From an uncultured virus (IMG/VR IMGVR_UViG_3300031760_000011) (taxonomy: Duplodnaviria; Heunggongvirae; Uroviricota; Caudoviricetes), in the IMG/VR virus record IMGVR_UViG_3300031760_000011: 57,941 nt of DNA; one strand, 5' to 3'. A model generated the notes under the pieces. It saw nothing but the letters and a program-made list of their open reading frames with translations. It was not told where the DNA came from and did not search any database. Each line of letters begins with the position of its first letter. Position 1 is the first letter of the stretch. The position numbers were made by a program, and so were the translations under genes. Below, one piece after another: positions 1 to 57,941 of the stretch.

Positions 1-911
1 GAGCGGAGATGCTTCACATACAACTCGATGTAGCTTCTGAACTCGGCGTAACTGAATACGACGTTCCAGAACTTGTTACGTTCTTCGGCCGCCATGAGCA
101 TCTTGTAATACTTGAGGTACTCGGGATTCTCAGATTTACCGTCCCAACCATCAAAGCCTTCAGGTTTGTCCATACCAACGTTGAGGTCGAAATCTGTCTT
201 CAGCACGATATCAGAATCAGACTCAGTTTCCGCAACAGCATCAGCCATTTCGATGTACTCGGGCTTAAACATGTGAAGCAGCGTAGCGATTCCAATGAAA
301 ATCATTCCGCCATTGTCTGAGAATTTCTCATCTTTGAGATGAAGAACCAAACCGTTCATGACAGCATCTTGCGGTTCATCAGGATGCTCTGGGTCAAACA
401 ATGCAATTCCTTCAGTCTTGAAAGAATAACTGATGATATCACTCTTTTTGATTTTGAGTGACAAATTGACACGTGCTGATGTAGACCCATAATCAAACAC
501 ATCATCACCAGAGAAGATGCAGCGAGAAGCGTTGTCGCCGCCAAACTGCTTCAGCGTCTGAATCTTAGCATCAAGCTCGTCTTCAGTAACGCTGTAGTCA
601 AGTTTGATTTTGTGTTCCATATCAGTCGGATTGTCTTCAGGAACCGGTACATCTTCCAACACCCAGTGAATATTCTTGCGAGATACCGACTCGGTAATCT
701 GAATTCCGTTGCGTTCATAAACGATGATAACTGCCGTTGCTGCCTTGCACGCCTGAAACTCTGTCAGAATATCGTCAATGATTTCTGTGGTAAACTTTTC
801 AGGCGTTTTTGCAGTGAGCATAATCATGTCTTTTGTCTTGATAGGTTTTACTCCACCATTGATGATTTCATCAATGTATTTGTCGAACCTGCGACATCTT
901 ACGTCAAGCAT
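1..911 (-). CDS. Hypothetical protein, partial (runs off left edge)
   Basis: Not in ORF track. ATG at 911 with AGGAG RBS at ~921-925; frame MLDVRCRRFDKYIDEIING... stays open to the window edge. Confidence 0.8.
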   Translation of the reverse strand, partial: MLDVRCRRFDKYIDEIINGGVKPIKTKDMIMLTAKTPEKFTTEIIDDILTEFQACKAATAVIIVYERNGIQITESVSRKNIHWVLEDVPVPEDNPTDMEHKIKLDYSVTEDELDAKIQTLKQFGGDNASRCIFSGDDVFDYGSTSARVNLSLKIKKSDIISYSFKTEGIALFDPEHPDEPQDAVMNGLVLHLKDEKFSDNGGMIFIGIATLLHMFKPEYIEMADAVAETESDSDIVLKTDFDLNVGMDKPEGFDGWDGKSENPEYLKYYKMLMAAEERNKFWNVVFSYAEFRSYIELYVKHLR

Positions 912-975
912 AAATAAGTCCTCCTAAGGATACTGTGATTATTAGAATAATGTAACTTTATTCGTCAAATTAAAA

Positions 976-999
976 TCTCCCTAGCCGAAGCTAGGGAGA
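976..999 (-). terminator. Intrinsic terminator
   Basis: 10-bp stem TCTCCCTAGC/GCTAGGGAGA with a UUCG loop on the minus strand, then a T-rich tract, just after the stop at 1008. Confidence 0.85.
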
Positions 1000-1007
1000 C
1001 CGTTTGA

Positions 1008-3965
1008 CTATTTGCCAATGAGACAGAATTGAATACGCTGAACCGCTTTCGGAGAAGACTCTTTCAAGTTATAGAGTCCAGCAAGGTTGTACTTATTTCC
1101 AGCCTGCGGAAGTTCAGTCAATCCGTAGCGAGACATCGGGTATATAATCTCACAAAGGTTCTTCGGATTGATGAGGTACTCGTGGTCAATACCGTTAAGC
1201 AAAATCATCTCATTGTGTGAATTGAACGTATTGAACGTTGCTTTCATCTCGGTTCCGCCGTAATTCGGTACGTAACCCCAGTCAGTATGCATGACAGCAA
1301 TCTTGTCTGAATCTTCAGCAGTGAAGTTAATCAGAGTAAAGTTTGAATAGACAAACTCATTGAGAGAATCTTTCAAGAAGTTATCTTTTGCTTTCACAAG
1401 AGCAATGTATCTTGAAATGTCTTCACATACGATGACGTGTTTGTCTTTTGGGTCGACGTAAACCGAACCGTCAAGAATCGGGATTCCACAGAAGAGAAGC
1501 ATAAATGCTTTTGGATTGATTTCAATCGGGAAGTACATGCGCTTCGGAGGCTCAGACATATTTGTCTGCTTTCCACCTATCTCGTCGAACAGGTAAAGAG
1601 CTTTAATCTGAGTAGAAGCTTTGATTCCCTTCCAGCGGTACATTTTCACACGCATATCGTAGAACTTGTTGACTCTCGTCTCATGCTCAACAGAGTATGC
1701 ATAGATGAACGGACAGAACGGTACAGCGTCGTTGTCCTCAGTAACGAAGTTCTGAAGATAATCACCCACCATGAGCAATGTACTTGACGCTTTGTCCCAG
1801 AAGAGACGCTGCATAATGTACCCCATAACTGCAGGAGTATTCGTAGCTGTATCAGGACGTATATCTCCCAAGCGGATTGCGCACATCGGGTTGATGCTTG
1901 TAGTGTCAAATGTAACAAAGCTCGTTGCAACCGAAATCTCATCCCCGTTAAACTCAAATGAAAGTTTGCGGAGTGTAGCATAGCGAATAGCCGCGTCATC
2001 AGTCTTCCCAGCATGAACTGCTGAATATGATGAAACCCATCCTGCGTTACAGATTGAAACGTAGTCGTTCTCACCGATGCGTACAAACTTACCGTTCGCA
2101 AAGCTCGGGTTGTTCACAGTGTCAACAGACAAATCTGCAAACGCTACCTTGTGTGTTACAAGTACATCCTCACCCGTAGTCGGGTCTTTTACCAACCATG
2201 CAAATCTGCGTTCGATAAGAGTTTTGTTAGCTGTTGCATAGATGATAGTAAGGAAATAACGATTTAGATTGAATGACTGAGCATTGTAATCCAAGCGGAC
2301 CTCAACGAAGTTCTTTGAGTCAATATTAACGATGAAATCCGACAACTCAAGAGAATCCAAGTTCTGCGGAAGGTTGAATCTTGAAAGTGTATTGAATGAC
2401 GTTACAGTAGTAGTATTGTCAAACATCTTGATTTTCGTCCAGTTGAGTTCACGGTCAACATCGCGTCCGAAGACATTGAACGTCTTACCATCAGGACTTT
2501 CGCTCTCAGAATACAGATACGCAGAACGTTCGTCCATATTCATTCCGTAGTCAATGAAACGAAGATTTGTCGTCTTAATGTCGTAAACACGATTCACCAA
2601 GTCGTCAAAATCACCAGCAACGAACTTGATCTGTCCAGCGATAACTTCTCCATTTTCAACTTCGACAACTGATATAGGATTCGCAGCATTCGTTGTATCA
2701 TACACCAAACGATAAAGTCCTTTCTTATCATCAGATGTCTGAATCAAGAAGACTTCGTTACTTCCAGGAATCTTGAACGGGTACACGGAGCACTTTGCAG
2801 TATTAAACAGCGGTACTGAACCGTTGAACTCATAGAGATTCACAGAATTGAAGTTGTCGTTCGTTATAGCAAACTTATAATCTGCAGTAATTGAACCCGC
2901 ATTGTCCTGCATGAAAATTGCGAAACGTCCTTCATCATTCATAGGAATGATAATATAACGGTTATCAATCGTTACATCAGTTGCTCCTACACGGAGTTTC
3001 GGAAGAGTTTTCGCAGTCCATACTGGAGTTCCAGAAACCACAGACTGAATTGTGGCGAAGCGGATTTTTTCTTCTTTAGTATTGTAACCGTATATACGCC
3101 CATTGTGTGTAAACCAGAACCATCCGAGTTGAGGACGCATGTCGTAATATGTCTTTGATTTCGCTTCTGCAGTCAAATCAGCAATCGAATCGACGTCTGA
3201 TTTAAGAATTGCGTTCTTGACAAGAATCGTTCCGGGCAAAGACCATTTATCAGTCTCTACTTTCTGCTGGAGGAAGTCGTTTCTCATAACAGAGCACATC
3301 TCCAAACCATCCCGAATCCACGCAGTCTTGTCATCGTGATTATCATGAACAAGCGGAACGAGCAAGCTGTTGAGTGTAGTCAACGCATTGGTTGGATAAC
3401 CGTCTCTAAACTTGAGACGAATGTCACTCATCATATGACGCATCGAGAAATCCAGCTCGGGATTAAGCATACTTCCTTGAGAAATCTGAACTTCTGTATT
3501 GGTTCCACCAGAGCATTTCAGGGTTTCTTTTGTGACGAACGCAACGTCCCCGTCATTCGGAGCAACCCAATACTCGAAACCGTCTTCATCAAAGAAGACA
3601 ATCGTTGGTATGATGAGTTTGTCAACCTGAGATGCAAGGAAGTTCTCAGAAGCAAATGCACTGTCGCAGCATTTCTGGACGACGTCGCGAGTTACGTTTC
3701 CGTCTTCGTCGATAGTAGGAGTAGTGATTCCGTAACGCTTACCTTCAGCAGTTGCTTTCTGCAAATCAACCCAAGAAGCGAGACCTTTATTTGCTCCGAC
3801 CTTATAAAAGACATACATAGGAGGCTCGGTTGAAATCATTGCCGAGACCACGTTTTTCATTTTATTGTAGAACGACCAACTCATAGCCAATGGCATACGG
3901 TTCTTCCATACAAACATGACCGAATCTGCGTCTACAGTTGTCAAATTGACTCTGTACGATTTCAT
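1008..3965 (-). CDS. Large hypothetical protein, probably virion/tail (beta-rich)
   Basis: Long ORF. Start moved from 4040 to MKSYRV (3965; 3971 is an alternative) because AAGGAG lies at 3973-3978 and a terminator lies at 4001-4026. Function inferred from the neighbouring structural genes only. Confidence 0.6.
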   Translation of the reverse strand: MKSYRVNLTTVDADSVMFVWKNRMPLAMSWSFYNKMKNVVSAMISTEPPMYVFYKVGANKGLASWVDLQKATAEGKRYGITTPTIDEDGNVTRDVVQKCCDSAFASENFLASQVDKLIIPTIVFFDEDGFEYWVAPNDGDVAFVTKETLKCSGGTNTEVQISQGSMLNPELDFSMRHMMSDIRLKFRDGYPTNALTTLNSLLVPLVHDNHDDKTAWIRDGLEMCSVMRNDFLQQKVETDKWSLPGTILVKNAILKSDVDSIADLTAEAKSKTYYDMRPQLGWFWFTHNGRIYGYNTKEEKIRFATIQSVVSGTPVWTAKTLPKLRVGATDVTIDNRYIIIPMNDEGRFAIFMQDNAGSITADYKFAITNDNFNSVNLYEFNGSVPLFNTAKCSVYPFKIPGSNEVFLIQTSDDKKGLYRLVYDTTNAANPISVVEVENGEVIAGQIKFVAGDFDDLVNRVYDIKTTNLRFIDYGMNMDERSAYLYSESESPDGKTFNVFGRDVDRELNWTKIKMFDNTTTVTSFNTLSRFNLPQNLDSLELSDFIVNIDSKNFVEVRLDYNAQSFNLNRYFLTIIYATANKTLIERRFAWLVKDPTTGEDVLVTHKVAFADLSVDTVNNPSFANGKFVRIGENDYVSICNAGWVSSYSAVHAGKTDDAAIRYATLRKLSFEFNGDEISVATSFVTFDTTSINPMCAIRLGDIRPDTATNTPAVMGYIMQRLFWDKASSTLLMVGDYLQNFVTEDNDAVPFCPFIYAYSVEHETRVNKFYDMRVKMYRWKGIKASTQIKALYLFDEIGGKQTNMSEPPKRMYFPIEINPKAFMLLFCGIPILDGSVYVDPKDKHVIVCEDISRYIALVKAKDNFLKDSLNEFVYSNFTLINFTAEDSDKIAVMHTDWGYVPNYGGTEMKATFNTFNSHNEMILLNGIDHEYLINPKNLCEIIYPMSRYGLTELPQAGNKYNLAGLYNLKESSPKAVQRIQFCLIGK

Positions 3966-4000
3966 ATTCATACTCCTTAAAGTAAGTGTTTGCCAAAGAA

Positions 4001-4026
4001 AACTCCGCTGATTACTCAGCGGAGTT
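4001..4026 (-). terminator. Intrinsic terminator
   Basis: 11-bp stem AACTCCGCTGA/TCAGCGGAGTT followed by TTCTTT on the minus strand. Confidence 0.8.
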
Positions 4027-4032
4027 GTCATT

Positions 4033-5751
4033 TTATGCAATATTCATGAAGTCGTGTTCGACAGAGATGAACGCCGGAACTGCGCCAAGAGTCTTCACGA
4101 CGCGCTCACCATCAACAGTAGAAATCTTCTCGAAGATGATAAGAACGGGATATGGAATCTCGTCGTTGTCTGACTTATACGCATCAAGGCGTGCAACTGC
4201 ACCGTTCGGTTCGTCAAACATGAATCCGTCGATGGCCTGTTCCAACGAAACAGGACCATCACAGGTATACATGAATGACGGCTTGATAAGAGAACGAATC
4301 TCGATATGAGTAGGCTCATCCGCGCCAACTGTACCGAGTGTGCGGAGTGCATCTACGCTACCCTTCTGGTGACAGTTAGGAGTGTAGGTGTCTGAAACGT
4401 TGCTTGAAACCATCGGGTCTGCGTTGACACGCATCCAACGAGACATGTTTCCGTTGATTGTATCAACCTGTACAACCGGTGTGTAAGTCAACGGTGAAGC
4501 TGACTTGTAGTTGTCGCCTCCGTGAGTAAGCCCGTACTTCGTAATCTGATGATGCGGGTCCGCTCCAAGGCAGAGGTCAAGCACTTCGTCGAATGTATCC
4601 GAACCATGTCCAAGCCTGAGCTTGAGCGTAACCTGCTGCTCGGCGTCAAACTTATTTTCGATGAGGTTCTGAACCGTGAGCTTGTCAGAGTTGCCGACAT
4701 ACTCAATGCGGTTCTCGTACTGTGCAAATGTCTTGAGTGACAGTTTGTCAGAGGAACCAACCTTGGTGATGTACGGAACCGGAATAAGAGCTTTCGGACT
4801 ATCGAATACATCTTCTACAATCTGAATTGTAAGCTCAGCATCAATGCTCGGTCCGTTGATAGTGTCAGGCACTTCACCAACGAAGTATTTGGCTGTAACA
4901 GTGATTTCGTCACCGACGTTCTTCTCGCTGAGGTCTGTTGTAGACCAGTTGAATACAAGGCGAGGATTTGCAGAACCCTGGTTGTTGATGAGTCTTGAAG
5001 AACCATCACTATACCCTGCTTCAACCCAGAGGTCGATATCAGCAATAGTCTGACCCTTGTACAAGAATCCCTTAGTTGTACCAGAGAAATCCTTTTCCTG
5101 CGTAGCATGAACGACAATCTTTGTTACGTTGTATTCAGGTGTAGAAGCGAACGACAAAGATTCAACTTCAATTACCTGTGCAGACATTGACGAGATAAGC
5201 TTACGCTCACTGTCGAAGAAGTCGATGAAATACAGTTTTCCTTCAACGACTTCTGTCGGTGTGTGGAGTGATGCCTCCGCAGCTTTGCCTGTGTACTCAA
5301 CACCTTCAACCGTCGTGTCGTGAACTACATCGACCAAGCTGTTTTCCACAGAGCCATTGTGAATAGTTCCGGTAAGATACTCAGAGTTTCCAGCAGAGTT
5401 TGTTCCTCTGAGTGCCCAATAACGAACTCCTTTCGAGAGTCTAAGCATTTCATCAAGGCGAACTTTACTGTCACTCTTGTAGACCTTATATACGTCAGCG
5501 TTGTTGACGTACGCAGCAATCGGGCTTGCGCTGGTAAGCTCTCTAAGAGACTTAATCTCATTAAGAAGCCCAGCCGTCGCCGAAGTCAAGATGACTTTCG
5601 TCGGATTTTCAGGGTCAGTTTTTGCTACGTAGACATCGCCAGTTTCTGGGTTTACAACGAGCTCACCGTCTACGGCAAAGTCTTTATTTTTCAAACGAAG
5701 CGGGATAAACTTATATCTGTGCTTATCCCCAGTAATTTCTTCAGCGTACAT
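4033..5751 (-). CDS. Putative virion structural protein with an Ig-like segment
   Basis: 572 aa, GGAG RBS. Beta-rich, with VEAGYSDGSSRLI resembling bacterial Ig-like domains. Co-oriented with baseplate-like genes. Confidence 0.55.
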   Translation of the reverse strand: MYAEEITGDKHRYKFIPLRLKNKDFAVDGELVVNPETGDVYVAKTDPENPTKVILTSATAGLLNEIKSLRELTSASPIAAYVNNADVYKVYKSDSKVRLDEMLRLSKGVRYWALRGTNSAGNSEYLTGTIHNGSVENSLVDVVHDTTVEGVEYTGKAAEASLHTPTEVVEGKLYFIDFFDSERKLISSMSAQVIEVESLSFASTPEYNVTKIVVHATQEKDFSGTTKGFLYKGQTIADIDLWVEAGYSDGSSRLINNQGSANPRLVFNWSTTDLSEKNVGDEITVTAKYFVGEVPDTINGPSIDAELTIQIVEDVFDSPKALIPVPYITKVGSSDKLSLKTFAQYENRIEYVGNSDKLTVQNLIENKFDAEQQVTLKLRLGHGSDTFDEVLDLCLGADPHHQITKYGLTHGGDNYKSASPLTYTPVVQVDTINGNMSRWMRVNADPMVSSNVSDTYTPNCHQKGSVDALRTLGTVGADEPTHIEIRSLIKPSFMYTCDGPVSLEQAIDGFMFDEPNGAVARLDAYKSDNDEIPYPVLIIFEKISTVDGERVVKTLGAVPAFISVEHDFMNIA

Positions 5752-5763
5752 ATCTCTATTCTC

Positions 5764-8700
5764 CTACGCAATTTTATTTGAATCGAATACGACGTCTTCA
5801 TCGTCGCGTTCGTCCGTAAACGGTTTATTTGCATCAAGCATAATTAGCTCATGTTGATACAGATATGGTTCCATAACCGATTTGATATTTTCCTGTTCGA
5901 TGAACTTATTAGCATCCATTACGTCTTCAAGCTCGGTGTGAACCTGCCTGAGAAGCTCAAGAATCTGAGCCGACGTTCTGTAGTTAAGGTTAGCATCAAA
6001 TTGGAAGCATTCACTGATAACTGAACGTTCAGCATTTGCATCAAAGATAACCAAACCAGTTCTTCTAACTTCTGACGGAATCAATACCGCATATTCATCC
6101 GAGTAGATATCTTTCAGCTTATTCGCATCAAATACCTTAGACATCAGGTTTCTGTCAGCATTGAAATCACGAACCAGACGGTCGTAGAACGGGTCAGTTA
6201 CTCCTTCTGGAAGTTCATGCTCTTCATCCTCAGGATTCCCTTCATCACCTTCATGAAGCTTTTTGTACGTCTCGATAGCATCATCGGTATACTCTTCTCC
6301 GTCGCCGGAAGTATCATCAAACAGCATTCCGTCAGTCATACGTGAGATATAACCGTCAAATCCTGCAGCGTTGAACGCTTCATAGATATTGAGGTACTTA
6401 CTGAGCAAACCAATGTCGATAGACAATCTACTTACGATAATAACGTCATCATAAGGAAGCGATTTCTTGATACGGATAAGTTTGCTTGAAATGATGTCGA
6501 TATCATCGTATCCGAGTTTCTCACCATTTACAAATACGTCCATGTAGTCCATATCAAACGGAATCGAAAGATTCGGAAGATACATCAAGCCCCACTTATT
6601 CATTGAAGTAAGACTCTTGTATGAAGCAAGCCATCTGTTCTTAAGTCCAGAAATCTCAACCTCAATTACATCCGTTGAATAGATGCGACGATTAAAAATC
6701 ACTGAACTTGACGTTACTGTATTGTCATCTGCTGGAGTAAGGATAGAGTAATCGAATCGAGGATTAAGCAATTTACCATTGACAAATACTTTTACAAGAT
6801 ACTTGTCAAAAATCATCGGCAGAACCTCACCATCCAGCATATCGTTCAACACAACACGGAACTTTGACGAAGCGTCATCGCTCATTGCAATATTGAACGT
6901 TTTATGAATGAAGAACTGAGGATTCACAATACAGACAACATCATTCTTCCTGAGATTTGAACCTTCTGGAATCGTAAGCACTAGCTTTTCAACTCCACTT
7001 ATCTCACGACGTTCAATCGTGTAGTTAATAGGTTCAATGAACTCATAGAAGACTTCTGCGCCGGGGATATTGAGGTACGTCAAATCAGAACGTGCTGACT
7101 TATCGGGAATCAATCTGAAAAGACGAAGCTCAGAAGCTTCATACATCTCAGACCAGCGTTTTGTAATCTCAGCATCAGGAATATCGTCAAGAACGATTTC
7201 CAACTCTGCTCCAGACACAGGGTCATCAGTAAGCTTAAATCTGAGGAAGTTCATTCCCCAGTTATTCGGATAAGAACGATATACCTTAAGGTAATCACGT
7301 CTATCTTCAGTAGTTACTCCAAGAGAAAAGAGTCTAATTGGGAAGTTTGCATAATCCGCACCGTGCTTCACATCGTACGTTATCACAGAATCCAGAACTT
7401 TTTTGCTGTTTACATAGGCTTCAAGATTTCTGGTATTTCTATTGAGTGAATCAACGTAATTGGTATCAAGCAACAGATGAACCTGCTCATTTTCATGAAC
7501 TCTTCCGTTACGGATAATCTCGTACTCTTCTTCCTCGATACCAAAATATCTTAGAATCTGACGTACGTACAGTGGGTTTTCCTGAATGATTTTGCCGAGT
7601 CTTTCTTCGAACGTTAAATCGAACTTATCATTCGTATCTACGAGGTACAGCTTCGTCGGCGGGAATACTAGATTGTCTTTTTCAATGAACGGCGGTTTGA
7701 TAACGATATCGTTTAAGTCGTCTTCACGTTCAACCGTTCTGAAAAATTCTTCATCAGTTACCCAACGCTCATACTGAATGAAATCGTCAATGTAATCAAT
7801 GATAGACTCAAACGGTATACCGCTGTCTGAAACAACAATCTCGGTCTTATATGACAGTTTATCAGGGTCAACACCTGCCAGCATGAAATGACGATATGTC
7901 TTTTGCTGAATGATTATAGAAGGAATCCTGAGACCATCGACGTAGATGTCACACATATTTGCGAACACCGCGTTCTTTATTAAAGTTTGGTCGTCTGCCA
8001 AAAAGTAAATCCACAAATCACCATTCTTACGGGAAAGCCAGTGATTGTTTGTAGACTTAATCTGATGCGACGAATCGAAGATTATCTCAATCTCAGACTC
8101 ATTTGGGACGATTGACGTGAACTGAATGGAGTACATAACAGACGTTTCTGAGAGTGTCTCGATATTAAAGAGCTCATACTCATCATCGTTCATGTGTACA
8201 CCATCAATCCACACGTCAATGTGACATTTATCATCGTTCGGCACTCTTATCTGAGTTACCGTGGTAGATGACGACTTTGCGAGATACTTCGAATAGTAGT
8301 TTTTGTTAGAATAGTCTTTCTTCACAAGAACTAAGTCGTTTGGCTTATTCATCGAAAAGTAACGTGTTGGAATGAAGATATCAGTTCCAACGTTTGTTGC
8401 ATAAATGTAAATCGTAGCGTCAGGAACCTTATATCCATTCACGAACACCATACATCCACAACGATACTTTGAGCATCTCTCAGAAAGAACTTCGATAGCA
8501 GGTCTTTCACCAGCTTTAAGTTCATTTGTATTGTAGAACTTGGTTGGTGTTGAGAAGTGAAAAAACTCCTTAGACACCGTGTTTGAAGGGACAGTGATGT
8601 TAATACCACTGATGGCTTCGACAGAGTTATTTACCAACACCAGATTTTCGTTTTTCAATGTGTCATAACTCAAACCGAGCTTGTGATATTCTCTCACTGC

Positions 8701-8790
8701 TGAGGATTCTTGAAGACGCTGAATTTTGACAGTATCGAGAATATTCTTCTCTACAAAGTTGACAAGGTCTTCAGTTATGATAGGATTCAT
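5764..8790 (-). CDS. Putative baseplate/tail structural protein
   Basis: ~1008 aa, start MNPIITED with GGAGG RBS at 8796-8800. Repeated VFVNG/VWIDG/IYVDG/AYVNS beta modules are typical of jumbo-phage tail/baseplate proteins. C-terminal DAN repeats. Confidence 0.6.
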   Translation of the reverse strand: MNPIITEDLVNFVEKNILDTVKIQRLQESSAVREYHKLGLSYDTLKNENLVLVNNSVEAISGINITVPSNTVSKEFFHFSTPTKFYNTNELKAGERPAIEVLSERCSKYRCGCMVFVNGYKVPDATIYIYATNVGTDIFIPTRYFSMNKPNDLVLVKKDYSNKNYYSKYLAKSSSTTVTQIRVPNDDKCHIDVWIDGVHMNDDEYELFNIETLSETSVMYSIQFTSIVPNESEIEIIFDSSHQIKSTNNHWLSRKNGDLWIYFLADDQTLIKNAVFANMCDIYVDGLRIPSIIIQQKTYRHFMLAGVDPDKLSYKTEIVVSDSGIPFESIIDYIDDFIQYERWVTDEEFFRTVEREDDLNDIVIKPPFIEKDNLVFPPTKLYLVDTNDKFDLTFEERLGKIIQENPLYVRQILRYFGIEEEEYEIIRNGRVHENEQVHLLLDTNYVDSLNRNTRNLEAYVNSKKVLDSVITYDVKHGADYANFPIRLFSLGVTTEDRRDYLKVYRSYPNNWGMNFLRFKLTDDPVSGAELEIVLDDIPDAEITKRWSEMYEASELRLFRLIPDKSARSDLTYLNIPGAEVFYEFIEPINYTIERREISGVEKLVLTIPEGSNLRKNDVVCIVNPQFFIHKTFNIAMSDDASSKFRVVLNDMLDGEVLPMIFDKYLVKVFVNGKLLNPRFDYSILTPADDNTVTSSSVIFNRRIYSTDVIEVEISGLKNRWLASYKSLTSMNKWGLMYLPNLSIPFDMDYMDVFVNGEKLGYDDIDIISSKLIRIKKSLPYDDVIIVSRLSIDIGLLSKYLNIYEAFNAAGFDGYISRMTDGMLFDDTSGDGEEYTDDAIETYKKLHEGDEGNPEDEEHELPEGVTDPFYDRLVRDFNADRNLMSKVFDANKLKDIYSDEYAVLIPSEVRRTGLVIFDANAERSVISECFQFDANLNYRTSAQILELLRQVHTELEDVMDANKFIEQENIKSVMEPYLYQHELIMLDANKPFTDERDDEDVVFDSNKIA

Positions 8791-8804
8791 AAGAACCTCC
8801 AACG

Positions 8805-9758
8805 TTAAGAATAAATCGAAGATACCAGTTTCAGCATCTTGTCGATATCTTTTGCTTGTGTTTTCTGGATAATAATGTCATTAGCCATCTTACCAGAAAC
8901 ATACGCCGAGATAAGCATCATAAAAAAGAATGGCAAGTAGTCGATGGCAGCAACGATTTTGCCACCGTAGATTCTTCCGAACTCTGATACATACTCAAGC
9001 GCTTTCACGTTTTCCATTCCGCGAACTGTCTTGTTGACTCCATCAATGAAGTCTTCAAATCCAGTATACTGAGGCTTCAACTTAGCTATTTCCTCAGACG
9101 CTTTATCAGCGACATCTTTATCGAGAATTGCAGGAATGGTCTTTGCAATATCCCGAGCGTAGGTCGATTCTGTGAAGTAAGAAGCAAAAAAGTATGCTGA
9201 GTTTACCAGCATCTTTGTCTGAGATTCAAAGTAAGAACCTACCGAATACTTCGAATCCATAATCTTATACATTACATTGGCGTAGATATTCGCCATGAGC
9301 TTAATGAAGCTAACGTTCGCTTTGATTTTCGTTTCATTCTGAAACCATCTTAGGTAGAACCAAGCACAGGACATCAGCGTTACAAGTACCGCTTTATCAA
9401 TATCAAGTTCAGACATTTTTCCAAACTTATCAATCTTGATTCTACTGAAAGGGGTTACATTGATTCTTGCAACGACTTTATTCGCAGTCTTATCTTTCTG
9501 AAGAATTACAGGAACTGCTGTCGGGAACGCAAACTCTTTGTCAAGCACAAACATCTGGATTTCTCCAAGTTTATATGCATCGACAATAGCCTTCTTAATC
9601 GGAAGACTTACGGTCTTCTCAATATCAAGAATATGCAGTTCAAGCAATTCTTTTGGAATGTCTGTAGAATGTCCAGAAAGGTCGGAAATGCGTTCTTTAA
9701 TGTGATATCCTTTATCACACAAGCCGAATGTGTATGTTTTGCTATACAAAAGCGGCAT
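8805..9758 (-). CDS. Hypothetical protein (helical; first gene of the structural operon)
   Basis: 317 aa ORF, GGAGG RBS, preceded by AACA-N6-TA. Confidence 0.75.
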   Translation of the reverse strand: MPLLYSKTYTFGLCDKGYHIKERISDLSGHSTDIPKELLELHILDIEKTVSLPIKKAIVDAYKLGEIQMFVLDKEFAFPTAVPVILQKDKTANKVVARINVTPFSRIKIDKFGKMSELDIDKAVLVTLMSCAWFYLRWFQNETKIKANVSFIKLMANIYANVMYKIMDSKYSVGSYFESQTKMLVNSAYFFASYFTESTYARDIAKTIPAILDKDVADKASEEIAKLKPQYTGFEDFIDGVNKTVRGMENVKALEYVSEFGRIYGGKIVAAIDYLPFFFMMLISAYVSGKMANDIIIQKTQAKDIDKMLKLVSSIYS

Positions 9759-9793
9759 AATTTCCTCCTGTTCTCCATATGAAAATACGGAGT

Positions 9794-9805
9794 TAAACCA
9801 TTGTT
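9794..9805 (-). promoter_or_regulatory. AR9-late-type promoter motif AACA-N6-TA
   Basis: Minus strand AACA ATGGTT TA upstream of 9758; one of 14 copies. Confidence 0.7.
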
Positions 9806-9837
9806 TTTATACTGAAATCTTAGGGTAAAAAATAAAG

Positions 9838-9857
9838 AGCCCGCCATATGGCGGGCT
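9838..9857. terminator. Palindromic terminator
   Basis: Perfect 20-bp palindrome AGCCCGCCATATGGCGGGCT, with a T-tract on the minus side. Confidence 0.8.
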
Positions 9858-9862
9858 TCTTG

Positions 9863-10384
9863 TTATGAGCAGTTACCTGTGATGATGAATGCCAACGTAT
9901 CGTTGAACTCAGGACCGCAGATTGAAGTACCGGTTACTTTAACGGGCAAGATTCCTTCGAAGATGTTACCATACATCTCCTTCGGAATTGTAAACTTGAG
10001 TCCTGGGTCAAGGTAGATACCAGCATTCTTTTCTTTGCGATTAAATAATGCTGTCATTTTTTCAACGTAAGTCTTTACGATGTTTGGATTCTTGGAATAA
10101 TCCAATTCCTTACATCCGAAGATGTGGTCGTTACCCTCACGCAGAGGAACTGCATAGTTAAACAGCAGAGGAATGTACCAACCTCTGATTTCGGTTGTGC
10201 GTACGATAGTTCCTCCGTAACGCACACGATACGTTATCGGTGAACTTTCATCTGGAACAAGAAGTACATGAGCGCAGATGTCGCGGGTTTTAATAACCCT
10301 ATTCTGTCCATTCATAAGCTCACGTTTCTGCTCACGAGTATAACCTTCAATGATATACTGAAGGTCAATGACTTGATTTGACAT
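9863..10384 (-). CDS. Hypothetical protein
   Basis: 173 aa ORF with GGAG RBS, in an operon with the RNAP beta'-N gene. Confidence 0.75.
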   Translation of the reverse strand: MSNQVIDLQYIIEGYTREQKRELMNGQNRVIKTRDICAHVLLVPDESSPITYRVRYGGTIVRTTEIRGWYIPLLFNYAVPLREGNDHIFGCKELDYSKNPNIVKTYVEKMTALFNRKEKNAGIYLDPGLKFTIPKEMYGNIFEGILPVKVTGTSICGPEFNDTLAFIITGNCS

Positions 10385-10392
10385 AATTTCTC

Positions 10393-10704
10393 CTATTCAT
10401 TATAACCATCAAAGTTATCGGTGTCATCATAAGATTCAGATACTGTATCGTCATTGAGGTTATTATCATCAAATGATTCTTCGATGTCATCAAAGATTTC
10501 ATCTGTAGCTAAACCATTAGTGATATAATCTCTTATTTTACCAGTGAGATTGATATATTCGCCGTCCGACAAACGAGACTTTGCAAACTCAATCTGCTCG
10601 ATAATCGTTTTCTCAAAGAACTCGGAGATTATTTTATCAACCTCAGGATTCTTTTCATCAATAACCTGTTCTACAGGTTCATCTGGTTGTTTGGGAACTA
10701 CCAT
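10393..10704 (-). CDS. Small acidic hypothetical protein
   Basis: 103 aa, D/E-rich, AAGGAG RBS overlapping the upstream stop. Confidence 0.75.
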   Translation of the reverse strand: MVVPKQPDEPVEQVIDEKNPEVDKIISEFFEKTIIEQIEFAKSRLSDGEYINLTGKIRDYITNGLATDEIFDDIEESFDDNNLNDDTVSESYDDTDNFDGYNE

Positions 10705-10713
10705 TACAACTCC

Positions 10714-12216
10714 TTACGCTCCAATCTGCATTTGAGCAAATGCAGCGTCACGTTTTGCAATCATATCTGAGTCTACGATTGAGAACTCAATTTGGTCATC
10801 AAAATCGTCATCATCATCGAAGTCATCGTTTGCGAAGCTATACAACGCAACCAATTCATCTTTGATAAGGTTCATATCACGGTTAAACTTTCCTGTTGCT
10901 GTGCTGATGATGAATCTGTCAGGAGAGAAGAATTTTTCCATCTTGTCGGCGATACGCGTTTCCATAATAGGAACGTTATTGAGCGTATCGCCGTCGAAGT
11001 CAGCATTAGCAATTTTACAGGTACCAAGAACCATGCGCATAGCAAGGTCATTAATATCATCGTTGATTTTTCTGAGACGAAGGACAGTAGTTGAGCCTAC
11101 AGCAATTGTGGGGTTGCGGTTATTGTACAACCGCATTCCGTTCTTTGTATTGCGGATAAGCAGATTGATAATCTGCATGATGCTCGGGTCTTGTCTTTCG
11201 ACAAGTTCATACCAACGATTCTGAAGCTCGTTGATAGTTACGTTATACAGCTTCTTGTAGATATTCATGATTTGGAACTTGTAGAAGCTGACAAACGTAC
11301 GGTAAGGAATCTCGATTGCATTGAGCTTTGTGGTGTATACGTTTGATACAAGAACGTGACGTGCTGAGAAGTTGATTCGTGAGCCCATAATGAATGTACG
11401 AATGAGCTGTTTCTTACCGTTAAGTTTCTTATTGATGATTTCGGCGTCAAGTTCATTAAGCTTCTTTTGCAGTTCATACAGCACCATGAGGTTTGTATTG
11501 ATGAGTTCATCATCGTTATTCATGTTGATGTATGAGACATTACTGAGAATCTCTGAATAGAACTTGTTAATCGGGTCGTAGTTGAAGGTTGTCGCGCCAA
11601 TCAATACAACCGGACGCATGAGCAATGATATGACGGGAATATGAGAGATGAAAATCTTATCGCGATTTGCCATCAAGAACTCAATTTCCTTCTTACGTTT
11701 CTTGTCACCAAGATTAGCAATGATTTCGTCAAAGCGATACATGAACTCGACGATACCAATGTTCTCATAAGCATTCTTCGGTTTGACTGTCATGTCAATC
11801 ATACCATGCTTATCGAGCTTCTTGTCGTACTTGATGATAGAATCAAGTACCTTTGATTTGAGCACCTGTTCAATGATGTGATACATATTTGGATGAATAA
11901 GGACGTAAGGTTTCTTCAGTTCCATCCATCCATACTTTTCAAGTTCTCCATTCTGGTACTCGACGACAGTGCCACAATGAGGACAAATTGTACCTGCCTT
12001 GAAGCGTCCAATAGTTCTTCCACAGCGACAGGTATACTGCTTCTGAATTTCTGATACGTCTGAGATGTCTCCGCCGAACAGAGAAGAATAAATGCCACGC
12101 TGGTCACGAATCATATCCTTACGATTTATCGTAACTGGTTTATCAATAGGAAATCCGTTTCCAGATTTCATATCGTTGGCGCATTCTTCATCAAGATTCA
12201 AAATCTCGATCTGCAT
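10714..12216 (-). CDS. rpoC: Phage multisubunit RNA polymerase beta' N-terminal subunit (catalytic), probably non-virion RNAP (AR9 gp270-like)
   Basis: N-terminal Zn finger (CRCG...CPHCG), GSRINFSARHV, NRNPT and the catalytic NADFDGD (10987-11007). Start MQIEIL at 12216 with GGAGG RBS; ~500 aa. Confidence 0.93.
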   Translation of the reverse strand: MQIEILNLDEECANDMKSGNGFPIDKPVTINRKDMIRDQRGIYSSLFGGDISDVSEIQKQYTCRCGRTIGRFKAGTICPHCGTVVEYQNGELEKYGWMELKKPYVLIHPNMYHIIEQVLKSKVLDSIIKYDKKLDKHGMIDMTVKPKNAYENIGIVEFMYRFDEIIANLGDKKRKKEIEFLMANRDKIFISHIPVISLLMRPVVLIGATTFNYDPINKFYSEILSNVSYINMNNDDELINTNLMVLYELQKKLNELDAEIINKKLNGKKQLIRTFIMGSRINFSARHVLVSNVYTTKLNAIEIPYRTFVSFYKFQIMNIYKKLYNVTINELQNRWYELVERQDPSIMQIINLLIRNTKNGMRLYNNRNPTIAVGSTTVLRLRKINDDINDLAMRMVLGTCKIANADFDGDTLNNVPIMETRIADKMEKFFSPDRFIISTATGKFNRDMNLIKDELVALYSFANDDFDDDDDFDDQIEFSIVDSDMIAKRDAAFAQMQIGA

Positions 12217-12268
12217 TAGGTAACCTCCTGAAAATGTGTACAAATAAAGAATGTATACACAAATTGAA

Positions 12269-12280
12269 TATTTCGTTGTT
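12269..12280 (-). promoter_or_regulatory. AACA-N6-TA promoter motif
   Basis: AACA ACGAAA TA upstream of the beta'-N gene; a TATACAT box lies just downstream (12251-12257). Confidence 0.65.
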
Positions 12281-12322
12281 AAGTCGAAAATCAACTTCGA
12301 GGGAAGACCCTCGAAGAAGATA

Positions 12323-13138
12323 CTATTCTTTAGGTTTATCATTGAGTTTTGGAATGTAATTTAAGCACCATCCATCTGAAGATGTGCACTTATTCTTACC
12401 GTGCTTTTTGTATTTAGCACAAGTATCGCACATTCCCCAACCATTTGAAAGGATACCAGATATAAGATTAGCCGGTCTATTTATGCGTTTTACTGTATCT
12501 GCTGTAATGGCAGATGCGTCATGAAACGTAACGACAAGACATCCAATAATAATAGACTGATCAATGGCTTCTGAAATTGGCTTTGCAATAAATGCTTTAT
12601 CACCATTATCAATAAGAAATTGCTTAATAGGATTATGCAAATCGTCTAACGTTCCGATAAATTCTTTATCGTCGATAATGATATTATCAAGCATCTGAGC
12701 ATAAATACGAATATCATTATGCTCGTATAGAAGCGTATTCGGAGAAACTCCATTTGCAGTAATTTCGTGAGTTAAAACTACAAAGTCAAATGGATATCCA
12801 CTTATAGCTTTTTGATGATTATGAAACTGATAGAGTGAAGCTCTTGAAGCACCAAACTCATTAACAAGAGGTTCGAGTATTCTCTCTATAGTTTTATCAA
12901 GAAGTATTCGTTTTTTCAAATCTGTTTTATCGTTATCTTTATTTATCTCAGGAAGTTTTGGAAGTTCAAACTTCAAAAACTGTTCACTTGCATCTTTTAA
13001 GTTTTTTATTAGCTTACTTGCAATGATAGCAGTTATGTAAATCATAAGTGAACCAATTGCAATGTGAATCAATATTGAGATACCTGGCATAGAGGTTGAA
13101 AGTTCAGATAACGTTTTAAGAAACTCAGATAGTTCCAT
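12323..13138 (-). CDS. Membrane protein with GAF-like domain; putative T4-type holin
   Basis: One N-terminal hydrophobic helix, then GASRASLYQFHN and a GAF-like alpha/beta pattern. Visibly more AT-rich than its flanks. Confidence 0.5.
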   Translation of the reverse strand: MELSEFLKTLSELSTSMPGISILIHIAIGSLMIYITAIIASKLIKNLKDASEQFLKFELPKLPEINKDNDKTDLKKRILLDKTIERILEPLVNEFGASRASLYQFHNHQKAISGYPFDFVVLTHEITANGVSPNTLLYEHNDIRIYAQMLDNIIIDDKEFIGTLDDLHNPIKQFLIDNGDKAFIAKPISEAIDQSIIIGCLVVTFHDASAITADTVKRINRPANLISGILSNGWGMCDTCAKYKKHGKNKCTSSDGWCLNYIPKLNDKPKE

Positions 13139-13165
13139 TTTATGTTTGCCTCCAAGGTATGACAG

Positions 13166-13177
13166 TATGCAAATGTT
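13166..13177 (-). promoter_or_regulatory. AACA-N6-TA promoter motif
   Basis: AACA TTTGCA TA upstream of 13138. Confidence 0.7.
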
Positions 13178-13212
13178 CGAAGGCGATACACTACGTTTTC
13201 AAGACAAAAAAT

Positions 13213-13238
13213 ACAAGGGCGGCTTATGCCGCCCTTGT
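13213..13238 (-). terminator. Intrinsic terminator
   Basis: 11-bp stem ACAAGGGCGGC/GCCGCCCTTGT followed by a T-run on the minus strand. Confidence 0.85.
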
Positions 13239-13271
13239 TTTGCTTTCGTTTAGGAATGCTCGCTCTACTGA

Positions 13272-15398
13272 TTACTCAGCAACGAACATCCCACCACGTC
13301 CGCCTCCCTGAGGAAACGCACCACCCATCATAGGCTGCTGCTGGAACTGGTTCTGCTGACCAGGATACATCTGGTACTGAGGATTCATGCCCATACCCAT
13401 CGGCGAACCCATCATCCCCATCTGGGGCTGGAATCCGTACTGGTACTGCTGTCCCTGTGCCATACCCTGGCGTCCACGGCCACGCTGCTGCTGCATCATA
13501 GGCTGTCCCCACGGGTTATACTGAGGCTGCTGCTGGAATCCTCCCATCATGTTCGGATATCCGCGTGCGCCCCACTGCTGCTGCATACCGCCGCCAAACA
13601 TACCCATCTGAGGACCGTTGAAGAACTGCTGGTTCCCACCGATTCCCCAAGGCTGCTGGAACTGGTTCTGCTGCTGTGCTCCCTGATTTCCATTCTGCTG
13701 CTGGTTTTGCATCATGGCATGATATTCTTCGACTGTCATGTTGTTGCGGCTTGCCCAATCATGCTCACACAAATCATTGTAGATATAGTTGCAAGCATTG
13801 CCGTTGAAGCAGAGACGGATTGTACCAGGGTTGATGACTCTCACAAGTCCCGCTTTGCGCTTGAACTCCTCGAACTTTGTCTTGTTCTCGTAGCTATCCA
13901 AGTTCTTCGGGAACTTCGGGTCTTTTGCCAATTCAGGCGCCATCTTCGCAAAAGATGCGAGTGTAATCGCTGCAGGCAAGACACGTGCGTGTTTGTCGAC
14001 GTTCGGAATAAGATACGCCATAAGGCTTGTGTAACCGAAGCCGCCGCCCCACATAGTCTGCACCGGCATAAAGTATGTCTGTGCTTCGTTCTTGAGGTTC
14101 GGGCTAAGTTTACTGATATCGAGGTCGAGCTCAACCTGATATCCAGCCTGATAGAGATTGAATGCGACGTAGCGCAACCAGTCATCTACGATGACGTTTG
14201 CGTTTTCCGCCAACTCGCGGATGTGCGCAATCTGAATCTTTCCGCCAGGAACGTTCGGATTTGAGATTTCTTCAACAGAGTATTTTGCACCTGCGATGAT
14301 GCGAGTGCGCGGACCCTGCTGCTGCATCTGATTCTGCTGGAAGCCGCCGTTCATGCCAAATGCTGAACCGAATGTCTGATTGAATGCACCGCCGCTCTGG
14401 AAACCGTTCCATCCACCCCACTGGCGTGTCATGTCGGTCAAAGAGATAACGATGAACTCATTGGCTCCCGTCACAGTTGCAGACGGAGAGTTCTCCTGGA
14501 AGAACTTTTCAACCTGTCCGCGAAGGTTCTTGAGGTAGCCTGAGTTCTGACCATTGCTCGCGATAACGCGGCTGTCGAGAACCTGCATACCATTGCGTGC
14601 GCTGAGGTACTGGTCGGCGGTTACGTGAGTAATCACCTCATTGCCCGGGAACGCACACTTGTAGATGAAGTATGCCACTGCGTTCAAGCGGTATGCAATA
14701 TCATCATCGTACACGACGATGTAAGATTCGTCGGTCAAGTTACCATTCTGGTCACGGTTGTTGAACTGAGATGCAAACTGGGTAACGAATGCTCCACCCA
14801 TTGAGAAGCCCTGCGGATTCTGGTCAGCAAACTGCGTCCACTGATGAATCGGAGAAGTCGGGTCTCCCAAGCCCTGAGCCCACATGATATGAGCTTTTCC
14901 GAAATCGACGAGGTAAGCTTTGAGGTCAGCCTTGTAATCCACGGTGAGCGGAGTTTTAGTTGACTCTGCCATTGCGGTAATCATCTTACCGAACGGTGTT
15001 GCTTCAAACGACTGAAGCTGCGTTCCTGCGTTGTCGAGCAAGTCGAAGTCGAGAACCAGTTTGTCGTTTACGCGGTACTGGTTTCCGTTTCCATTCGGAC
15101 GACCGGCGTTGCCGTTGCCGTTTGCTCTGTGTACTGTCTGGGCACCGCTCTGCCCTGTTGCACGCTGCTGTGCATACTGCTGGTAATTCTGAGCGTTTGC
15201 CTGCTGTGTATGCTGCTGTGCTGTCTGCCCAACGTTAATCGTCTGAATGTGAGGCTTAACCTGGACTGTTTCCATTCTACGCTGTCCAATGTTTGACTGT
15301 CCAGCGGTTCCTGCTGTAGGCTGAGTAGCCTGGGTCTGTGCAGCTGTCTGCTGCTGAGCCTGAGTTGCTCCATTATTTTTCGGAGGCATAACTGGCAT
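13272..15398 (-). CDS. Hypothetical protein with Q/T/A-rich N-terminus and prion-like Q/G/M/aromatic C-terminus
   Basis: Start MPVMPPK at 15398, since the GAGGAG RBS sits inside the track's first codons; ~708 aa. Low-complexity termini flank a ~450-aa core. Confidence 0.85.
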   Translation of the reverse strand: MPVMPPKNNGATQAQQQTAAQTQATQPTAGTAGQSNIGQRRMETVQVKPHIQTINVGQTAQQHTQQANAQNYQQYAQQRATGQSGAQTVHRANGNGNAGRPNGNGNQYRVNDKLVLDFDLLDNAGTQLQSFEATPFGKMITAMAESTKTPLTVDYKADLKAYLVDFGKAHIMWAQGLGDPTSPIHQWTQFADQNPQGFSMGGAFVTQFASQFNNRDQNGNLTDESYIVVYDDDIAYRLNAVAYFIYKCAFPGNEVITHVTADQYLSARNGMQVLDSRVIASNGQNSGYLKNLRGQVEKFFQENSPSATVTGANEFIVISLTDMTRQWGGWNGFQSGGAFNQTFGSAFGMNGGFQQNQMQQQGPRTRIIAGAKYSVEEISNPNVPGGKIQIAHIRELAENANVIVDDWLRYVAFNLYQAGYQVELDLDISKLSPNLKNEAQTYFMPVQTMWGGGFGYTSLMAYLIPNVDKHARVLPAAITLASFAKMAPELAKDPKFPKNLDSYENKTKFEEFKRKAGLVRVINPGTIRLCFNGNACNYIYNDLCEHDWASRNNMTVEEYHAMMQNQQQNGNQGAQQQNQFQQPWGIGGNQQFFNGPQMGMFGGGMQQQWGARGYPNMMGGFQQQPQYNPWGQPMMQQQRGRGRQGMAQGQQYQYGFQPQMGMMGSPMGMGMNPQYQMYPGQQNQFQQQPMMGGAFPQGGGRGGMFVAE

Positions 15399-15444
15399 AA
15401 TTTTCTCCTCTTGCATTTATGCTGTAACTTAATGCAGATGATTT

Positions 15445-15558
15445 CCCATTTGGGTTCCTCTAACGAAGTGAGGACGTCGGCACTCCTGCCGGTCAGACGT
15501 TTACAGCCGTCTGTTTTATAGAGTATTGAAGTCGAGCACCCTGGAGACGCCGGGTGCT
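15445..15558 (-). promoter_or_regulatory. Structured 5' leader (run of hairpins)
   Basis: Consecutive stems AGCACCC/GGGTGCT, CAGACG/CGTCTG, CGGCA/TGCCG, TCCTC/GAGGA and CCCA/TGGG lie between a TATACTAG box (15568-15575) and the RBS. Confidence 0.55.
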
Positions 15559-15587
15559 ATCACAAGGCTAGTATAAATTATTCCCGA

Positions 15588-17453
15588 TTACATCAGGTCT
15601 CCGTCGAGAGCACCGAAGTCTTCGTGAATAAATCCAACATCTGGTTCTATGGTTGTCTCCTCTGTCATCATGTCTACTTGAGATTGATTTTGGACGGTCT
15701 CATCAGTAGCAGTATAGCCATCAGCAGGAATGTCATCTGCTGACTCGGCGGGAGCAGACACTTGCGATTCTTCGACGCGCTCGATATCTGCAACGACAGG
15801 TATTTCATTGTTAGGGTTACTTTCAGGCTCTACCGTAGGAGTTTCTACGACAGACTTTTCAGCAACCAGCTGAGGCTGTACAGGTTCCGTTACGACAGAT
15901 TCGGGAATCGGCTGCTGAGCAACCTCTTCTTCTTTCGGAAGCAACGGGTCGTTTGCAATAGCATCGACGACAGCCTCAATCTGTTCAGGTGTTTTCTGAC
16001 CATCGTCTTCCATTGTAGGAAGCGGAATCTGCTCCAACTGAACGTCACCAGGAAGCGATTCTTCAGGAGAAATCGTTCCTTTGTAATCGTCATCCGAAGC
16101 CATGTACTTGTCAATCAAGTCATCATCTTTCGGATTCAGAACCGTATCTTCTTTTTCATCAGAATCAACAGGTTCACCGTCTCGCGTTTCGACAACCTCA
16201 GGTTCAATATTGAGGTCATCAATGATTTCATGCATTGATTCAGTCATTTCTTCATAGCTCTCCTCTTTAGGCTGCTCTTCTTTGAGCATTTCCTGAGCCT
16301 CGGGACTATCTGAAACTTGAGGATTCAGATAGTCAGGTTCAGGAGGTGTGACTTGTGCCGGCTCATAATCTGTAGGATAACCATCAGCTGCCGGTTGTGG
16401 AAGCGGTTCTTCAACCGGAGGATTTTCCGGTTCATAGACATCTTGTTCGTCAGGTGTCTGTTTCTGAGTGTCGTCTGAAGGAACTTCGACGTTTGCGTCA
16501 ACGTCCCAATCGACGTTATCGTGTTCGGTCATAGATGATACCTCGTTATTTTCAATTTCATTAGTATCATCATGTATATCCTCGCCTTCTATTGGCTGGT
16601 CGTAACTTGCTCCAGCAAGTCCAGCGACAGTATTTTTGTGATTTACCTTCTGAACTTGTCGCTCACCAGAATCAGATGAAAGTTTAGTTCCATGACAAAC
16701 GGGGCAAGGTGTTCTGTCTGTATTGAAAAGGTCGCGCGGTTCGGCAGTAAACTCATTTTCACAGAACTTACACTTTACCACGATAGGAGAAGTATGGTCT
16801 TTGTACCGCCAGATTGCATCTTCGGTAAAAATGTACGGAAACTCAACTTTCTTTGACTCAAAGAAATTATGAAGAGCTTCGACCAAACGAACTCCACCCC
16901 AGTTCACGCCCTCGTCAAGCATAATCTTATTACACTTCGGGCAATACGGAAACTTGATTGTCGTTCCAGGAAGATATTTGTCTTCAACGACAAATGCATC
17001 TTTGAGCATTGTGAGTGTCGCCGAAAACTCAGAGTTGCACGATTTGTGAATAACGCGAATTGATTTCCCAACGTTGATAGCCTTGAACTTATACGGCTGA
17101 TAACCAAGATTTTCTTCAATCGCAAGCATTGCGCTGAAGTCTGTGCGGAGAGCGAGCTGATTGTCTTTATCCGGTTCTTCCATAGTGATAGGAAGCTGCT
17201 CGTTGTACTCAGGATTGAAATCCGCCTGACATTTCGGGCAGTAGATTTTACGAGTTTTCCAAAGATTTTCAAGGTCGTTGAAAGTTCCTTCAAGAGGAAA
17301 CTCGCAATTCTTACATGTCCAAGTGAGTTTTGTCTGTTCGCGCTGAATTGCTGGAAGGTGCTCCGAGATTTTGTATTTGTACGGCACAAACTTCCAGAAG
17401 CGTCTGATTTCGGTTTCTACCTCACGCGGTGTAAGGTTAGGAGACTCCATCAT
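15588..17453 (-). CDS. Multi-zinc-ribbon protein with long acidic disordered tail
   Basis: CKNC, CPKC, HKSC, CPKC, CKFC and CPVC pairs in the first ~255 aa, then ~350 aa rich in E/D/P/Q. Confidence 0.8.
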   Translation of the reverse strand: MMESPNLTPREVETEIRRFWKFVPYKYKISEHLPAIQREQTKLTWTCKNCEFPLEGTFNDLENLWKTRKIYCPKCQADFNPEYNEQLPITMEEPDKDNQLALRTDFSAMLAIEENLGYQPYKFKAINVGKSIRVIHKSCNSEFSATLTMLKDAFVVEDKYLPGTTIKFPYCPKCNKIMLDEGVNWGGVRLVEALHNFFESKKVEFPYIFTEDAIWRYKDHTSPIVVKCKFCENEFTAEPRDLFNTDRTPCPVCHGTKLSSDSGERQVQKVNHKNTVAGLAGASYDQPIEGEDIHDDTNEIENNEVSSMTEHDNVDWDVDANVEVPSDDTQKQTPDEQDVYEPENPPVEEPLPQPAADGYPTDYEPAQVTPPEPDYLNPQVSDSPEAQEMLKEEQPKEESYEEMTESMHEIIDDLNIEPEVVETRDGEPVDSDEKEDTVLNPKDDDLIDKYMASDDDYKGTISPEESLPGDVQLEQIPLPTMEDDGQKTPEQIEAVVDAIANDPLLPKEEEVAQQPIPESVVTEPVQPQLVAEKSVVETPTVEPESNPNNEIPVVADIERVEESQVSAPAESADDIPADGYTATDETVQNQSQVDMMTEETTIEPDVGFIHEDFGALDGDLM

Positions 17454-17483
17454 AATAATACCTCCAGTATAATTTATGAGTGT

Positions 17484-17495
17484 TAGTTTTCTGTT
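17484..17495 (-). promoter_or_regulatory. AACA-N6-TA promoter motif
   Basis: AACA GAAAAC TA upstream of 17453. Confidence 0.65.
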
Positions 17496-17797
17496 AAAGT
17501 CAAATTATAAAAATGCACAGAAGCGTTAGAAAATACTGAGATTTCAGGGATTATCTAAAAATTATACTTATCCCCAACATGTATATCATATCCTGCTTGA
17601 TTCTTTAGATTTCGTTGGTGTAATAGCAATTCAGTAATCCTATATAAATCCATAATCTAATAATTTGCTATTAACTACATAAATCTCAAGAGTATGGATA
17701 ATCAAGAATCATAACTATCCAGCTACGCTGGACAATAATCCATACAGGATTATTGAATATCCAAAATCTTTTTTGATTAATGTAGACAAAAATGATG

Positions 17798-17821
17798 ACT
17801 GGGGAGCCTAGGCTCCCCAGT
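17798..17821. terminator. Palindromic terminator
   Basis: Perfect 24-bp palindrome ACTGGGGAGCCTAGGCTCCCCAGT. Confidence 0.85.
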
Positions 17822-17825
17822 ACTT

Positions 17826-20800
17826 TTATGCAGATTGCTCTTCTGAAGAAAAATCAGTTTCAACGTCATCAACCTTCTCTGGAGAGCTTCCGATACCGAG
17901 AGCTTCAGCAGAATCTTTATGCTCGACAATCGTCTCTTTAATTGCGTTTTTCACATTTTTGGTAGACGTTTTAACAGGAGCATTTGGGTCTCTGAGACTT
18001 GAAGAATCGCCTTTAATTTTTAGCATAACGTTTGTTACAAATACAGCAAAGCTTAAACCGTAGTTTCCGTTCTTTGACTGACCTGCGGCGGTATACACTT
18101 TGTCATACTGTGTCTTAACGCTGTCCAAATCATCTTTGATTTTCTGGCGAGTTGTCTGGTCGATAGCTTTATTATTAACCAATTCATCTTCAAGAGACTT
18201 ATAAATACTTTCCATACGAACTCTTGAAGTCGGATGGTCGTCCGTCAGACTCATCATTGAAATTGTCCAATACATATTAAACTCAATGATATGACGAATT
18301 AACGGAATCTGTGGAACTGATTCATATGACATCTTGTCGATAACTTCAAACAGCTTTCCAAGCTCACCGCCAAGACCATATGCTGCTGCAAACGCATCTG
18401 CAAACTTTTCATCTTCCTTCTTTCTCTTAATAACTACATACCTAAGTATGAAATCTACAAGAATAGTTGGATTTGATAAAATCGTAGCAAACATCGACGG
18501 CAGGAACGGTATCGGCAAAGCATAGAATATTGCTGTTACGAGTGAAAGTAAAAACTGGACAATCATTTTCGGAACGTTAAAGATATCAATCAGCCACGTC
18601 GGAAGTCCAAATGTATGCTTATACTTCAGGCTACCGTCAGTGATTTTCTTGGTTTCTTTTTCAAAGTCTTTAGCATATCTTGCACGAGACTTTGAAAATC
18701 CGAATCTATCTACAATAAGTGAGACAATTGTAATCAAACCATTTGCAATAGCTCCTGAGATATCAAGAACTGCACACTGCGTAATGATAGCAAGCAAGTT
18801 CTGAACGAGAGCACTATAGATTCCTTGAGACTTCGCAATCACAGGACTCAAGCGTTTATATTGCTGGAACCCATGACCGAGCTCGTGGAAGATAACTGCA
18901 ACGATAGTCTCATCGCTTAATTTGTCATCTGCAATAAGTAGCGTTCCAATAGCAATGAGAATAGTCATTCCTTCAGCTTTCTTCCAACGATATCCCATAC
19001 CAGTTTCGATAATCTCGTTGTTTGCTGCGGTCTTGACATCTCTTGAGTTTCCAACGCACGTTGGAAGAGCATATGCGTTGTACATAACATCGAGCGACAC
19101 AGTACAAGATTCTACGTTGAACTCTTTTGCAAAGTCTTTTCCCCATTTATTAAGGATATCACGCACAATCTCAGGTTCTTTACCCTTGAGCTTTGAAGCT
19201 TTTGGCGTAATATACTGACGTAGTTCATGAATGTAACCAATGCTCTTTGCAACGATTTGTGTCTGTCCAAAATACGCTTCCTGAGTAATTGACAGATTGA
19301 AGAGTTTGTAATCTTCATCGGTAAACATTGGCGCCGATTCAGATGTAATCGTCGAACTGTCGTATACTGTCTGGTTTATGCTCTTGAGCATCTCTTCGTC
19401 GATTTTATCATCTGTTTTCCAGAGTTCTTTGCGAATATCAGGAGAACCAGAATATGTTGCGGAACCAATCATCGCTGAATTGATTTCATTAACTTTTCTG
19501 TCTTTATGAAGTTTGAGAGCGAATCTGAAGATGAAGTATATAAATCCGCGAGCTGCATTTCCATCTTCACTCTGATTTGACGGATTGATGAATTTGTAGT
19601 ACGCCTTCTCAACCATCTCCATATCTTCCATAATTTGCTGGCGCATTTTTGGAGGAATTGATGGATCGTTTATAAGCTTACGAAGTTCATCGTACTGCTT
19701 CTTAATTTGGTGACGAGAAGATGTACGTCCTGTCTTAATTTCTTCAAGCAGTGTATCCATAAGCAACGGAAGCTGAACTCCGACGTTGATAATCGGAATA
19801 TCTCTTAGCAAAGCTCCCCAACCGCGTTGCTCAGTAGATGCAGCAGCAGTAAGCTTCTGGAATACAATCATCGCTTCGGCGTATTCACCACCAAGACCAT
19901 AATATGCAGGAAACTTATTACCAGATTCTCCACGAACACGTTTTACGATACTTGAAGTTGCAGGTCCAATAGTACGTGACGCTTCTGCGCCAATTTTCCA
20001 CTCGACATTCTTCCACATACCTTTTTTGAGTTCTTTCTTTTCTTTATCTCCGAGAGTAGCATACTCTCCATTATATGATAGCTGGAAGAATGCCATGAAA
20101 GCATCCATAGCGAGTGACATTCGCCAAACACGTGCAATTTGATAGATGCAGTCGAAAAAAATCTGGAACGGACTATGCGAATCTAATTTCTTCGAAGAAA
20201 CTTTCTTCAAACGTTCCAAACGTTCTTGCTGGACGGTGATAGTTTCTCTTTTTGAGTTTACGAAGATATCGTGAAAAAGATGTGGAACCTTCTTGATAAA
20301 CCCGATAATCATTACAGCATATCCCCAGAAATCTCCCCAAATAATTCCGTTGAGGCGTTTAAGGATTTCCATAGGGATATCTTCTTCTTTGATTCCAATG
20401 TAGTTTTTCTTCTTGGTTATATTCTTTAGCTGGTCAATGTCATCAGGAAGACTCTTAATAAAATCACGTGTAGCGTTCACGAACTGAGCTACTGAAATTA
20501 CAGCGTCTACAGTCTCAGTAATAGTATAAGTTACACGTTGTGCTTGGATTGTGTATCCGTAAGTATAGTTAGCAAACGAGCAACCAATTTCACGTACAAT
20601 CATTGCTGCTAAGAATTCAGGTTTCATCTCAGCATTTGCAAACAGAGAGATTCCTATAACGATAACCAGATGCTTTGATTCTGGATGAACATATCGTACG
20701 CCTTCGCTAGTAACTTCGTAGCGGTTGTACTCTTTCATCGTATCTTCATCAGTCATATTCTTATACGGTGTAAGGTCAATACGTCCAGTACCGATAGGGA

Positions 20801-21155
20801 GACTTCCAATATTGAATCCTCCAACTATATCAATAGTACAGGTTTCTACGTTAATCATCTTAGCGATAGTTTTGCCCATACGCTCAGCGATATTATTTAC
20901 GCGGTTAGCATCATTCTCGTCGAGTGTTTGTCCAATCTTAGTTACTGTGATAGACTGGATCTCACTAATATCATGAATGATAGATTCAATGTATTTATTT
21001 TTTCCGAAGTAATCCTCGAAAGTAACGTTGATGATTTTTGTAAGAGCATCCGTTACAGGTTTTAATTTTGCAGATTCATCGACGATTATAGTATTGCGAA
21101 TAGCTGCACAATGCTCTGTCGTTTCAATCAATTCGTCTAAATCAAGGTCAAACAT
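17826..21155 (-). CDS. Internally duplicated zincin/M48-like metallopeptidase-fold protein (probable virion protein)
   Basis: Second half has HELGH (18873-18887), EKFADAFAAAYGLGGEL and HPTSRVR. First half is a degenerate copy (REIGC, YYGLGGEY). Both halves begin with xxxExYFG. Confidence 0.7.
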   Translation of the reverse strand: MFDLDLDELIETTEHCAAIRNTIIVDESAKLKPVTDALTKIINVTFEDYFGKNKYIESIIHDISEIQSITVTKIGQTLDENDANRVNNIAERMGKTIAKMINVETCTIDIVGGFNIGSLPIGTGRIDLTPYKNMTDEDTMKEYNRYEVTSEGVRYVHPESKHLVIVIGISLFANAEMKPEFLAAMIVREIGCSFANYTYGYTIQAQRVTYTITETVDAVISVAQFVNATRDFIKSLPDDIDQLKNITKKKNYIGIKEEDIPMEILKRLNGIIWGDFWGYAVMIIGFIKKVPHLFHDIFVNSKRETITVQQERLERLKKVSSKKLDSHSPFQIFFDCIYQIARVWRMSLAMDAFMAFFQLSYNGEYATLGDKEKKELKKGMWKNVEWKIGAEASRTIGPATSSIVKRVRGESGNKFPAYYGLGGEYAEAMIVFQKLTAAASTEQRGWGALLRDIPIINVGVQLPLLMDTLLEEIKTGRTSSRHQIKKQYDELRKLINDPSIPPKMRQQIMEDMEMVEKAYYKFINPSNQSEDGNAARGFIYFIFRFALKLHKDRKVNEINSAMIGSATYSGSPDIRKELWKTDDKIDEEMLKSINQTVYDSSTITSESAPMFTDEDYKLFNLSITQEAYFGQTQIVAKSIGYIHELRQYITPKASKLKGKEPEIVRDILNKWGKDFAKEFNVESCTVSLDVMYNAYALPTCVGNSRDVKTAANNEIIETGMGYRWKKAEGMTILIAIGTLLIADDKLSDETIVAVIFHELGHGFQQYKRLSPVIAKSQGIYSALVQNLLAIITQCAVLDISGAIANGLITIVSLIVDRFGFSKSRARYAKDFEKETKKITDGSLKYKHTFGLPTWLIDIFNVPKMIVQFLLSLVTAIFYALPIPFLPSMFATILSNPTILVDFILRYVVIKRKKEDEKFADAFAAAYGLGGELGKLFEVIDKMSYESVPQIPLIRHIIEFNMYWTISMMSLTDDHPTSRVRMESIYKSLEDELVNNKAIDQTTRQKIKDDLDSVKTQYDKVYTAAGQSKNGNYGLSFAVFVTNVMLKIKGDSSSLRDPNAPVKTSTKNVKNAIKETIVEHKDSAEALGIGSSPEKVDDVETDFSSEEQSA

Positions 21156-21173
21156 ATTTGCCCTCCTAAAAGT

Positions 21174-21185
21174 TATTCGAGTGTT
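21174..21185 (-). promoter_or_regulatory. AACA-N6-TA promoter motif
   Basis: AACA CTCGAA TA upstream of 21155. Confidence 0.7.
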
Positions 21186-21218
21186 TCCGTATGCTCTACT
21201 ACGTCATTTCAAGCAAAA

Positions 21219-21248
21219 AATAACCCGCACTGGTGTGTGCGGGTTATT
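21219..21248 (-). terminator. Intrinsic terminator
   Basis: 12-bp stem AATAACCCGCAC/GTGCGGGTTATT with a T-run on the minus strand. Confidence 0.85.
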
Positions 21249-21273
21249 AATCCGGAACTTTAGTTGTTAGTCG

Positions 21274-22503
21274 CTAGAACTGCGGCCAGATGGTACCGTT
21301 CTCGTCGTAGTTCTTCTTCAAGCAGATTGCTCCAAAGATACCTGCGGCAATACCTCCGGTTATCAATCCAAATTTGATGCGGTCATTTTTGCGTTTGAGG
21401 TCTTTGCAGCGTTTGCTAAGCCTCTTATTTTTCTTTACCACAATGACCATCTGCTGAGCCTGTTGCGCCATTGCATTCTGCTGCTGAGCATACAGCATTC
21501 TCTGATACTGCATTGCTGCCTGCATCTGGTACATATGCTGGATAGCCTGATTTGCAGCATCAAAGCTTGTACAATTAGTACAGTCTGCAGGAATCTGAGG
21601 ATTTCCCTGAGGCATCTGCATCTGAGGCTGCTGGCACTGTTGACCATTTGGATTACCCCAAGGTTGCTGGAATCCATTGCCAGTCATCTGAGGCTGACTC
21701 CATCCTTCATCAGGATTCACATACGGAGGTACCTGCGAAGCCTGAACCTCTTCGGCAATTTCCGGCATTGATGTTACCTGAGGTTCAGGTTCTGGCTGGG
21801 GGTTCGGAGGAATCTGCTGCTGTGAGATGTTGATGTTTACTTGCTGCTGTCCTTCAGGTTCTTTTGCAGCTTTTTTGTGAATAACTGCTTTAACCTTAGG
21901 AACGGATTCACCAGCATCGGTATTAAGTTCAGGTCTTCCGGGTTCGTTCTGCTGAACTTGCTCGGGTTCAGGTTTTGATGCGTCTGCTTCCGCATTCTCT
22001 ACCGCCTCCTCTTCGGCTTTTGCTTTTGTAGCCGCTGCGATAGCGGCTACTGTTTCATTCGGGATAGCCACAACTCCCGGCTGCTGCTCTGTATCCAAAG
22101 CATTATCGAATGCTTCGGTGCTCTGAGGTGTATCGGCCACCTCATTTTTTTCTTCCGATTTTGTATTTCTTTTAGCCATAGTCGTAATCTCCTTATCAGT
22201 TTTGGCGAGCGTATCCATATACGTCGCAATTTTGTCCTTCATCCTGGTAGATTCTTTCCTCGTGCATCTTCCAGACTTTACCATGTCGTCTATGAAAGCA
22301 AATGCTTTTTCATTAAACGACCCACACTGTTCAGCAATAGGAACGTCGACAGCATTCCTTGTTGCTTCAAACCAGAAACTCTTGAGGTTCTCTTTGATAG
22401 AGTTCTTCACATTCTGATTTGTAACTCTTGCCTGAGCAGCAAGCCTCTCGATAAACCCGTTCACTGACCTGTCAGTTGAAGGGTTGACACCAGGGATCAT
22501 CAT
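21274..22503 (-). CDS. Q/P/E-rich low-complexity protein with C-terminal membrane anchor
   Basis: 409 aa. A basic stretch precedes the hydrophobic FGLITGGIAAGIFGAICL near the C-terminus. Possible second in-frame start at 22179. Confidence 0.75.
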   Translation of the reverse strand: MMIPGVNPSTDRSVNGFIERLAAQARVTNQNVKNSIKENLKSFWFEATRNAVDVPIAEQCGSFNEKAFAFIDDMVKSGRCTRKESTRMKDKIATYMDTLAKTDKEITTMAKRNTKSEEKNEVADTPQSTEAFDNALDTEQQPGVVAIPNETVAAIAAATKAKAEEEAVENAEADASKPEPEQVQQNEPGRPELNTDAGESVPKVKAVIHKKAAKEPEGQQQVNINISQQQIPPNPQPEPEPQVTSMPEIAEEVQASQVPPYVNPDEGWSQPQMTGNGFQQPWGNPNGQQCQQPQMQMPQGNPQIPADCTNCTSFDAANQAIQHMYQMQAAMQYQRMLYAQQQNAMAQQAQQMVIVVKKNKRLSKRCKDLKRKNDRIKFGLITGGIAAGIFGAICLKKNYDENGTIWPQF

Positions 22504-22907
22504 TTGTCAGCCTCCTTTTCCATAACGGTATCAAAGATAGTTTTATCCATCCAAACCTTGTGTTTATTGGCAATTGCAAGCAGACGATTACCAACTTTCT
22601 CAGAAGACCAACTCGTTGAATGACTCATCCATCCAGCGAATCTTCTCGCCCAATCAACGGACGGTGTTTCCCATTTGATGGACTGAGAAATGATTTTCCC
22701 GTCGCTTACATGAAAGATAATCCTGATGTCGTCCGGTACACCAGAAAATATTCTCAATGCATCCGAGGTTTGACGGCGTTCCTGACCGTTGAGCATCTTG
22801 ATTGCCGTCTTCTCAAGAAAGCTCAACTTATCCCCATCCCTAACTTTACCAATCAGAGCGGGGAAGTCTCCGATTGAACGTTCGATGATTGTGATTTTGT
22901 CGCTCAT
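22500..22907 (-). CDS. Hypothetical protein
   Basis: Start MSDKIT at 22907 with AAGGAGG RBS; overlaps the next gene by 4 nt. Confidence 0.75.
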   Translation of the reverse strand: MSDKITIIERSIGDFPALIGKVRDGDKLSFLEKTAIKMLNGQERRQTSDALRIFSGVPDDIRIIFHVSDGKIISQSIKWETPSVDWARRFAGWMSHSTSWSSEKVGNRLLAIANKHKVWMDKTIFDTVMEKEADK

Positions 22908-23011
22908 CGTACGCCTCCTTAAGGTTATGAAGAGTGTGGTTATCCTCACCACAACAGTTTCTGGAGCATAGAAATATCACCGATATTTTCGTCCTAAACT
23001 CCACTTAAATG

Positions 23012-23046
23012 ATGTATAATTCTAACCTTCAAAATATACGATTTTG
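23012..23046 (-). promoter_or_regulatory. Bipartite promoter-like motif CAAAATCGTAT-N17-TATACAT
   Basis: Identical boxes and identical 17-nt spacing recur at 38416-38450; both copies lie directly downstream of a terminator. Confidence 0.65.
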
Positions 23047-23055
23047 CAGAAAAAA

Positions 23056-23077
23056 CGCTGTGGGCGAACCCACAGCG
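23056..23077 (-). terminator. Intrinsic terminator
   Basis: CGCTGTGGG/CCCACAGCG stem, UUCG loop and T6 on the minus strand. Confidence 0.85.
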
Positions 23078-23124
23078 GGAAACAGCATGAACTCTCCGAG
23101 CGAAGAGTATAGTATTGTATATGA

Positions 23125-23838
23125 TTAAATCAAATCATAACGCATACCGTTATGTGATTCAAAGTACGTATCATGAAAAATTCCTTCAGATAATTCACCT
23201 GCATCAGGAAGTAAACTTTCTGGCCAATCTGTAAGTACTTCTCCATTGTCTGACGCGCAAGCTACAAAATGAGGATTTTTCTCTCCTCCTGCTATTTTAA
23301 CCTTAACTCCACGGTGTTCGTACTTGGTGGCTCTCTCATTGTCTGTAAACTGAATATCTCCATTTGCTTCCAACTCGGCAATACGTTTATCTACGTCAAT
23401 ACCGTCACTGTCAAGAGTTTCAGGAGTAGCATCTTTTGGGATGTACTGCTTGGCATTTTCCAAGAAGAGTCTGTTGAATTCTTTTGCGAGTGCTGTAAGG
23501 TCAGCATTGCTATCCGCCTTATTACGGCTTTGAGCCATTTTGGATATCTGAATCTTTGCACTAAGTACCTGATTAATTGAAGATGCTTTAGCGCTTCTGA
23601 GAGTAGCTAACGTCTCCATTTCGTTGCTAGCAAGAGTCGTCATTCCACGACCCATCATAGCACGACGCTCAGGGTCAAAAAAGAAATCATTAAGATTACT
23701 CTCGATATTGCCTGCTAGACGTTCGATTTTATCAGCGTTCTCATAGAGCTCTTCCAAATCGCTACGGAAAAACTCGGGTGATGATACTGCATCATCAGTC
23801 ATTGTCTCAGGAAGTCTAGCCTTTCTAGCGTTTGCCAT
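23125..23838 (-). CDS. Hypothetical protein
   Basis: 237 aa ORF, GGAGG RBS, helical N-terminal half. Confidence 0.75.
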   Translation of the reverse strand: MANARKARLPETMTDDAVSSPEFFRSDLEELYENADKIERLAGNIESNLNDFFFDPERRAMMGRGMTTLASNEMETLATLRSAKASSINQVLSAKIQISKMAQSRNKADSNADLTALAKEFNRLFLENAKQYIPKDATPETLDSDGIDVDKRIAELEANGDIQFTDNERATKYEHRGVKVKIAGGEKNPHFVACASDNGEVLTDWPESLLPDAGELSEGIFHDTYFESHNGMRYDLI

Positions 23839-23855
23839 ATTTCCTCCAAAAATAA

Positions 23856-23878
23856 GTTCTGGCGTTATCCGCCAGAAC
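23856..23878 (-). terminator. Intrinsic terminator
   Basis: GTTCTGGCG/CGCCAGAAC stem, then TTATTTTT on the minus strand. Confidence 0.75.
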
Positions 23879-23899
23879 CTTAGAGCGTAACTTGATTAA

Positions 23900-24214
23900 T
23901 TATTTCGCTTTGTCGGCTGGTGCCGGAGCAGCGATACCGAGGATGTCAGGTTCATCAACCAGATGGTACCGCGTCTCTGCGATTGTGAGCTCGTACGCGT
24001 TTGATGGGTCATAAACAACCTTGGTTCCGATTTTGATATTTGGATTGTCAACCTGGTCAATGCCAGAAACATCACCGACAGCCATCTTGCGCAAAGACTT
24101 CTCAGAAACGTTCTGTGGGAGAATGATTCCGCTTTTTGTTTGCGCTTCTTTTGGTGCTGGTGCCTTAATCAAAATACGGTTTCCTGCAGGTATGAAACTC
24201 ATAAGCTCGTCCAT
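23900..24214 (-). CDS. groES: Co-chaperonin GroES (Cpn10)
   Basis: FIPAGNRILIK, the mobile loop TKSGIILP, IKIGTKVVY and YHLVDEPDILGI. Start MDELMSF at 24214 with GGAGG RBS. Confidence 0.88.
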   Translation of the reverse strand: MDELMSFIPAGNRILIKAPAPKEAQTKSGIILPQNVSEKSLRKMAVGDVSGIDQVDNPNIKIGTKVVYDPSNAYELTIAETRYHLVDEPDILGIAAPAPADKAK

Positions 24215-24245
24215 AATAGAACCTCCAATATAGGTAAATGAATAT

Positions 24246-24926
24246 TTACAGCTCGGTTGAGCCGTTGCACTTAAGATTTCCAAATATTTCTATCTGGTTA
24301 TAAATGCGGTTATTTTTTGAAAGTTTGAATAAGTCTGCTGGAGTAATCAAGCGACCGCGAGTCATCCGAAACTCAATACCGAATGTCCAGACACGCTTCC
24401 AGAACGGAGGCCAATGTGTGAAGATGTCTTTCTGATACTTGATATCATAGACGGAGTTACAAATTGACTTGACGTAATCAACTGAGTCTGTATCCTTGAG
24501 CTGGTTTGGTGAGCCAATTAATACCAAATTGGGGCGCGGCATACTTTCAAACTGCCAAAAAAGATCGACAGCAGCAATCATTGCGATAGGCCCGCCGAAT
24601 GACCATCCCACAATACTGAAGTTACATCCGGAATGTGTTTTCAAAGCACCTTCAATAGTGCAGATAACGTCATCACAGATAGGTTTCCAGATATCGTAGA
24701 ATAGTTTGCTGACCTTTATTTTATTCGTCCCATTTGATATAGTGACGCTTGATTTTAGCAACATGAGAAGTTCGCGGAACCTGATATCGCGATTTCCCAT
24801 AAACATGAGCCTCAGGGTATTACAAGATTTATCATACTCGTAGCTCCATTTGACAATTTTGTCCGCTTCATCATCGAACCAATACTTTTTGTTTGTCATA
24901 TGGCTATAAAGTTGATTGTACTTCAT
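24246..24926 (-). CDS. Class-3 lipase-like alpha/beta hydrolase
   Basis: Nucleophile elbow IVGWSFGGPIA (GxSxGG), IGSP and DIFTHWPP. Start MKYNQ at 24926 with GGAGG RBS. Confidence 0.75.
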   Translation of the reverse strand: MKYNQLYSHMTNKKYWFDDEADKIVKWSYEYDKSCNTLRLMFMGNRDIRFRELLMLLKSSVTISNGTNKIKVSKLFYDIWKPICDDVICTIEGALKTHSGCNFSIVGWSFGGPIAMIAAVDLFWQFESMPRPNLVLIGSPNQLKDTDSVDYVKSICNSVYDIKYQKDIFTHWPPFWKRVWTFGIEFRMTRGRLITPADLFKLSKNNRIYNQIEIFGNLKCNGSTEL

Positions 24927-24992
24927 AATAGCCCTCCAATAACACTGTGATTTACTAGATGTTTTCAGCAAATCACAGTGCCTTCAGAGAGT

Positions 24993-26042
24993 TTAGAATT
25001 TACTTATGATTTCTACTCCGTGGTTGTCAATCAAATCAGTAAGCAAATGATTGAAAACACATTCCAAGAACGCAGATACTGTATGAATCTGAATCACACA
25101 GTAGTTCTGGATATTCTCAGTACGCTCGCCTTCAGCATTGACTTTAGAGCTAGTTACATTGTAAATCGTGAAAAGTCTGTTGCAGCTTGCACGGATGAAT
25201 GTGTTGTAGGTGTCAATGAATGTGTGTGAAGTGTCCTTGAGTCCTTTGATTTCCAAATCTTCAGAACTCTCAGGCAAGCTGAGTATTTCGCATTCCTTCA
25301 GCTTCGTGATGAGTAAATCAATCAGCTTGGTTTCCTTTAACTGAATCTCGTTATCAGAAATCTTGAGCTTGATGATATATTCGCCTTTCATTGTCGGAGC
25401 GCGAGTTCTCAAGTTCGGGTCAAGGTCAATGACATTGTAGTTCTTCTGATAGTGACGATTCGAGTTTTCGTTAGGATTAGCAGTTGTCTTCAAGAAACCT
25501 TCGAATGTAACTGTAGCGGACGGTTCCGCCTCGTAATGATTCTGAAGCATCTTCATGATGGTTTCAGTCAAGTCATTGTGAGTTGCCGAAATCTCGTAGA
25601 TGGTCATATTGTACATGTACTGATTTGTCTCAGGCGTGTACACGTTAAGTTCGAGCTTTGATATGTAAAAAAGCCGAGGCATTCCTACACCGAACTCAGC
25701 GTCTTGGAACGCCGCATATTCAGTCACATTGCCTTTAAGAATCGGAAAGGTTTCTTTATCTTCTCCTTCAGGATAATCTGCAGAGCAAAGTTTCTGCAAA
25801 CGTTCCTTAAAACCGTCACTGAATGTATACAAGTCGAACTTGTATTTCTCAGTACCAGTGTTACTGATAGGTTCCTGGTCTTTGGTACACATGAAGAGTA
25901 CGCTCGGCAACCCAGAGAGTGTGTCACGTACTACATCACGTGCGGCAACTGGATTTGATACGAAGAGCGACGTGTCTTTTCCGGTATATTTTCCTTTGAG
26001 AATGATTGTGTAGAAAGCGTACTGATATTCTTCGCTTTTCAT
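24993..26042 (-). CDS. Hypothetical protein
   Basis: 349 aa, translationally coupled to the upstream RNAP beta-N gene. Confidence 0.75.
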   Translation of the reverse strand: MKSEEYQYAFYTIILKGKYTGKDTSLFVSNPVAARDVVRDTLSGLPSVLFMCTKDQEPISNTGTEKYKFDLYTFSDGFKERLQKLCSADYPEGEDKETFPILKGNVTEYAAFQDAEFGVGMPRLFYISKLELNVYTPETNQYMYNMTIYEISATHNDLTETIMKMLQNHYEAEPSATVTFEGFLKTTANPNENSNRHYQKNYNVIDLDPNLRTRAPTMKGEYIIKLKISDNEIQLKETKLIDLLITKLKECEILSLPESSEDLEIKGLKDTSHTFIDTYNTFIRASCNRLFTIYNVTSSKVNAEGERTENIQNYCVIQIHTVSAFLECVFNHLLTDLIDNHGVEIISKF

Positions 26043-27563
26043 TTAGTCCTCCGTATAGTTTGACGGTTTCTTGAAGAATCCGTTGTATACTTGTGCGAAT
26101 GGTGTAAAGCATCCTGTTGCACCAGGGTCACCTGCACCAGATGTATTGAGTGAAATATTTCCAATCATCGTTGGACTCTGCGCACGCTGACTTAGTGACA
26201 GTGAGTTCGACCTTGCTGTCTTGCGTGTAGTTGTACTCGGTGCATTGAGAGTCCATTTGAGCGCAATATTGAAAAGGTTCATATCGTTGACAGAGTCAGC
26301 ATACTTTGTGTTATTGCTATTGATGATACTCTTGATGAGAATATCAGAGCTCTGTTCGATATGCTTCTTATTCTTGGCGTCCATACTGAACTTGTACGGA
26401 AGTGTAAGAACTTCCTCGAACTTCTGCGGTGTCTTGAAGCGGTCGCGTGAATGTGTAACACGATGCATCTTTGTCATGATACGGCGCACAATCGGAGCAA
26501 TCTGGTACTCAGAAAGCCTGATGCGTTTATTGTAGATTGATGTATTGTCACGATACATGAGTTTCGTGAAGTTGATAAACATCCAGCGGAGAACTTCGTA
26601 GATATCTTTCTTATCGACCTCTTCAAAGTTCTTGACATTTTCGCGGGTGATAGAGTCATACTGTCTCTTGAATGATTCAAGGAACAGGTCGACTTTCTTA
26701 TTCTTCGACGCCTTTTGTTTGGCGAAGTTTGTACCGAGCTTCTCGTACTTCCACCAGTCAGCATTGCAGAGTTCATTGATAGTAATATTCTTTCCGCACG
26801 CATCGAGAATACATCCAACCAATGTGCGACAGTCAACGCTATTTTCAAGCATAACTGTCGGAACCTTGAGGAAGATATTTTCTGATATATAGAAGAACTT
26901 GAAGTTTGGGTCTGTTTTATTGACTTTATCCGAAGACACAATCGTAAAGACTGTACCGTTACCCTCAAAGAACTTGAGAGTTCTGAAGAACCCCATACAT
27001 CCGAAGAAGAATGTAAGGAAGTTCACGTGTTTTTTCTGAATATCGGTGTACATTACGAATGAGTTGTACTGCTTGCTATTTACATCTACGATTGTCGTAG
27101 GAACACGAGTAAGTACAACAGGCAACCCAAGACACTTGAGCGTGAGCGAGTTGTTGCGGTGGAATGTGGTGCTATCGAGCAGCTGAACCACAGGATAATA
27201 ACGAGTATCATTTATGTAATAATACTCACCATTGATGAGATTCGGAATTTCGATGACCATATTCTTGTAGAACGTTTCTTTTTCTCCAAGCTTATTGGTG
27301 CCTGAAACTTTGAACTTGTAAGCAACGCAATAAATATTGCTGTCGTGAAGCTGAACGAACTCTGATGGGAACTCCTTTCTTTGGTCGATAACCTCATATC
27401 CGAGGTATTCGATGTTCGGGCGCATTGTGTAGTCTATAATCTTACACAATTCTTCGAGCGTCTTAATCATGCTGTCGTCCGTTCTAAACTTCGAGATGAT
27501 ATTAGAGTCGAATACATTGTGCTTTGATGATAAAGCTACAAAATTATCCATTGGTGATACCAC
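26043..27563 (-). CDS. rpoB: Phage multisubunit RNA polymerase beta N-terminal subunit (AR9 gp105/phiKZ gp123-like, non-virion RNAP)
   Basis: IEIPNLINGEYYYINDTRYYPVVQL, KRIRLSEY and the C-terminal IGNISLNTSGAGDPGATGCFTPF match the beta-N pattern. GTG start with GGAGG RBS. Confidence 0.85.
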   Translation of the reverse strand: MVSPMDNFVALSSKHNVFDSNIISKFRTDDSMIKTLEELCKIIDYTMRPNIEYLGYEVIDQRKEFPSEFVQLHDSNIYCVAYKFKVSGTNKLGEKETFYKNMVIEIPNLINGEYYYINDTRYYPVVQLLDSTTFHRNNSLTLKCLGLPVVLTRVPTTIVDVNSKQYNSFVMYTDIQKKHVNFLTFFFGCMGFFRTLKFFEGNGTVFTIVSSDKVNKTDPNFKFFYISENIFLKVPTVMLENSVDCRTLVGCILDACGKNITINELCNADWWKYEKLGTNFAKQKASKNKKVDLFLESFKRQYDSITRENVKNFEEVDKKDIYEVLRWMFINFTKLMYRDNTSIYNKRIRLSEYQIAPIVRRIMTKMHRVTHSRDRFKTPQKFEEVLTLPYKFSMDAKNKKHIEQSSDILIKSIINSNNTKYADSVNDMNLFNIALKWTLNAPSTTTRKTARSNSLSLSQRAQSPTMIGNISLNTSGAGDPGATGCFTPFAQVYNGFFKKPSNYTED

Positions 27564-27587
27564 TTTTTCCTCCTTAAGGATAAAAGA

Positions 27588-27599
27588 TATAATGTTGTT
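27588..27599 (-). promoter_or_regulatory. AACA-N6-TA promoter motif
   Basis: AACA ACATTA TA upstream of the beta-N gene. Confidence 0.65.
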
Positions 27600-27605
27600 A
27601 AAATG

Positions 27606-27761
27606 CTATTTAGATTCTAATTTCTTAGACCTAATCTCTGAGATTTTCTCTTCGACGATGCATACAAGCACAAATAAGAATATCAGAGTTATTCCAATAA
27701 GTGCAATTCTTCCGATAAATAACGGAAACTTTACCCAAATGATTTCTAAAAGTTTAGACAT
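27606..27761 (-). CDS. 51-aa single-pass membrane protein
   Basis: Not in ORF track. MSKLLEIIWVKFPLFIGRIALIGITLIFLFVLVCIVEEKISEIRSKKLESK, with GGAGG RBS. Confidence 0.65.
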   Translation of the reverse strand: MSKLLEIIWVKFPLFIGRIALIGITLIFLFVLVCIVEEKISEIRSKKLESK

Positions 27762-27787
27762 TCATTTTACCTCCAAAAATATTATAT

Positions 27788-28342
27788 ATGAATAGCAAAT
27801 TATTTGACGTTACACCGATGATTATTATTCATCGGGAGCATTGTCGTGATATTGACACTATCGACGAGATATTCGATGAGATTTCCAGCACATACCCAAA
27901 GTTCAGAGATTGGTTTAGAGATACTTGCGTAGATAGAGACTGCATTGTAGCAAGAACGCAATCTAAGCAAATCGTGGGTATCCTCATTTATGCAAAAAAG
28001 ATCCTGCGGACGCTGCCGCAGGATTATTGTAAACTTGGTTATCAAGACCATATGTACAAGATTTGCACATTTATGGTTCACAAAGATTATCGTAATGGTC
28101 ATATGAGTTATGCTTTATATCAAGCATTTAGAAACGAAGTTAATCGCGATGACTGGATTGAATATGTCTCAATATATGACGAGAAGCTTCCGGCAACTGT
28201 AAAGTTTTTCGAATCTCTTGGATTTGAACGATTTACTTCAAAGAAAAGAACTGGAGAAACTTACTTTATAAATGAAGTCTCTCCAAAGTTCTATCATCGA
28301 ATAACTGTTGAAATTTCAGTTACACTGCCACAGGAAGCTTAA
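27788..28342 (+). CDS. GNAT-family acetyltransferase
   Basis: IVGILI, KICTFMVHKDYRNGHMS (motif A) and FFESLGF (motif B). Confidence 0.75.
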   Translation: MNSKLFDVTPMIIIHREHCRDIDTIDEIFDEISSTYPKFRDWFRDTCVDRDCIVARTQSKQIVGILIYAKKILRTLPQDYCKLGYQDHMYKICTFMVHKDYRNGHMSYALYQAFRNEVNRDDWIEYVSIYDEKLPATVKFFESLGFERFTSKKRTGETYFINEVSPKFYHRITVEISVTLPQEA

Positions 28343-29237
28343 AATCGTTTTCTTTATCATACTCGTATTTGTACGGTACAGTTTCGTGTTCTACTGGGTT
28401 TGCAGGGTAACCTGCAAACTCTGTTTCGCCTAGCGAGTTACCGAGCTTGATATCATCGAGAGTGAAGTCGTAGAAGTTCTTTACACTCTTTCTAAGCAGC
28501 AGTTGCGGTGCGCGTCTTACTTTCGGTATCGTATTGATAATTTTCTTTGCAAACTCTTCGTGACGGTCATAAATATGACAATCTGCAATAACGTGCTTGA
28601 ACGTCTTAGGAATGAATCCAGTAACGTGAGCAATCATGCACTGAAGAGCTGCGTACTGAACTGTATTCCAACCATTGGCAACCATCATATCCTGACTACG
28701 CTGAAGGAGCATCATATTCAGATATGGTCCTTCGGTAATCCAGATTGTGCTGTAAGCGCATGGAGCAAGACCCATTTCTTTGATGTCGTGTGGATTCCAA
28801 ACAGTCGTCATGATGCGGCGAGAACCTTTATTGTGAGTCAAATCCCAGATGAGTTTATCTGTCTGGTCAAGAACTCCACCGTTATTATCACCCCAGTCAT
28901 ATTTTACACCCATCTGATATCCATAGGCTTTTCCGATGCTTCCAGACTCATTAGCCCAAGCATCCCAAATGTGTGATTTTAAGTCATGAACGTTATTGGA
29001 CTTCTTCTGGAAAATCCAGAGGATTTCTTCGACCGCACTTTTAATTGGAACTTTGCGGACTGTGAGAATCGGGAACTCATAAGTTAAATCATACTCATCC
29101 ATCTGACCAAAGATTTTCTTGGTATGCGCTGGAGTTCCATCTTCCCACTTAGGACGAACTTCGTCGTTTACATCTGAGTACCCATCGTTCATAATCTTTG
29201 CCAGATTAGCCATGAAATAATTGTCTGCTATAGTCAT
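28320..29237 (-). CDS. thyA: Thymidylate synthase
   Basis: IWDAWA, GKAYG, SRRIM, catalytic PC, QRSQD, dUMP-specifying Asn (GWN) and HIYDRH. VRPKWEDGTPAHT resembles Firmicutes/clostridial ThyA. Confidence 0.95.
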   Translation of the reverse strand: MTIADNYFMANLAKIMNDGYSDVNDEVRPKWEDGTPAHTKKIFGQMDEYDLTYEFPILTVRKVPIKSAVEEILWIFQKKSNNVHDLKSHIWDAWANESGSIGKAYGYQMGVKYDWGDNNGGVLDQTDKLIWDLTHNKGSRRIMTTVWNPHDIKEMGLAPCAYSTIWITEGPYLNMMLLQRSQDMMVANGWNTVQYAALQCMIAHVTGFIPKTFKHVIADCHIYDRHEEFAKKIINTIPKVRRAPQLLLRKSVKNFYDFTLDDIKLGNSLGETEFAGYPANPVEHETVPYKYEYDKENDFKLPVAV

Positions 29238-30478
29238 ATAAATAACTCCTTAGATATGTCTCGTGCAGATACGACACATAAATATTTCTCAGCACGCGTT
29301 AAGCAAGTGTACATCCATTGACAGTATGGTTTACCGCCAGTAGATGTATAATCGTCAATAACGAGTACGCGTTTCCATTGTGAACCTTGACTTTTATGCC
29401 CAGAAATAGCATAACCATAATCCATGCCATTAACAGTAAGTGACAATCCATTTACTTGAACTTTTGGAGTTCCAAATGGGTCACCACTTGGAATCTGTTC
29501 TTCTTCTGGGAGATAATTATTCTCGAAATCATTAAGGAATACTGGAATCCGAATCGCTTTTGAAGTTCCGTCTGCTCTACACCAGAGTTGACCAACGTTA
29601 TTCTCAGCTACGCCTATTAACTCACTTTCGGAAACCAAGGTAGTTCCATTTACGAGATTATAAGCTCCGCAATTCTTGTCCATGAAGTTATCTCTAAAAT
29701 TATTGATTGTACAAATGAGCTTATCGCCATTCTGAGGCATATGGTCTTTAATACCAAGTATGCGTTCTCTAAATATACGATTGAGCATTCGTCGAGTTCT
29801 GTTTTTGTAGCACAGTATCTGGTCGTACATCATCATTTCGTTGATATCAAACGCATTGAACGACCGAACTACTTTTACGTCATCTTTATAAGCGTTCAAA
29901 TATGGAGAAATACCATTACGAACATCAGTAGCAATTTCAAGAATTGAAGAATCTTCCGACTGACGGTATACTTTCTCAAATACAACGTCAGGATTCGCCA
30001 ACCAGTGATTCGGTAATGCTTTTACTGGCGGAAGTTGACCGGGGTCACCTAGAGCGATGATTGGAATCTGGAACTTCTCCAAATCACAAGCCATCTCTTC
30101 AGGAACCATACCAATCTCATCTACACAGAGTAAAGCAACGTTTTCTCCGATAATTTTTTTGAGTGAATAAGTGAACTTATCTGTATCTTTAATACGTCTT
30201 GTGTTATAAATAAGATGATGAATAGTAAATGCTTGATGCCCTTTACTTCGAAGTACATTTGCAGCTTTGCCAGTGTAACAGCAATAAGCAACATTATGCT
30301 TCGGAATATTAAGTTTAGCCATGATAAATGATACGACTGAACTTTTACCACATCCAGCATAACCTTCAATTACAAATACGGGTTTACCTCCACCATATGT
30401 CGCTCTGAGATACCATTCACAACAGTCTTCGACGCATTTTTGCTGAACTGGGTCTAATTTTATTACGCCGTTTTGCAT
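29234..30478 (-). CDS. RecD/Dda-like SF1B DNA helicase
   Basis: Walker A GYAGCGKS, VDEIGMV, GDPGQLPPV, YRQ, HKSQGSQW and YTCLTRA. Confidence 0.92.
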   Translation of the reverse strand: MQNGVIKLDPVQQKCVEDCCEWYLRATYGGGKPVFVIEGYAGCGKSSVVSFIMAKLNIPKHNVAYCCYTGKAANVLRSKGHQAFTIHHLIYNTRRIKDTDKFTYSLKKIIGENVALLCVDEIGMVPEEMACDLEKFQIPIIALGDPGQLPPVKALPNHWLANPDVVFEKVYRQSEDSSILEIATDVRNGISPYLNAYKDDVKVVRSFNAFDINEMMMYDQILCYKNRTRRMLNRIFRERILGIKDHMPQNGDKLICTINNFRDNFMDKNCGAYNLVNGTTLVSESELIGVAENNVGQLWCRADGTSKAIRIPVFLNDFENNYLPEEEQIPSGDPFGTPKVQVNGLSLTVNGMDYGYAISGHKSQGSQWKRVLVIDDYTSTGGKPYCQWMYTCLTRAEKYLCVVSARDISKELFI

Positions 30479-30520
30479 ACGTTGTCTCCTTGGTTATATT
30501 GCATTTTTGAATAGAAAATA

Positions 30521-30546
30521 AGTTCCCACGCAAGTGCGTGGGAACT
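30521..30546 (-). terminator. Intrinsic terminator
   Basis: AGTTCCCACGC/GCGTGGGAACT stem, then TATTTT on the minus strand. Confidence 0.8.
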
Positions 30547-30552
30547 ATATAA

Positions 30553-31218
30553 TCACAGCGTTCTTCCGAATACTCTTTGGACGTAATCGTTAATTGCTTT
30601 CATAATCTGATTATGGATGTCTTCAGGAGTCTGGTCGGCGTTGATAATGACAACTTCAGGAGCAGATCCATTGTCATCTCTGAATCCGTCGAGAACTTCA
30701 GAATCACGAATCATCTGATGAAAGTTATCATACACGACCGTAAGCTTTTGCATATTCTCGTAGATGTCAATTTGGTCGCGCTTCTGAATACGTTTAATAG
30801 CAGCATCTGGTTTGATGTCGAGGAAAATAAAAAGACCAGCGTCTGGCATTTTCTTATTCATATAGAACGAAATCTTCTGGTCTTCTGAATAAGCCAATCC
30901 AGAATACTTGTAACGCCCAGTAATCATGAGCTTTTCTTTGATAGAATTATGAGAATTTACATGGTCTATAATCTGAGCGATGTGTTCGCTACGGTCTGCG
31001 AGCATCAAGTATTCAAGTGTGGATTTCGACTTAAACTCAATTTCGCCGTGCAAAACTTTACGAATGAAATCTCCAGTAGGGGTTCCATATACAGGTTCAG
31101 TCGTCGTATTGAATCCTTCTTTCTTAAGAAGATCAAGCTGGGTGTCTTTCCCACAACCATCAATACCTTCAATACAGACGATGTACATACCAACGTTCGT
31201 GACATTTACAGTACGCAT
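30553..31218 (-). CDS. tmk: Thymidylate kinase
   Basis: EGIDGCGK, TEP, ADRSEH, xRY..SGLAY and AIKRI. Start MRTVNV at 31218 with GGAGG RBS. Confidence 0.9.
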   Translation of the reverse strand: MRTVNVTNVGMYIVCIEGIDGCGKDTQLDLLKKEGFNTTTEPVYGTPTGDFIRKVLHGEIEFKSKSTLEYLMLADRSEHIAQIIDHVNSHNSIKEKLMITGRYKYSGLAYSEDQKISFYMNKKMPDAGLFIFLDIKPDAAIKRIQKRDQIDIYENMQKLTVVYDNFHQMIRDSEVLDGFRDDNGSAPEVVIINADQTPEDIHNQIMKAINDYVQRVFGRTL

Positions 31219-31238
31219 TTTTGCCTCCAAATAAAGAA

Positions 31239-31274
31239 TACTACGATGTTTTCAGGGATTTGAACAAGCGAATA
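31239..31274. promoter_or_regulatory. Back-to-back divergent AACA-N6-TA promoter motifs
   Basis: Minus strand AACA TCGTAG TA (31239-31250) and plus strand AACA AGCGAA TA (31263-31274). Confidence 0.75.
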
Positions 31275-31310
31275 ACTTTGAACATATCCTATCCATAGGG
31301 AGGAAATATT

Positions 31311-32945
31311 ATGAATGAGCTGTCACTTATCGGCAGCATCGCAAGAATCGCTGCTGGTGGTCTTAGCGATGATGGAGATGACATCATCTCCGCAATTCAG
31401 GGAATAAAAGACGTTAATAGTCCTAACTCCCTGTCAAAGAAAGCACGAAATGGAATCTATGAGTTTCCATTCCTCGTCTCTGGTAATATTGAGAATATCG
31501 AAAATATCGCCGTAGTAATCAAGGGTATGGAATGCGAGTATGCAAATATGCTCATGATTGCTATGGGAATCAATCCAACTGTTAAGCAATCTACAAACAT
31601 CGAGATTCAGAAGACTCTCTCGAAGTATCACACGAACGACAAAGACTGGTCTTTTGAAGCTGGAAACCTTGCTCATTGTGAAGTTGAAGGTAACCACATT
31701 GATGTGGTCTACGAATCGAGCATGTTTGATAAAGCGTATTGGAACTCAATGGGTAAAAAGGATACTTCGCCGGATGCAAAAAATCATCAGGCGAATGCTG
31801 ATTACCGTAGATTGTATCAGTACGCTAAGAAAAGCGGATTTACAAACTCAGACTTCGACGATATGCTCAAAAACTGCAATACATATGACGAATATTCGGC
31901 ATACGTCAATAAAGTTCTCGATGAACGCGACAAATCGTCATCTTCTTCTGGAAATGGAAGCAACGGTAATAGTGACGGAAACTCTAGTGGTAACGATAAA
32001 AATATCGGCGGCTATGGAAATATCATAGCAGATGAACTTCGCAAGAATCTCAAGAGTAAAGATACTCAGAGAATCAAAGAACTTGAGAAAAATAATGCGA
32101 ATCTTCAAAAGCAGAATGAAAAAGCTGCTTCTCAACTCAAGAAGTTTACCGATGAAGAACAAAGGCACGAACGTCACATGACAGGTGAAGATATGAACTA
32201 CGATGGTTCTATCAATAACCCGAAGGTTACAATGAATATGACGAAGTCTGAAAGCATTGTCAACCAGAAGTATCTTCAACTTTTCAACGCTACGGTTGTA
32301 TCAGTAAATATTCGCATGGGTACCGACAAGAATAGTGAGTATCGCTTGACAGTTGGTATCAAGGGTATTCCACATTTCGTTCCTTATGAAGAGCTAGTGT
32401 ACGTTCTTTCTTCATTCATGAATACACGTGTCGACACGCTTATCACACGTTTCATTCGTTGGCGTACTGGTGAGGTAAAAGGTCTTCACAATCTTTTCCT
32501 TCGCTACGACGAAATAAAACGCGACGCCGATTTTGACCGCCGTGTCGGAACTTCAAACTCATGGTTGAAAGTTCTCCGTTCACGCGGTAACAACCGTCGT
32601 TTTAATAAAATTGTGAATCTTTTCTCGAAAGCTCTTGGACATGGTTCACGTATGCGTGATATCTTGCCGAACTGTACGTTTGTGCTGTCGCTTTCAGACG
32701 TTGACCTTATTGAGAATGAGTGTGGTGTCAATATCTTCCAAAATCCTGAGAGTGCGTCAAAGCTTCTTGATGATTCAATGGGTCTTGGTTTGGTTATTAC
32801 CGATGACGTTCATAACGTTTATCACATCATGTACTCTGGCGAGTCTCGTTTTGCGACTTACCCACTCGGTGAGCTGCAGAAGTTTGCAAAAAATAAGGAC
32901 CATTCTGACATCACTATGGACCTTGCAAAGATTATGAAGAGATAA
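31311..32945 (+). CDS. Hypothetical protein, probable virion/head protein
   Basis: 544 aa, GGAGG RBS, S/G/N-rich linker and coiled coil; first gene of a three-gene operon. Function is inference. Confidence 0.6.
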   Translation: MNELSLIGSIARIAAGGLSDDGDDIISAIQGIKDVNSPNSLSKKARNGIYEFPFLVSGNIENIENIAVVIKGMECEYANMLMIAMGINPTVKQSTNIEIQKTLSKYHTNDKDWSFEAGNLAHCEVEGNHIDVVYESSMFDKAYWNSMGKKDTSPDAKNHQANADYRRLYQYAKKSGFTNSDFDDMLKNCNTYDEYSAYVNKVLDERDKSSSSSGNGSNGNSDGNSSGNDKNIGGYGNIIADELRKNLKSKDTQRIKELEKNNANLQKQNEKAASQLKKFTDEEQRHERHMTGEDMNYDGSINNPKVTMNMTKSESIVNQKYLQLFNATVVSVNIRMGTDKNSEYRLTVGIKGIPHFVPYEELVYVLSSFMNTRVDTLITRFIRWRTGEVKGLHNLFLRYDEIKRDADFDRRVGTSNSWLKVLRSRGNNRRFNKIVNLFSKALGHGSRMRDILPNCTFVLSLSDVDLIENECGVNIFQNPESASKLLDDSMGLGLVITDDVHNVYHIMYSGESRFATYPLGELQKFAKNKDHSDITMDLAKIMKR

Positions 32946-32955
32946 GGAGAACCAA

Positions 32956-34062
32956 ATGAACTTCAATAACAGAGAAACTCCTTTAGCTGCATTTCCGGGA
33001 CTTGGTTCCTCTGCAGCAACTGCTCTTCGTTGGGAAGATGGTCTTACACAGCTTCTCACTCACGAAGACTGTATGAGTAACTCGGTTTCTAATCTCAACG
33101 GAAAGTTTGAGATTGCTACCGAGTCTGCAAAATCATTTGTACTTAACAGACTCTATCAGGTTATCACTGACAAAATCAGTAAACTTGACGTTGAGTACAA
33201 AGAGATTCTTACGTCGAAAGGTGATTATACACGATACGTTCGCTTTAAGACTCTCGACGAGACAGTAAAAACGCTTACGGCTCTTATCAAAGAGTCTGAT
33301 ACTATTACTCGTCCATCAATCATTCAGTTGAACGAGGTCTTTACAGCGCACGCAAATCTCATTAAGAACGCTCCGATGTTTAAGAGTGCGTTCCGCTACG
33401 CTATTTCGAGCGTTGAGCAGTATTACTTGGCGATTGTATCGTCAATCATTTACGCTATCGGATTCATTATCAGCTCTATGGTAGATTACGAACGCAAAGA
33501 CGGAGCAGTCGATTACGACATCGTGTTTAAGAATCAGAATATCCTTGAGAAAGGACTTCCGAACTACATGATGTCTGTCATAAAGCAGTTTAACGTTGAC
33601 ATTAAGAACGGCTCTATCAAAGCTACGATTGAGCAGCAGAAGAATACGAGAATTACTAACGAATCTACGTGGCTTCTTGCTGGTGCAATTATTGCAGGTG
33701 TCATTGCACTTCCTGCATTTATCCGATACATCGTTTACTTTGTCATGCATACGAAGATTAAGCTTTCTGAGTATTTCGAAGCTCAGGCAGCTTTTATTGC
33801 GTTGAATGCAAGACGTCTTCGTCGTGCTGGTGGAGAGAAGAACGAAGAAATTGCTGCAAAGCAGGAAGAGTACGTAGAGCGTCTTCATCGCTTGTCTGGT
33901 ATGATGTCGAAAGATAAATACGAGACTGAGAAAATAGTTTCGAAAGAAATCGAAGCTGAAGACAAACAGATTACCAAAGAGGCTGACGCTGAAGAACAGC
34001 GTGCTGCATCGGAGGGGAGCCAGAGTAGCAGCACACTCGATGACTCTGATATCTTGCTGTGA
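32956..34062 (+). CDS. Hypothetical protein with one hydrophobic helix, probable virion protein
   Basis: 368 aa, AAGGAG RBS; IATES and ITNES motifs; WLLAGAIIAGVIALPAFI hydrophobic segment. Confidence 0.6.
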   Translation: MNFNNRETPLAAFPGLGSSAATALRWEDGLTQLLTHEDCMSNSVSNLNGKFEIATESAKSFVLNRLYQVITDKISKLDVEYKEILTSKGDYTRYVRFKTLDETVKTLTALIKESDTITRPSIIQLNEVFTAHANLIKNAPMFKSAFRYAISSVEQYYLAIVSSIIYAIGFIISSMVDYERKDGAVDYDIVFKNQNILEKGLPNYMMSVIKQFNVDIKNGSIKATIEQQKNTRITNESTWLLAGAIIAGVIALPAFIRYIVYFVMHTKIKLSEYFEAQAAFIALNARRLRRAGGEKNEEIAAKQEEYVERLHRLSGMMSKDKYETEKIVSKEIEAEDKQITKEADAEEQRAASEGSQSSSTLDDSDILL

Positions 34063-35084
34063 CTGTACCAAAATCAACATTTCAAGGATTCAAGAGCGAG
34101 CTGTATGATGCAAAAATGGCGTCGCTCTCTATGGATATCGTTACACTTCTTGATAAGGCGACTAAATCAATGTCTGCTATCAAGGGTGTAAAGACTGCAA
34201 TGGAGAATGGCTACGAGGTTCCAAACTACGTTCAGTTTGAAGCTGGTGAAGATTCATTCTGGGCTTCTGTGAAAGAAACTGTAGTTACCCTCCTCAAGAA
34301 GATTCGCGAGTTCTTCCGCATGTGTATGTACAAAATCCGTACATTCTTCATGGATGAGGATGTGAAGGATTTTGACAAGTACAAATACAAACTCCAGGCT
34401 GCGATGGCTAACGGACCGTGTGAAGAGAAAATTAATGCTCTCAAATGGAAAAATCCGAACACCATTGTGTCTGATTTGATTTCAGACATTCTAGTTGTGC
34501 AGGAGATTATCGACTCTATTTACGAGAACAGTATTCGTATCGTTCATGCACTTATGGACTCACAGTCCGAATGGGAAGGAATGTGTGATACTCGTAATAA
34601 GCTGAAGGATTGTCTCAATTCACTTGTAGATCATCTTTTTCAGCAGCTCAATATCGAAGATGCTCGTACTCACGACAAGTATGAGCCTTGGGAGATTCGG
34701 GAGTTTCTTAACAAGAAATATTTCGAAAACGGCGAAAAAGACCGCAAAGAGATTAAACTCAAAGACTTCATTATGTCTTACGACCTGTTTGAGAGTGCTT
34801 ACTCAAAAGAGTCGCTAAAAGGTATCAAGCGGGTTTGTGAGTTAATGGATAGCGGTTCAAATGAGTGTCAGGCAATTGTCGATACGCTCAATCGTTGGTC
34901 TACTCAAGGCTTTCAGAAAGTTACACAGGAAGCTCTCAATAAAGTACGTGATGAAATTACTTGGGATATTATCACAGTTTCTAAGCTTGCACATACTCTC
35001 GGGCAGGAATATTGGATTCTGTATTTTAACTTGAGAAATGATTTGCGACTGGCTTTGAGAACTTACACTAAAACAAGCAAATAA
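34059..35084 (+). CDS. Hypothetical protein, probable internal head protein
   Basis: 341 aa, GTG start overlapping the upstream stop. The amphipathic FWASVKETVVTLLKKIREFF after FEA resembles jumbo-phage head-protein patterns. Confidence 0.55.
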   Translation: MTVPKSTFQGFKSELYDAKMASLSMDIVTLLDKATKSMSAIKGVKTAMENGYEVPNYVQFEAGEDSFWASVKETVVTLLKKIREFFRMCMYKIRTFFMDEDVKDFDKYKYKLQAAMANGPCEEKINALKWKNPNTIVSDLISDILVVQEIIDSIYENSIRIVHALMDSQSEWEGMCDTRNKLKDCLNSLVDHLFQQLNIEDARTHDKYEPWEIREFLNKKYFENGEKDRKEIKLKDFIMSYDLFESAYSKESLKGIKRVCELMDSGSNECQAIVDTLNRWSTQGFQKVTQEALNKVRDEITWDIITVSKLAHTLGQEYWILYFNLRNDLRLALRTYTKTSK

Positions 35085-35314
35085 ATCAGTAGTGATGAGG
35101 TTTCAATCATACTCATAAAGTTCATAAGGTACTAAACCTTCTCAAGTGCATAGATGAGTCACTGAAGTAAACGGAGTTAAGACTGATATCGTTGTGTGGA
35201 TTGCTGCGCAGACACATAACACCATCTCCGCCAATGTGAGATGTAATCTGAAGAGAGGTAAATCTGTTGTCCACCTCAACGCAGAAACTTGGCAACACTT
35301 GTGGTTTCATAACT

Positions 35315-35336
35315 GTCGGGCGGATATCCGCCCGAC
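35315..35336. terminator. Palindromic (probably bidirectional) terminator
   Basis: Perfect 22-bp palindrome GTCGGGCGGATATCCGCCCGAC between convergent units. Confidence 0.8.
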
Positions 35337-35373
35337 TACTTTTGTTACGATACAGTTATGAAGAAATGTGAAA

Positions 35374-35889
35374 CTACTTTTTAGATTTCTTGGGTTTGCT
35401 TGGAGTATCAGCTTCGTCGTTCGCTTTCTTGCGTGCTGCAAGTTCATCGCTCATCTCTTTTGCGGTCATGCCAGAGTCTTTTGGCTTCTTCGGCATTGCA
35501 GTATGCACCTCGTTGATAATACGAACGACAATACCTGGAATGGCTTTCTGGTCGACTGGATTTTTCTGTCCGGGAACTTTCGGTGAGAAAACTTCGATAG
35601 ACATCGGGAGCAGATACTTCTGCGCAAACTCGAGGTAGAGCTTGTGACGAATATCTGGGTTAGTAACCCCACAGTAATTGATTGCTGTGAACCAGCGACC
35701 GTCGAACTGTTCAAGTGCCGTTCTCAGACGCTGCGACGAAAGCTTTTTTGCGAGAGTCTCTGCAACGTATCCAGAACCTTGGAGAATCTTCTTGTAATCC
35801 TCCGCAAGGTCCTTGAAGAAATCATCATGCTTCTTAGCCAACACGTTTTGGTTGGTTCCATACTTCTTTGCGTACTGCTTACCGTTCAT
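35374..35889 (-). CDS. Basic hypothetical protein
   Basis: 171 aa, AAGGAG RBS, K-rich C-terminus, TATATCAC box upstream (35913-35920). Confidence 0.75.
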   Translation of the reverse strand: MNGKQYAKKYGTNQNVLAKKHDDFFKDLAEDYKKILQGSGYVAETLAKKLSSQRLRTALEQFDGRWFTAINYCGVTNPDIRHKLYLEFAQKYLLPMSIEVFSPKVPGQKNPVDQKAIPGIVVRIINEVHTAMPKKPKDSGMTAKEMSDELAARKKANDEADTPSKPKKSKK

Positions 35890-35939
35890 ATGCGGTCTCC
35901 TTAAATTGTAGTGTGATATACTATTTTTTATACCATTTT

Positions 35940-35951
35940 AACAAATTACTA
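35940..35951 (+). promoter_or_regulatory. AACA-N6-TA promoter motif
   Basis: AACA AATTAC TA upstream of 35967. Confidence 0.7.
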
Positions 35952-35966
35952 AGTAAGGAGGCTCAA

Positions 35967-36896
35967 ATGTATAATGGCGGACCAAATTACGAACTTAAAA
36001 ACTCTGAGTATACTTCTGGATTGATGAAAGGTTGGGTGTTCAAAACTCAAGAAGAATTGTCAGAAGGAACCCATGTCGGTTTTTATATACCGAAGTTATT
36101 ACCGCTGCTTGACGTTACTTCTGGACCTGCGGATTCAGATGAATCTGTAGATAAAGGGATATTTGCAAACACAGTTACCGTTCCTTCGTCTGTTCATACA
36201 GCAAACTGGATTAAGGTTAAGTGGAATGGATATAGCAATATGTCTCAACCAGTAATAGCACTCGGTGAGAGTGCTCACATTTTCTGTTTTAATAACGATA
36301 TTAAGCAACCTCGGTATACTGAAAACTTTAATAATGAAGTTCGTAGAAAAACAGATAAAGTTAGATATTACGTTCATTCGAAAACCAACGACACTGACGA
36401 TGATGATTGCTACTATGTGGAGTTGAACTCTATTGACAATAAGATTCAGATTCACACATCAAAAGTAAAAGATGAAGCTCATTCATATGATATCATTATT
36501 GATACAGCAGCATCGACACTTGAAGCCAAAGACGATGAGAATAACATCATCGGTATTTATACTGAAGAAAAACGTGTTAAAGCTATCAACTCAACAGGTT
36601 CATTCTTTGATATTGTAGACGATTGTATTAATGGCCATTGTGATGCAGACTTTACTATCGACTGTGATAACTTCAAGGTGTCTGCAAAAACTGGAATTGA
36701 CTTGAATGGTAAATCTACTATCAAGCTCGAAACACAACAGCTTACAATGAAGGGTCAAACTATCGGTACTGAGGCTACGTCTGCTACATTCAAAGCTACA
36801 AGCACAATGATTGATTCTCCGATGACACAGTTTAGTGGAATCGCTCATGCTGTTGGAAAACCAATGATGGCTCTCGCATTTATTGCACCTGCATAA
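35967..36896 (+). CDS. Baseplate hub/central spike protein (gp5/gpV-like)
   Basis: Start MYNGG at 35967 with AAGGAGG RBS. OB-like N-terminus, then short beta-strand repeats typical of spike beta-helices; adjacent to a gp53-like gene. Confidence 0.65.
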   Translation: MYNGGPNYELKNSEYTSGLMKGWVFKTQEELSEGTHVGFYIPKLLPLLDVTSGPADSDESVDKGIFANTVTVPSSVHTANWIKVKWNGYSNMSQPVIALGESAHIFCFNNDIKQPRYTENFNNEVRRKTDKVRYYVHSKTNDTDDDDCYYVELNSIDNKIQIHTSKVKDEAHSYDIIIDTAASTLEAKDDENNIIGIYTEEKRVKAINSTGSFFDIVDDCINGHCDADFTIDCDNFKVSAKTGIDLNGKSTIKLETQQLTMKGQTIGTEATSATFKATSTMIDSPMTQFSGIAHAVGKPMMALAFIAPA

Positions 36897-36908
36897 TAGG
36901 AGGATATT

Positions 36909-37364
36909 GTGAGACAGAATGCAAATGGTAAGTGTAAGACAATAGATGATTTTGTTAGAATTGGGAAAACGAATTCAATTCAATGGCAAAACTCATCTTA
37001 TTACACTTCAGTAAACGGAATCGTTATGGAGGATTTTAATATCTTTAGAGATAGGTATTACTCTAAGCTCATGGGATACTTGGAAGACTACACTATGGAT
37101 TCTGAAAGATTTACAAACGAGTTCAAGTATAGACCGAAAGCTTTGAGCTATGAGCTGTATGGAACTATCGACTATTGGTATTTGCTGCTTATAGTGAATC
37201 AGATGTGTTCAGCTATGCAGTTTACCAAGAAAAAAATAAAAGTTATTTCCCAGAATGGAATAGCTTATATCAAAGCTGCAATGCTCAAAGAAGAGTCGAA
37301 ACTTGAAGAAAATAGGCTTCAAGTAAATATCGACTATAAAGAGCAATCGAAAAGTTATGCATAA
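36909..37364 (+). CDS. Baseplate wedge protein, T4 gp53-like
   Basis: YRPKALSYELYGTIDYWYLLLIVN matches the gp53/LysM-like signature. Confidence 0.75.
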   Translation: MRQNANGKCKTIDDFVRIGKTNSIQWQNSSYYTSVNGIVMEDFNIFRDRYYSKLMGYLEDYTMDSERFTNEFKYRPKALSYELYGTIDYWYLLLIVNQMCSAMQFTKKKIKVISQNGIAYIKAAMLKEESKLEENRLQVNIDYKEQSKSYA

Positions 37365-37368
37365 AATA

Positions 37369-37388
37369 TCCCCGGCGTTTGCCGGGGA
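37369..37388. terminator. Terminator between convergent genes
   Basis: TCCCCGGC/GCCGGGGA stem. Confidence 0.75.
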
Positions 37389-37394
37389 ATCCTT

Positions 37395-37556
37395 TTACAC
37401 ACGGCAGTCAATAATTTGAGGCAATCTTCTCAAAAAATAATCTTCGAGTTCTTTTAATCGTTGCTCTTGATTCTCACTCGATTGATACTCGTGTTTTTGA
37501 GCTAACTGTTTAAGAACTTCGATATCTGCACGAACTTGAGGGTCTTCTACTTGCAT
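37395..37556 (-). CDS. 53-aa microprotein, paralog B
   Basis: Not in ORF track. MQVEDPQVRADIEVLKQLAQKHEYQSSENQEQRLKELEDYFLRRLPQIIDCRV, with AAGGAG RBS. Confidence 0.85.
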   Translation of the reverse strand: MQVEDPQVRADIEVLKQLAQKHEYQSSENQEQRLKELEDYFLRRLPQIIDCRV

Positions 37557-37565
37557 AGTAACTCC

Positions 37566-37727
37566 TTAGACTCTACATTCTATAATCTGTTCTAGCCTAC
37601 GACGATACTCCTCAAGTTCCTTGATTCGTTCCTCGTGATCTTTGCCATTCTGAAGTTCATGCTTTTGCGCCAACTGTTTGAGTACCTCTACATCTGCACG
37701 TGCCTGAGGGTCTGTTCCAACTTCCAT
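37566..37727 (-). CDS. 53-aa microprotein, paralog A
   Basis: Not in ORF track. MEVGTDPQARADVEVLKQLAQKHELQNGKDHEERIKELEEYRRRLEQIIECRV, with AGGAGG RBS. Confidence 0.85.
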   Translation of the reverse strand: MEVGTDPQARADVEVLKQLAQKHELQNGKDHEERIKELEEYRRRLEQIIECRV

Positions 37728-37766
37728 AATAAATCCTCCTGTGTGATTTTAAGCTTGTTAAGCAAA

Positions 37767-37798
37767 AAATACAACCTCGCATATGCGAGGTTGTATTT
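37767..37798. terminator. Palindromic terminator
   Basis: Perfect 32-bp palindrome AAATACAACCTCGCATATGCGAGGTTGTATTT. Confidence 0.85.
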
Positions 37799-37817
37799 GT
37801 GAGCGCAGTAATTTACA

Positions 37818-38291
37818 CTACTCGTTCACTGGCTGCTCTTCAGCAGCATCGGTTTTGACATCTTTACCTTCCCAGTCGAGACCGGCTTCACGGCGTTTAT
37901 TTCGGAGAGTCTGCATGTGAAGGTCGCGGTCGAGACGGAGGTCTTCAGAGAACTTCTCGTCATCGTAGCAGTCCGCCGTGCGCTGGCGGAGATTCTCACG
38001 GCGGATCTTGTAGCTGAGTTTTGAGAACGCAATCATGCTCTCACCAAATTCGCCGTTGCAGTCATCGACGATATCCTTAAACATGGCCTTGTATTCCTTG
38101 ACCATACCGGGAAGACCTGCGATACCACCTTTAATCTCAGAGCAGAGCTCTTTGATTTCGTCAACAGAGATGTTGATTGTTCCTTCGAGATGATTTGGGG
38201 CAACCACGCGGTTCTCAGAGCGCTCGCCTTCTTTCTTCACGATGTTACGAGCGATAATTGAAGGGAATGTAGTGCTGAAATTGATAGTCAT
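37818..38291 (-). CDS. Hypothetical protein
   Basis: Start MTINFST at 38291 with AAGGAG RBS; 157 aa. Confidence 0.75.
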   Translation of the reverse strand: MTINFSTTFPSIIARNIVKKEGERSENRVVAPNHLEGTINISVDEIKELCSEIKGGIAGLPGMVKEYKAMFKDIVDDCNGEFGESMIAFSKLSYKIRRENLRQRTADCYDDEKFSEDLRLDRDLHMQTLRNKRREAGLDWEGKDVKTDAAEEQPVNE

Positions 38292-38415
38292 AATAGACTC
38301 CTTGCATACCGGAACATACAATTCCGGGCGTATCATTATGGGCTGATACTGCCAATATGAGGTCTGCACAAGCAGACATAGTCGGGGATTTCTTTTCCCT
38401 TTCTACACTTTGATT

Positions 38416-38450
38416 ATGTATATACGGTAAACACTGTAGATACGATTTTG
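38416..38450 (-). promoter_or_regulatory. Bipartite promoter-like motif CAAAATCGTAT-N17-TATACAT
   Basis: Second copy of the motif at 23012-23046. Confidence 0.65.
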
Positions 38451-38473
38451 ATTCTACTCGTTGAAGTATAGAA

Positions 38474-38503
38474 AAATAATCCCTGATATTTCAGGGATTA
38501 TTT
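38474..38503 (-). terminator. Intrinsic terminator
   Basis: AAATAATCCCTGA/TCAGGGATTATTT stem. Confidence 0.75.
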
Positions 38504-38517
38504 CGAAGGAAATTGTC

Positions 38518-38883
38518 TTAGAATACTTCCAAGACCTTATCAACTATCCCTTCAACGCCGTCGTGCTCCAATTTGTCTTCGTTATCTTGGGAGAACCAAA
38601 CCTTACCCAATGATTTGCCGAATGAGTGGACATAGATGTCAACCGGATGGTCATCGCCGTCATCATCGAGCGGCAATCTGACGATGAAAGTAAGCGGACT
38701 GTTCTTTTCAAACCCGTCTTTCTTAGTTGTATTATACAAGTACCAGAAGTCATAAGCGGTGACTCCAACAGCAGCGCCGATTTCTGAAATCTTGTCATTG
38801 AGCTCGGTTAACTCATAAGAAGACCAAGCTTCAATGCAATCACGAACAAACTTTGCGAATTTTTGAACTTTAGAGTTATCCAT
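38518..38883 (-). CDS. Acidic hypothetical protein
   Basis: Start MDNSKV at 38883 with GAGG RBS; TATATTAT box at 38938-38945. Confidence 0.7.
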   Translation of the reverse strand: MDNSKVQKFAKFVRDCIEAWSSYELTELNDKISEIGAAVGVTAYDFWYLYNTTKKDGFEKNSPLTFIVRLPLDDDGDDHPVDIYVHSFGKSLGKVWFSQDNEDKLEHDGVEGIVDKVLEVF

Positions 38884-38976
38884 ATCGCACACCTCTTGTG
38901 TATAAAATAATATCTCTCTACAGAGATATTCACTACGATAATATATATTTGCGGCATCTTGTATAAACGAAAATTG

Positions 38977-38997
38977 CCAGCTGGCAACGCCAGCTGG
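38977..38997 (-). terminator. Probable nrdD terminator
   Basis: CCAGCTGGC/GCCAGCTGG stem, followed by AATTTT on the minus strand. Confidence 0.65.
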
Positions 38998-39043
38998 GCT
39001 TAAGAAGTTTTTATGAAAACCACCACACAACAGGAAAAGGAAT

Positions 39044-41320
39044 CTAAAGTGTAGTTATTTCGATATCTTTAACCTGCATGAACTTGCGTTTAGGAAACTC
39101 CCACTCACGACGTACCTTGTTCCAGCCACTCACGGGCACATAGAAACCTACGACGCGTGTGAAGTATTCCTTGATTTTCGCTTTACATACAGGACACTCT
39201 TCGAACTTGCCGAAGTTGAAGTGATTATTCTCACACTGTGAGTAAATCGGGTTGAGTGCAAAGTGTTCGCAACCAGTTTTGACTGAATACTCGTAGAGTT
39301 CGCGAACCTGTTCAGGTGTCGGACGTTCACCGATGTTGAAGTGACAAATTCCGCCGCCGCTATACATCTGATTGAACTTACCATCCTGTTTCATGCGCTC
39401 CCAGATGTTTGCATCTTCCCAAAGAGGAACTGCCTGGTTGCTGTATAGTTCATACGGAACAGCATCATCACCGAAGATGAGTTTGTCTGCGTCGCATAAA
39501 CGCACAGCCATTGTTTCACCCGGAATCTGCTCAATGTTGAACGGGTTGCGATATTCGGAAGTCTCTTCAGAGTAATGCTTCATGCGAGCATTGAGCGTTG
39601 TAAGCATTTGCTCGATGAGATAATCTTTGAGTTTCGCAAGGTTTTTGTCATACTCGTCTTTCGACAAGTTCTTGTTAATCTTGAACTGTGTCGTATTTGG
39701 CACAATTCCAGATTTAATTTTTGCAATGATGATGTCTGCAGCTTCACCAATTCCGATAACTCCGATTGTGCTGAAGAGGCGGTCAAGGTGCATCCAGCCG
39801 TTTGCGAAGAACGGATGGTTTTTCTTTGAGCAAGTGAACTTAAGAAGCTTGCGATGCGCGTGGAGAATCTGAACAGCTGCGAATACCAAGTCGCACTCGT
39901 TGTCGATGAAGTTCTGGATTGAAGTTGCTCTGATAGCAATGCGCGGGAAGTTGATGGTAACGACACGGTGAGAACCGTAAGATGTTGCAGTGCCACCAAA
40001 GCTGTTTACGTGAGCGCCGAACTCGTTAAGTTCTGCAACGTTTGTAATCAAGCGGCAGCAGCTTGCAATCTTGGTTCCTGTGGAAACCATGTTATTGTAG
40101 CGGTAAATCTCACGCTTGGTGATTGAATCTACGAAGTCATTGTCTTCATCTACAATCTTGAACTCCTGGCTTCCGTCTTCTGCAGTACCACACACCTCTT
40201 TTGAGACGTTAATCGTAACCACAGGGAAACGGTAGTTCTGACCGCCGTTAATCGGGTCTCCTTTGTCGAAGAAGTCCATGAAGATATTTTGAACTTCTAC
40301 GATGTATTCAATCATGTAATTGATTTTATCTTCACGGGTGGCGTCGGGTTTGCCAGGTACCGTTGTAGCATCAAGATACCAGTTGCGTCCCTCTTCAGAA
40401 ATGAGGCCGCGAATCTTTGACGGCGAGAAGATACTGATATTTGTGAACGGAGATTCATATGTTAAACGAGTCAAGCTGTTCATGCTGTGGACGAACGACT
40501 GGAAGCAGTTTTCCACGTATTTGCGAATCGAGATATTATTTTTCTTCTCGATAATTGTGCCGTCTTTGCGCTGAAGTACCAGCTCAGGATTCTCACGCAA
40601 AACGTCAAGCGGAATATTCTCAAGATTATTGAGAATGAATGCTGAATCCAAGAAGAACGTTCCAACTGCAAGAGCACCAGCAATCTGGTTCGTGAATGAG
40701 TGACAAACTTCGTTCAATACAGAGATGTATGAACTGAGGCGCTTAACAGGTCCGCTTGGAAGCTGTCCAAACTTGCGTCCAATAGTGATGAGCGAGCTTG
40801 CATCCATAGCGAAGCAATAAGGAATAAGGATGTTGGTGGAGTCGTTGATTGCAAGACTATAGTCGTACATCAAACCCATCAACTCCTGTGCACGCTTACC
40901 ACCGTAAATCGTTTTCATCTCACGATAGAGGTAGCGGTAACCGATGATTTTATTCGGTCCGGTCATGACATCTGAAAGCAGTGCACGAGTATTCGTCATG
41001 TTTTTATTGGCGTTGCTGTCAATGCTGTTATCTGTCAAACCGCCTTCTGCATACATCTCATCCTCAAAGCGTCCGATTACGTCGAGATGCTCCTTGGTGA
41101 GACCATGAATGCGCAGAATCTTCTGAGTAACCTCATCAAGATGCGTCTTCTTTGCAAGCATCGTCTTAATGAGACGCAGAAGCCAATTCTGTGGCTCGTT
41201 AGCATCAGAGTAGTTTGCATTTGCAGCAAGCCATCTGCCATAGTTTTTCACGAGTGACTTTTTGAGACACTCTTCAACACGCCGCTGTGCGGCACTTGTA
41301 GATGAATCGTTATGTGTCAT
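39044..41320 (-). CDS. nrdD: Anaerobic (class III) ribonucleotide reductase
   Basis: PYC, PFTN, FPVVT, finger loop SCCRL, PGE, Zn site (CENNH...CPVC) and glycyl-radical loop RVVGFY. No obvious ATP-cone. Confidence 0.93.
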   Translation of the reverse strand: MTHNDSSTSAAQRRVEECLKKSLVKNYGRWLAANANYSDANEPQNWLLRLIKTMLAKKTHLDEVTQKILRIHGLTKEHLDVIGRFEDEMYAEGGLTDNSIDSNANKNMTNTRALLSDVMTGPNKIIGYRYLYREMKTIYGGKRAQELMGLMYDYSLAINDSTNILIPYCFAMDASSLITIGRKFGQLPSGPVKRLSSYISVLNEVCHSFTNQIAGALAVGTFFLDSAFILNNLENIPLDVLRENPELVLQRKDGTIIEKKNNISIRKYVENCFQSFVHSMNSLTRLTYESPFTNISIFSPSKIRGLISEEGRNWYLDATTVPGKPDATREDKINYMIEYIVEVQNIFMDFFDKGDPINGGQNYRFPVVTINVSKEVCGTAEDGSQEFKIVDEDNDFVDSITKREIYRYNNMVSTGTKIASCCRLITNVAELNEFGAHVNSFGGTATSYGSHRVVTINFPRIAIRATSIQNFIDNECDLVFAAVQILHAHRKLLKFTCSKKNHPFFANGWMHLDRLFSTIGVIGIGEAADIIIAKIKSGIVPNTTQFKINKNLSKDEYDKNLAKLKDYLIEQMLTTLNARMKHYSEETSEYRNPFNIEQIPGETMAVRLCDADKLIFGDDAVPYELYSNQAVPLWEDANIWERMKQDGKFNQMYSGGGICHFNIGERPTPEQVRELYEYSVKTGCEHFALNPIYSQCENNHFNFGKFEECPVCKAKIKEYFTRVVGFYVPVSGWNKVRREWEFPKRKFMQVKDIEITTL

Positions 41321-41357
41321 CTATTTCTCCTTTGTACCGATTCGTTAATTTCCGTTG

Positions 41358-41975
41358 CTAAACCAGAGCTGATTCACCGTCAAGTGAGATGAGTTCGTGT
41401 TTAGCCGTTTTTGGATTGAACCAGTACAATTTTTGATTTGTAGAAGCAAGTCTAAACTTGCCATTATGCTTACCAATTTTCGTTGCAGGTCTAACGAGTG
41501 TATTAATATATCTTCCGGTTTTAATAAACTCGATAGTTGAAGCCCACTCTGAAAAGTTTGCATACTTTGTGTTAAAGAAGTCTAAGACTTCATCAATTTC
41601 GTGACCGGTATAGATACAGAATCTGAGATTTGTGTGTGTAACGTAAGCAATTCGGATAACCTCGCCAATGAAATCACGGTTATCCTTAAACATCGGGTCT
41701 CCACCCATAATTGTAACTTTACGTTGATTGCGATTCTTTTCTTTGTCGTATGCATCCATGATGATAACGACATCCTCGGGATAAAAATAGACTTTAGTCT
41801 GTCCGTACTTTTTCCATAAATCGCCACCTTTTACTTGGAGTTGACAATTCTGGCAATCCACGCATCTGAAGCCGCATCCGGCAACGAAATACGTCAGACA
41901 GCTACCTCGTTTTGTAGGATAGTCGATGAAGCTGAGTTGTGGTTCAGGCATCATCTCAAGCGTCGGTTCGTCCAT
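41358..41975 (-). CDS. nrdG: Anaerobic RNR activating radical-SAM enzyme
   Basis: GCGFRCVDCQN (CxxxCxxC), MGGDP, YTG, KTGRY and STNQ; adjacent to nrdD. Confidence 0.93.
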   Translation of the reverse strand: MDEPTLEMMPEPQLSFIDYPTKRGSCLTYFVAGCGFRCVDCQNCQLQVKGGDLWKKYGQTKVYFYPEDVVIIMDAYDKEKNRNQRKVTIMGGDPMFKDNRDFIGEVIRIAYVTHTNLRFCIYTGHEIDEVLDFFNTKYANFSEWASTIEFIKTGRYINTLVRPATKIGKHNGKFRLASTNQKLYWFNPKTAKHELISLDGESALV

Positions 41976-42001
41976 ATGAAATACCTCTTAGCGTGTGTGA
42001 A

Positions 42002-42013
42002 TAATCGAGTGTT
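42002..42013 (-). promoter_or_regulatory. AACA-N6-TA promoter motif
   Basis: AACA CTCGAT TA upstream of nrdG. Confidence 0.7.
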
Positions 42014-42114
42014 GAAATGAGAATACAAAATCCCGGCCCTCAAAAATTAGGGTAAATACTCAATATGTAAAAGTAACCTCATATAAGGACATTATATTAA
42101 TTGAGGTAAAAATT

Positions 42115-42330
42115 ATGCACAGAGAAATTGAAACTTCTCGGAAACATATGCGAAGCGATTATGTATCACAAGGCGTAGTGTTTGCATGTAATCGTTTTCA
42201 CGTAACTGAATCCGAGGCGAAACCAATAGTCGACAAAATGTACGACTATTTCTTCCGAGACAACGAGTATCATCATTGCCTGTTCAATTTCATGAACTTC
42301 GTAAACCAAAAATATCTTTTATTCAGATGA
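42115..42330 (+). CDS. Small hypothetical protein
   Basis: 71 aa, GAGG RBS, TATATTAA box upstream and its own terminator downstream. Confidence 0.65.
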   Translation: MHREIETSRKHMRSDYVSQGVVFACNRFHVTESEAKPIVDKMYDYFFRDNEYHHCLFNFMNFVNQKYLLFR

Positions 42331-42365
42331 TTTCTGGGTACGCCTGATGAATATTCCTGTTAAGT

Positions 42366-42385
42366 CCTCCCGGGATTCCGGGAGG
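42366..42385 (+). terminator. Intrinsic terminator
   Basis: CCTCCCGG/CCGGGAGG stem followed by TATTTTT. Confidence 0.8.
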
Positions 42386-42432
42386 TATTTTTAATCTCAA
42401 GATTTAGAAAATATTTCAGTATGGAGTAACTT

Positions 42433-43632
42433 ATGAAACACCAAAAATCTAAAAGCATAAGTATCGTATTTCTAGCGGACCTTCATTTCGGAAGTCGTAG
42501 AGATAATGCAAATATTTATGAATCGTTACAAAAGTGCGTTTATCCATATATCTCAGACACAGCTCCTGACCTAATTGTAATAGGTGGGGATGCTACAGAT
42601 GACAGAATCTCATTTGACCAGCTTGCGGCTCGTTACTATCTCAGATTTCTTGAAGATATCACTTCGTTCAAGAGGTATGATAAACCAAATGGTTGTATTC
42701 CAGTAAGATTCATTGCAGGTACAGAAAGTCATGAAAAAGGTCAACTTCAGGCACTTCAGTTCCTTACGAATAATTCAGGCATTGACGTAAAAACATTCGA
42801 GACTGTTGGTGAGGAGACAATATGTGGGTGTAGGATGCTTTATATACCCGAGGAATCTGTGGACGACAAAAAGCAGTACTATTCGTCCACAGTTTTCAAT
42901 GATGGAAAGGTGTATGATTTTGTATTCGGTCACGGCATGTTCAGCTTTATTGGTAATAACGGATGGGGTGTAAAAGAACGTTCGTTAAAAGGTTCACCAG
43001 TATGGAATGCGGCTGAGTTTGAAGACAAAGTTCGTGCTGGTGTATTCTTCGGACATATTCACATTCATCAGAACTATAAAGACTTGATTTACTATCCCGG
43101 CTCATTGACTCGTTTTTGTCATGGCGAGGAAGAACCAAAAGGATTCTATGCAATTCAGTATAATCCCGAGAATGGATTAAAGAACGTCGACTTTATTGAA
43201 AATACTTGGGCGTACAAATACGAGACAATCGTTCTCAATGGCGAAGACGTTGAGAAAGATAATCCGAAAGATACTATCGACTCGATTCTCATGCACAAGA
43301 ATGCTTCTGCAGCATATAGTCTTAGAGTTCGTATATCTAACGCAAATAAAATGTCAAGTAATACACAAGTCGTTCAGCAATACTTCTTGCAGAAAGGACG
43401 TGGGCTTGGTGTTACTATAGAACTTCAGTCAGCAGTTCCAAACGTTGGGGTTTCTGATATTGTCAAAGATGGAGTTGTCGAACACGAAGTTCCTGAGTTT
43501 GCGAAAGGTATCACAAATCCAGAAGACTGGCAGTATAATACCGTACAGTACGCAAAAGCGCGTTACGGTAAAGATATTTCACGTGAGCAAATCCAAAATA
43601 TGCTCATGAAATGTAATTCATTCGGTAGATAA
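42433..43632 (+). CDS. SbcD/Mre11-like metallophosphoesterase nuclease
   Basis: ADLHFG, GGD, GTESHE, HGM, GHIH, YPGS and EEPKGF motifs. Confidence 0.9.
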   Translation: MKHQKSKSISIVFLADLHFGSRRDNANIYESLQKCVYPYISDTAPDLIVIGGDATDDRISFDQLAARYYLRFLEDITSFKRYDKPNGCIPVRFIAGTESHEKGQLQALQFLTNNSGIDVKTFETVGEETICGCRMLYIPEESVDDKKQYYSSTVFNDGKVYDFVFGHGMFSFIGNNGWGVKERSLKGSPVWNAAEFEDKVRAGVFFGHIHIHQNYKDLIYYPGSLTRFCHGEEEPKGFYAIQYNPENGLKNVDFIENTWAYKYETIVLNGEDVEKDNPKDTIDSILMHKNASAAYSLRVRISNANKMSSNTQVVQQYFLQKGRGLGVTIELQSAVPNVGVSDIVKDGVVEHEVPEFAKGITNPEDWQYNTVQYAKARYGKDISREQIQNMLMKCNSFGR

Positions 43633-43643
43633 ACATAATTTTG
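43632..43643 (+). promoter_or_regulatory. AACA-N6-TG promoter motif
   Basis: AACA TAATTT TG upstream of the DnaB-like gene. Confidence 0.65.
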
Positions 43644-43656
43644 CTGTGGAGGATTT

Positions 43657-45519
43657 ATGAAACGAACGTTACCGACACGTGACCAAAAAGTCATGATTCC
43701 TGTTAATATTCAAACATTTGAACTTATCTTGTACTATCTCATATCAGTAAGGTCTATGAATCGCAAGTTCATCAATAATATTCAGAATCTTCTGAAGACG
43801 ATGGACTTGCGCGGATACATGAATGACGAGTATTCGATGTTTCTCATCAAAGCGATTGACTTTGTTGCAAACGTTAGGGATGATGGAATTAACAACTTGG
43901 CATATATCAGAAATGCGGTTGAGCAGTCTGATTTGCCGCAAAACTACGTGAATCAGCTATATGACAATATCGAGATGGCTACAGCTGATATGACCAAAGA
44001 TGAGTATAATAACCTCAATGCTTTGGTCGCAGATTACACAGACTTCTCGTATTTATACAAAGCTCGTCCAATGATTATCAAGCTCTTTGATGAGATGATG
44101 AGAGGAGATAGGTTAAGTACGCAGGTTATTCGTGAGCTGAAAGACCAACTTGAAATCTTATTACAGAAGATTCGCGTTACTGATTCGTCAAGAGATACAA
44201 ATATGAGTATCTGTATAAATGGCAAAAATAATAAACAGATGAAATCGTTTGTGCGTAAGATTTATGACGATGCGAACGACCCATCTAATACATTCAAAAC
44301 TGGTCTGAAAGAATTAAATCGTTTGCTTGATGGCGGATTCAGACGTCGTAAGACATATCTGTTTCCTGCGCCGACAAACTCGTTTAAGTCAGGTATTCTT
44401 CTGTATATTTGCTTGTGGATTATGATGTTTAACCCGGATATCAAACCGAGATTTCCTGGAAGAAAATTAGCAATCATACTTATCACGATGGAGAACACCG
44501 TCGAAGAAACTGGTGAGCGCATTCACTCAATATTTACAAATGGGCAAGTTGACCCAAGATTTGAAGCGTTCGATAACTACAATGCAGATTGGACTCAGAT
44601 TCTTGAAGCCTTGGATTCAAACTTTGCATTGTATATCGAGTACATGGACCCGATAACGACAACCGCTGCAAAGATTCAGGCAAAGGTTGAAGAAATTGAG
44701 GAAGATAATAACTTCGAAGCTGCAGTGGTTGTAGTAGACCACTTAGGTAACGTTCAGAAAATGGACCCGAATGTACCTGACTGGCGTGGATTGGTAGATT
44801 CAATCTATATGCTATCTGGTTGGGCAAAGACATCTGAACGTCTATTAGTTACTGCAATGCATACTAATTCACAATTTGATACTGAGCTTGCTGAGGCAAG
44901 AGCATCTGGGCATGAGAATCTTGTGCGTCGCATGGGACGCCATTGTATTGCAGATGCAAAGTATATCGACCGTGCTGTTGATGAAACGATTTATATGCTT
45001 AAAGAGTTCTCAAACATCGACGGTCAGTGGTATCTCGGATTCAAGGTTGAAAAATCTCGTATGAAGAGGTCAAGTCAGAATCTCACATTCTATCATAAGC
45101 TTGAGAATGAAATTGTACTCCGTTGGGATGAGGGAACGAACTATTGCTGGTCGTCTCCGTGTATTCCAGGTACAGAAAACGCAATTCAGATTGCACAGCA
45201 GCAAGCGAATGGAATTGAAGCTCCAACGATGCCTCCAACACAACCATTTGGTAATCATACAAGAACTGGTGGTAACTTTGGTGGAGCATTCAATGGATTC
45301 AATAAAACCATGATGAATCAGCCGTTAAACTTGCAGATAAATCAACCTGTCGATTTGGGATTACAACCGATGACTCAGCAGCAAGATTATTCTCAGTTCA
45401 AAGAGGACGATTCAAACACTGACGACTTCGATTTCATGGATGATATCAGTGACGATGAGTTTAATCAGGAAATTGAAGAAGTTATCAATAGCGACAATTC
45501 TCAACAGCAAACGACGTAA
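43657..45519 (+). CDS. Replicative DnaB-like (SF4) helicase with low-complexity C-terminal tail
   Basis: TGLKELNRLLDGG, Walker A APTNSFKS, TMEN, VVVDH and KSR. Q/G/F-rich then acidic tail. Confidence 0.88.
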   Translation: MKRTLPTRDQKVMIPVNIQTFELILYYLISVRSMNRKFINNIQNLLKTMDLRGYMNDEYSMFLIKAIDFVANVRDDGINNLAYIRNAVEQSDLPQNYVNQLYDNIEMATADMTKDEYNNLNALVADYTDFSYLYKARPMIIKLFDEMMRGDRLSTQVIRELKDQLEILLQKIRVTDSSRDTNMSICINGKNNKQMKSFVRKIYDDANDPSNTFKTGLKELNRLLDGGFRRRKTYLFPAPTNSFKSGILLYICLWIMMFNPDIKPRFPGRKLAIILITMENTVEETGERIHSIFTNGQVDPRFEAFDNYNADWTQILEALDSNFALYIEYMDPITTTAAKIQAKVEEIEEDNNFEAAVVVVDHLGNVQKMDPNVPDWRGLVDSIYMLSGWAKTSERLLVTAMHTNSQFDTELAEARASGHENLVRRMGRHCIADAKYIDRAVDETIYMLKEFSNIDGQWYLGFKVEKSRMKRSSQNLTFYHKLENEIVLRWDEGTNYCWSSPCIPGTENAIQIAQQQANGIEAPTMPPTQPFGNHTRTGGNFGGAFNGFNKTMMNQPLNLQINQPVDLGLQPMTQQQDYSQFKEDDSNTDDFDFMDDISDDEFNQEIEEVINSDNSQQQTT

Positions 45520-45523
45520 TAAA

Positions 45524-45547
45524 AACTCCCCGCATATGCGGGGAGTT
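45524..45547. terminator. Bidirectional palindromic terminator
   Basis: Perfect 24-bp palindrome AACTCCCCGCATATGCGGGGAGTT with T-tracts on both strands. Confidence 0.88.
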
Positions 45548-45557
45548 ATTTTTTATC

Positions 45558-46013
45558 TTAAATCTTACGATAGTTCTGTTCAATGAACTTCATAAAAATA
45601 TCCCAACCTGGAAAGGGAGGGAATGAGTGGTCGTCGATATACAAATCGGCAGCAACCTTGTTTGATGTCTTGAAGCAACCTGGAATATTTTCGTTTACGG
45701 CATCAAACTCAATGCCGTTACGTTTACACCAGTTGATAGCATCATTGAGATACTGACCCGTACGACAAGTCCAGAGGATAATTTTAACTCCTGCGTTTTT
45801 CAATCGTTTGATAGCAAACACTGCTCCTGGATTTGCAGAACCAACGTAAGGAAATCTGTCCTTTACGATAGTTCCGTCAAAGTCAACTGCAATTACAATT
45901 CGATTCAACGGTTTCTTAAATGACTTTTTGTACGAGTCTGTTGAAACGTATTTTGGTTTAATGCCGCCACTCATTTGGTCAAGCATTTCTTTGAAGAAAT
46001 CTTCAGATGCCAT
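45558..46013 (-). CDS. HAD-superfamily phosphatase
   Basis: IAVDFDGTIV (motif I), LWTCR (II), K...YIDD (III/IV). Confidence 0.85.
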   Translation of the reverse strand: MASEDFFKEMLDQMSGGIKPKYVSTDSYKKSFKKPLNRIVIAVDFDGTIVKDRFPYVGSANPGAVFAIKRLKNAGVKIILWTCRTGQYLNDAINWCKRNGIEFDAVNENIPGCFKTSNKVAADLYIDDHSFPPFPGWDIFMKFIEQNYRKI

Positions 46014-46024
46014 GTAAATCCTCC

Positions 46025-46744
46025 TTAAGCAACTTCTTTTAATACTTCGTCTACAGTAGAATGGTCATCCAATCTTAGAGTTTTATACATTGGAACCCCG
46101 TCGTATTGAAGCATCAATATTCGTACACCCAAAATGTCTGGAATACGGTTTGTGGGTACATCTTCCCAAGTCTCAAGTAACTTAACCTTAGACAGACAAT
46201 CTTCAGTCATAAACTGTTTATATTCGACAATAAACTCTTTCCAGTATCCATAAGCCAACCCTGGATGTACATCAATCAATTCTTTATGAATTAACTCGTG
46301 CGTAGTTGGACTAACAGAAATCAATCCTACAAGATTACGGTAATGAAGTTCCATAACTTCTTCCGCTACATCGAACTGATTTGCAACACCATACATTTTG
46401 ATATGCTTATTCGCCACGGTTCGTGTGATTTCAGCCATAGTGAATGGCGTATGATGAAGCTCAGTATGTAATCCACCGATATCATTATGAACTTCGGGTA
46501 AATAAGTATCGTAAGTCATACCAAAGTTCTTTTTCAAATACTGAAAATAACGACGGTACTCATACGAACGTCTAGCCATTTTCTCAAACTTCAAGACCCT
46601 TGAATTATCATCAATACTGCGAAGAACTGTATTGTCTATAAACGGAGGCAGTTCATTTATTTTTAATACGTTGAATGTATGGGATTCAACAAGCTGTCCA
46701 ACAGGGTCTGGTCTTTCATATTGCTGTCTATTTATTCTTCCCAT
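46025..46744 (-). CDS. Hypothetical protein with HNH-like His motifs
   Basis: ELHHTPF...SPTTHELIH pattern; nuclease activity unproven. Confidence 0.55.
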   Translation of the reverse strand: MGRINRQQYERPDPVGQLVESHTFNVLKINELPPFIDNTVLRSIDDNSRVLKFEKMARRSYEYRRYFQYLKKNFGMTYDTYLPEVHNDIGGLHTELHHTPFTMAEITRTVANKHIKMYGVANQFDVAEEVMELHYRNLVGLISVSPTTHELIHKELIDVHPGLAYGYWKEFIVEYKQFMTEDCLSKVKLLETWEDVPTNRIPDILGVRILMLQYDGVPMYKTLRLDDHSTVDEVLKEVA

Positions 46745-46758
46745 TTGAAACTCCTGAA

Positions 46759-46803
46759 TATTGAAGTGTTTTTGAACTAAATTATACCGAAAACATCGCT
46801 ATA
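46759..46803. promoter_or_regulatory. Divergent AACA-N6-TA promoter motifs
   Basis: Minus strand AACA CTTCAA TA (46759-46770) and plus strand AACA TCGCTA TA (46792-46803). Confidence 0.75.
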
Positions 46804-46824
46804 CTTTTATAATAGGAGGCGATT

Positions 46825-49209
46825 ATGTTAATAGCTAAAGACGTTAAAGTCTTATACCAGAAAACCATTGGACTTGTAGAATATTCACACGTTCAGTATA
46901 TTAACGAAAAGTCTGATGCCTATGGTAATACGCCTGAAGGTCTTGAGATATACATAAACCCGCACAAAGAAGGTATGCCTTCATTTAATGATGAAGGTGA
47001 AAGAATATATGACGGTTCTGAGAACTATAACAGAGTTTCTTGGGAAACCATTATTTCAGACTACGTCGATTCTGTTGAAACTTTCGATTTCAATGTCATC
47101 AGCAAAATCGTAATTACTGCATCAAAAGACACGAATGAACTAGAACTTCCAAGAATACTCGAGCTTGAGAAGATTGCTCTTCTTACGAAATTTAAGAAAA
47201 TTGAGATTCATTGCGAAGATGATTTACTCAATGCGGATAACCTTAGTCATCCAAGTGACGATGCTATTTATGTGAAAAACGGAAACCTTGATTTCCTAAC
47301 AGCAACCGATGAGATTTCGTTTTTCATGATGAACTTTCCAAATGGTATCACAAGCACAACGGATTGCTCGACAGTTTATACGTTTGATACTTGCGCTATA
47401 TGGGGAGAAATCAATATTCGAGATAATAAGCAGAAAGCGTGGTTCGAATTCAAGAACCCTTCACTTATTGACGTTGATACTATAAAGATTACGGACGTCG
47501 CAAAAGTTGAGATTACTTCTGCGAAGTTCTATACTACGCAAGATTCGATTGAAGAAAAATCTCAATCAATCGTTCCAAACCGTGCGGGCGAACGTATGGA
47601 AGTTTTTCATTGGGGCGAAGACTTCAATTACGTTTCGTCAGATTCTGTCCTAATAAGTGAGAACTATTCTCCAACTGTCGGAGAACGTATGTCCCCATCG
47701 TTCCTCTTCCAGAACTGTAAGAACGTTCTTATTCTTGGATTCTACGTGTACGGACAATTATCATCTCCGCTTACTTTCAAGAATGATGAATTGGTTCAGG
47801 TTATAAGCCTTGACGGTATTCCAAAAGCTATTGAGAATCTTCCCGGAGAATCTATATTCGTAGATTCTTGTACTGAAGTAACGATTTCAAACGTTACATT
47901 CCCATGTATTAATATCTTTAACTGTGCTACAGCTGCAGTTTCAACTGTAACCATTGCAGGGCTTGCTGTTCCGAAGAAATATGGTGTACGCATGGCTAAA
48001 ATTACAAAAGAAGCTCTTGTTGCATCGTTGAAGTATATGAAAGGCTCTGTTGAAACTGGAGTTCTCGTAAGTTTTGTAAGCGGAGATGCTTGTGTAATCG
48101 GAGACTCTGTATTCAGCGACCTTAAAACCGCAATATCAATCACTGGAACTGAAAAATCGGCTCTGGTTAGCGGTTGCACATTCGAGAACGTTGAAGTTGG
48201 TGTCAATGTCAAGAATACAGTTGATGATATCTCTGTTAATAACAGCGTTTTCTCAGACTGCGGTAAATCAATGAAGATTGATTCGGTTTCTCGTCTTATT
48301 TCTGGCGATTCTAAATTTCTTGGTAAGAAAAACGTCGCTTTAGATTCGGACGATGCTTGTTCTATCAAATGTACAAACTCTGGCGAGTTGTACTTCAGAA
48401 ACTCAACGATTTCACTTACGAATCTTCAGGTCGATTCTACCGATGGTATTACGTTCAACGAGACTACTGTTGCTTTGAGCACAATCAAAGCTGCTCTTAA
48501 GTCTATAAATATCCGAAAATGTGAGATGGATATGAACGGGGATTCGTTCTGCGTCAGTGGTTCTATGGAAGAAGGATTCGTTAATATCCAAGGCTCGAAA
48601 TTCTCATTTACTCCGAAGTTCTCAGGATTTGGAGGTATTGATATCTCCGATAATGAATTCTCTATGGGAATAACCTTACAAGGTTGCGGAGACCCGGCTC
48701 TGAAGCGTACTATCACAAAAAATCAGTTTTTAGCCTCTGATATTTCAGACTCAAAATCTGTATTTGCGAAAGGGTTGACTTTGGAGAATTGCAAAGGAAT
48801 CCTTATAAGTAAGAATGAGTTTAAGAACTCTGAAGGTGAAGGTGTCTTGGTTGTGTTCAATGGTTGTAGCTTCTGTATCTTTGATGAGACGAATACCTAC
48901 GCAAACAAAGGAGCGATTCAATTCGGAGATTCTGGAGAATACAATCTTAACCACGTTATCGTAAATAAGGCTACTGGAACGTTGCCAGCCGTTCAAACCT
49001 CTAACTGTTGGGCGCAGCTTTTATCGTTGTATAATAAACCGAAGTTTGCAGAACGTTTCCAAGGTCAAACCCCTGCGGCTAACGAGAACGAGGTTATGAA
49101 TAAAGGACTTAACGTTGTAACTACTTTGGACTTTACGATAGAAGACTGGGCTGTGCAATACATACGCGCAGTCAATGATTTTGTCAAGAGAGCATTCAAA
49201 TCTACATGA
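46825..49209 (+). CDS. Parallel beta-helix protein (tailspike/depolymerase-like)
   Basis: ~22-aa repeats such as VSGCTFEN, VNNSVFSD, IQGSKFS, ISDNEFS and ISKNEFKN are typical of right-handed beta-helices. Confidence 0.7.
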   Translation: MLIAKDVKVLYQKTIGLVEYSHVQYINEKSDAYGNTPEGLEIYINPHKEGMPSFNDEGERIYDGSENYNRVSWETIISDYVDSVETFDFNVISKIVITASKDTNELELPRILELEKIALLTKFKKIEIHCEDDLLNADNLSHPSDDAIYVKNGNLDFLTATDEISFFMMNFPNGITSTTDCSTVYTFDTCAIWGEINIRDNKQKAWFEFKNPSLIDVDTIKITDVAKVEITSAKFYTTQDSIEEKSQSIVPNRAGERMEVFHWGEDFNYVSSDSVLISENYSPTVGERMSPSFLFQNCKNVLILGFYVYGQLSSPLTFKNDELVQVISLDGIPKAIENLPGESIFVDSCTEVTISNVTFPCINIFNCATAAVSTVTIAGLAVPKKYGVRMAKITKEALVASLKYMKGSVETGVLVSFVSGDACVIGDSVFSDLKTAISITGTEKSALVSGCTFENVEVGVNVKNTVDDISVNNSVFSDCGKSMKIDSVSRLISGDSKFLGKKNVALDSDDACSIKCTNSGELYFRNSTISLTNLQVDSTDGITFNETTVALSTIKAALKSINIRKCEMDMNGDSFCVSGSMEEGFVNIQGSKFSFTPKFSGFGGIDISDNEFSMGITLQGCGDPALKRTITKNQFLASDISDSKSVFAKGLTLENCKGILISKNEFKNSEGEGVLVVFNGCSFCIFDETNTYANKGAIQFGDSGEYNLNHVIVNKATGTLPAVQTSNCWAQLLSLYNKPKFAERFQGQTPAANENEVMNKGLNVVTTLDFTIEDWAVQYIRAVNDFVKRAFKST

Positions 49210-49232
49210 TATCGTTGTTGGAGGACTAAAAT

Positions 49233-50036
49233 ATGGCAAAGAGCCAGTTTTACGTCAATCGCGATGTACGGTACTTGATTGACCGGCGAATCTATGAATA
49301 CGACATACGACGAGCCGGTCTTCAGGCTCTCGTAAATATTGGAGCTATCGACGCTAAGACATATGAAATGTGGAAAGCTAGAGATAAGCACTGGTCCTCG
49401 ATATTTATAGGTACGCATATGGCAAAGTACATGCGTGCACAGAATGACGATATTACAAAAGGTGTCGATGAGTTCTTGAGAGCAAACGCGATACAAAACT
49501 CAAGAATAATCTCAAGAAAACGCGACGCAGTGTTTATTTTCCCAGAGATGATTCCGAAAGTTACAAAAGTGAATGGATATCAATTCGTATGTAAGCATCG
49601 TTATACATCTTACTATCACATTGAAAATCTTGAACTGTATTATAACAGCTTTAACGATACTCTTGATGTGAAAGGTATTGATGCAAGGTTTACAGAGAAC
49701 CACCCGTTGATAGATGAATTAAAAAAGATAATTCGTTTGTATGAGTTGCGTATGCAAGGAACGGTAAGTTATGAAGAAGTGTATACTGAAGTTCATGAAT
49801 TGAGAAATCAGTATTGTGAGTTGAAGTTGCCTTTGGAATGGTATCGTGAAATTGCATATGATAATCCATATGCGTTCAAAGACAAGCGTACTGGAGCTAT
49901 TTTACATCTTCAGGTTCTTCCGAGTCCTGAAGAGAGGTTAAATTATGAACTGATGACTTCATATAACTTTATGAAAATCATCGTTCCATTTATCCGTATA
50001 CTACCTGAATTGAGGTACATTAATCATGGCGGTTGA
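49233..50036 (+). CDS. Small divergent family-B DNA polymerase palm-like protein
   Basis: YEYDIRRA (motif A-like), SRKRDAVF (motif C-like) and LDVKGI in only 267 aa; no exonuclease domain. Confidence 0.55.
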   Translation: MAKSQFYVNRDVRYLIDRRIYEYDIRRAGLQALVNIGAIDAKTYEMWKARDKHWSSIFIGTHMAKYMRAQNDDITKGVDEFLRANAIQNSRIISRKRDAVFIFPEMIPKVTKVNGYQFVCKHRYTSYYHIENLELYYNSFNDTLDVKGIDARFTENHPLIDELKKIIRLYELRMQGTVSYEEVYTEVHELRNQYCELKLPLEWYREIAYDNPYAFKDKRTGAILHLQVLPSPEERLNYELMTSYNFMKIIVPFIRILPELRYINHGG

Positions 50037-50508
50037 GAACGAAATGAAGAACGATAGGTATTATCGGTATATGCAAGGGGACGATATTGTAAAAGCAAAA
50101 TATGCTTTAGTCCTTGATGATAATGGATATATGGCACAGGTGTTGAGTAAAATCAAAATCAAGAAAGAAGACTTCTTGTACCTGTGTCGTATCGCTATAG
50201 AGTCGCAAAAACTCAATTCGCTTCAAATCTTACTGGAGATATATCACACGTTTTGGACACAAGATGTCTTCGACGAGTTAGTGAGTTACATCAAAAAGTA
50301 TAGGCGTTATGAAATGGCTTCGTTTATTTCGGAGTTTATTGATAAAGCCAATGCTTACCACACTTCAGTAAAAGAGTGGAATGAACATGTGCGTGAAAAC
50401 AAGCGTAAGAAAGCCGAGCAAACTCAAGCTACGCTTGAACCACCACAACCTGAAAATAAGCCGAATGTATTTCAGCGAATTTTCAGATTTCTTTTCAAAA
50501 AGAAATAA
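50026..50508 (+). CDS. Hypothetical helical protein
   Basis: 160 aa, overlaps the upstream stop; C-terminal amphipathic/basic helix NVFQRIFRFLFKKK. Confidence 0.7.
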   Translation: MAVENEMKNDRYYRYMQGDDIVKAKYALVLDDNGYMAQVLSKIKIKKEDFLYLCRIAIESQKLNSLQILLEIYHTFWTQDVFDELVSYIKKYRRYEMASFISEFIDKANAYHTSVKEWNEHVRENKRKKAEQTQATLEPPQPENKPNVFQRIFRFLFKKK

Positions 50509-50509
50509 T

Positions 50510-50537
50510 ATCACTGGGAGCCTAGGCTCCCAGTGAT
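50510..50537. terminator. Palindromic terminator
   Basis: Perfect 28-bp palindrome ATCACTGGGAGCCTAGGCTCCCAGTGAT followed by a T-run. Confidence 0.85.
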
Positions 50538-50553
50538 TTTTGATATTTAAGTC

Positions 50554-50565
50554 AACAGTAAATTG
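50554..50565 (+). promoter_or_regulatory. AACA-N6-TG promoter motif
   Basis: AACA GTAAAT TG upstream of the beta'-C gene. Confidence 0.65.
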
Positions 50566-50589
50566 CCTATTTTATTAGGGAGGATTCTT

Positions 50590-52590
50590 ATGGCGAAAAC
50601 CAAGAAAACCACAACAGACGATTCCAGATATGCGTACATCGGAACCGTAAAGGTCAAAAACTTCAACTACAGCAAAGAGAATTACACTCGTTTGTATCTC
50701 TGGCTGTACAAATCAGTCCTCAAAGACTACAAGTTCCGCAAGAGGAAAATTGGATTTCTCTTTGAGGATGGACAGCTCGTTAAAATGCAGGTACGCACTG
50801 CTATCATCAATCTTATGTTATTCAAACCGTGGTGCGACTACGGAAAGACCCTCCAGGTGTCTGATTTGTACGACACCAAGCTCATCAGTGAAGATTCTAT
50901 TGCCGAACGCATGGACTGGACAATCAAGGTGTTTAAGCAGTATGGTCTTACAGTCGAACAGCTTTGTGATTCAATTGCACGTATCCGTGAATCATTGGCA
51001 ACAATCTGCCTTTACTTCTCAATGAAGATTGGCAACACTCTCAACATGAGAGACTTCATCGACTTAGCCGATAAGTATCCGAAGTTTGATGAAATCATCC
51101 ACACAGAATATGATGAAGAGAATCTCCCTCCGACGCATTTTATCGAGAACGACATCATGGACCGTCTTGGTGTTGCGTTGGATATTGTACGTTCCGATAG
51201 AAACTCAAACCTTAAGCCGTTCATTATGGCTGGCGGCAATATCAACCTCGGTCAGCTGGCTCAGCTCATCGTGTGTGTTGGACCTCGTTCTGACATCTAC
51301 GGTAATATTGCACCTGTTATCATCAATACAAACTTCATCAGAGGTCTTCGCAACGCAAGTGATTTTTATATTGAATCATTTGCTCAGCGTAAAGCGTTGG
51401 TTGCAAATAAATACCAGATGTGCGATTCTGGATACACAACTCGTCAGGTTGGTTTGTCCGGATATGATGCATCATTGGTAGACGTTGAAGATTGCGGGAG
51501 CGAGCATACTCTCAAAATCTTCATCCCGAATGAGAAATCATTAAAGATGATGGAGTTCAAGGAAATCGTTACAGGACGCGACGAAAAAGGTCATCAGATC
51601 CTTCATGAAATCGATCCTGAAACCGATAAGCACTTGATTGGGACTACTGTTGAAGTACGTTCTCATATCTTCTGTAACTTGCCGCAGGGACAATATTGCT
51701 GTACTTGCTACGGTGGTATGCGTTACACATCATTGGGTTATCAGACAAGCTTGCTTGCAGCATTGTCAATTACTGCAACCACATCGCAGATGGTATTGTC
51801 GACCAAGCACTTGAATAAAACCCATACAAAGATTGTAGAGTGGCCGTCTTTGATTCGTGAATATTTCGATATCCAGTCAGACGGATTGTATCTCAAACAG
51901 GAGCAGATTGGTAAACCAATTTCAATCGGCTTCTATACAGAAGACATCGAGGATTATCTCAACATGATTGGTTCTGGTGATTCTGACAGTGATGATGAAG
52001 ACGACGAGAATCAGGTGCTTATGGATTACATCACACGTATCCGCATCCGCAACGACAGCGTAGTCTTTGATATCGACAATGTCGGTCAGGACTTGTATAT
52101 CAATTCAGACTTCTTGCAGAAGCTCTTGGATTCAAACGACACGGATGATGATACTATCTGGGTCAATCTTTCAAATATCAGTTCTGATGAGCAGATTTTC
52201 GACTTGAATATCGAGAATATTGAGATTTCGGGTTACTTGAAACGCTTGATGTCTATGCTGGGCATCAAGAGCAAGACTACATATACAACTGTAGAAGACT
52301 TGATTCAGCTTCTCATGAACGCATTTATCGAAATCGGTTTGAAGACTAATTTCGCACACATCGAGTCAATGATTTACTCAATGATTCGTGACCCTGAGGT
52401 TCCGATTGATAGACCAAACTTCAGAGTCAATCCAAATGCTCCGTATTCAATATGTCCTATATCAAGGTCAATCATGTACTCACATTCATTGACTACATCA
52501 CTGGCATTCGAAAGAATCGCGCAGCAGTTGAAAACTGTATTCACATATCTCAAGTGTGCTCCGGGATTCCTCGACCCATTCTTCAATTAA
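50590..52590 (+). CDS. rpoC: Phage RNA polymerase beta' C-terminal subunit, probably non-virion RNAP (AR9 gp154-like)
   Basis: QLAQ..CVGPR, NFIRGL, bridge helix RKALVANK...SGYTTRQ, DCGS, VRSHIFC...CCTCYG and trigger loop SQMVLSTKH. Start 50590 with GGAGG RBS. Confidence 0.9.
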   Translation: MAKTKKTTTDDSRYAYIGTVKVKNFNYSKENYTRLYLWLYKSVLKDYKFRKRKIGFLFEDGQLVKMQVRTAIINLMLFKPWCDYGKTLQVSDLYDTKLISEDSIAERMDWTIKVFKQYGLTVEQLCDSIARIRESLATICLYFSMKIGNTLNMRDFIDLADKYPKFDEIIHTEYDEENLPPTHFIENDIMDRLGVALDIVRSDRNSNLKPFIMAGGNINLGQLAQLIVCVGPRSDIYGNIAPVIINTNFIRGLRNASDFYIESFAQRKALVANKYQMCDSGYTTRQVGLSGYDASLVDVEDCGSEHTLKIFIPNEKSLKMMEFKEIVTGRDEKGHQILHEIDPETDKHLIGTTVEVRSHIFCNLPQGQYCCTCYGGMRYTSLGYQTSLLAALSITATTSQMVLSTKHLNKTHTKIVEWPSLIREYFDIQSDGLYLKQEQIGKPISIGFYTEDIEDYLNMIGSGDSDSDDEDDENQVLMDYITRIRIRNDSVVFDIDNVGQDLYINSDFLQKLLDSNDTDDDTIWVNLSNISSDEQIFDLNIENIEISGYLKRLMSMLGIKSKTTYTTVEDLIQLLMNAFIEIGLKTNFAHIESMIYSMIRDPEVPIDRPNFRVNPNAPYSICPISRSIMYSHSLTTSLAFERIAQQLKTVFTYLKCAPGFLDPFFN

Positions 52591-52600
52591 GGAGACTCTG

Positions 52601-54085
52601 ATGGGCGTAACTATTCGCATACGCAGGACATCAGTCATTATTGAAGGGTATAGTAAGGAGTTTGTCTCAGGATGGATTCCTTACTACCTGACAGTATATG
52701 ACAACGTACATCATAAGTACGAAAAAGATTTAACGTATTCATACATGCTTCCTAACGGGAACGTTATCATGCCAAGAACGGTAGATATTTCTCGCTTGGA
52801 AAGAAAAATTACATCTCAAGGTTTTGAAATTGATGGTGTTCTTGATGAAACCGAAGATTGTATAAAACCGAGAGGATTCTCAAAAGATATTACGATGAAA
52901 GACCACATCAAGATACTTAATCAAGTACAAGATGATTCTATCAGGTTTCTCATCGACCGCAATAATCATATTCACTTCAGATGTCTTACTCTTCCAACAG
53001 GTTCTGGTAAGACTGTATGTGCTATTGCAGCGATGTGTTATTGGTGTGTAAAGACACTGATTGTTGCAAGTCAACTATCTCAGCAATGGATTGATGAACT
53101 TCTTGATAAGTGTACAGTTTCGTACAAGAAGTTATACGAGATTTCAGGCATTGATTCACTGAATGCTTTGCTGTCAAATAAATACAATCCGAACTCTTTG
53201 GATGTGTTTGTAGCATCGTTGCAGACGCTTCGTAATGGTGTTGAATCTGGAGTCTACAAGAGGTTCTGTGAAAAGTTTGGTATTGGTCTTGTCATAGTCG
53301 ACGAGATTCATATGGCAACGTATACCCAGATGTACGTGAATATGCAAGCTGACATTTCAGAGACAATCTTCTTGACTGCAACCCCGTTTCGTTCAGACCC
53401 TGCAGAAACAAGCACGTTCCATAAGGCTCTTGAGAAGTTGCCTAGATTCGGCGAAGATGTAAATCGTTTTATGACGAAATACATCAATGCTATTTGGGTA
53501 TTTTACGACTCAAAGCCATCATACATCGAACAACGCAAATGTCAGACGTGGCACGGATTCAGCTGCATTGAGTTTGCGAAAAATACATTCAACTCTCAGC
53601 CAAGAAGATTAATAATCTACGACATTCTGAAATGGGCTATTGACATAACCCTTAAGAGCATTGATGAAGACGAGAAAATTGTAGTCATCATTGAACTTAC
53701 TCAGCATGTCAAAATGACAGTTGATTGGCTGTCTCAAGAGTTCCCGAATGTAAGCGTAGGCGACTATTCTTCAAACATGAATCCCAATGTAAAAGCCGAC
53801 AGTTTGAAGAAAAAGATTATAGTGTCTACAGATAAATCATTTGGTACGGGTTCTGACCTTAAGGGTAAACTTAGAGTGTTGATAAACACGATAACGTTCA
53901 ACTCAAAAGTGACTGCAACACAAATGCCAGGTCGACTTCGCAATATTCCTGGAAAGTCAGTGTATTACATTGACTTAGTTGATAAAGGATATAGGCGTAC
54001 ATGGCAGCATTATCAGAACCGTAGAAAAATTATTGAATCATATTGCAAATCAACGAGGGTTATGAATTATGGCGTCGACATCTAA
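52601..54085 (+). CDS. SF2 DExH helicase (UvsW/Rad25-like)
   Basis: LPTGSGKT, VDEIH, LTATPFRSD and QMPGRLR. Start 52601 with AAGGAG RBS. Follows nvRNAP beta'-C as phiKZ gp75 follows gp74. Confidence 0.9.
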   Translation: MGVTIRIRRTSVIIEGYSKEFVSGWIPYYLTVYDNVHHKYEKDLTYSYMLPNGNVIMPRTVDISRLERKITSQGFEIDGVLDETEDCIKPRGFSKDITMKDHIKILNQVQDDSIRFLIDRNNHIHFRCLTLPTGSGKTVCAIAAMCYWCVKTLIVASQLSQQWIDELLDKCTVSYKKLYEISGIDSLNALLSNKYNPNSLDVFVASLQTLRNGVESGVYKRFCEKFGIGLVIVDEIHMATYTQMYVNMQADISETIFLTATPFRSDPAETSTFHKALEKLPRFGEDVNRFMTKYINAIWVFYDSKPSYIEQRKCQTWHGFSCIEFAKNTFNSQPRRLIIYDILKWAIDITLKSIDEDEKIVVIIELTQHVKMTVDWLSQEFPNVSVGDYSSNMNPNVKADSLKKKIIVSTDKSFGTGSDLKGKLRVLINTITFNSKVTATQMPGRLRNIPGKSVYYIDLVDKGYRRTWQHYQNRRKIIESYCKSTRVMNYGVDI

Positions 54086-54761
54086 TCATATCCCGTTTGA
54101 CTCAATTTCGAGAAAGATATTCAATCCAGCTCCGGGTCTCATACTTAAGCATAAGGTGTCTGTTGGTTCAAGAACGTCCGACAAACACCGTCGCCCATTC
54201 ATGTCTGAGTATATTTACGGAACCGACCGCTATATTGATGTATCGAAAGTCTCTTCATTACAAATAGCAACTCAAGATTATCTGATACTTGAAACGTGTC
54301 AGATTCTCGACCAGAATCATCAGTGGAATGAAAACTTTCAACCGATGAGGATAATGTTTGATTATACGAATATACAGACACTTCAGATGGCTTTGAATAC
54401 GTCATTTTCATGGTTGTCAAATCCAAAGGATGTATGCGAGCTAGATTCGGCTGGTAATCCAACTAGGATTAAGAGTGACTTTATGAACGTGTATATCAAA
54501 TGTATATCACTATTCCCACAGAGTACCGCAGGTAAAATGACGTTTAAGCCTACGATAATGACCAATAAGTTTACTCAAACCAAACAGATTGGAGCCTTGT
54601 TAAGCATGGGTCCGAATGATTCTCAGGTTGCTACATTGGATTATGACCAGTGTGGAGCTTGGGTGTACTTCATGGATAAGTTCAATCTCTATGAAGCATC
54701 ATTGGTTCTTGCAAATCAGCTGCTACTTTCTGGGCCTATGGTTGCGAAGACAAGAAAATAG
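54069..54761 (+). CDS. Hypothetical protein
   Basis: 230 aa, overlaps the helicase stop. Confidence 0.7.
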   Translation: MASTSNHIPFDSISRKIFNPAPGLILKHKVSVGSRTSDKHRRPFMSEYIYGTDRYIDVSKVSSLQIATQDYLILETCQILDQNHQWNENFQPMRIMFDYTNIQTLQMALNTSFSWLSNPKDVCELDSAGNPTRIKSDFMNVYIKCISLFPQSTAGKMTFKPTIMTNKFTQTKQIGALLSMGPNDSQVATLDYDQCGAWVYFMDKFNLYEASLVLANQLLLSGPMVAKTRK

Positions 54762-54765
54762 AAAT

Positions 54766-54786
54766 GTGGGAGGCTATGCCTCCCAC
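54766..54786. terminator. Terminator between convergent genes
   Basis: GTGGGAGGC/GCCTCCCAC stem with a T-rich tract. Confidence 0.85.
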
Positions 54787-54802
54787 GTGTTTTCTTTTTG
54801 TG

Positions 54803-55993
54803 TTAAAAGTCTTTGAAACGCTTTTCGAACTCCATATCAGTAAAGTGAACTGTTGTATCATGCATTGATTTCATCGAGGTGTTAAGAATCTTTGAACCCA
54901 AGTCTGATACTGTAAGTCCAACGTTCTGAATACCAAGACGATTGAATAGCGCACCTGCGCATTTCTCACAATACCGTTGGTTCTTACAGAATAGTACACT
55001 GCGAAACTTCACCGTTTTACCAATCAACTGGTCTGAGTTCTTATGCGTAAGCATCATCAAACCTTTAGTTGTGAAGAAATACCGATACATATAGATATCG
55101 ACATTGTCTTTGGTGAGCGTTACACGAATACCCATTGTAGACCCACAATCGGATTTCGGATTTGGGTCAAGACGTTCTGACTGCATAGCTGCTTGTATCT
55201 CTTTTACGAGAGCACCACCAACCTGTGTAGAAACAGAACGCGAGTATGAACCGGTAATCGACTGGTCTGCGAAGTGGTGATACTCATCTGGGTCGATACC
55301 GTCGATGTAACTGTTTTCAGAGATGTAGAATGAGCCATCGGTATTTGACTTTACGGCACCAACCATAAGACACATATTTTTATAGTTATTACCGAGAGAC
55401 GGTTTCTTTGACTGATACAAGCGTAATGCGGGGTCATCTTTCATCTCTTCTTTTATGTAGTCCAAAAGTTCACTTTCAATACGAGAAGCATACTCGACTT
55501 TACCCGCTTTCAATTCAGCCTCATACTTCTTGAAGAGTTCTTTCTTTTTTGCCACGATTTTTGGATGCGGTTTCATTGAATCGTAAGATGCTCCAGGAAC
55601 GAGAATCTCTGTAGGTGTGTAACACAACCAGTTAATCTTTGTCTGGTAGTCTGAAATTTGCTCGGCGTTTATCAATCCGTCGATAGCTGCATCACAGACC
55701 ATATTGTCGAAACCTTTATAAGAGCTCTTATTCCAGTACGGGAACATGTCCGACCCAAAAATTGATTCATTGAGAAATTTATTGAAAATGAAACGACCTA
55801 TTGTGGTTTTAATTGGAGTCTTCTCTTTGTATACTGAAATCATACCTGCTTCAAGAGGAAACCAATCATTCGGTTGATATTTCGGCTTAAGAGTCTGTGC
55901 GTTATTTCCAAACCAGCGAATGAGTAATTCCTTTGTAATTTGGTCGTCTGTTATAGAGGTGACTTCTTTAATCTGCTCTGGAGTTAGCCTCAT
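54803..55993 (-). CDS. rpoC: Phage RNA polymerase beta' C-terminal subunit, probably virion RNAP (phiKZ gp80-like)
   Basis: TTIGRFIFN, NSYIDG, GSYSRSVSTQVGG, DCGS, FRSVLFCK...CEKCAG and SMKSMH. Second, shorter beta'-C paralog. Confidence 0.88.
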   Translation of the reverse strand: MRLTPEQIKEVTSITDDQITKELLIRWFGNNAQTLKPKYQPNDWFPLEAGMISVYKEKTPIKTTIGRFIFNKFLNESIFGSDMFPYWNKSSYKGFDNMVCDAAIDGLINAEQISDYQTKINWLCYTPTEILVPGASYDSMKPHPKIVAKKKELFKKYEAELKAGKVEYASRIESELLDYIKEEMKDDPALRLYQSKKPSLGNNYKNMCLMVGAVKSNTDGSFYISENSYIDGIDPDEYHHFADQSITGSYSRSVSTQVGGALVKEIQAAMQSERLDPNPKSDCGSTMGIRVTLTKDNVDIYMYRYFFTTKGLMMLTHKNSDQLIGKTVKFRSVLFCKNQRYCEKCAGALFNRLGIQNVGLTVSDLGSKILNTSMKSMHDTTVHFTDMEFEKRFKDF

Positions 55994-56020
55994 AAATTAT
56001 CCTCCTAAAATAAACGAAAA

Positions 56021-56046
56021 TCGGTCATCCCATATGGGATGACCGA
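56021..56046. terminator. Palindromic terminator
   Basis: Perfect 26-bp palindrome TCGGTCATCCCATATGGGATGACCGA with TTTT on the minus strand. Confidence 0.8.
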
Positions 56047-56061
56047 CGATGTATTGCGTCG

Positions 56062-56949
56062 TTACGCGATGACGTAATATTTGAATCCGTACTTCGCGCC
56101 GTCGTTGTCCATCGGACGGTTGTTAAATGTGAGGTGTGAGAAACACTCAACGTTGCGGTATTCCTTTACACCGTTGACAGTTGTCTCCTGACCGATGAAC
56201 AGACCGAGTTCGTTGAAGCGAGCGAGCGTGAGATTGCCATACTTGGCTTTGAAGTACTCCTTAACATCATTGACTGAAATTTCAATCGGGAGAATCGCGA
56301 TAACTTGGATATTGTAAAGAGAAAGCTCTTCAGACGGGGTATTCTCCCGATTGGTCTTAGTATTGTCTTCGACCGACGGGGTGTAAACGTGATTGTTGAG
56401 ATACACGTTGATGTCGCCAGCATTGACTGCCTTCAGGTAGTACGTTTCCATCTGGCTACCATTGATTTCCTGCTTCTTGTGAACGAAGTAGGTCTCGGCA
56501 TCTTCACCGTCAAGCGTTGTTGACGTCGTGCGCATCGGGATGATTTCGAAAAGGTTATTGTCGTTTTCAGAAGACACATTGACCGCACCGAACTGAAGAC
56601 CAGAACCGCCGATACCAACACCAAACAGACAAACTGTACGAGTATCAGCAGAAGCATCCTGAATTGTCGGAGTCCCGCTCAAGCCGAGAATTTTTTCAAG
56701 CGTAAGTTGCTGAGATGACTGAGGAACTTTTCCGAAAATCTTTTCAAGAAGGAAGCGGCGACCGCCGAAAACCGTGTTGTTATGCAAGAATGCAACAGCC
56801 CCGTTTGGACCATCCATGCGAACTTTTCCTTCGAGATGCATAGAATCAAACATCTCATCACGCTCAACGACCTGTCCGTTAGCGTTAAACTTTACACCCC
56901 TCACGTTTTTGAGGGAACCCATCAATGAACTGGTAATGATACGTCTCAT
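56062..56949 (-). CDS. Putative baseplate/tail-fibre attachment protein
   Basis: HNNTVFGGR, FGVGIGG, FNELGLF and FSHLTF resemble tail-collar/baseplate domains. Start MRRII at 56949 fits AAGGAG spacing. Confidence 0.55.
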   Translation of the reverse strand: MRRIITSSLMGSLKNVRGVKFNANGQVVERDEMFDSMHLEGKVRMDGPNGAVAFLHNNTVFGGRRFLLEKIFGKVPQSSQQLTLEKILGLSGTPTIQDASADTRTVCLFGVGIGGSGLQFGAVNVSSENDNNLFEIIPMRTTSTTLDGEDAETYFVHKKQEINGSQMETYYLKAVNAGDINVYLNNHVYTPSVEDNTKTNRENTPSEELSLYNIQVIAILPIEISVNDVKEYFKAKYGNLTLARFNELGLFIGQETTVNGVKEYRNVECFSHLTFNNRPMDNDGAKYGFKYYVIA

Positions 56950-56951
56950 TT

Positions 56952-57941
56952 TCAAGTCTCCTTGATTTCTTCAAGATAGTGACTCAGTTTGACATTGGAA
57001 GACAACGTCGTTCCCTCACTCGAATGCGAGAAAGTATGACTGAGTTTAAGCGATTGTTTGAGGTTAAATGAACCTATAGGTTCGTTGAGATTGTGTCGTA
57101 ACTTAGTAACCTCAGAAGCCAAGTTTTCGACATTTGTCGAATCCTGATACAGATAATTTCGAAGTTCTACAATAGAATCGACGTTTTCATTCTGTTCATC
57201 TGTCTGTACAGTGTAGTGCTCAATTTCGAGTCTATCTACCGCTTCGACAGTATCTGGAGTTTCTTCAACTCCGTGAGTAAGCTTTGGTAACTGAAGAACT
57301 AGATTGTCAGTTGCATTTTTCAACTGAATCCAGTGTCGAGTTTCAACTTTCGTAGCTACGTCTGGAAAACTCGCTTCCTCTTCAAGTTTATCTTCGATGA
57401 TATTGTCAAGTCTTGTACACAACCGTTCTTCGATATCAGGTACTGAGAGTTTATGCTTAACCTTCGCTTCTGCAGTCACTTCATATGGAGCAACATCGGG
57501 ATTCTCTTCAAGATAATCTCTTAATTTCACCGAGGTTTTTCCATCGAAAATACCCTCTGATTCAATCCTGTGTTCCAAAGAGTACGCTACGTTGGTAATA
57601 AGTTTTTCAATACCGTCAAAGACCAATTCATGACGAAGTTTCTTGATTCTCAGAACTACATCGGTATCGTTGTGCTCATCAAGCCAATACTTCAGTTTAA
57701 CCTCTGTAGTTCCTTCGATATTTCCTTCAAAGTCGTTGAGCACGTGGTTAATGGTCATAACCAACGAAGTCTTAAACTCGTCATCGCCATGAGTTTGGCT
57801 GAGCATATCATACACACGAACTTTTGTATCTTTCGGAGTATCAATAATATAATTGCTCGACTGGTCTATAAGTTGAACTGTGTATGATTTGAAGAGGTTA
57901 ATAATAGCAAAGATTCGAGCGAAGATTGATGTATTCTCAAC
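56952..57941 (-). CDS. Large structural protein, C-terminal part (runs off right edge)
   Basis: Frame is open from the window end (VENTSIFARIFAIINLFKSYTVQL...), so the track start at 57815 is internal. Acidic repeats near the C-terminus. Confidence 0.7.
   Translation of the reverse strand, partial: VENTSIFARIFAIINLFKSYTVQLIDQSSNYIIDTPKDTKVRVYDMLSQTHGDDEFKTSLVMTINHVLNDFEGNIEGTTEVKLKYWLDEHNDTDVVLRIKKLRHELVFDGIEKLITNVAYSLEHRIESEGIFDGKTSVKLRDYLEENPDVAPYEVTAEAKVKHKLSVPDIEERLCTRLDNIIEDKLEEEASFPDVATKVETRHWIQLKNATDNLVLQLPKLTHGVEETPDTVEAVDRLEIEHYTVQTDEQNENVDSIVELRNYLYQDSTNVENLASEVTKLRHNLNEPIGSFNLKQSLKLSHTFSHSSEGTTLSSNVKLSHYLEEIKET

Follow-up and report, generated by a model that had tools for sequence, protein, structure and literature searches.

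The closest described counterparts of the locus studied here are the non-virion RNA polymerases (nvRNAPs) of phages AR9 and PBS1 (PMC5312081, PMC5449584, PMC9209446). In the accessible text of these papers, the mapped AR9 promoter consensus is AACA-(6N)-TA/G with its last base as the start (PMC5312081), and template bases -11 and -10 must both be U. The -10 U lies between I207 of the sigma-like subunit gp226 and R363 of beta-N, bonds K375 and is 3.9 A from V206; the engineered change V206G admits T at -10, while the -11 requirement comes from the stacking and conformation of the DNA itself and not from V206 (PMC9209446). Among close gp226 homologues from uracil-DNA phages, Val206 is reported to be absolutely conserved, and a proposed role of uracil is to keep the AR9-type enzyme off host DNA. 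In the available parts of the literature, uracil phages are marked by having neither thymidylate synthase or ThyX nor dUTPase (PMC7824862) and by carrying dCTP deaminase and dT hydrolases (PMC12697855). The absence of Ugi is weak evidence, since phiR1-37 has uracil DNA yet lacks it (PMC8150378). A 2026 review, in its accessible portion, still ties the AR9-type system to uracil (PMC13282480), and a literature search, with most subscription papers outside its reach, returned no paper on AR9-type promoters in a thymine-DNA phage.

The present system is like that of AR9/PBS1 in consensus, spacing and apparently split beta/beta' subunits, in a gp105 orthologue that keeps R363, in a subunit of the gp226 fold and in a second AT-rich word of early type. 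It differs in having Glu for V206 and Lys for Y210, in encoding ThyA and Tmk with no Ugi or deaminase found, in avoiding T-rich restriction sites, in GC content (41.6%) and in a beta'-C of ~25% identity. As in the engineered AR9 gp226 V206G (PMC9209446), a change at position 206 goes with -10 thymine, but here the change is natural and acidic, and thymine at -11 must be tolerated too. The phiKZ nvRNAP, with gp68, has a homologous sigma-like subunit and works on thymine DNA, although its late promoters are TATG and not AACA-N6-TA. The analysis itself tested the state of residue 206 on a second record that is very probably from the same phage, and restriction-site avoidance by T content.

The stretch of DNA analysed (57,941 nt, hereafter the window) covers positions 62001-119941 of the virus record G000 (119,941 bp), which is a fragment of an AR9-related jumbo phage and ~48% complete by estimate. 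Its genes include split RNAP subunits, NrdD/NrdG, tubulin, gyrase and virion proteins; NrdD suggests an anaerobic host. A tandem repeat array occupies G000 1-300, at the contig start, and likely accounts for an assembly break there. In the beta'-C comparison, closer uncultured relatives were found at 43-59% identity, several of them on contigs of 197-268 kb; the relative G001 is 268 kb long and 91% complete. Scans of viral contigs with single proteins gave no close relatives. A 9.9-kb stretch of the window is mostly covered in bovine gut metagenome runs, and a strain occurs in mouse gut runs; RNA contigs from run X17 span the region and were set aside, since they carry no strand, start or level. 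We gave no weight to presence in ordinary metagenomes as a sign of thymine, because AR9-like proteins turn up there as well.

AACA-N6-TA sites and a second, candidate promoter word

The initial annotation placed 14 AACA-N6-T(A/G) sites upstream of genes in the window, all correctly oriented and including two divergent pairs, and equated the motif with the AR9 consensus. All 14 match exactly, lie on the same strand as the gene they precede and have their first A 25-64 nt from its start codon; both pairs (31239-/31263+ and 46759-/46792+) are real, and the motif is identical to the mapped consensus (PMC5312081, accessible text). The sites are as follows.

9794-9805, minus: AACA-N6-TA promoter-like site upstream of a virion structural protein (8805-9758); the G001 orthologue keeps the site
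12269-12280, minus: motif 64 nt upstream of beta'-N; weaker, missing at the G001 orthologue
13166-13177, minus: motif upstream of an unknown 271-aa protein, directly after a hairpin and T-tract
17484-17495, minus: motif upstream of a 621-aa HNH-like protein; G001 keeps the site
21174-21185, minus: motif upstream of a 1109-aa protein; G001 keeps the site
27588-27599, minus: motif upstream of beta-N; overlaps the early-type word ACATTAT, missing at the G001 orthologue
31239-31250, minus: motif upstream of tmk; divergent pair with 31263
31263-31274, plus: motif upstream of a virion structural protein (31311-32945); G001 keeps the site
35940-35951, plus: motif upstream of a baseplate assembly protein (start 35967); G001 keeps the site
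42002-42013, minus: motif upstream of nrdG-nrdD
43632-43643, plus: motif with TG end upstream of a DnaB-like helicase; the weakest, overlaps ACATAAT and may be an early-type word
46759-46770, minus: motif upstream of a conserved unknown protein; L007 and L011 keep the site, G001 does not; divergent with 46792
46792-46803, plus: motif upstream of a 794-aa beta-helix protein; G001, L007, L010 and L011 keep the site
50554-50565, plus: motif upstream of beta'-C; kept in G001, L009, L010 and L011

Of the relatives named, L007, L010 and L011 are metagenome contigs. The weakest sites are 43632, 12269 and 27588, and about two of the 14 are expected by chance. Four further intergenic copies (G000 1783-, 3316-, 37310- and 40237-) lie 150-530 nt before the next called gene.

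Over the whole window the motif is rarer than chance (38 matches versus 86.8 expected), and it stands upstream of 14 of the 45 window genes against a mean of 2.3 and a maximum of 7 in 500 shuffles, an enrichment that the promoter reading of the initial annotation had implied. The same holds for G000 (26 of 91 genes; shuffle mean 4.8, maximum 12), for G000 together with G002, a record described below (42 of 144 genes versus 7.4), and for G001 (59 of 236 versus 12.7). Spacings of 2-5 and 7-11 nt gave only 2-8 genes and the reverse strand 7, and in G000 and G002 single-base variants preceded 1-10 genes each as against 39 for AACA-N6-TA; of the 42 sites, 39 end in TA and three in TG, which makes TA the prevailing form here. 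Only two tetramers are more depleted in G000 than AACA (O/E 0.61). Within genes, AACA-N6-TA is depleted (14 of 568 AACA words, against 4.7% when the spacing differs; p=0.005), as it likewise is in G001, AR9, phiR1-37 and LPJP1. Moreover, the motif is kept at the G001 orthologue for 14 of 18 motif-bearing genes and is found there for 8 of 38 others (p=8.5e-5). Replication and nvRNAP genes lie behind it too, not virion genes alone.

A second word, TACAT-N-AT, is found upstream of 19 of 144 genes in G000 and G002 (shuffle 1.9), among them gyrase B, DNA polymerase, HU and tubulin. In its AT-rich form TATACATWAT it resembles the AR9 early element AAATATATATTAT and is a candidate promoter of the virion RNAP. 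In addition, the near-palindrome CTGA(A/G)ATTTCAG recurs, mostly between genes and near promoters of both classes (window 9812, 17536 and 38483; G000 5750, 14887, 37113, 40801, 43875 and 59093; G002 26241 and 63399). The exact pattern has no match in G001, and it is possibly an operator for a phage regulator.

Polymerase subunits and the sigma-like protein

The polymerase genes identified are given below; the last of them lies on the second record, G002.

10714-12216, minus: RNAP beta'-N-like subunit, probably non-virion; start at 12216 supported by a Shine-Dalgarno (SD) sequence
26043-27563, minus: non-virion RNAP beta-N, orthologue of AR9 gp105 (31% identity)
50590-52590, plus: RNAP beta'-C; best cultured matches phiR1-37, AR9/PBS1 and Staphylococcus S6-like phages (~25%)
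G002 14673-16247: gp226 orthologue (E 3e-99; 99% to P0215)

The beta'-C homologues in MarsHill and Madawaska are annotated as non-virion. In beta-N, the pocket residue R363 is conserved; for K375, an alignment of eight sequences shows Lys and pairwise BLAST shows Glu. A non-virion beta-C was not found in G000 or among the matches of G002. G001 has one, and the same record also carries beta-N, a beta'-N-like subunit, beta'-C and the gp226 orthologue.

The initial annotation had looked to a gp226-like subunit elsewhere in the genome. Two gp226 profiles run over the contig ORFs and a six-frame search found no homologue on G000, where the candidates g33 (adjoining the primase) and g52 were rejected for having no PDB match. 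An orthologue lies instead on G002, with Glu251 at the position of V206 and Lys at those of both Y210 and S245.

G002 is a 67,743-bp record (GC 0.415) with the same avoided words as G000, and it is very probably another piece of the same phage. In tetranucleotide usage the two records correlate at 0.95; the two halves of G000 correlate at 0.96, and correlations with G001 are 0.45-0.54. The 26 G001 orthologues of G002 do not overlap the 55 of G000. The main contigs of both records show no differences in run X1, at depths of ~10-11 (one short piece 7.4) versus 10.2, and the depths also track each other in runs X2 and X10. We infer the link rather than observe it, since X1 may be the source of both records, and no contig and no sequence overlap joins them. 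Together they make 188 kb, with at least the non-virion beta-C missing, and genes for uracil or base modification could sit in the missing part. Each fragment carries one of two class-3 lipase-like paralogues, 30% identical (window 24246-24926; G002 2710-3342). In runs X2, X3 and X10, ~750 bp of a strain-variable segment of G002 (L044:11837-12697) are either replaced or not covered.

A profile search of the gp226 family gave 510 representatives. Position 206 is Val in 96 of 167 aligned rows and in six of six cultured uracil-type phages, and the G001 orthologue has Glu. Among the 17 homologues of the G001 protein, which form a single clade (support 1.0), there are 14 Glu, three Asp and no Val. 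The AlphaFold model of the G001 orthologue matches AR9 gp226 (7s01_A, E 2e-15) and phiKZ gp68 (8que_B, E 4e-7), but its pLDDT is below 50 at residues 249-261, and the 2.1bis helix is modelled too poorly for the pocket to be assessed. The Glu of the clade may simply pair with a co-varying Lys one helical turn off. V206E alone is insufficient to explain tolerance of thymine, because Glu keeps the C-beta and the -11 U requirement of AR9 lies in the DNA fold. Six natural homologues (P0103, P0105, P0116, P0121, P0124 and P0135) have Gly at position 206, as in the engineered AR9 protein that accepts thymine, and they share a mostly non-Val subtree with the G001 clade (43 tips, support 0.89). The tree was set aside as a guide to which base, thymine or uracil, was read ancestrally, since nearly all its tips come without known DNA chemistry.

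Nucleotide genes, restriction sites and the chemistry of the DNA

Three genes that follow one another on the minus strand include the two for thymidylate supply.

28320-29237, minus: thymidylate synthase ThyA; passes TIGR03284, catalytic motifs intact
29234-30478, minus: Dda-like helicase; overlaps the thyA start
30553-31218, minus: dTMP kinase (Tmk); passes TIGR00041

An intact-looking ThyA, with its catalytic Cys and its Asn, and a Tmk had both been read from the sequence, and both readings hold. ThyA aligns end to end with the B. subtilis-type enzyme (closest solved structures 1b02 and 1bko), has an intact C-terminus and keeps RPKW, EEILW, SRR, APC160 (Cys160), QRSQD, N191 (Asn191) and DCHIY, which we take to be the ThyA catalytic motifs. 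Tmk has Gly-Arg-Tyr in place of the Asp-Arg usual in its family. ThyA is absent from AR9, phiR1-37, S6, LPJP1 and BpSp, and dU-DNA jumbo phages are described as having neither thymidylate synthase nor dUTPase (PMC7824862), whereas here ThyA is in the window and a dUTPase is in the relative G001 (full length, 160 aa, just below the TIGR00576 cut-off). That dUTPase was the only positive outcome when dUTPase, Ugi and dCTP/dCMP deaminase were sought: G000 and G002 have no dUTPase, and neither Ugi nor deaminase was found in G000, G002 or G001, with the AR9 positive control recovered. A PF06941 search (dTMP phosphatase/dTTP pyrophosphatase) was discarded, since it missed its AR9 positive control. 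A BT0820-like HAD phosphatase at window 45558-46013, also present in L007, would be relevant if it is a nucleotidase.

Restriction sites offer a second approach. In the accessible text of PMC12697855, dU DNA fully resists enzymes with two thymidines per site and partly resists those with one, and GC-only sites are cut; a uracil phage should thus gain nothing by losing its T-rich sites. We took palindromes with at least two T per strand and called them avoided at O/E <0.3. In G000 and G002 together, 5 of 33 are avoided (5 of 31 in G000 alone), with observed/expected counts of 0/37 for TTTAAA, 1/54 for ATCGAT, 2/27 for GTTAAC, 9/42 for AGTACT and 11/38 for TACGTA. None of 35-36 is avoided in each of AR9, phiR1-37, S6, LPJP1 and BpSp (100-120 kb of each genome used), controls that are related, lower in GC and from other hosts, and whose purged words hold no or one T. 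Uracil DNA is reported for AR9, phiR1-37 and S6 (PMC8150378 and PMC8460666, accessible parts), is suggested by PCR for LPJP1 and is assumed for BpSp. Only 1 of 35 such palindromes is avoided in G001. Among 3851 hexamers, seven have O/E <0.3 and all seven are palindromes, which fits restriction pressure. The avoidance of T-rich words could be a legacy of a thymine ancestor. GATC is likewise rare (56 versus 923 expected; O/E 0.06-0.07 across G000 and G002), as are GCATGC, CTCGAG and GGCC; this fingerprint of host restriction could help to assign the host, and it suggests DNA without the shielding of a nucleus-like shell.

These data bear on whether uracil replaces thymine throughout or in part, as in AR9, with thyA a passenger and the uracil genes in the unassembled part. 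We consider this very unlikely, even though the promoter consensus is the same and the nvRNAP is of AR9 type, R363 and K375 of beta-N are kept (the latter in the eight-sequence alignment), and the incomplete genome has no dUTPase in G000 or G002. A passenger thyA accords poorly with a gene that shows no indels in four runs and in which all four listed SNPs that were checked, among many more, are synonymous. Moreover, the 91% complete G001 has a dUTPase and no deaminase, TTTAAA, ATCGAT and GTTAAC are purged, and Val206 is lost.

Highly improbable, in our view, is a modified thymine at some positions, whereby the acidic side chain that faces C5 at position -10 would read a positively charged substituent. 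An acidic residue is found at position 206 in 17 of 17 clade members, residue 206 of AR9 sits 3.9 A from C5, and part of the genome is missing. The Glu may, however, just pair with the co-varying Lys, the ThyA is closest to the canonical B. subtilis-type enzyme, the T-rich restriction sites are purged, and Pfam scans of 93 of 99 G000 ORFs, 48 of 51 G002 proteins and 215 of 236 G001 proteins returned no base-modification family. We give barely any credence to the further idea that the invariant Glu/Asp is a new reader, by which the clade would gate its promoters on a charged modified thymine, as AR9 does on uracil, through enzymes encoded in the unassembled part. Finally, that the motif serves a regulator or belongs to a host-type promoter is extremely unlikely, because, although the starts here are predicted ones and replication as well as virion genes lie behind the motif, it has the exact AR9 consensus and spacing and an orientation bias, it is depleted within genes as in AR9 and phiR1-37, and a gp226 orthologue exists in the clade.

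A probable thymine-reading AR9-type polymerase

AACA-N6-TA is thus very likely the promoter of the phage's own five-subunit nvRNAP, and the DNA on which the enzyme reads it is likely ordinary thymine DNA; we hold this reading as a whole to be probable. The initial annotation had left open thymine DNA or a mixed use of T, U or modified T. The first has gained from gene content, site avoidance and the loss of Val206 in the sigma-like subunit, which together favour thymine DNA, and the second has found no positive support. Against thymine stand G001, in which none of ThyA, ThyX and Tmk was found, the lack of a dUTPase in G000 and G002, and the missing part of the genome.

In the course of infection, the virion RNAP would fire TATACATWAT-type promoters early, and the nvRNAP, with a sigma-like subunit of gp226 type, would follow, initiating at the last A of the motif and serving virion, nucleotide-metabolism and nvRNAP subunit genes. 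Phage ThyA and Tmk would supply dTTP. Of the AR9 -10 pocket, the core half appears kept (beta-N R363 and K375) and the sigma half rebuilt (V206 to Glu, Y210 to Lys, S245 to Lys), and the rebuilt half is predicted to admit the methyl group of thymine.

If the same four-base word is indeed read on thymine DNA, the promoter code and the uracil gate would be separable, and this phage would provide a ready-made enzyme with which to ask how the -11 constraint relaxes and how so short a promoter avoids host DNA. A metagenomic phage should also not be called 'uracil-DNA' from an AACA-N6-TA motif, and the T content of avoided restriction sites provides a sequence-only test of DNA chemistry.
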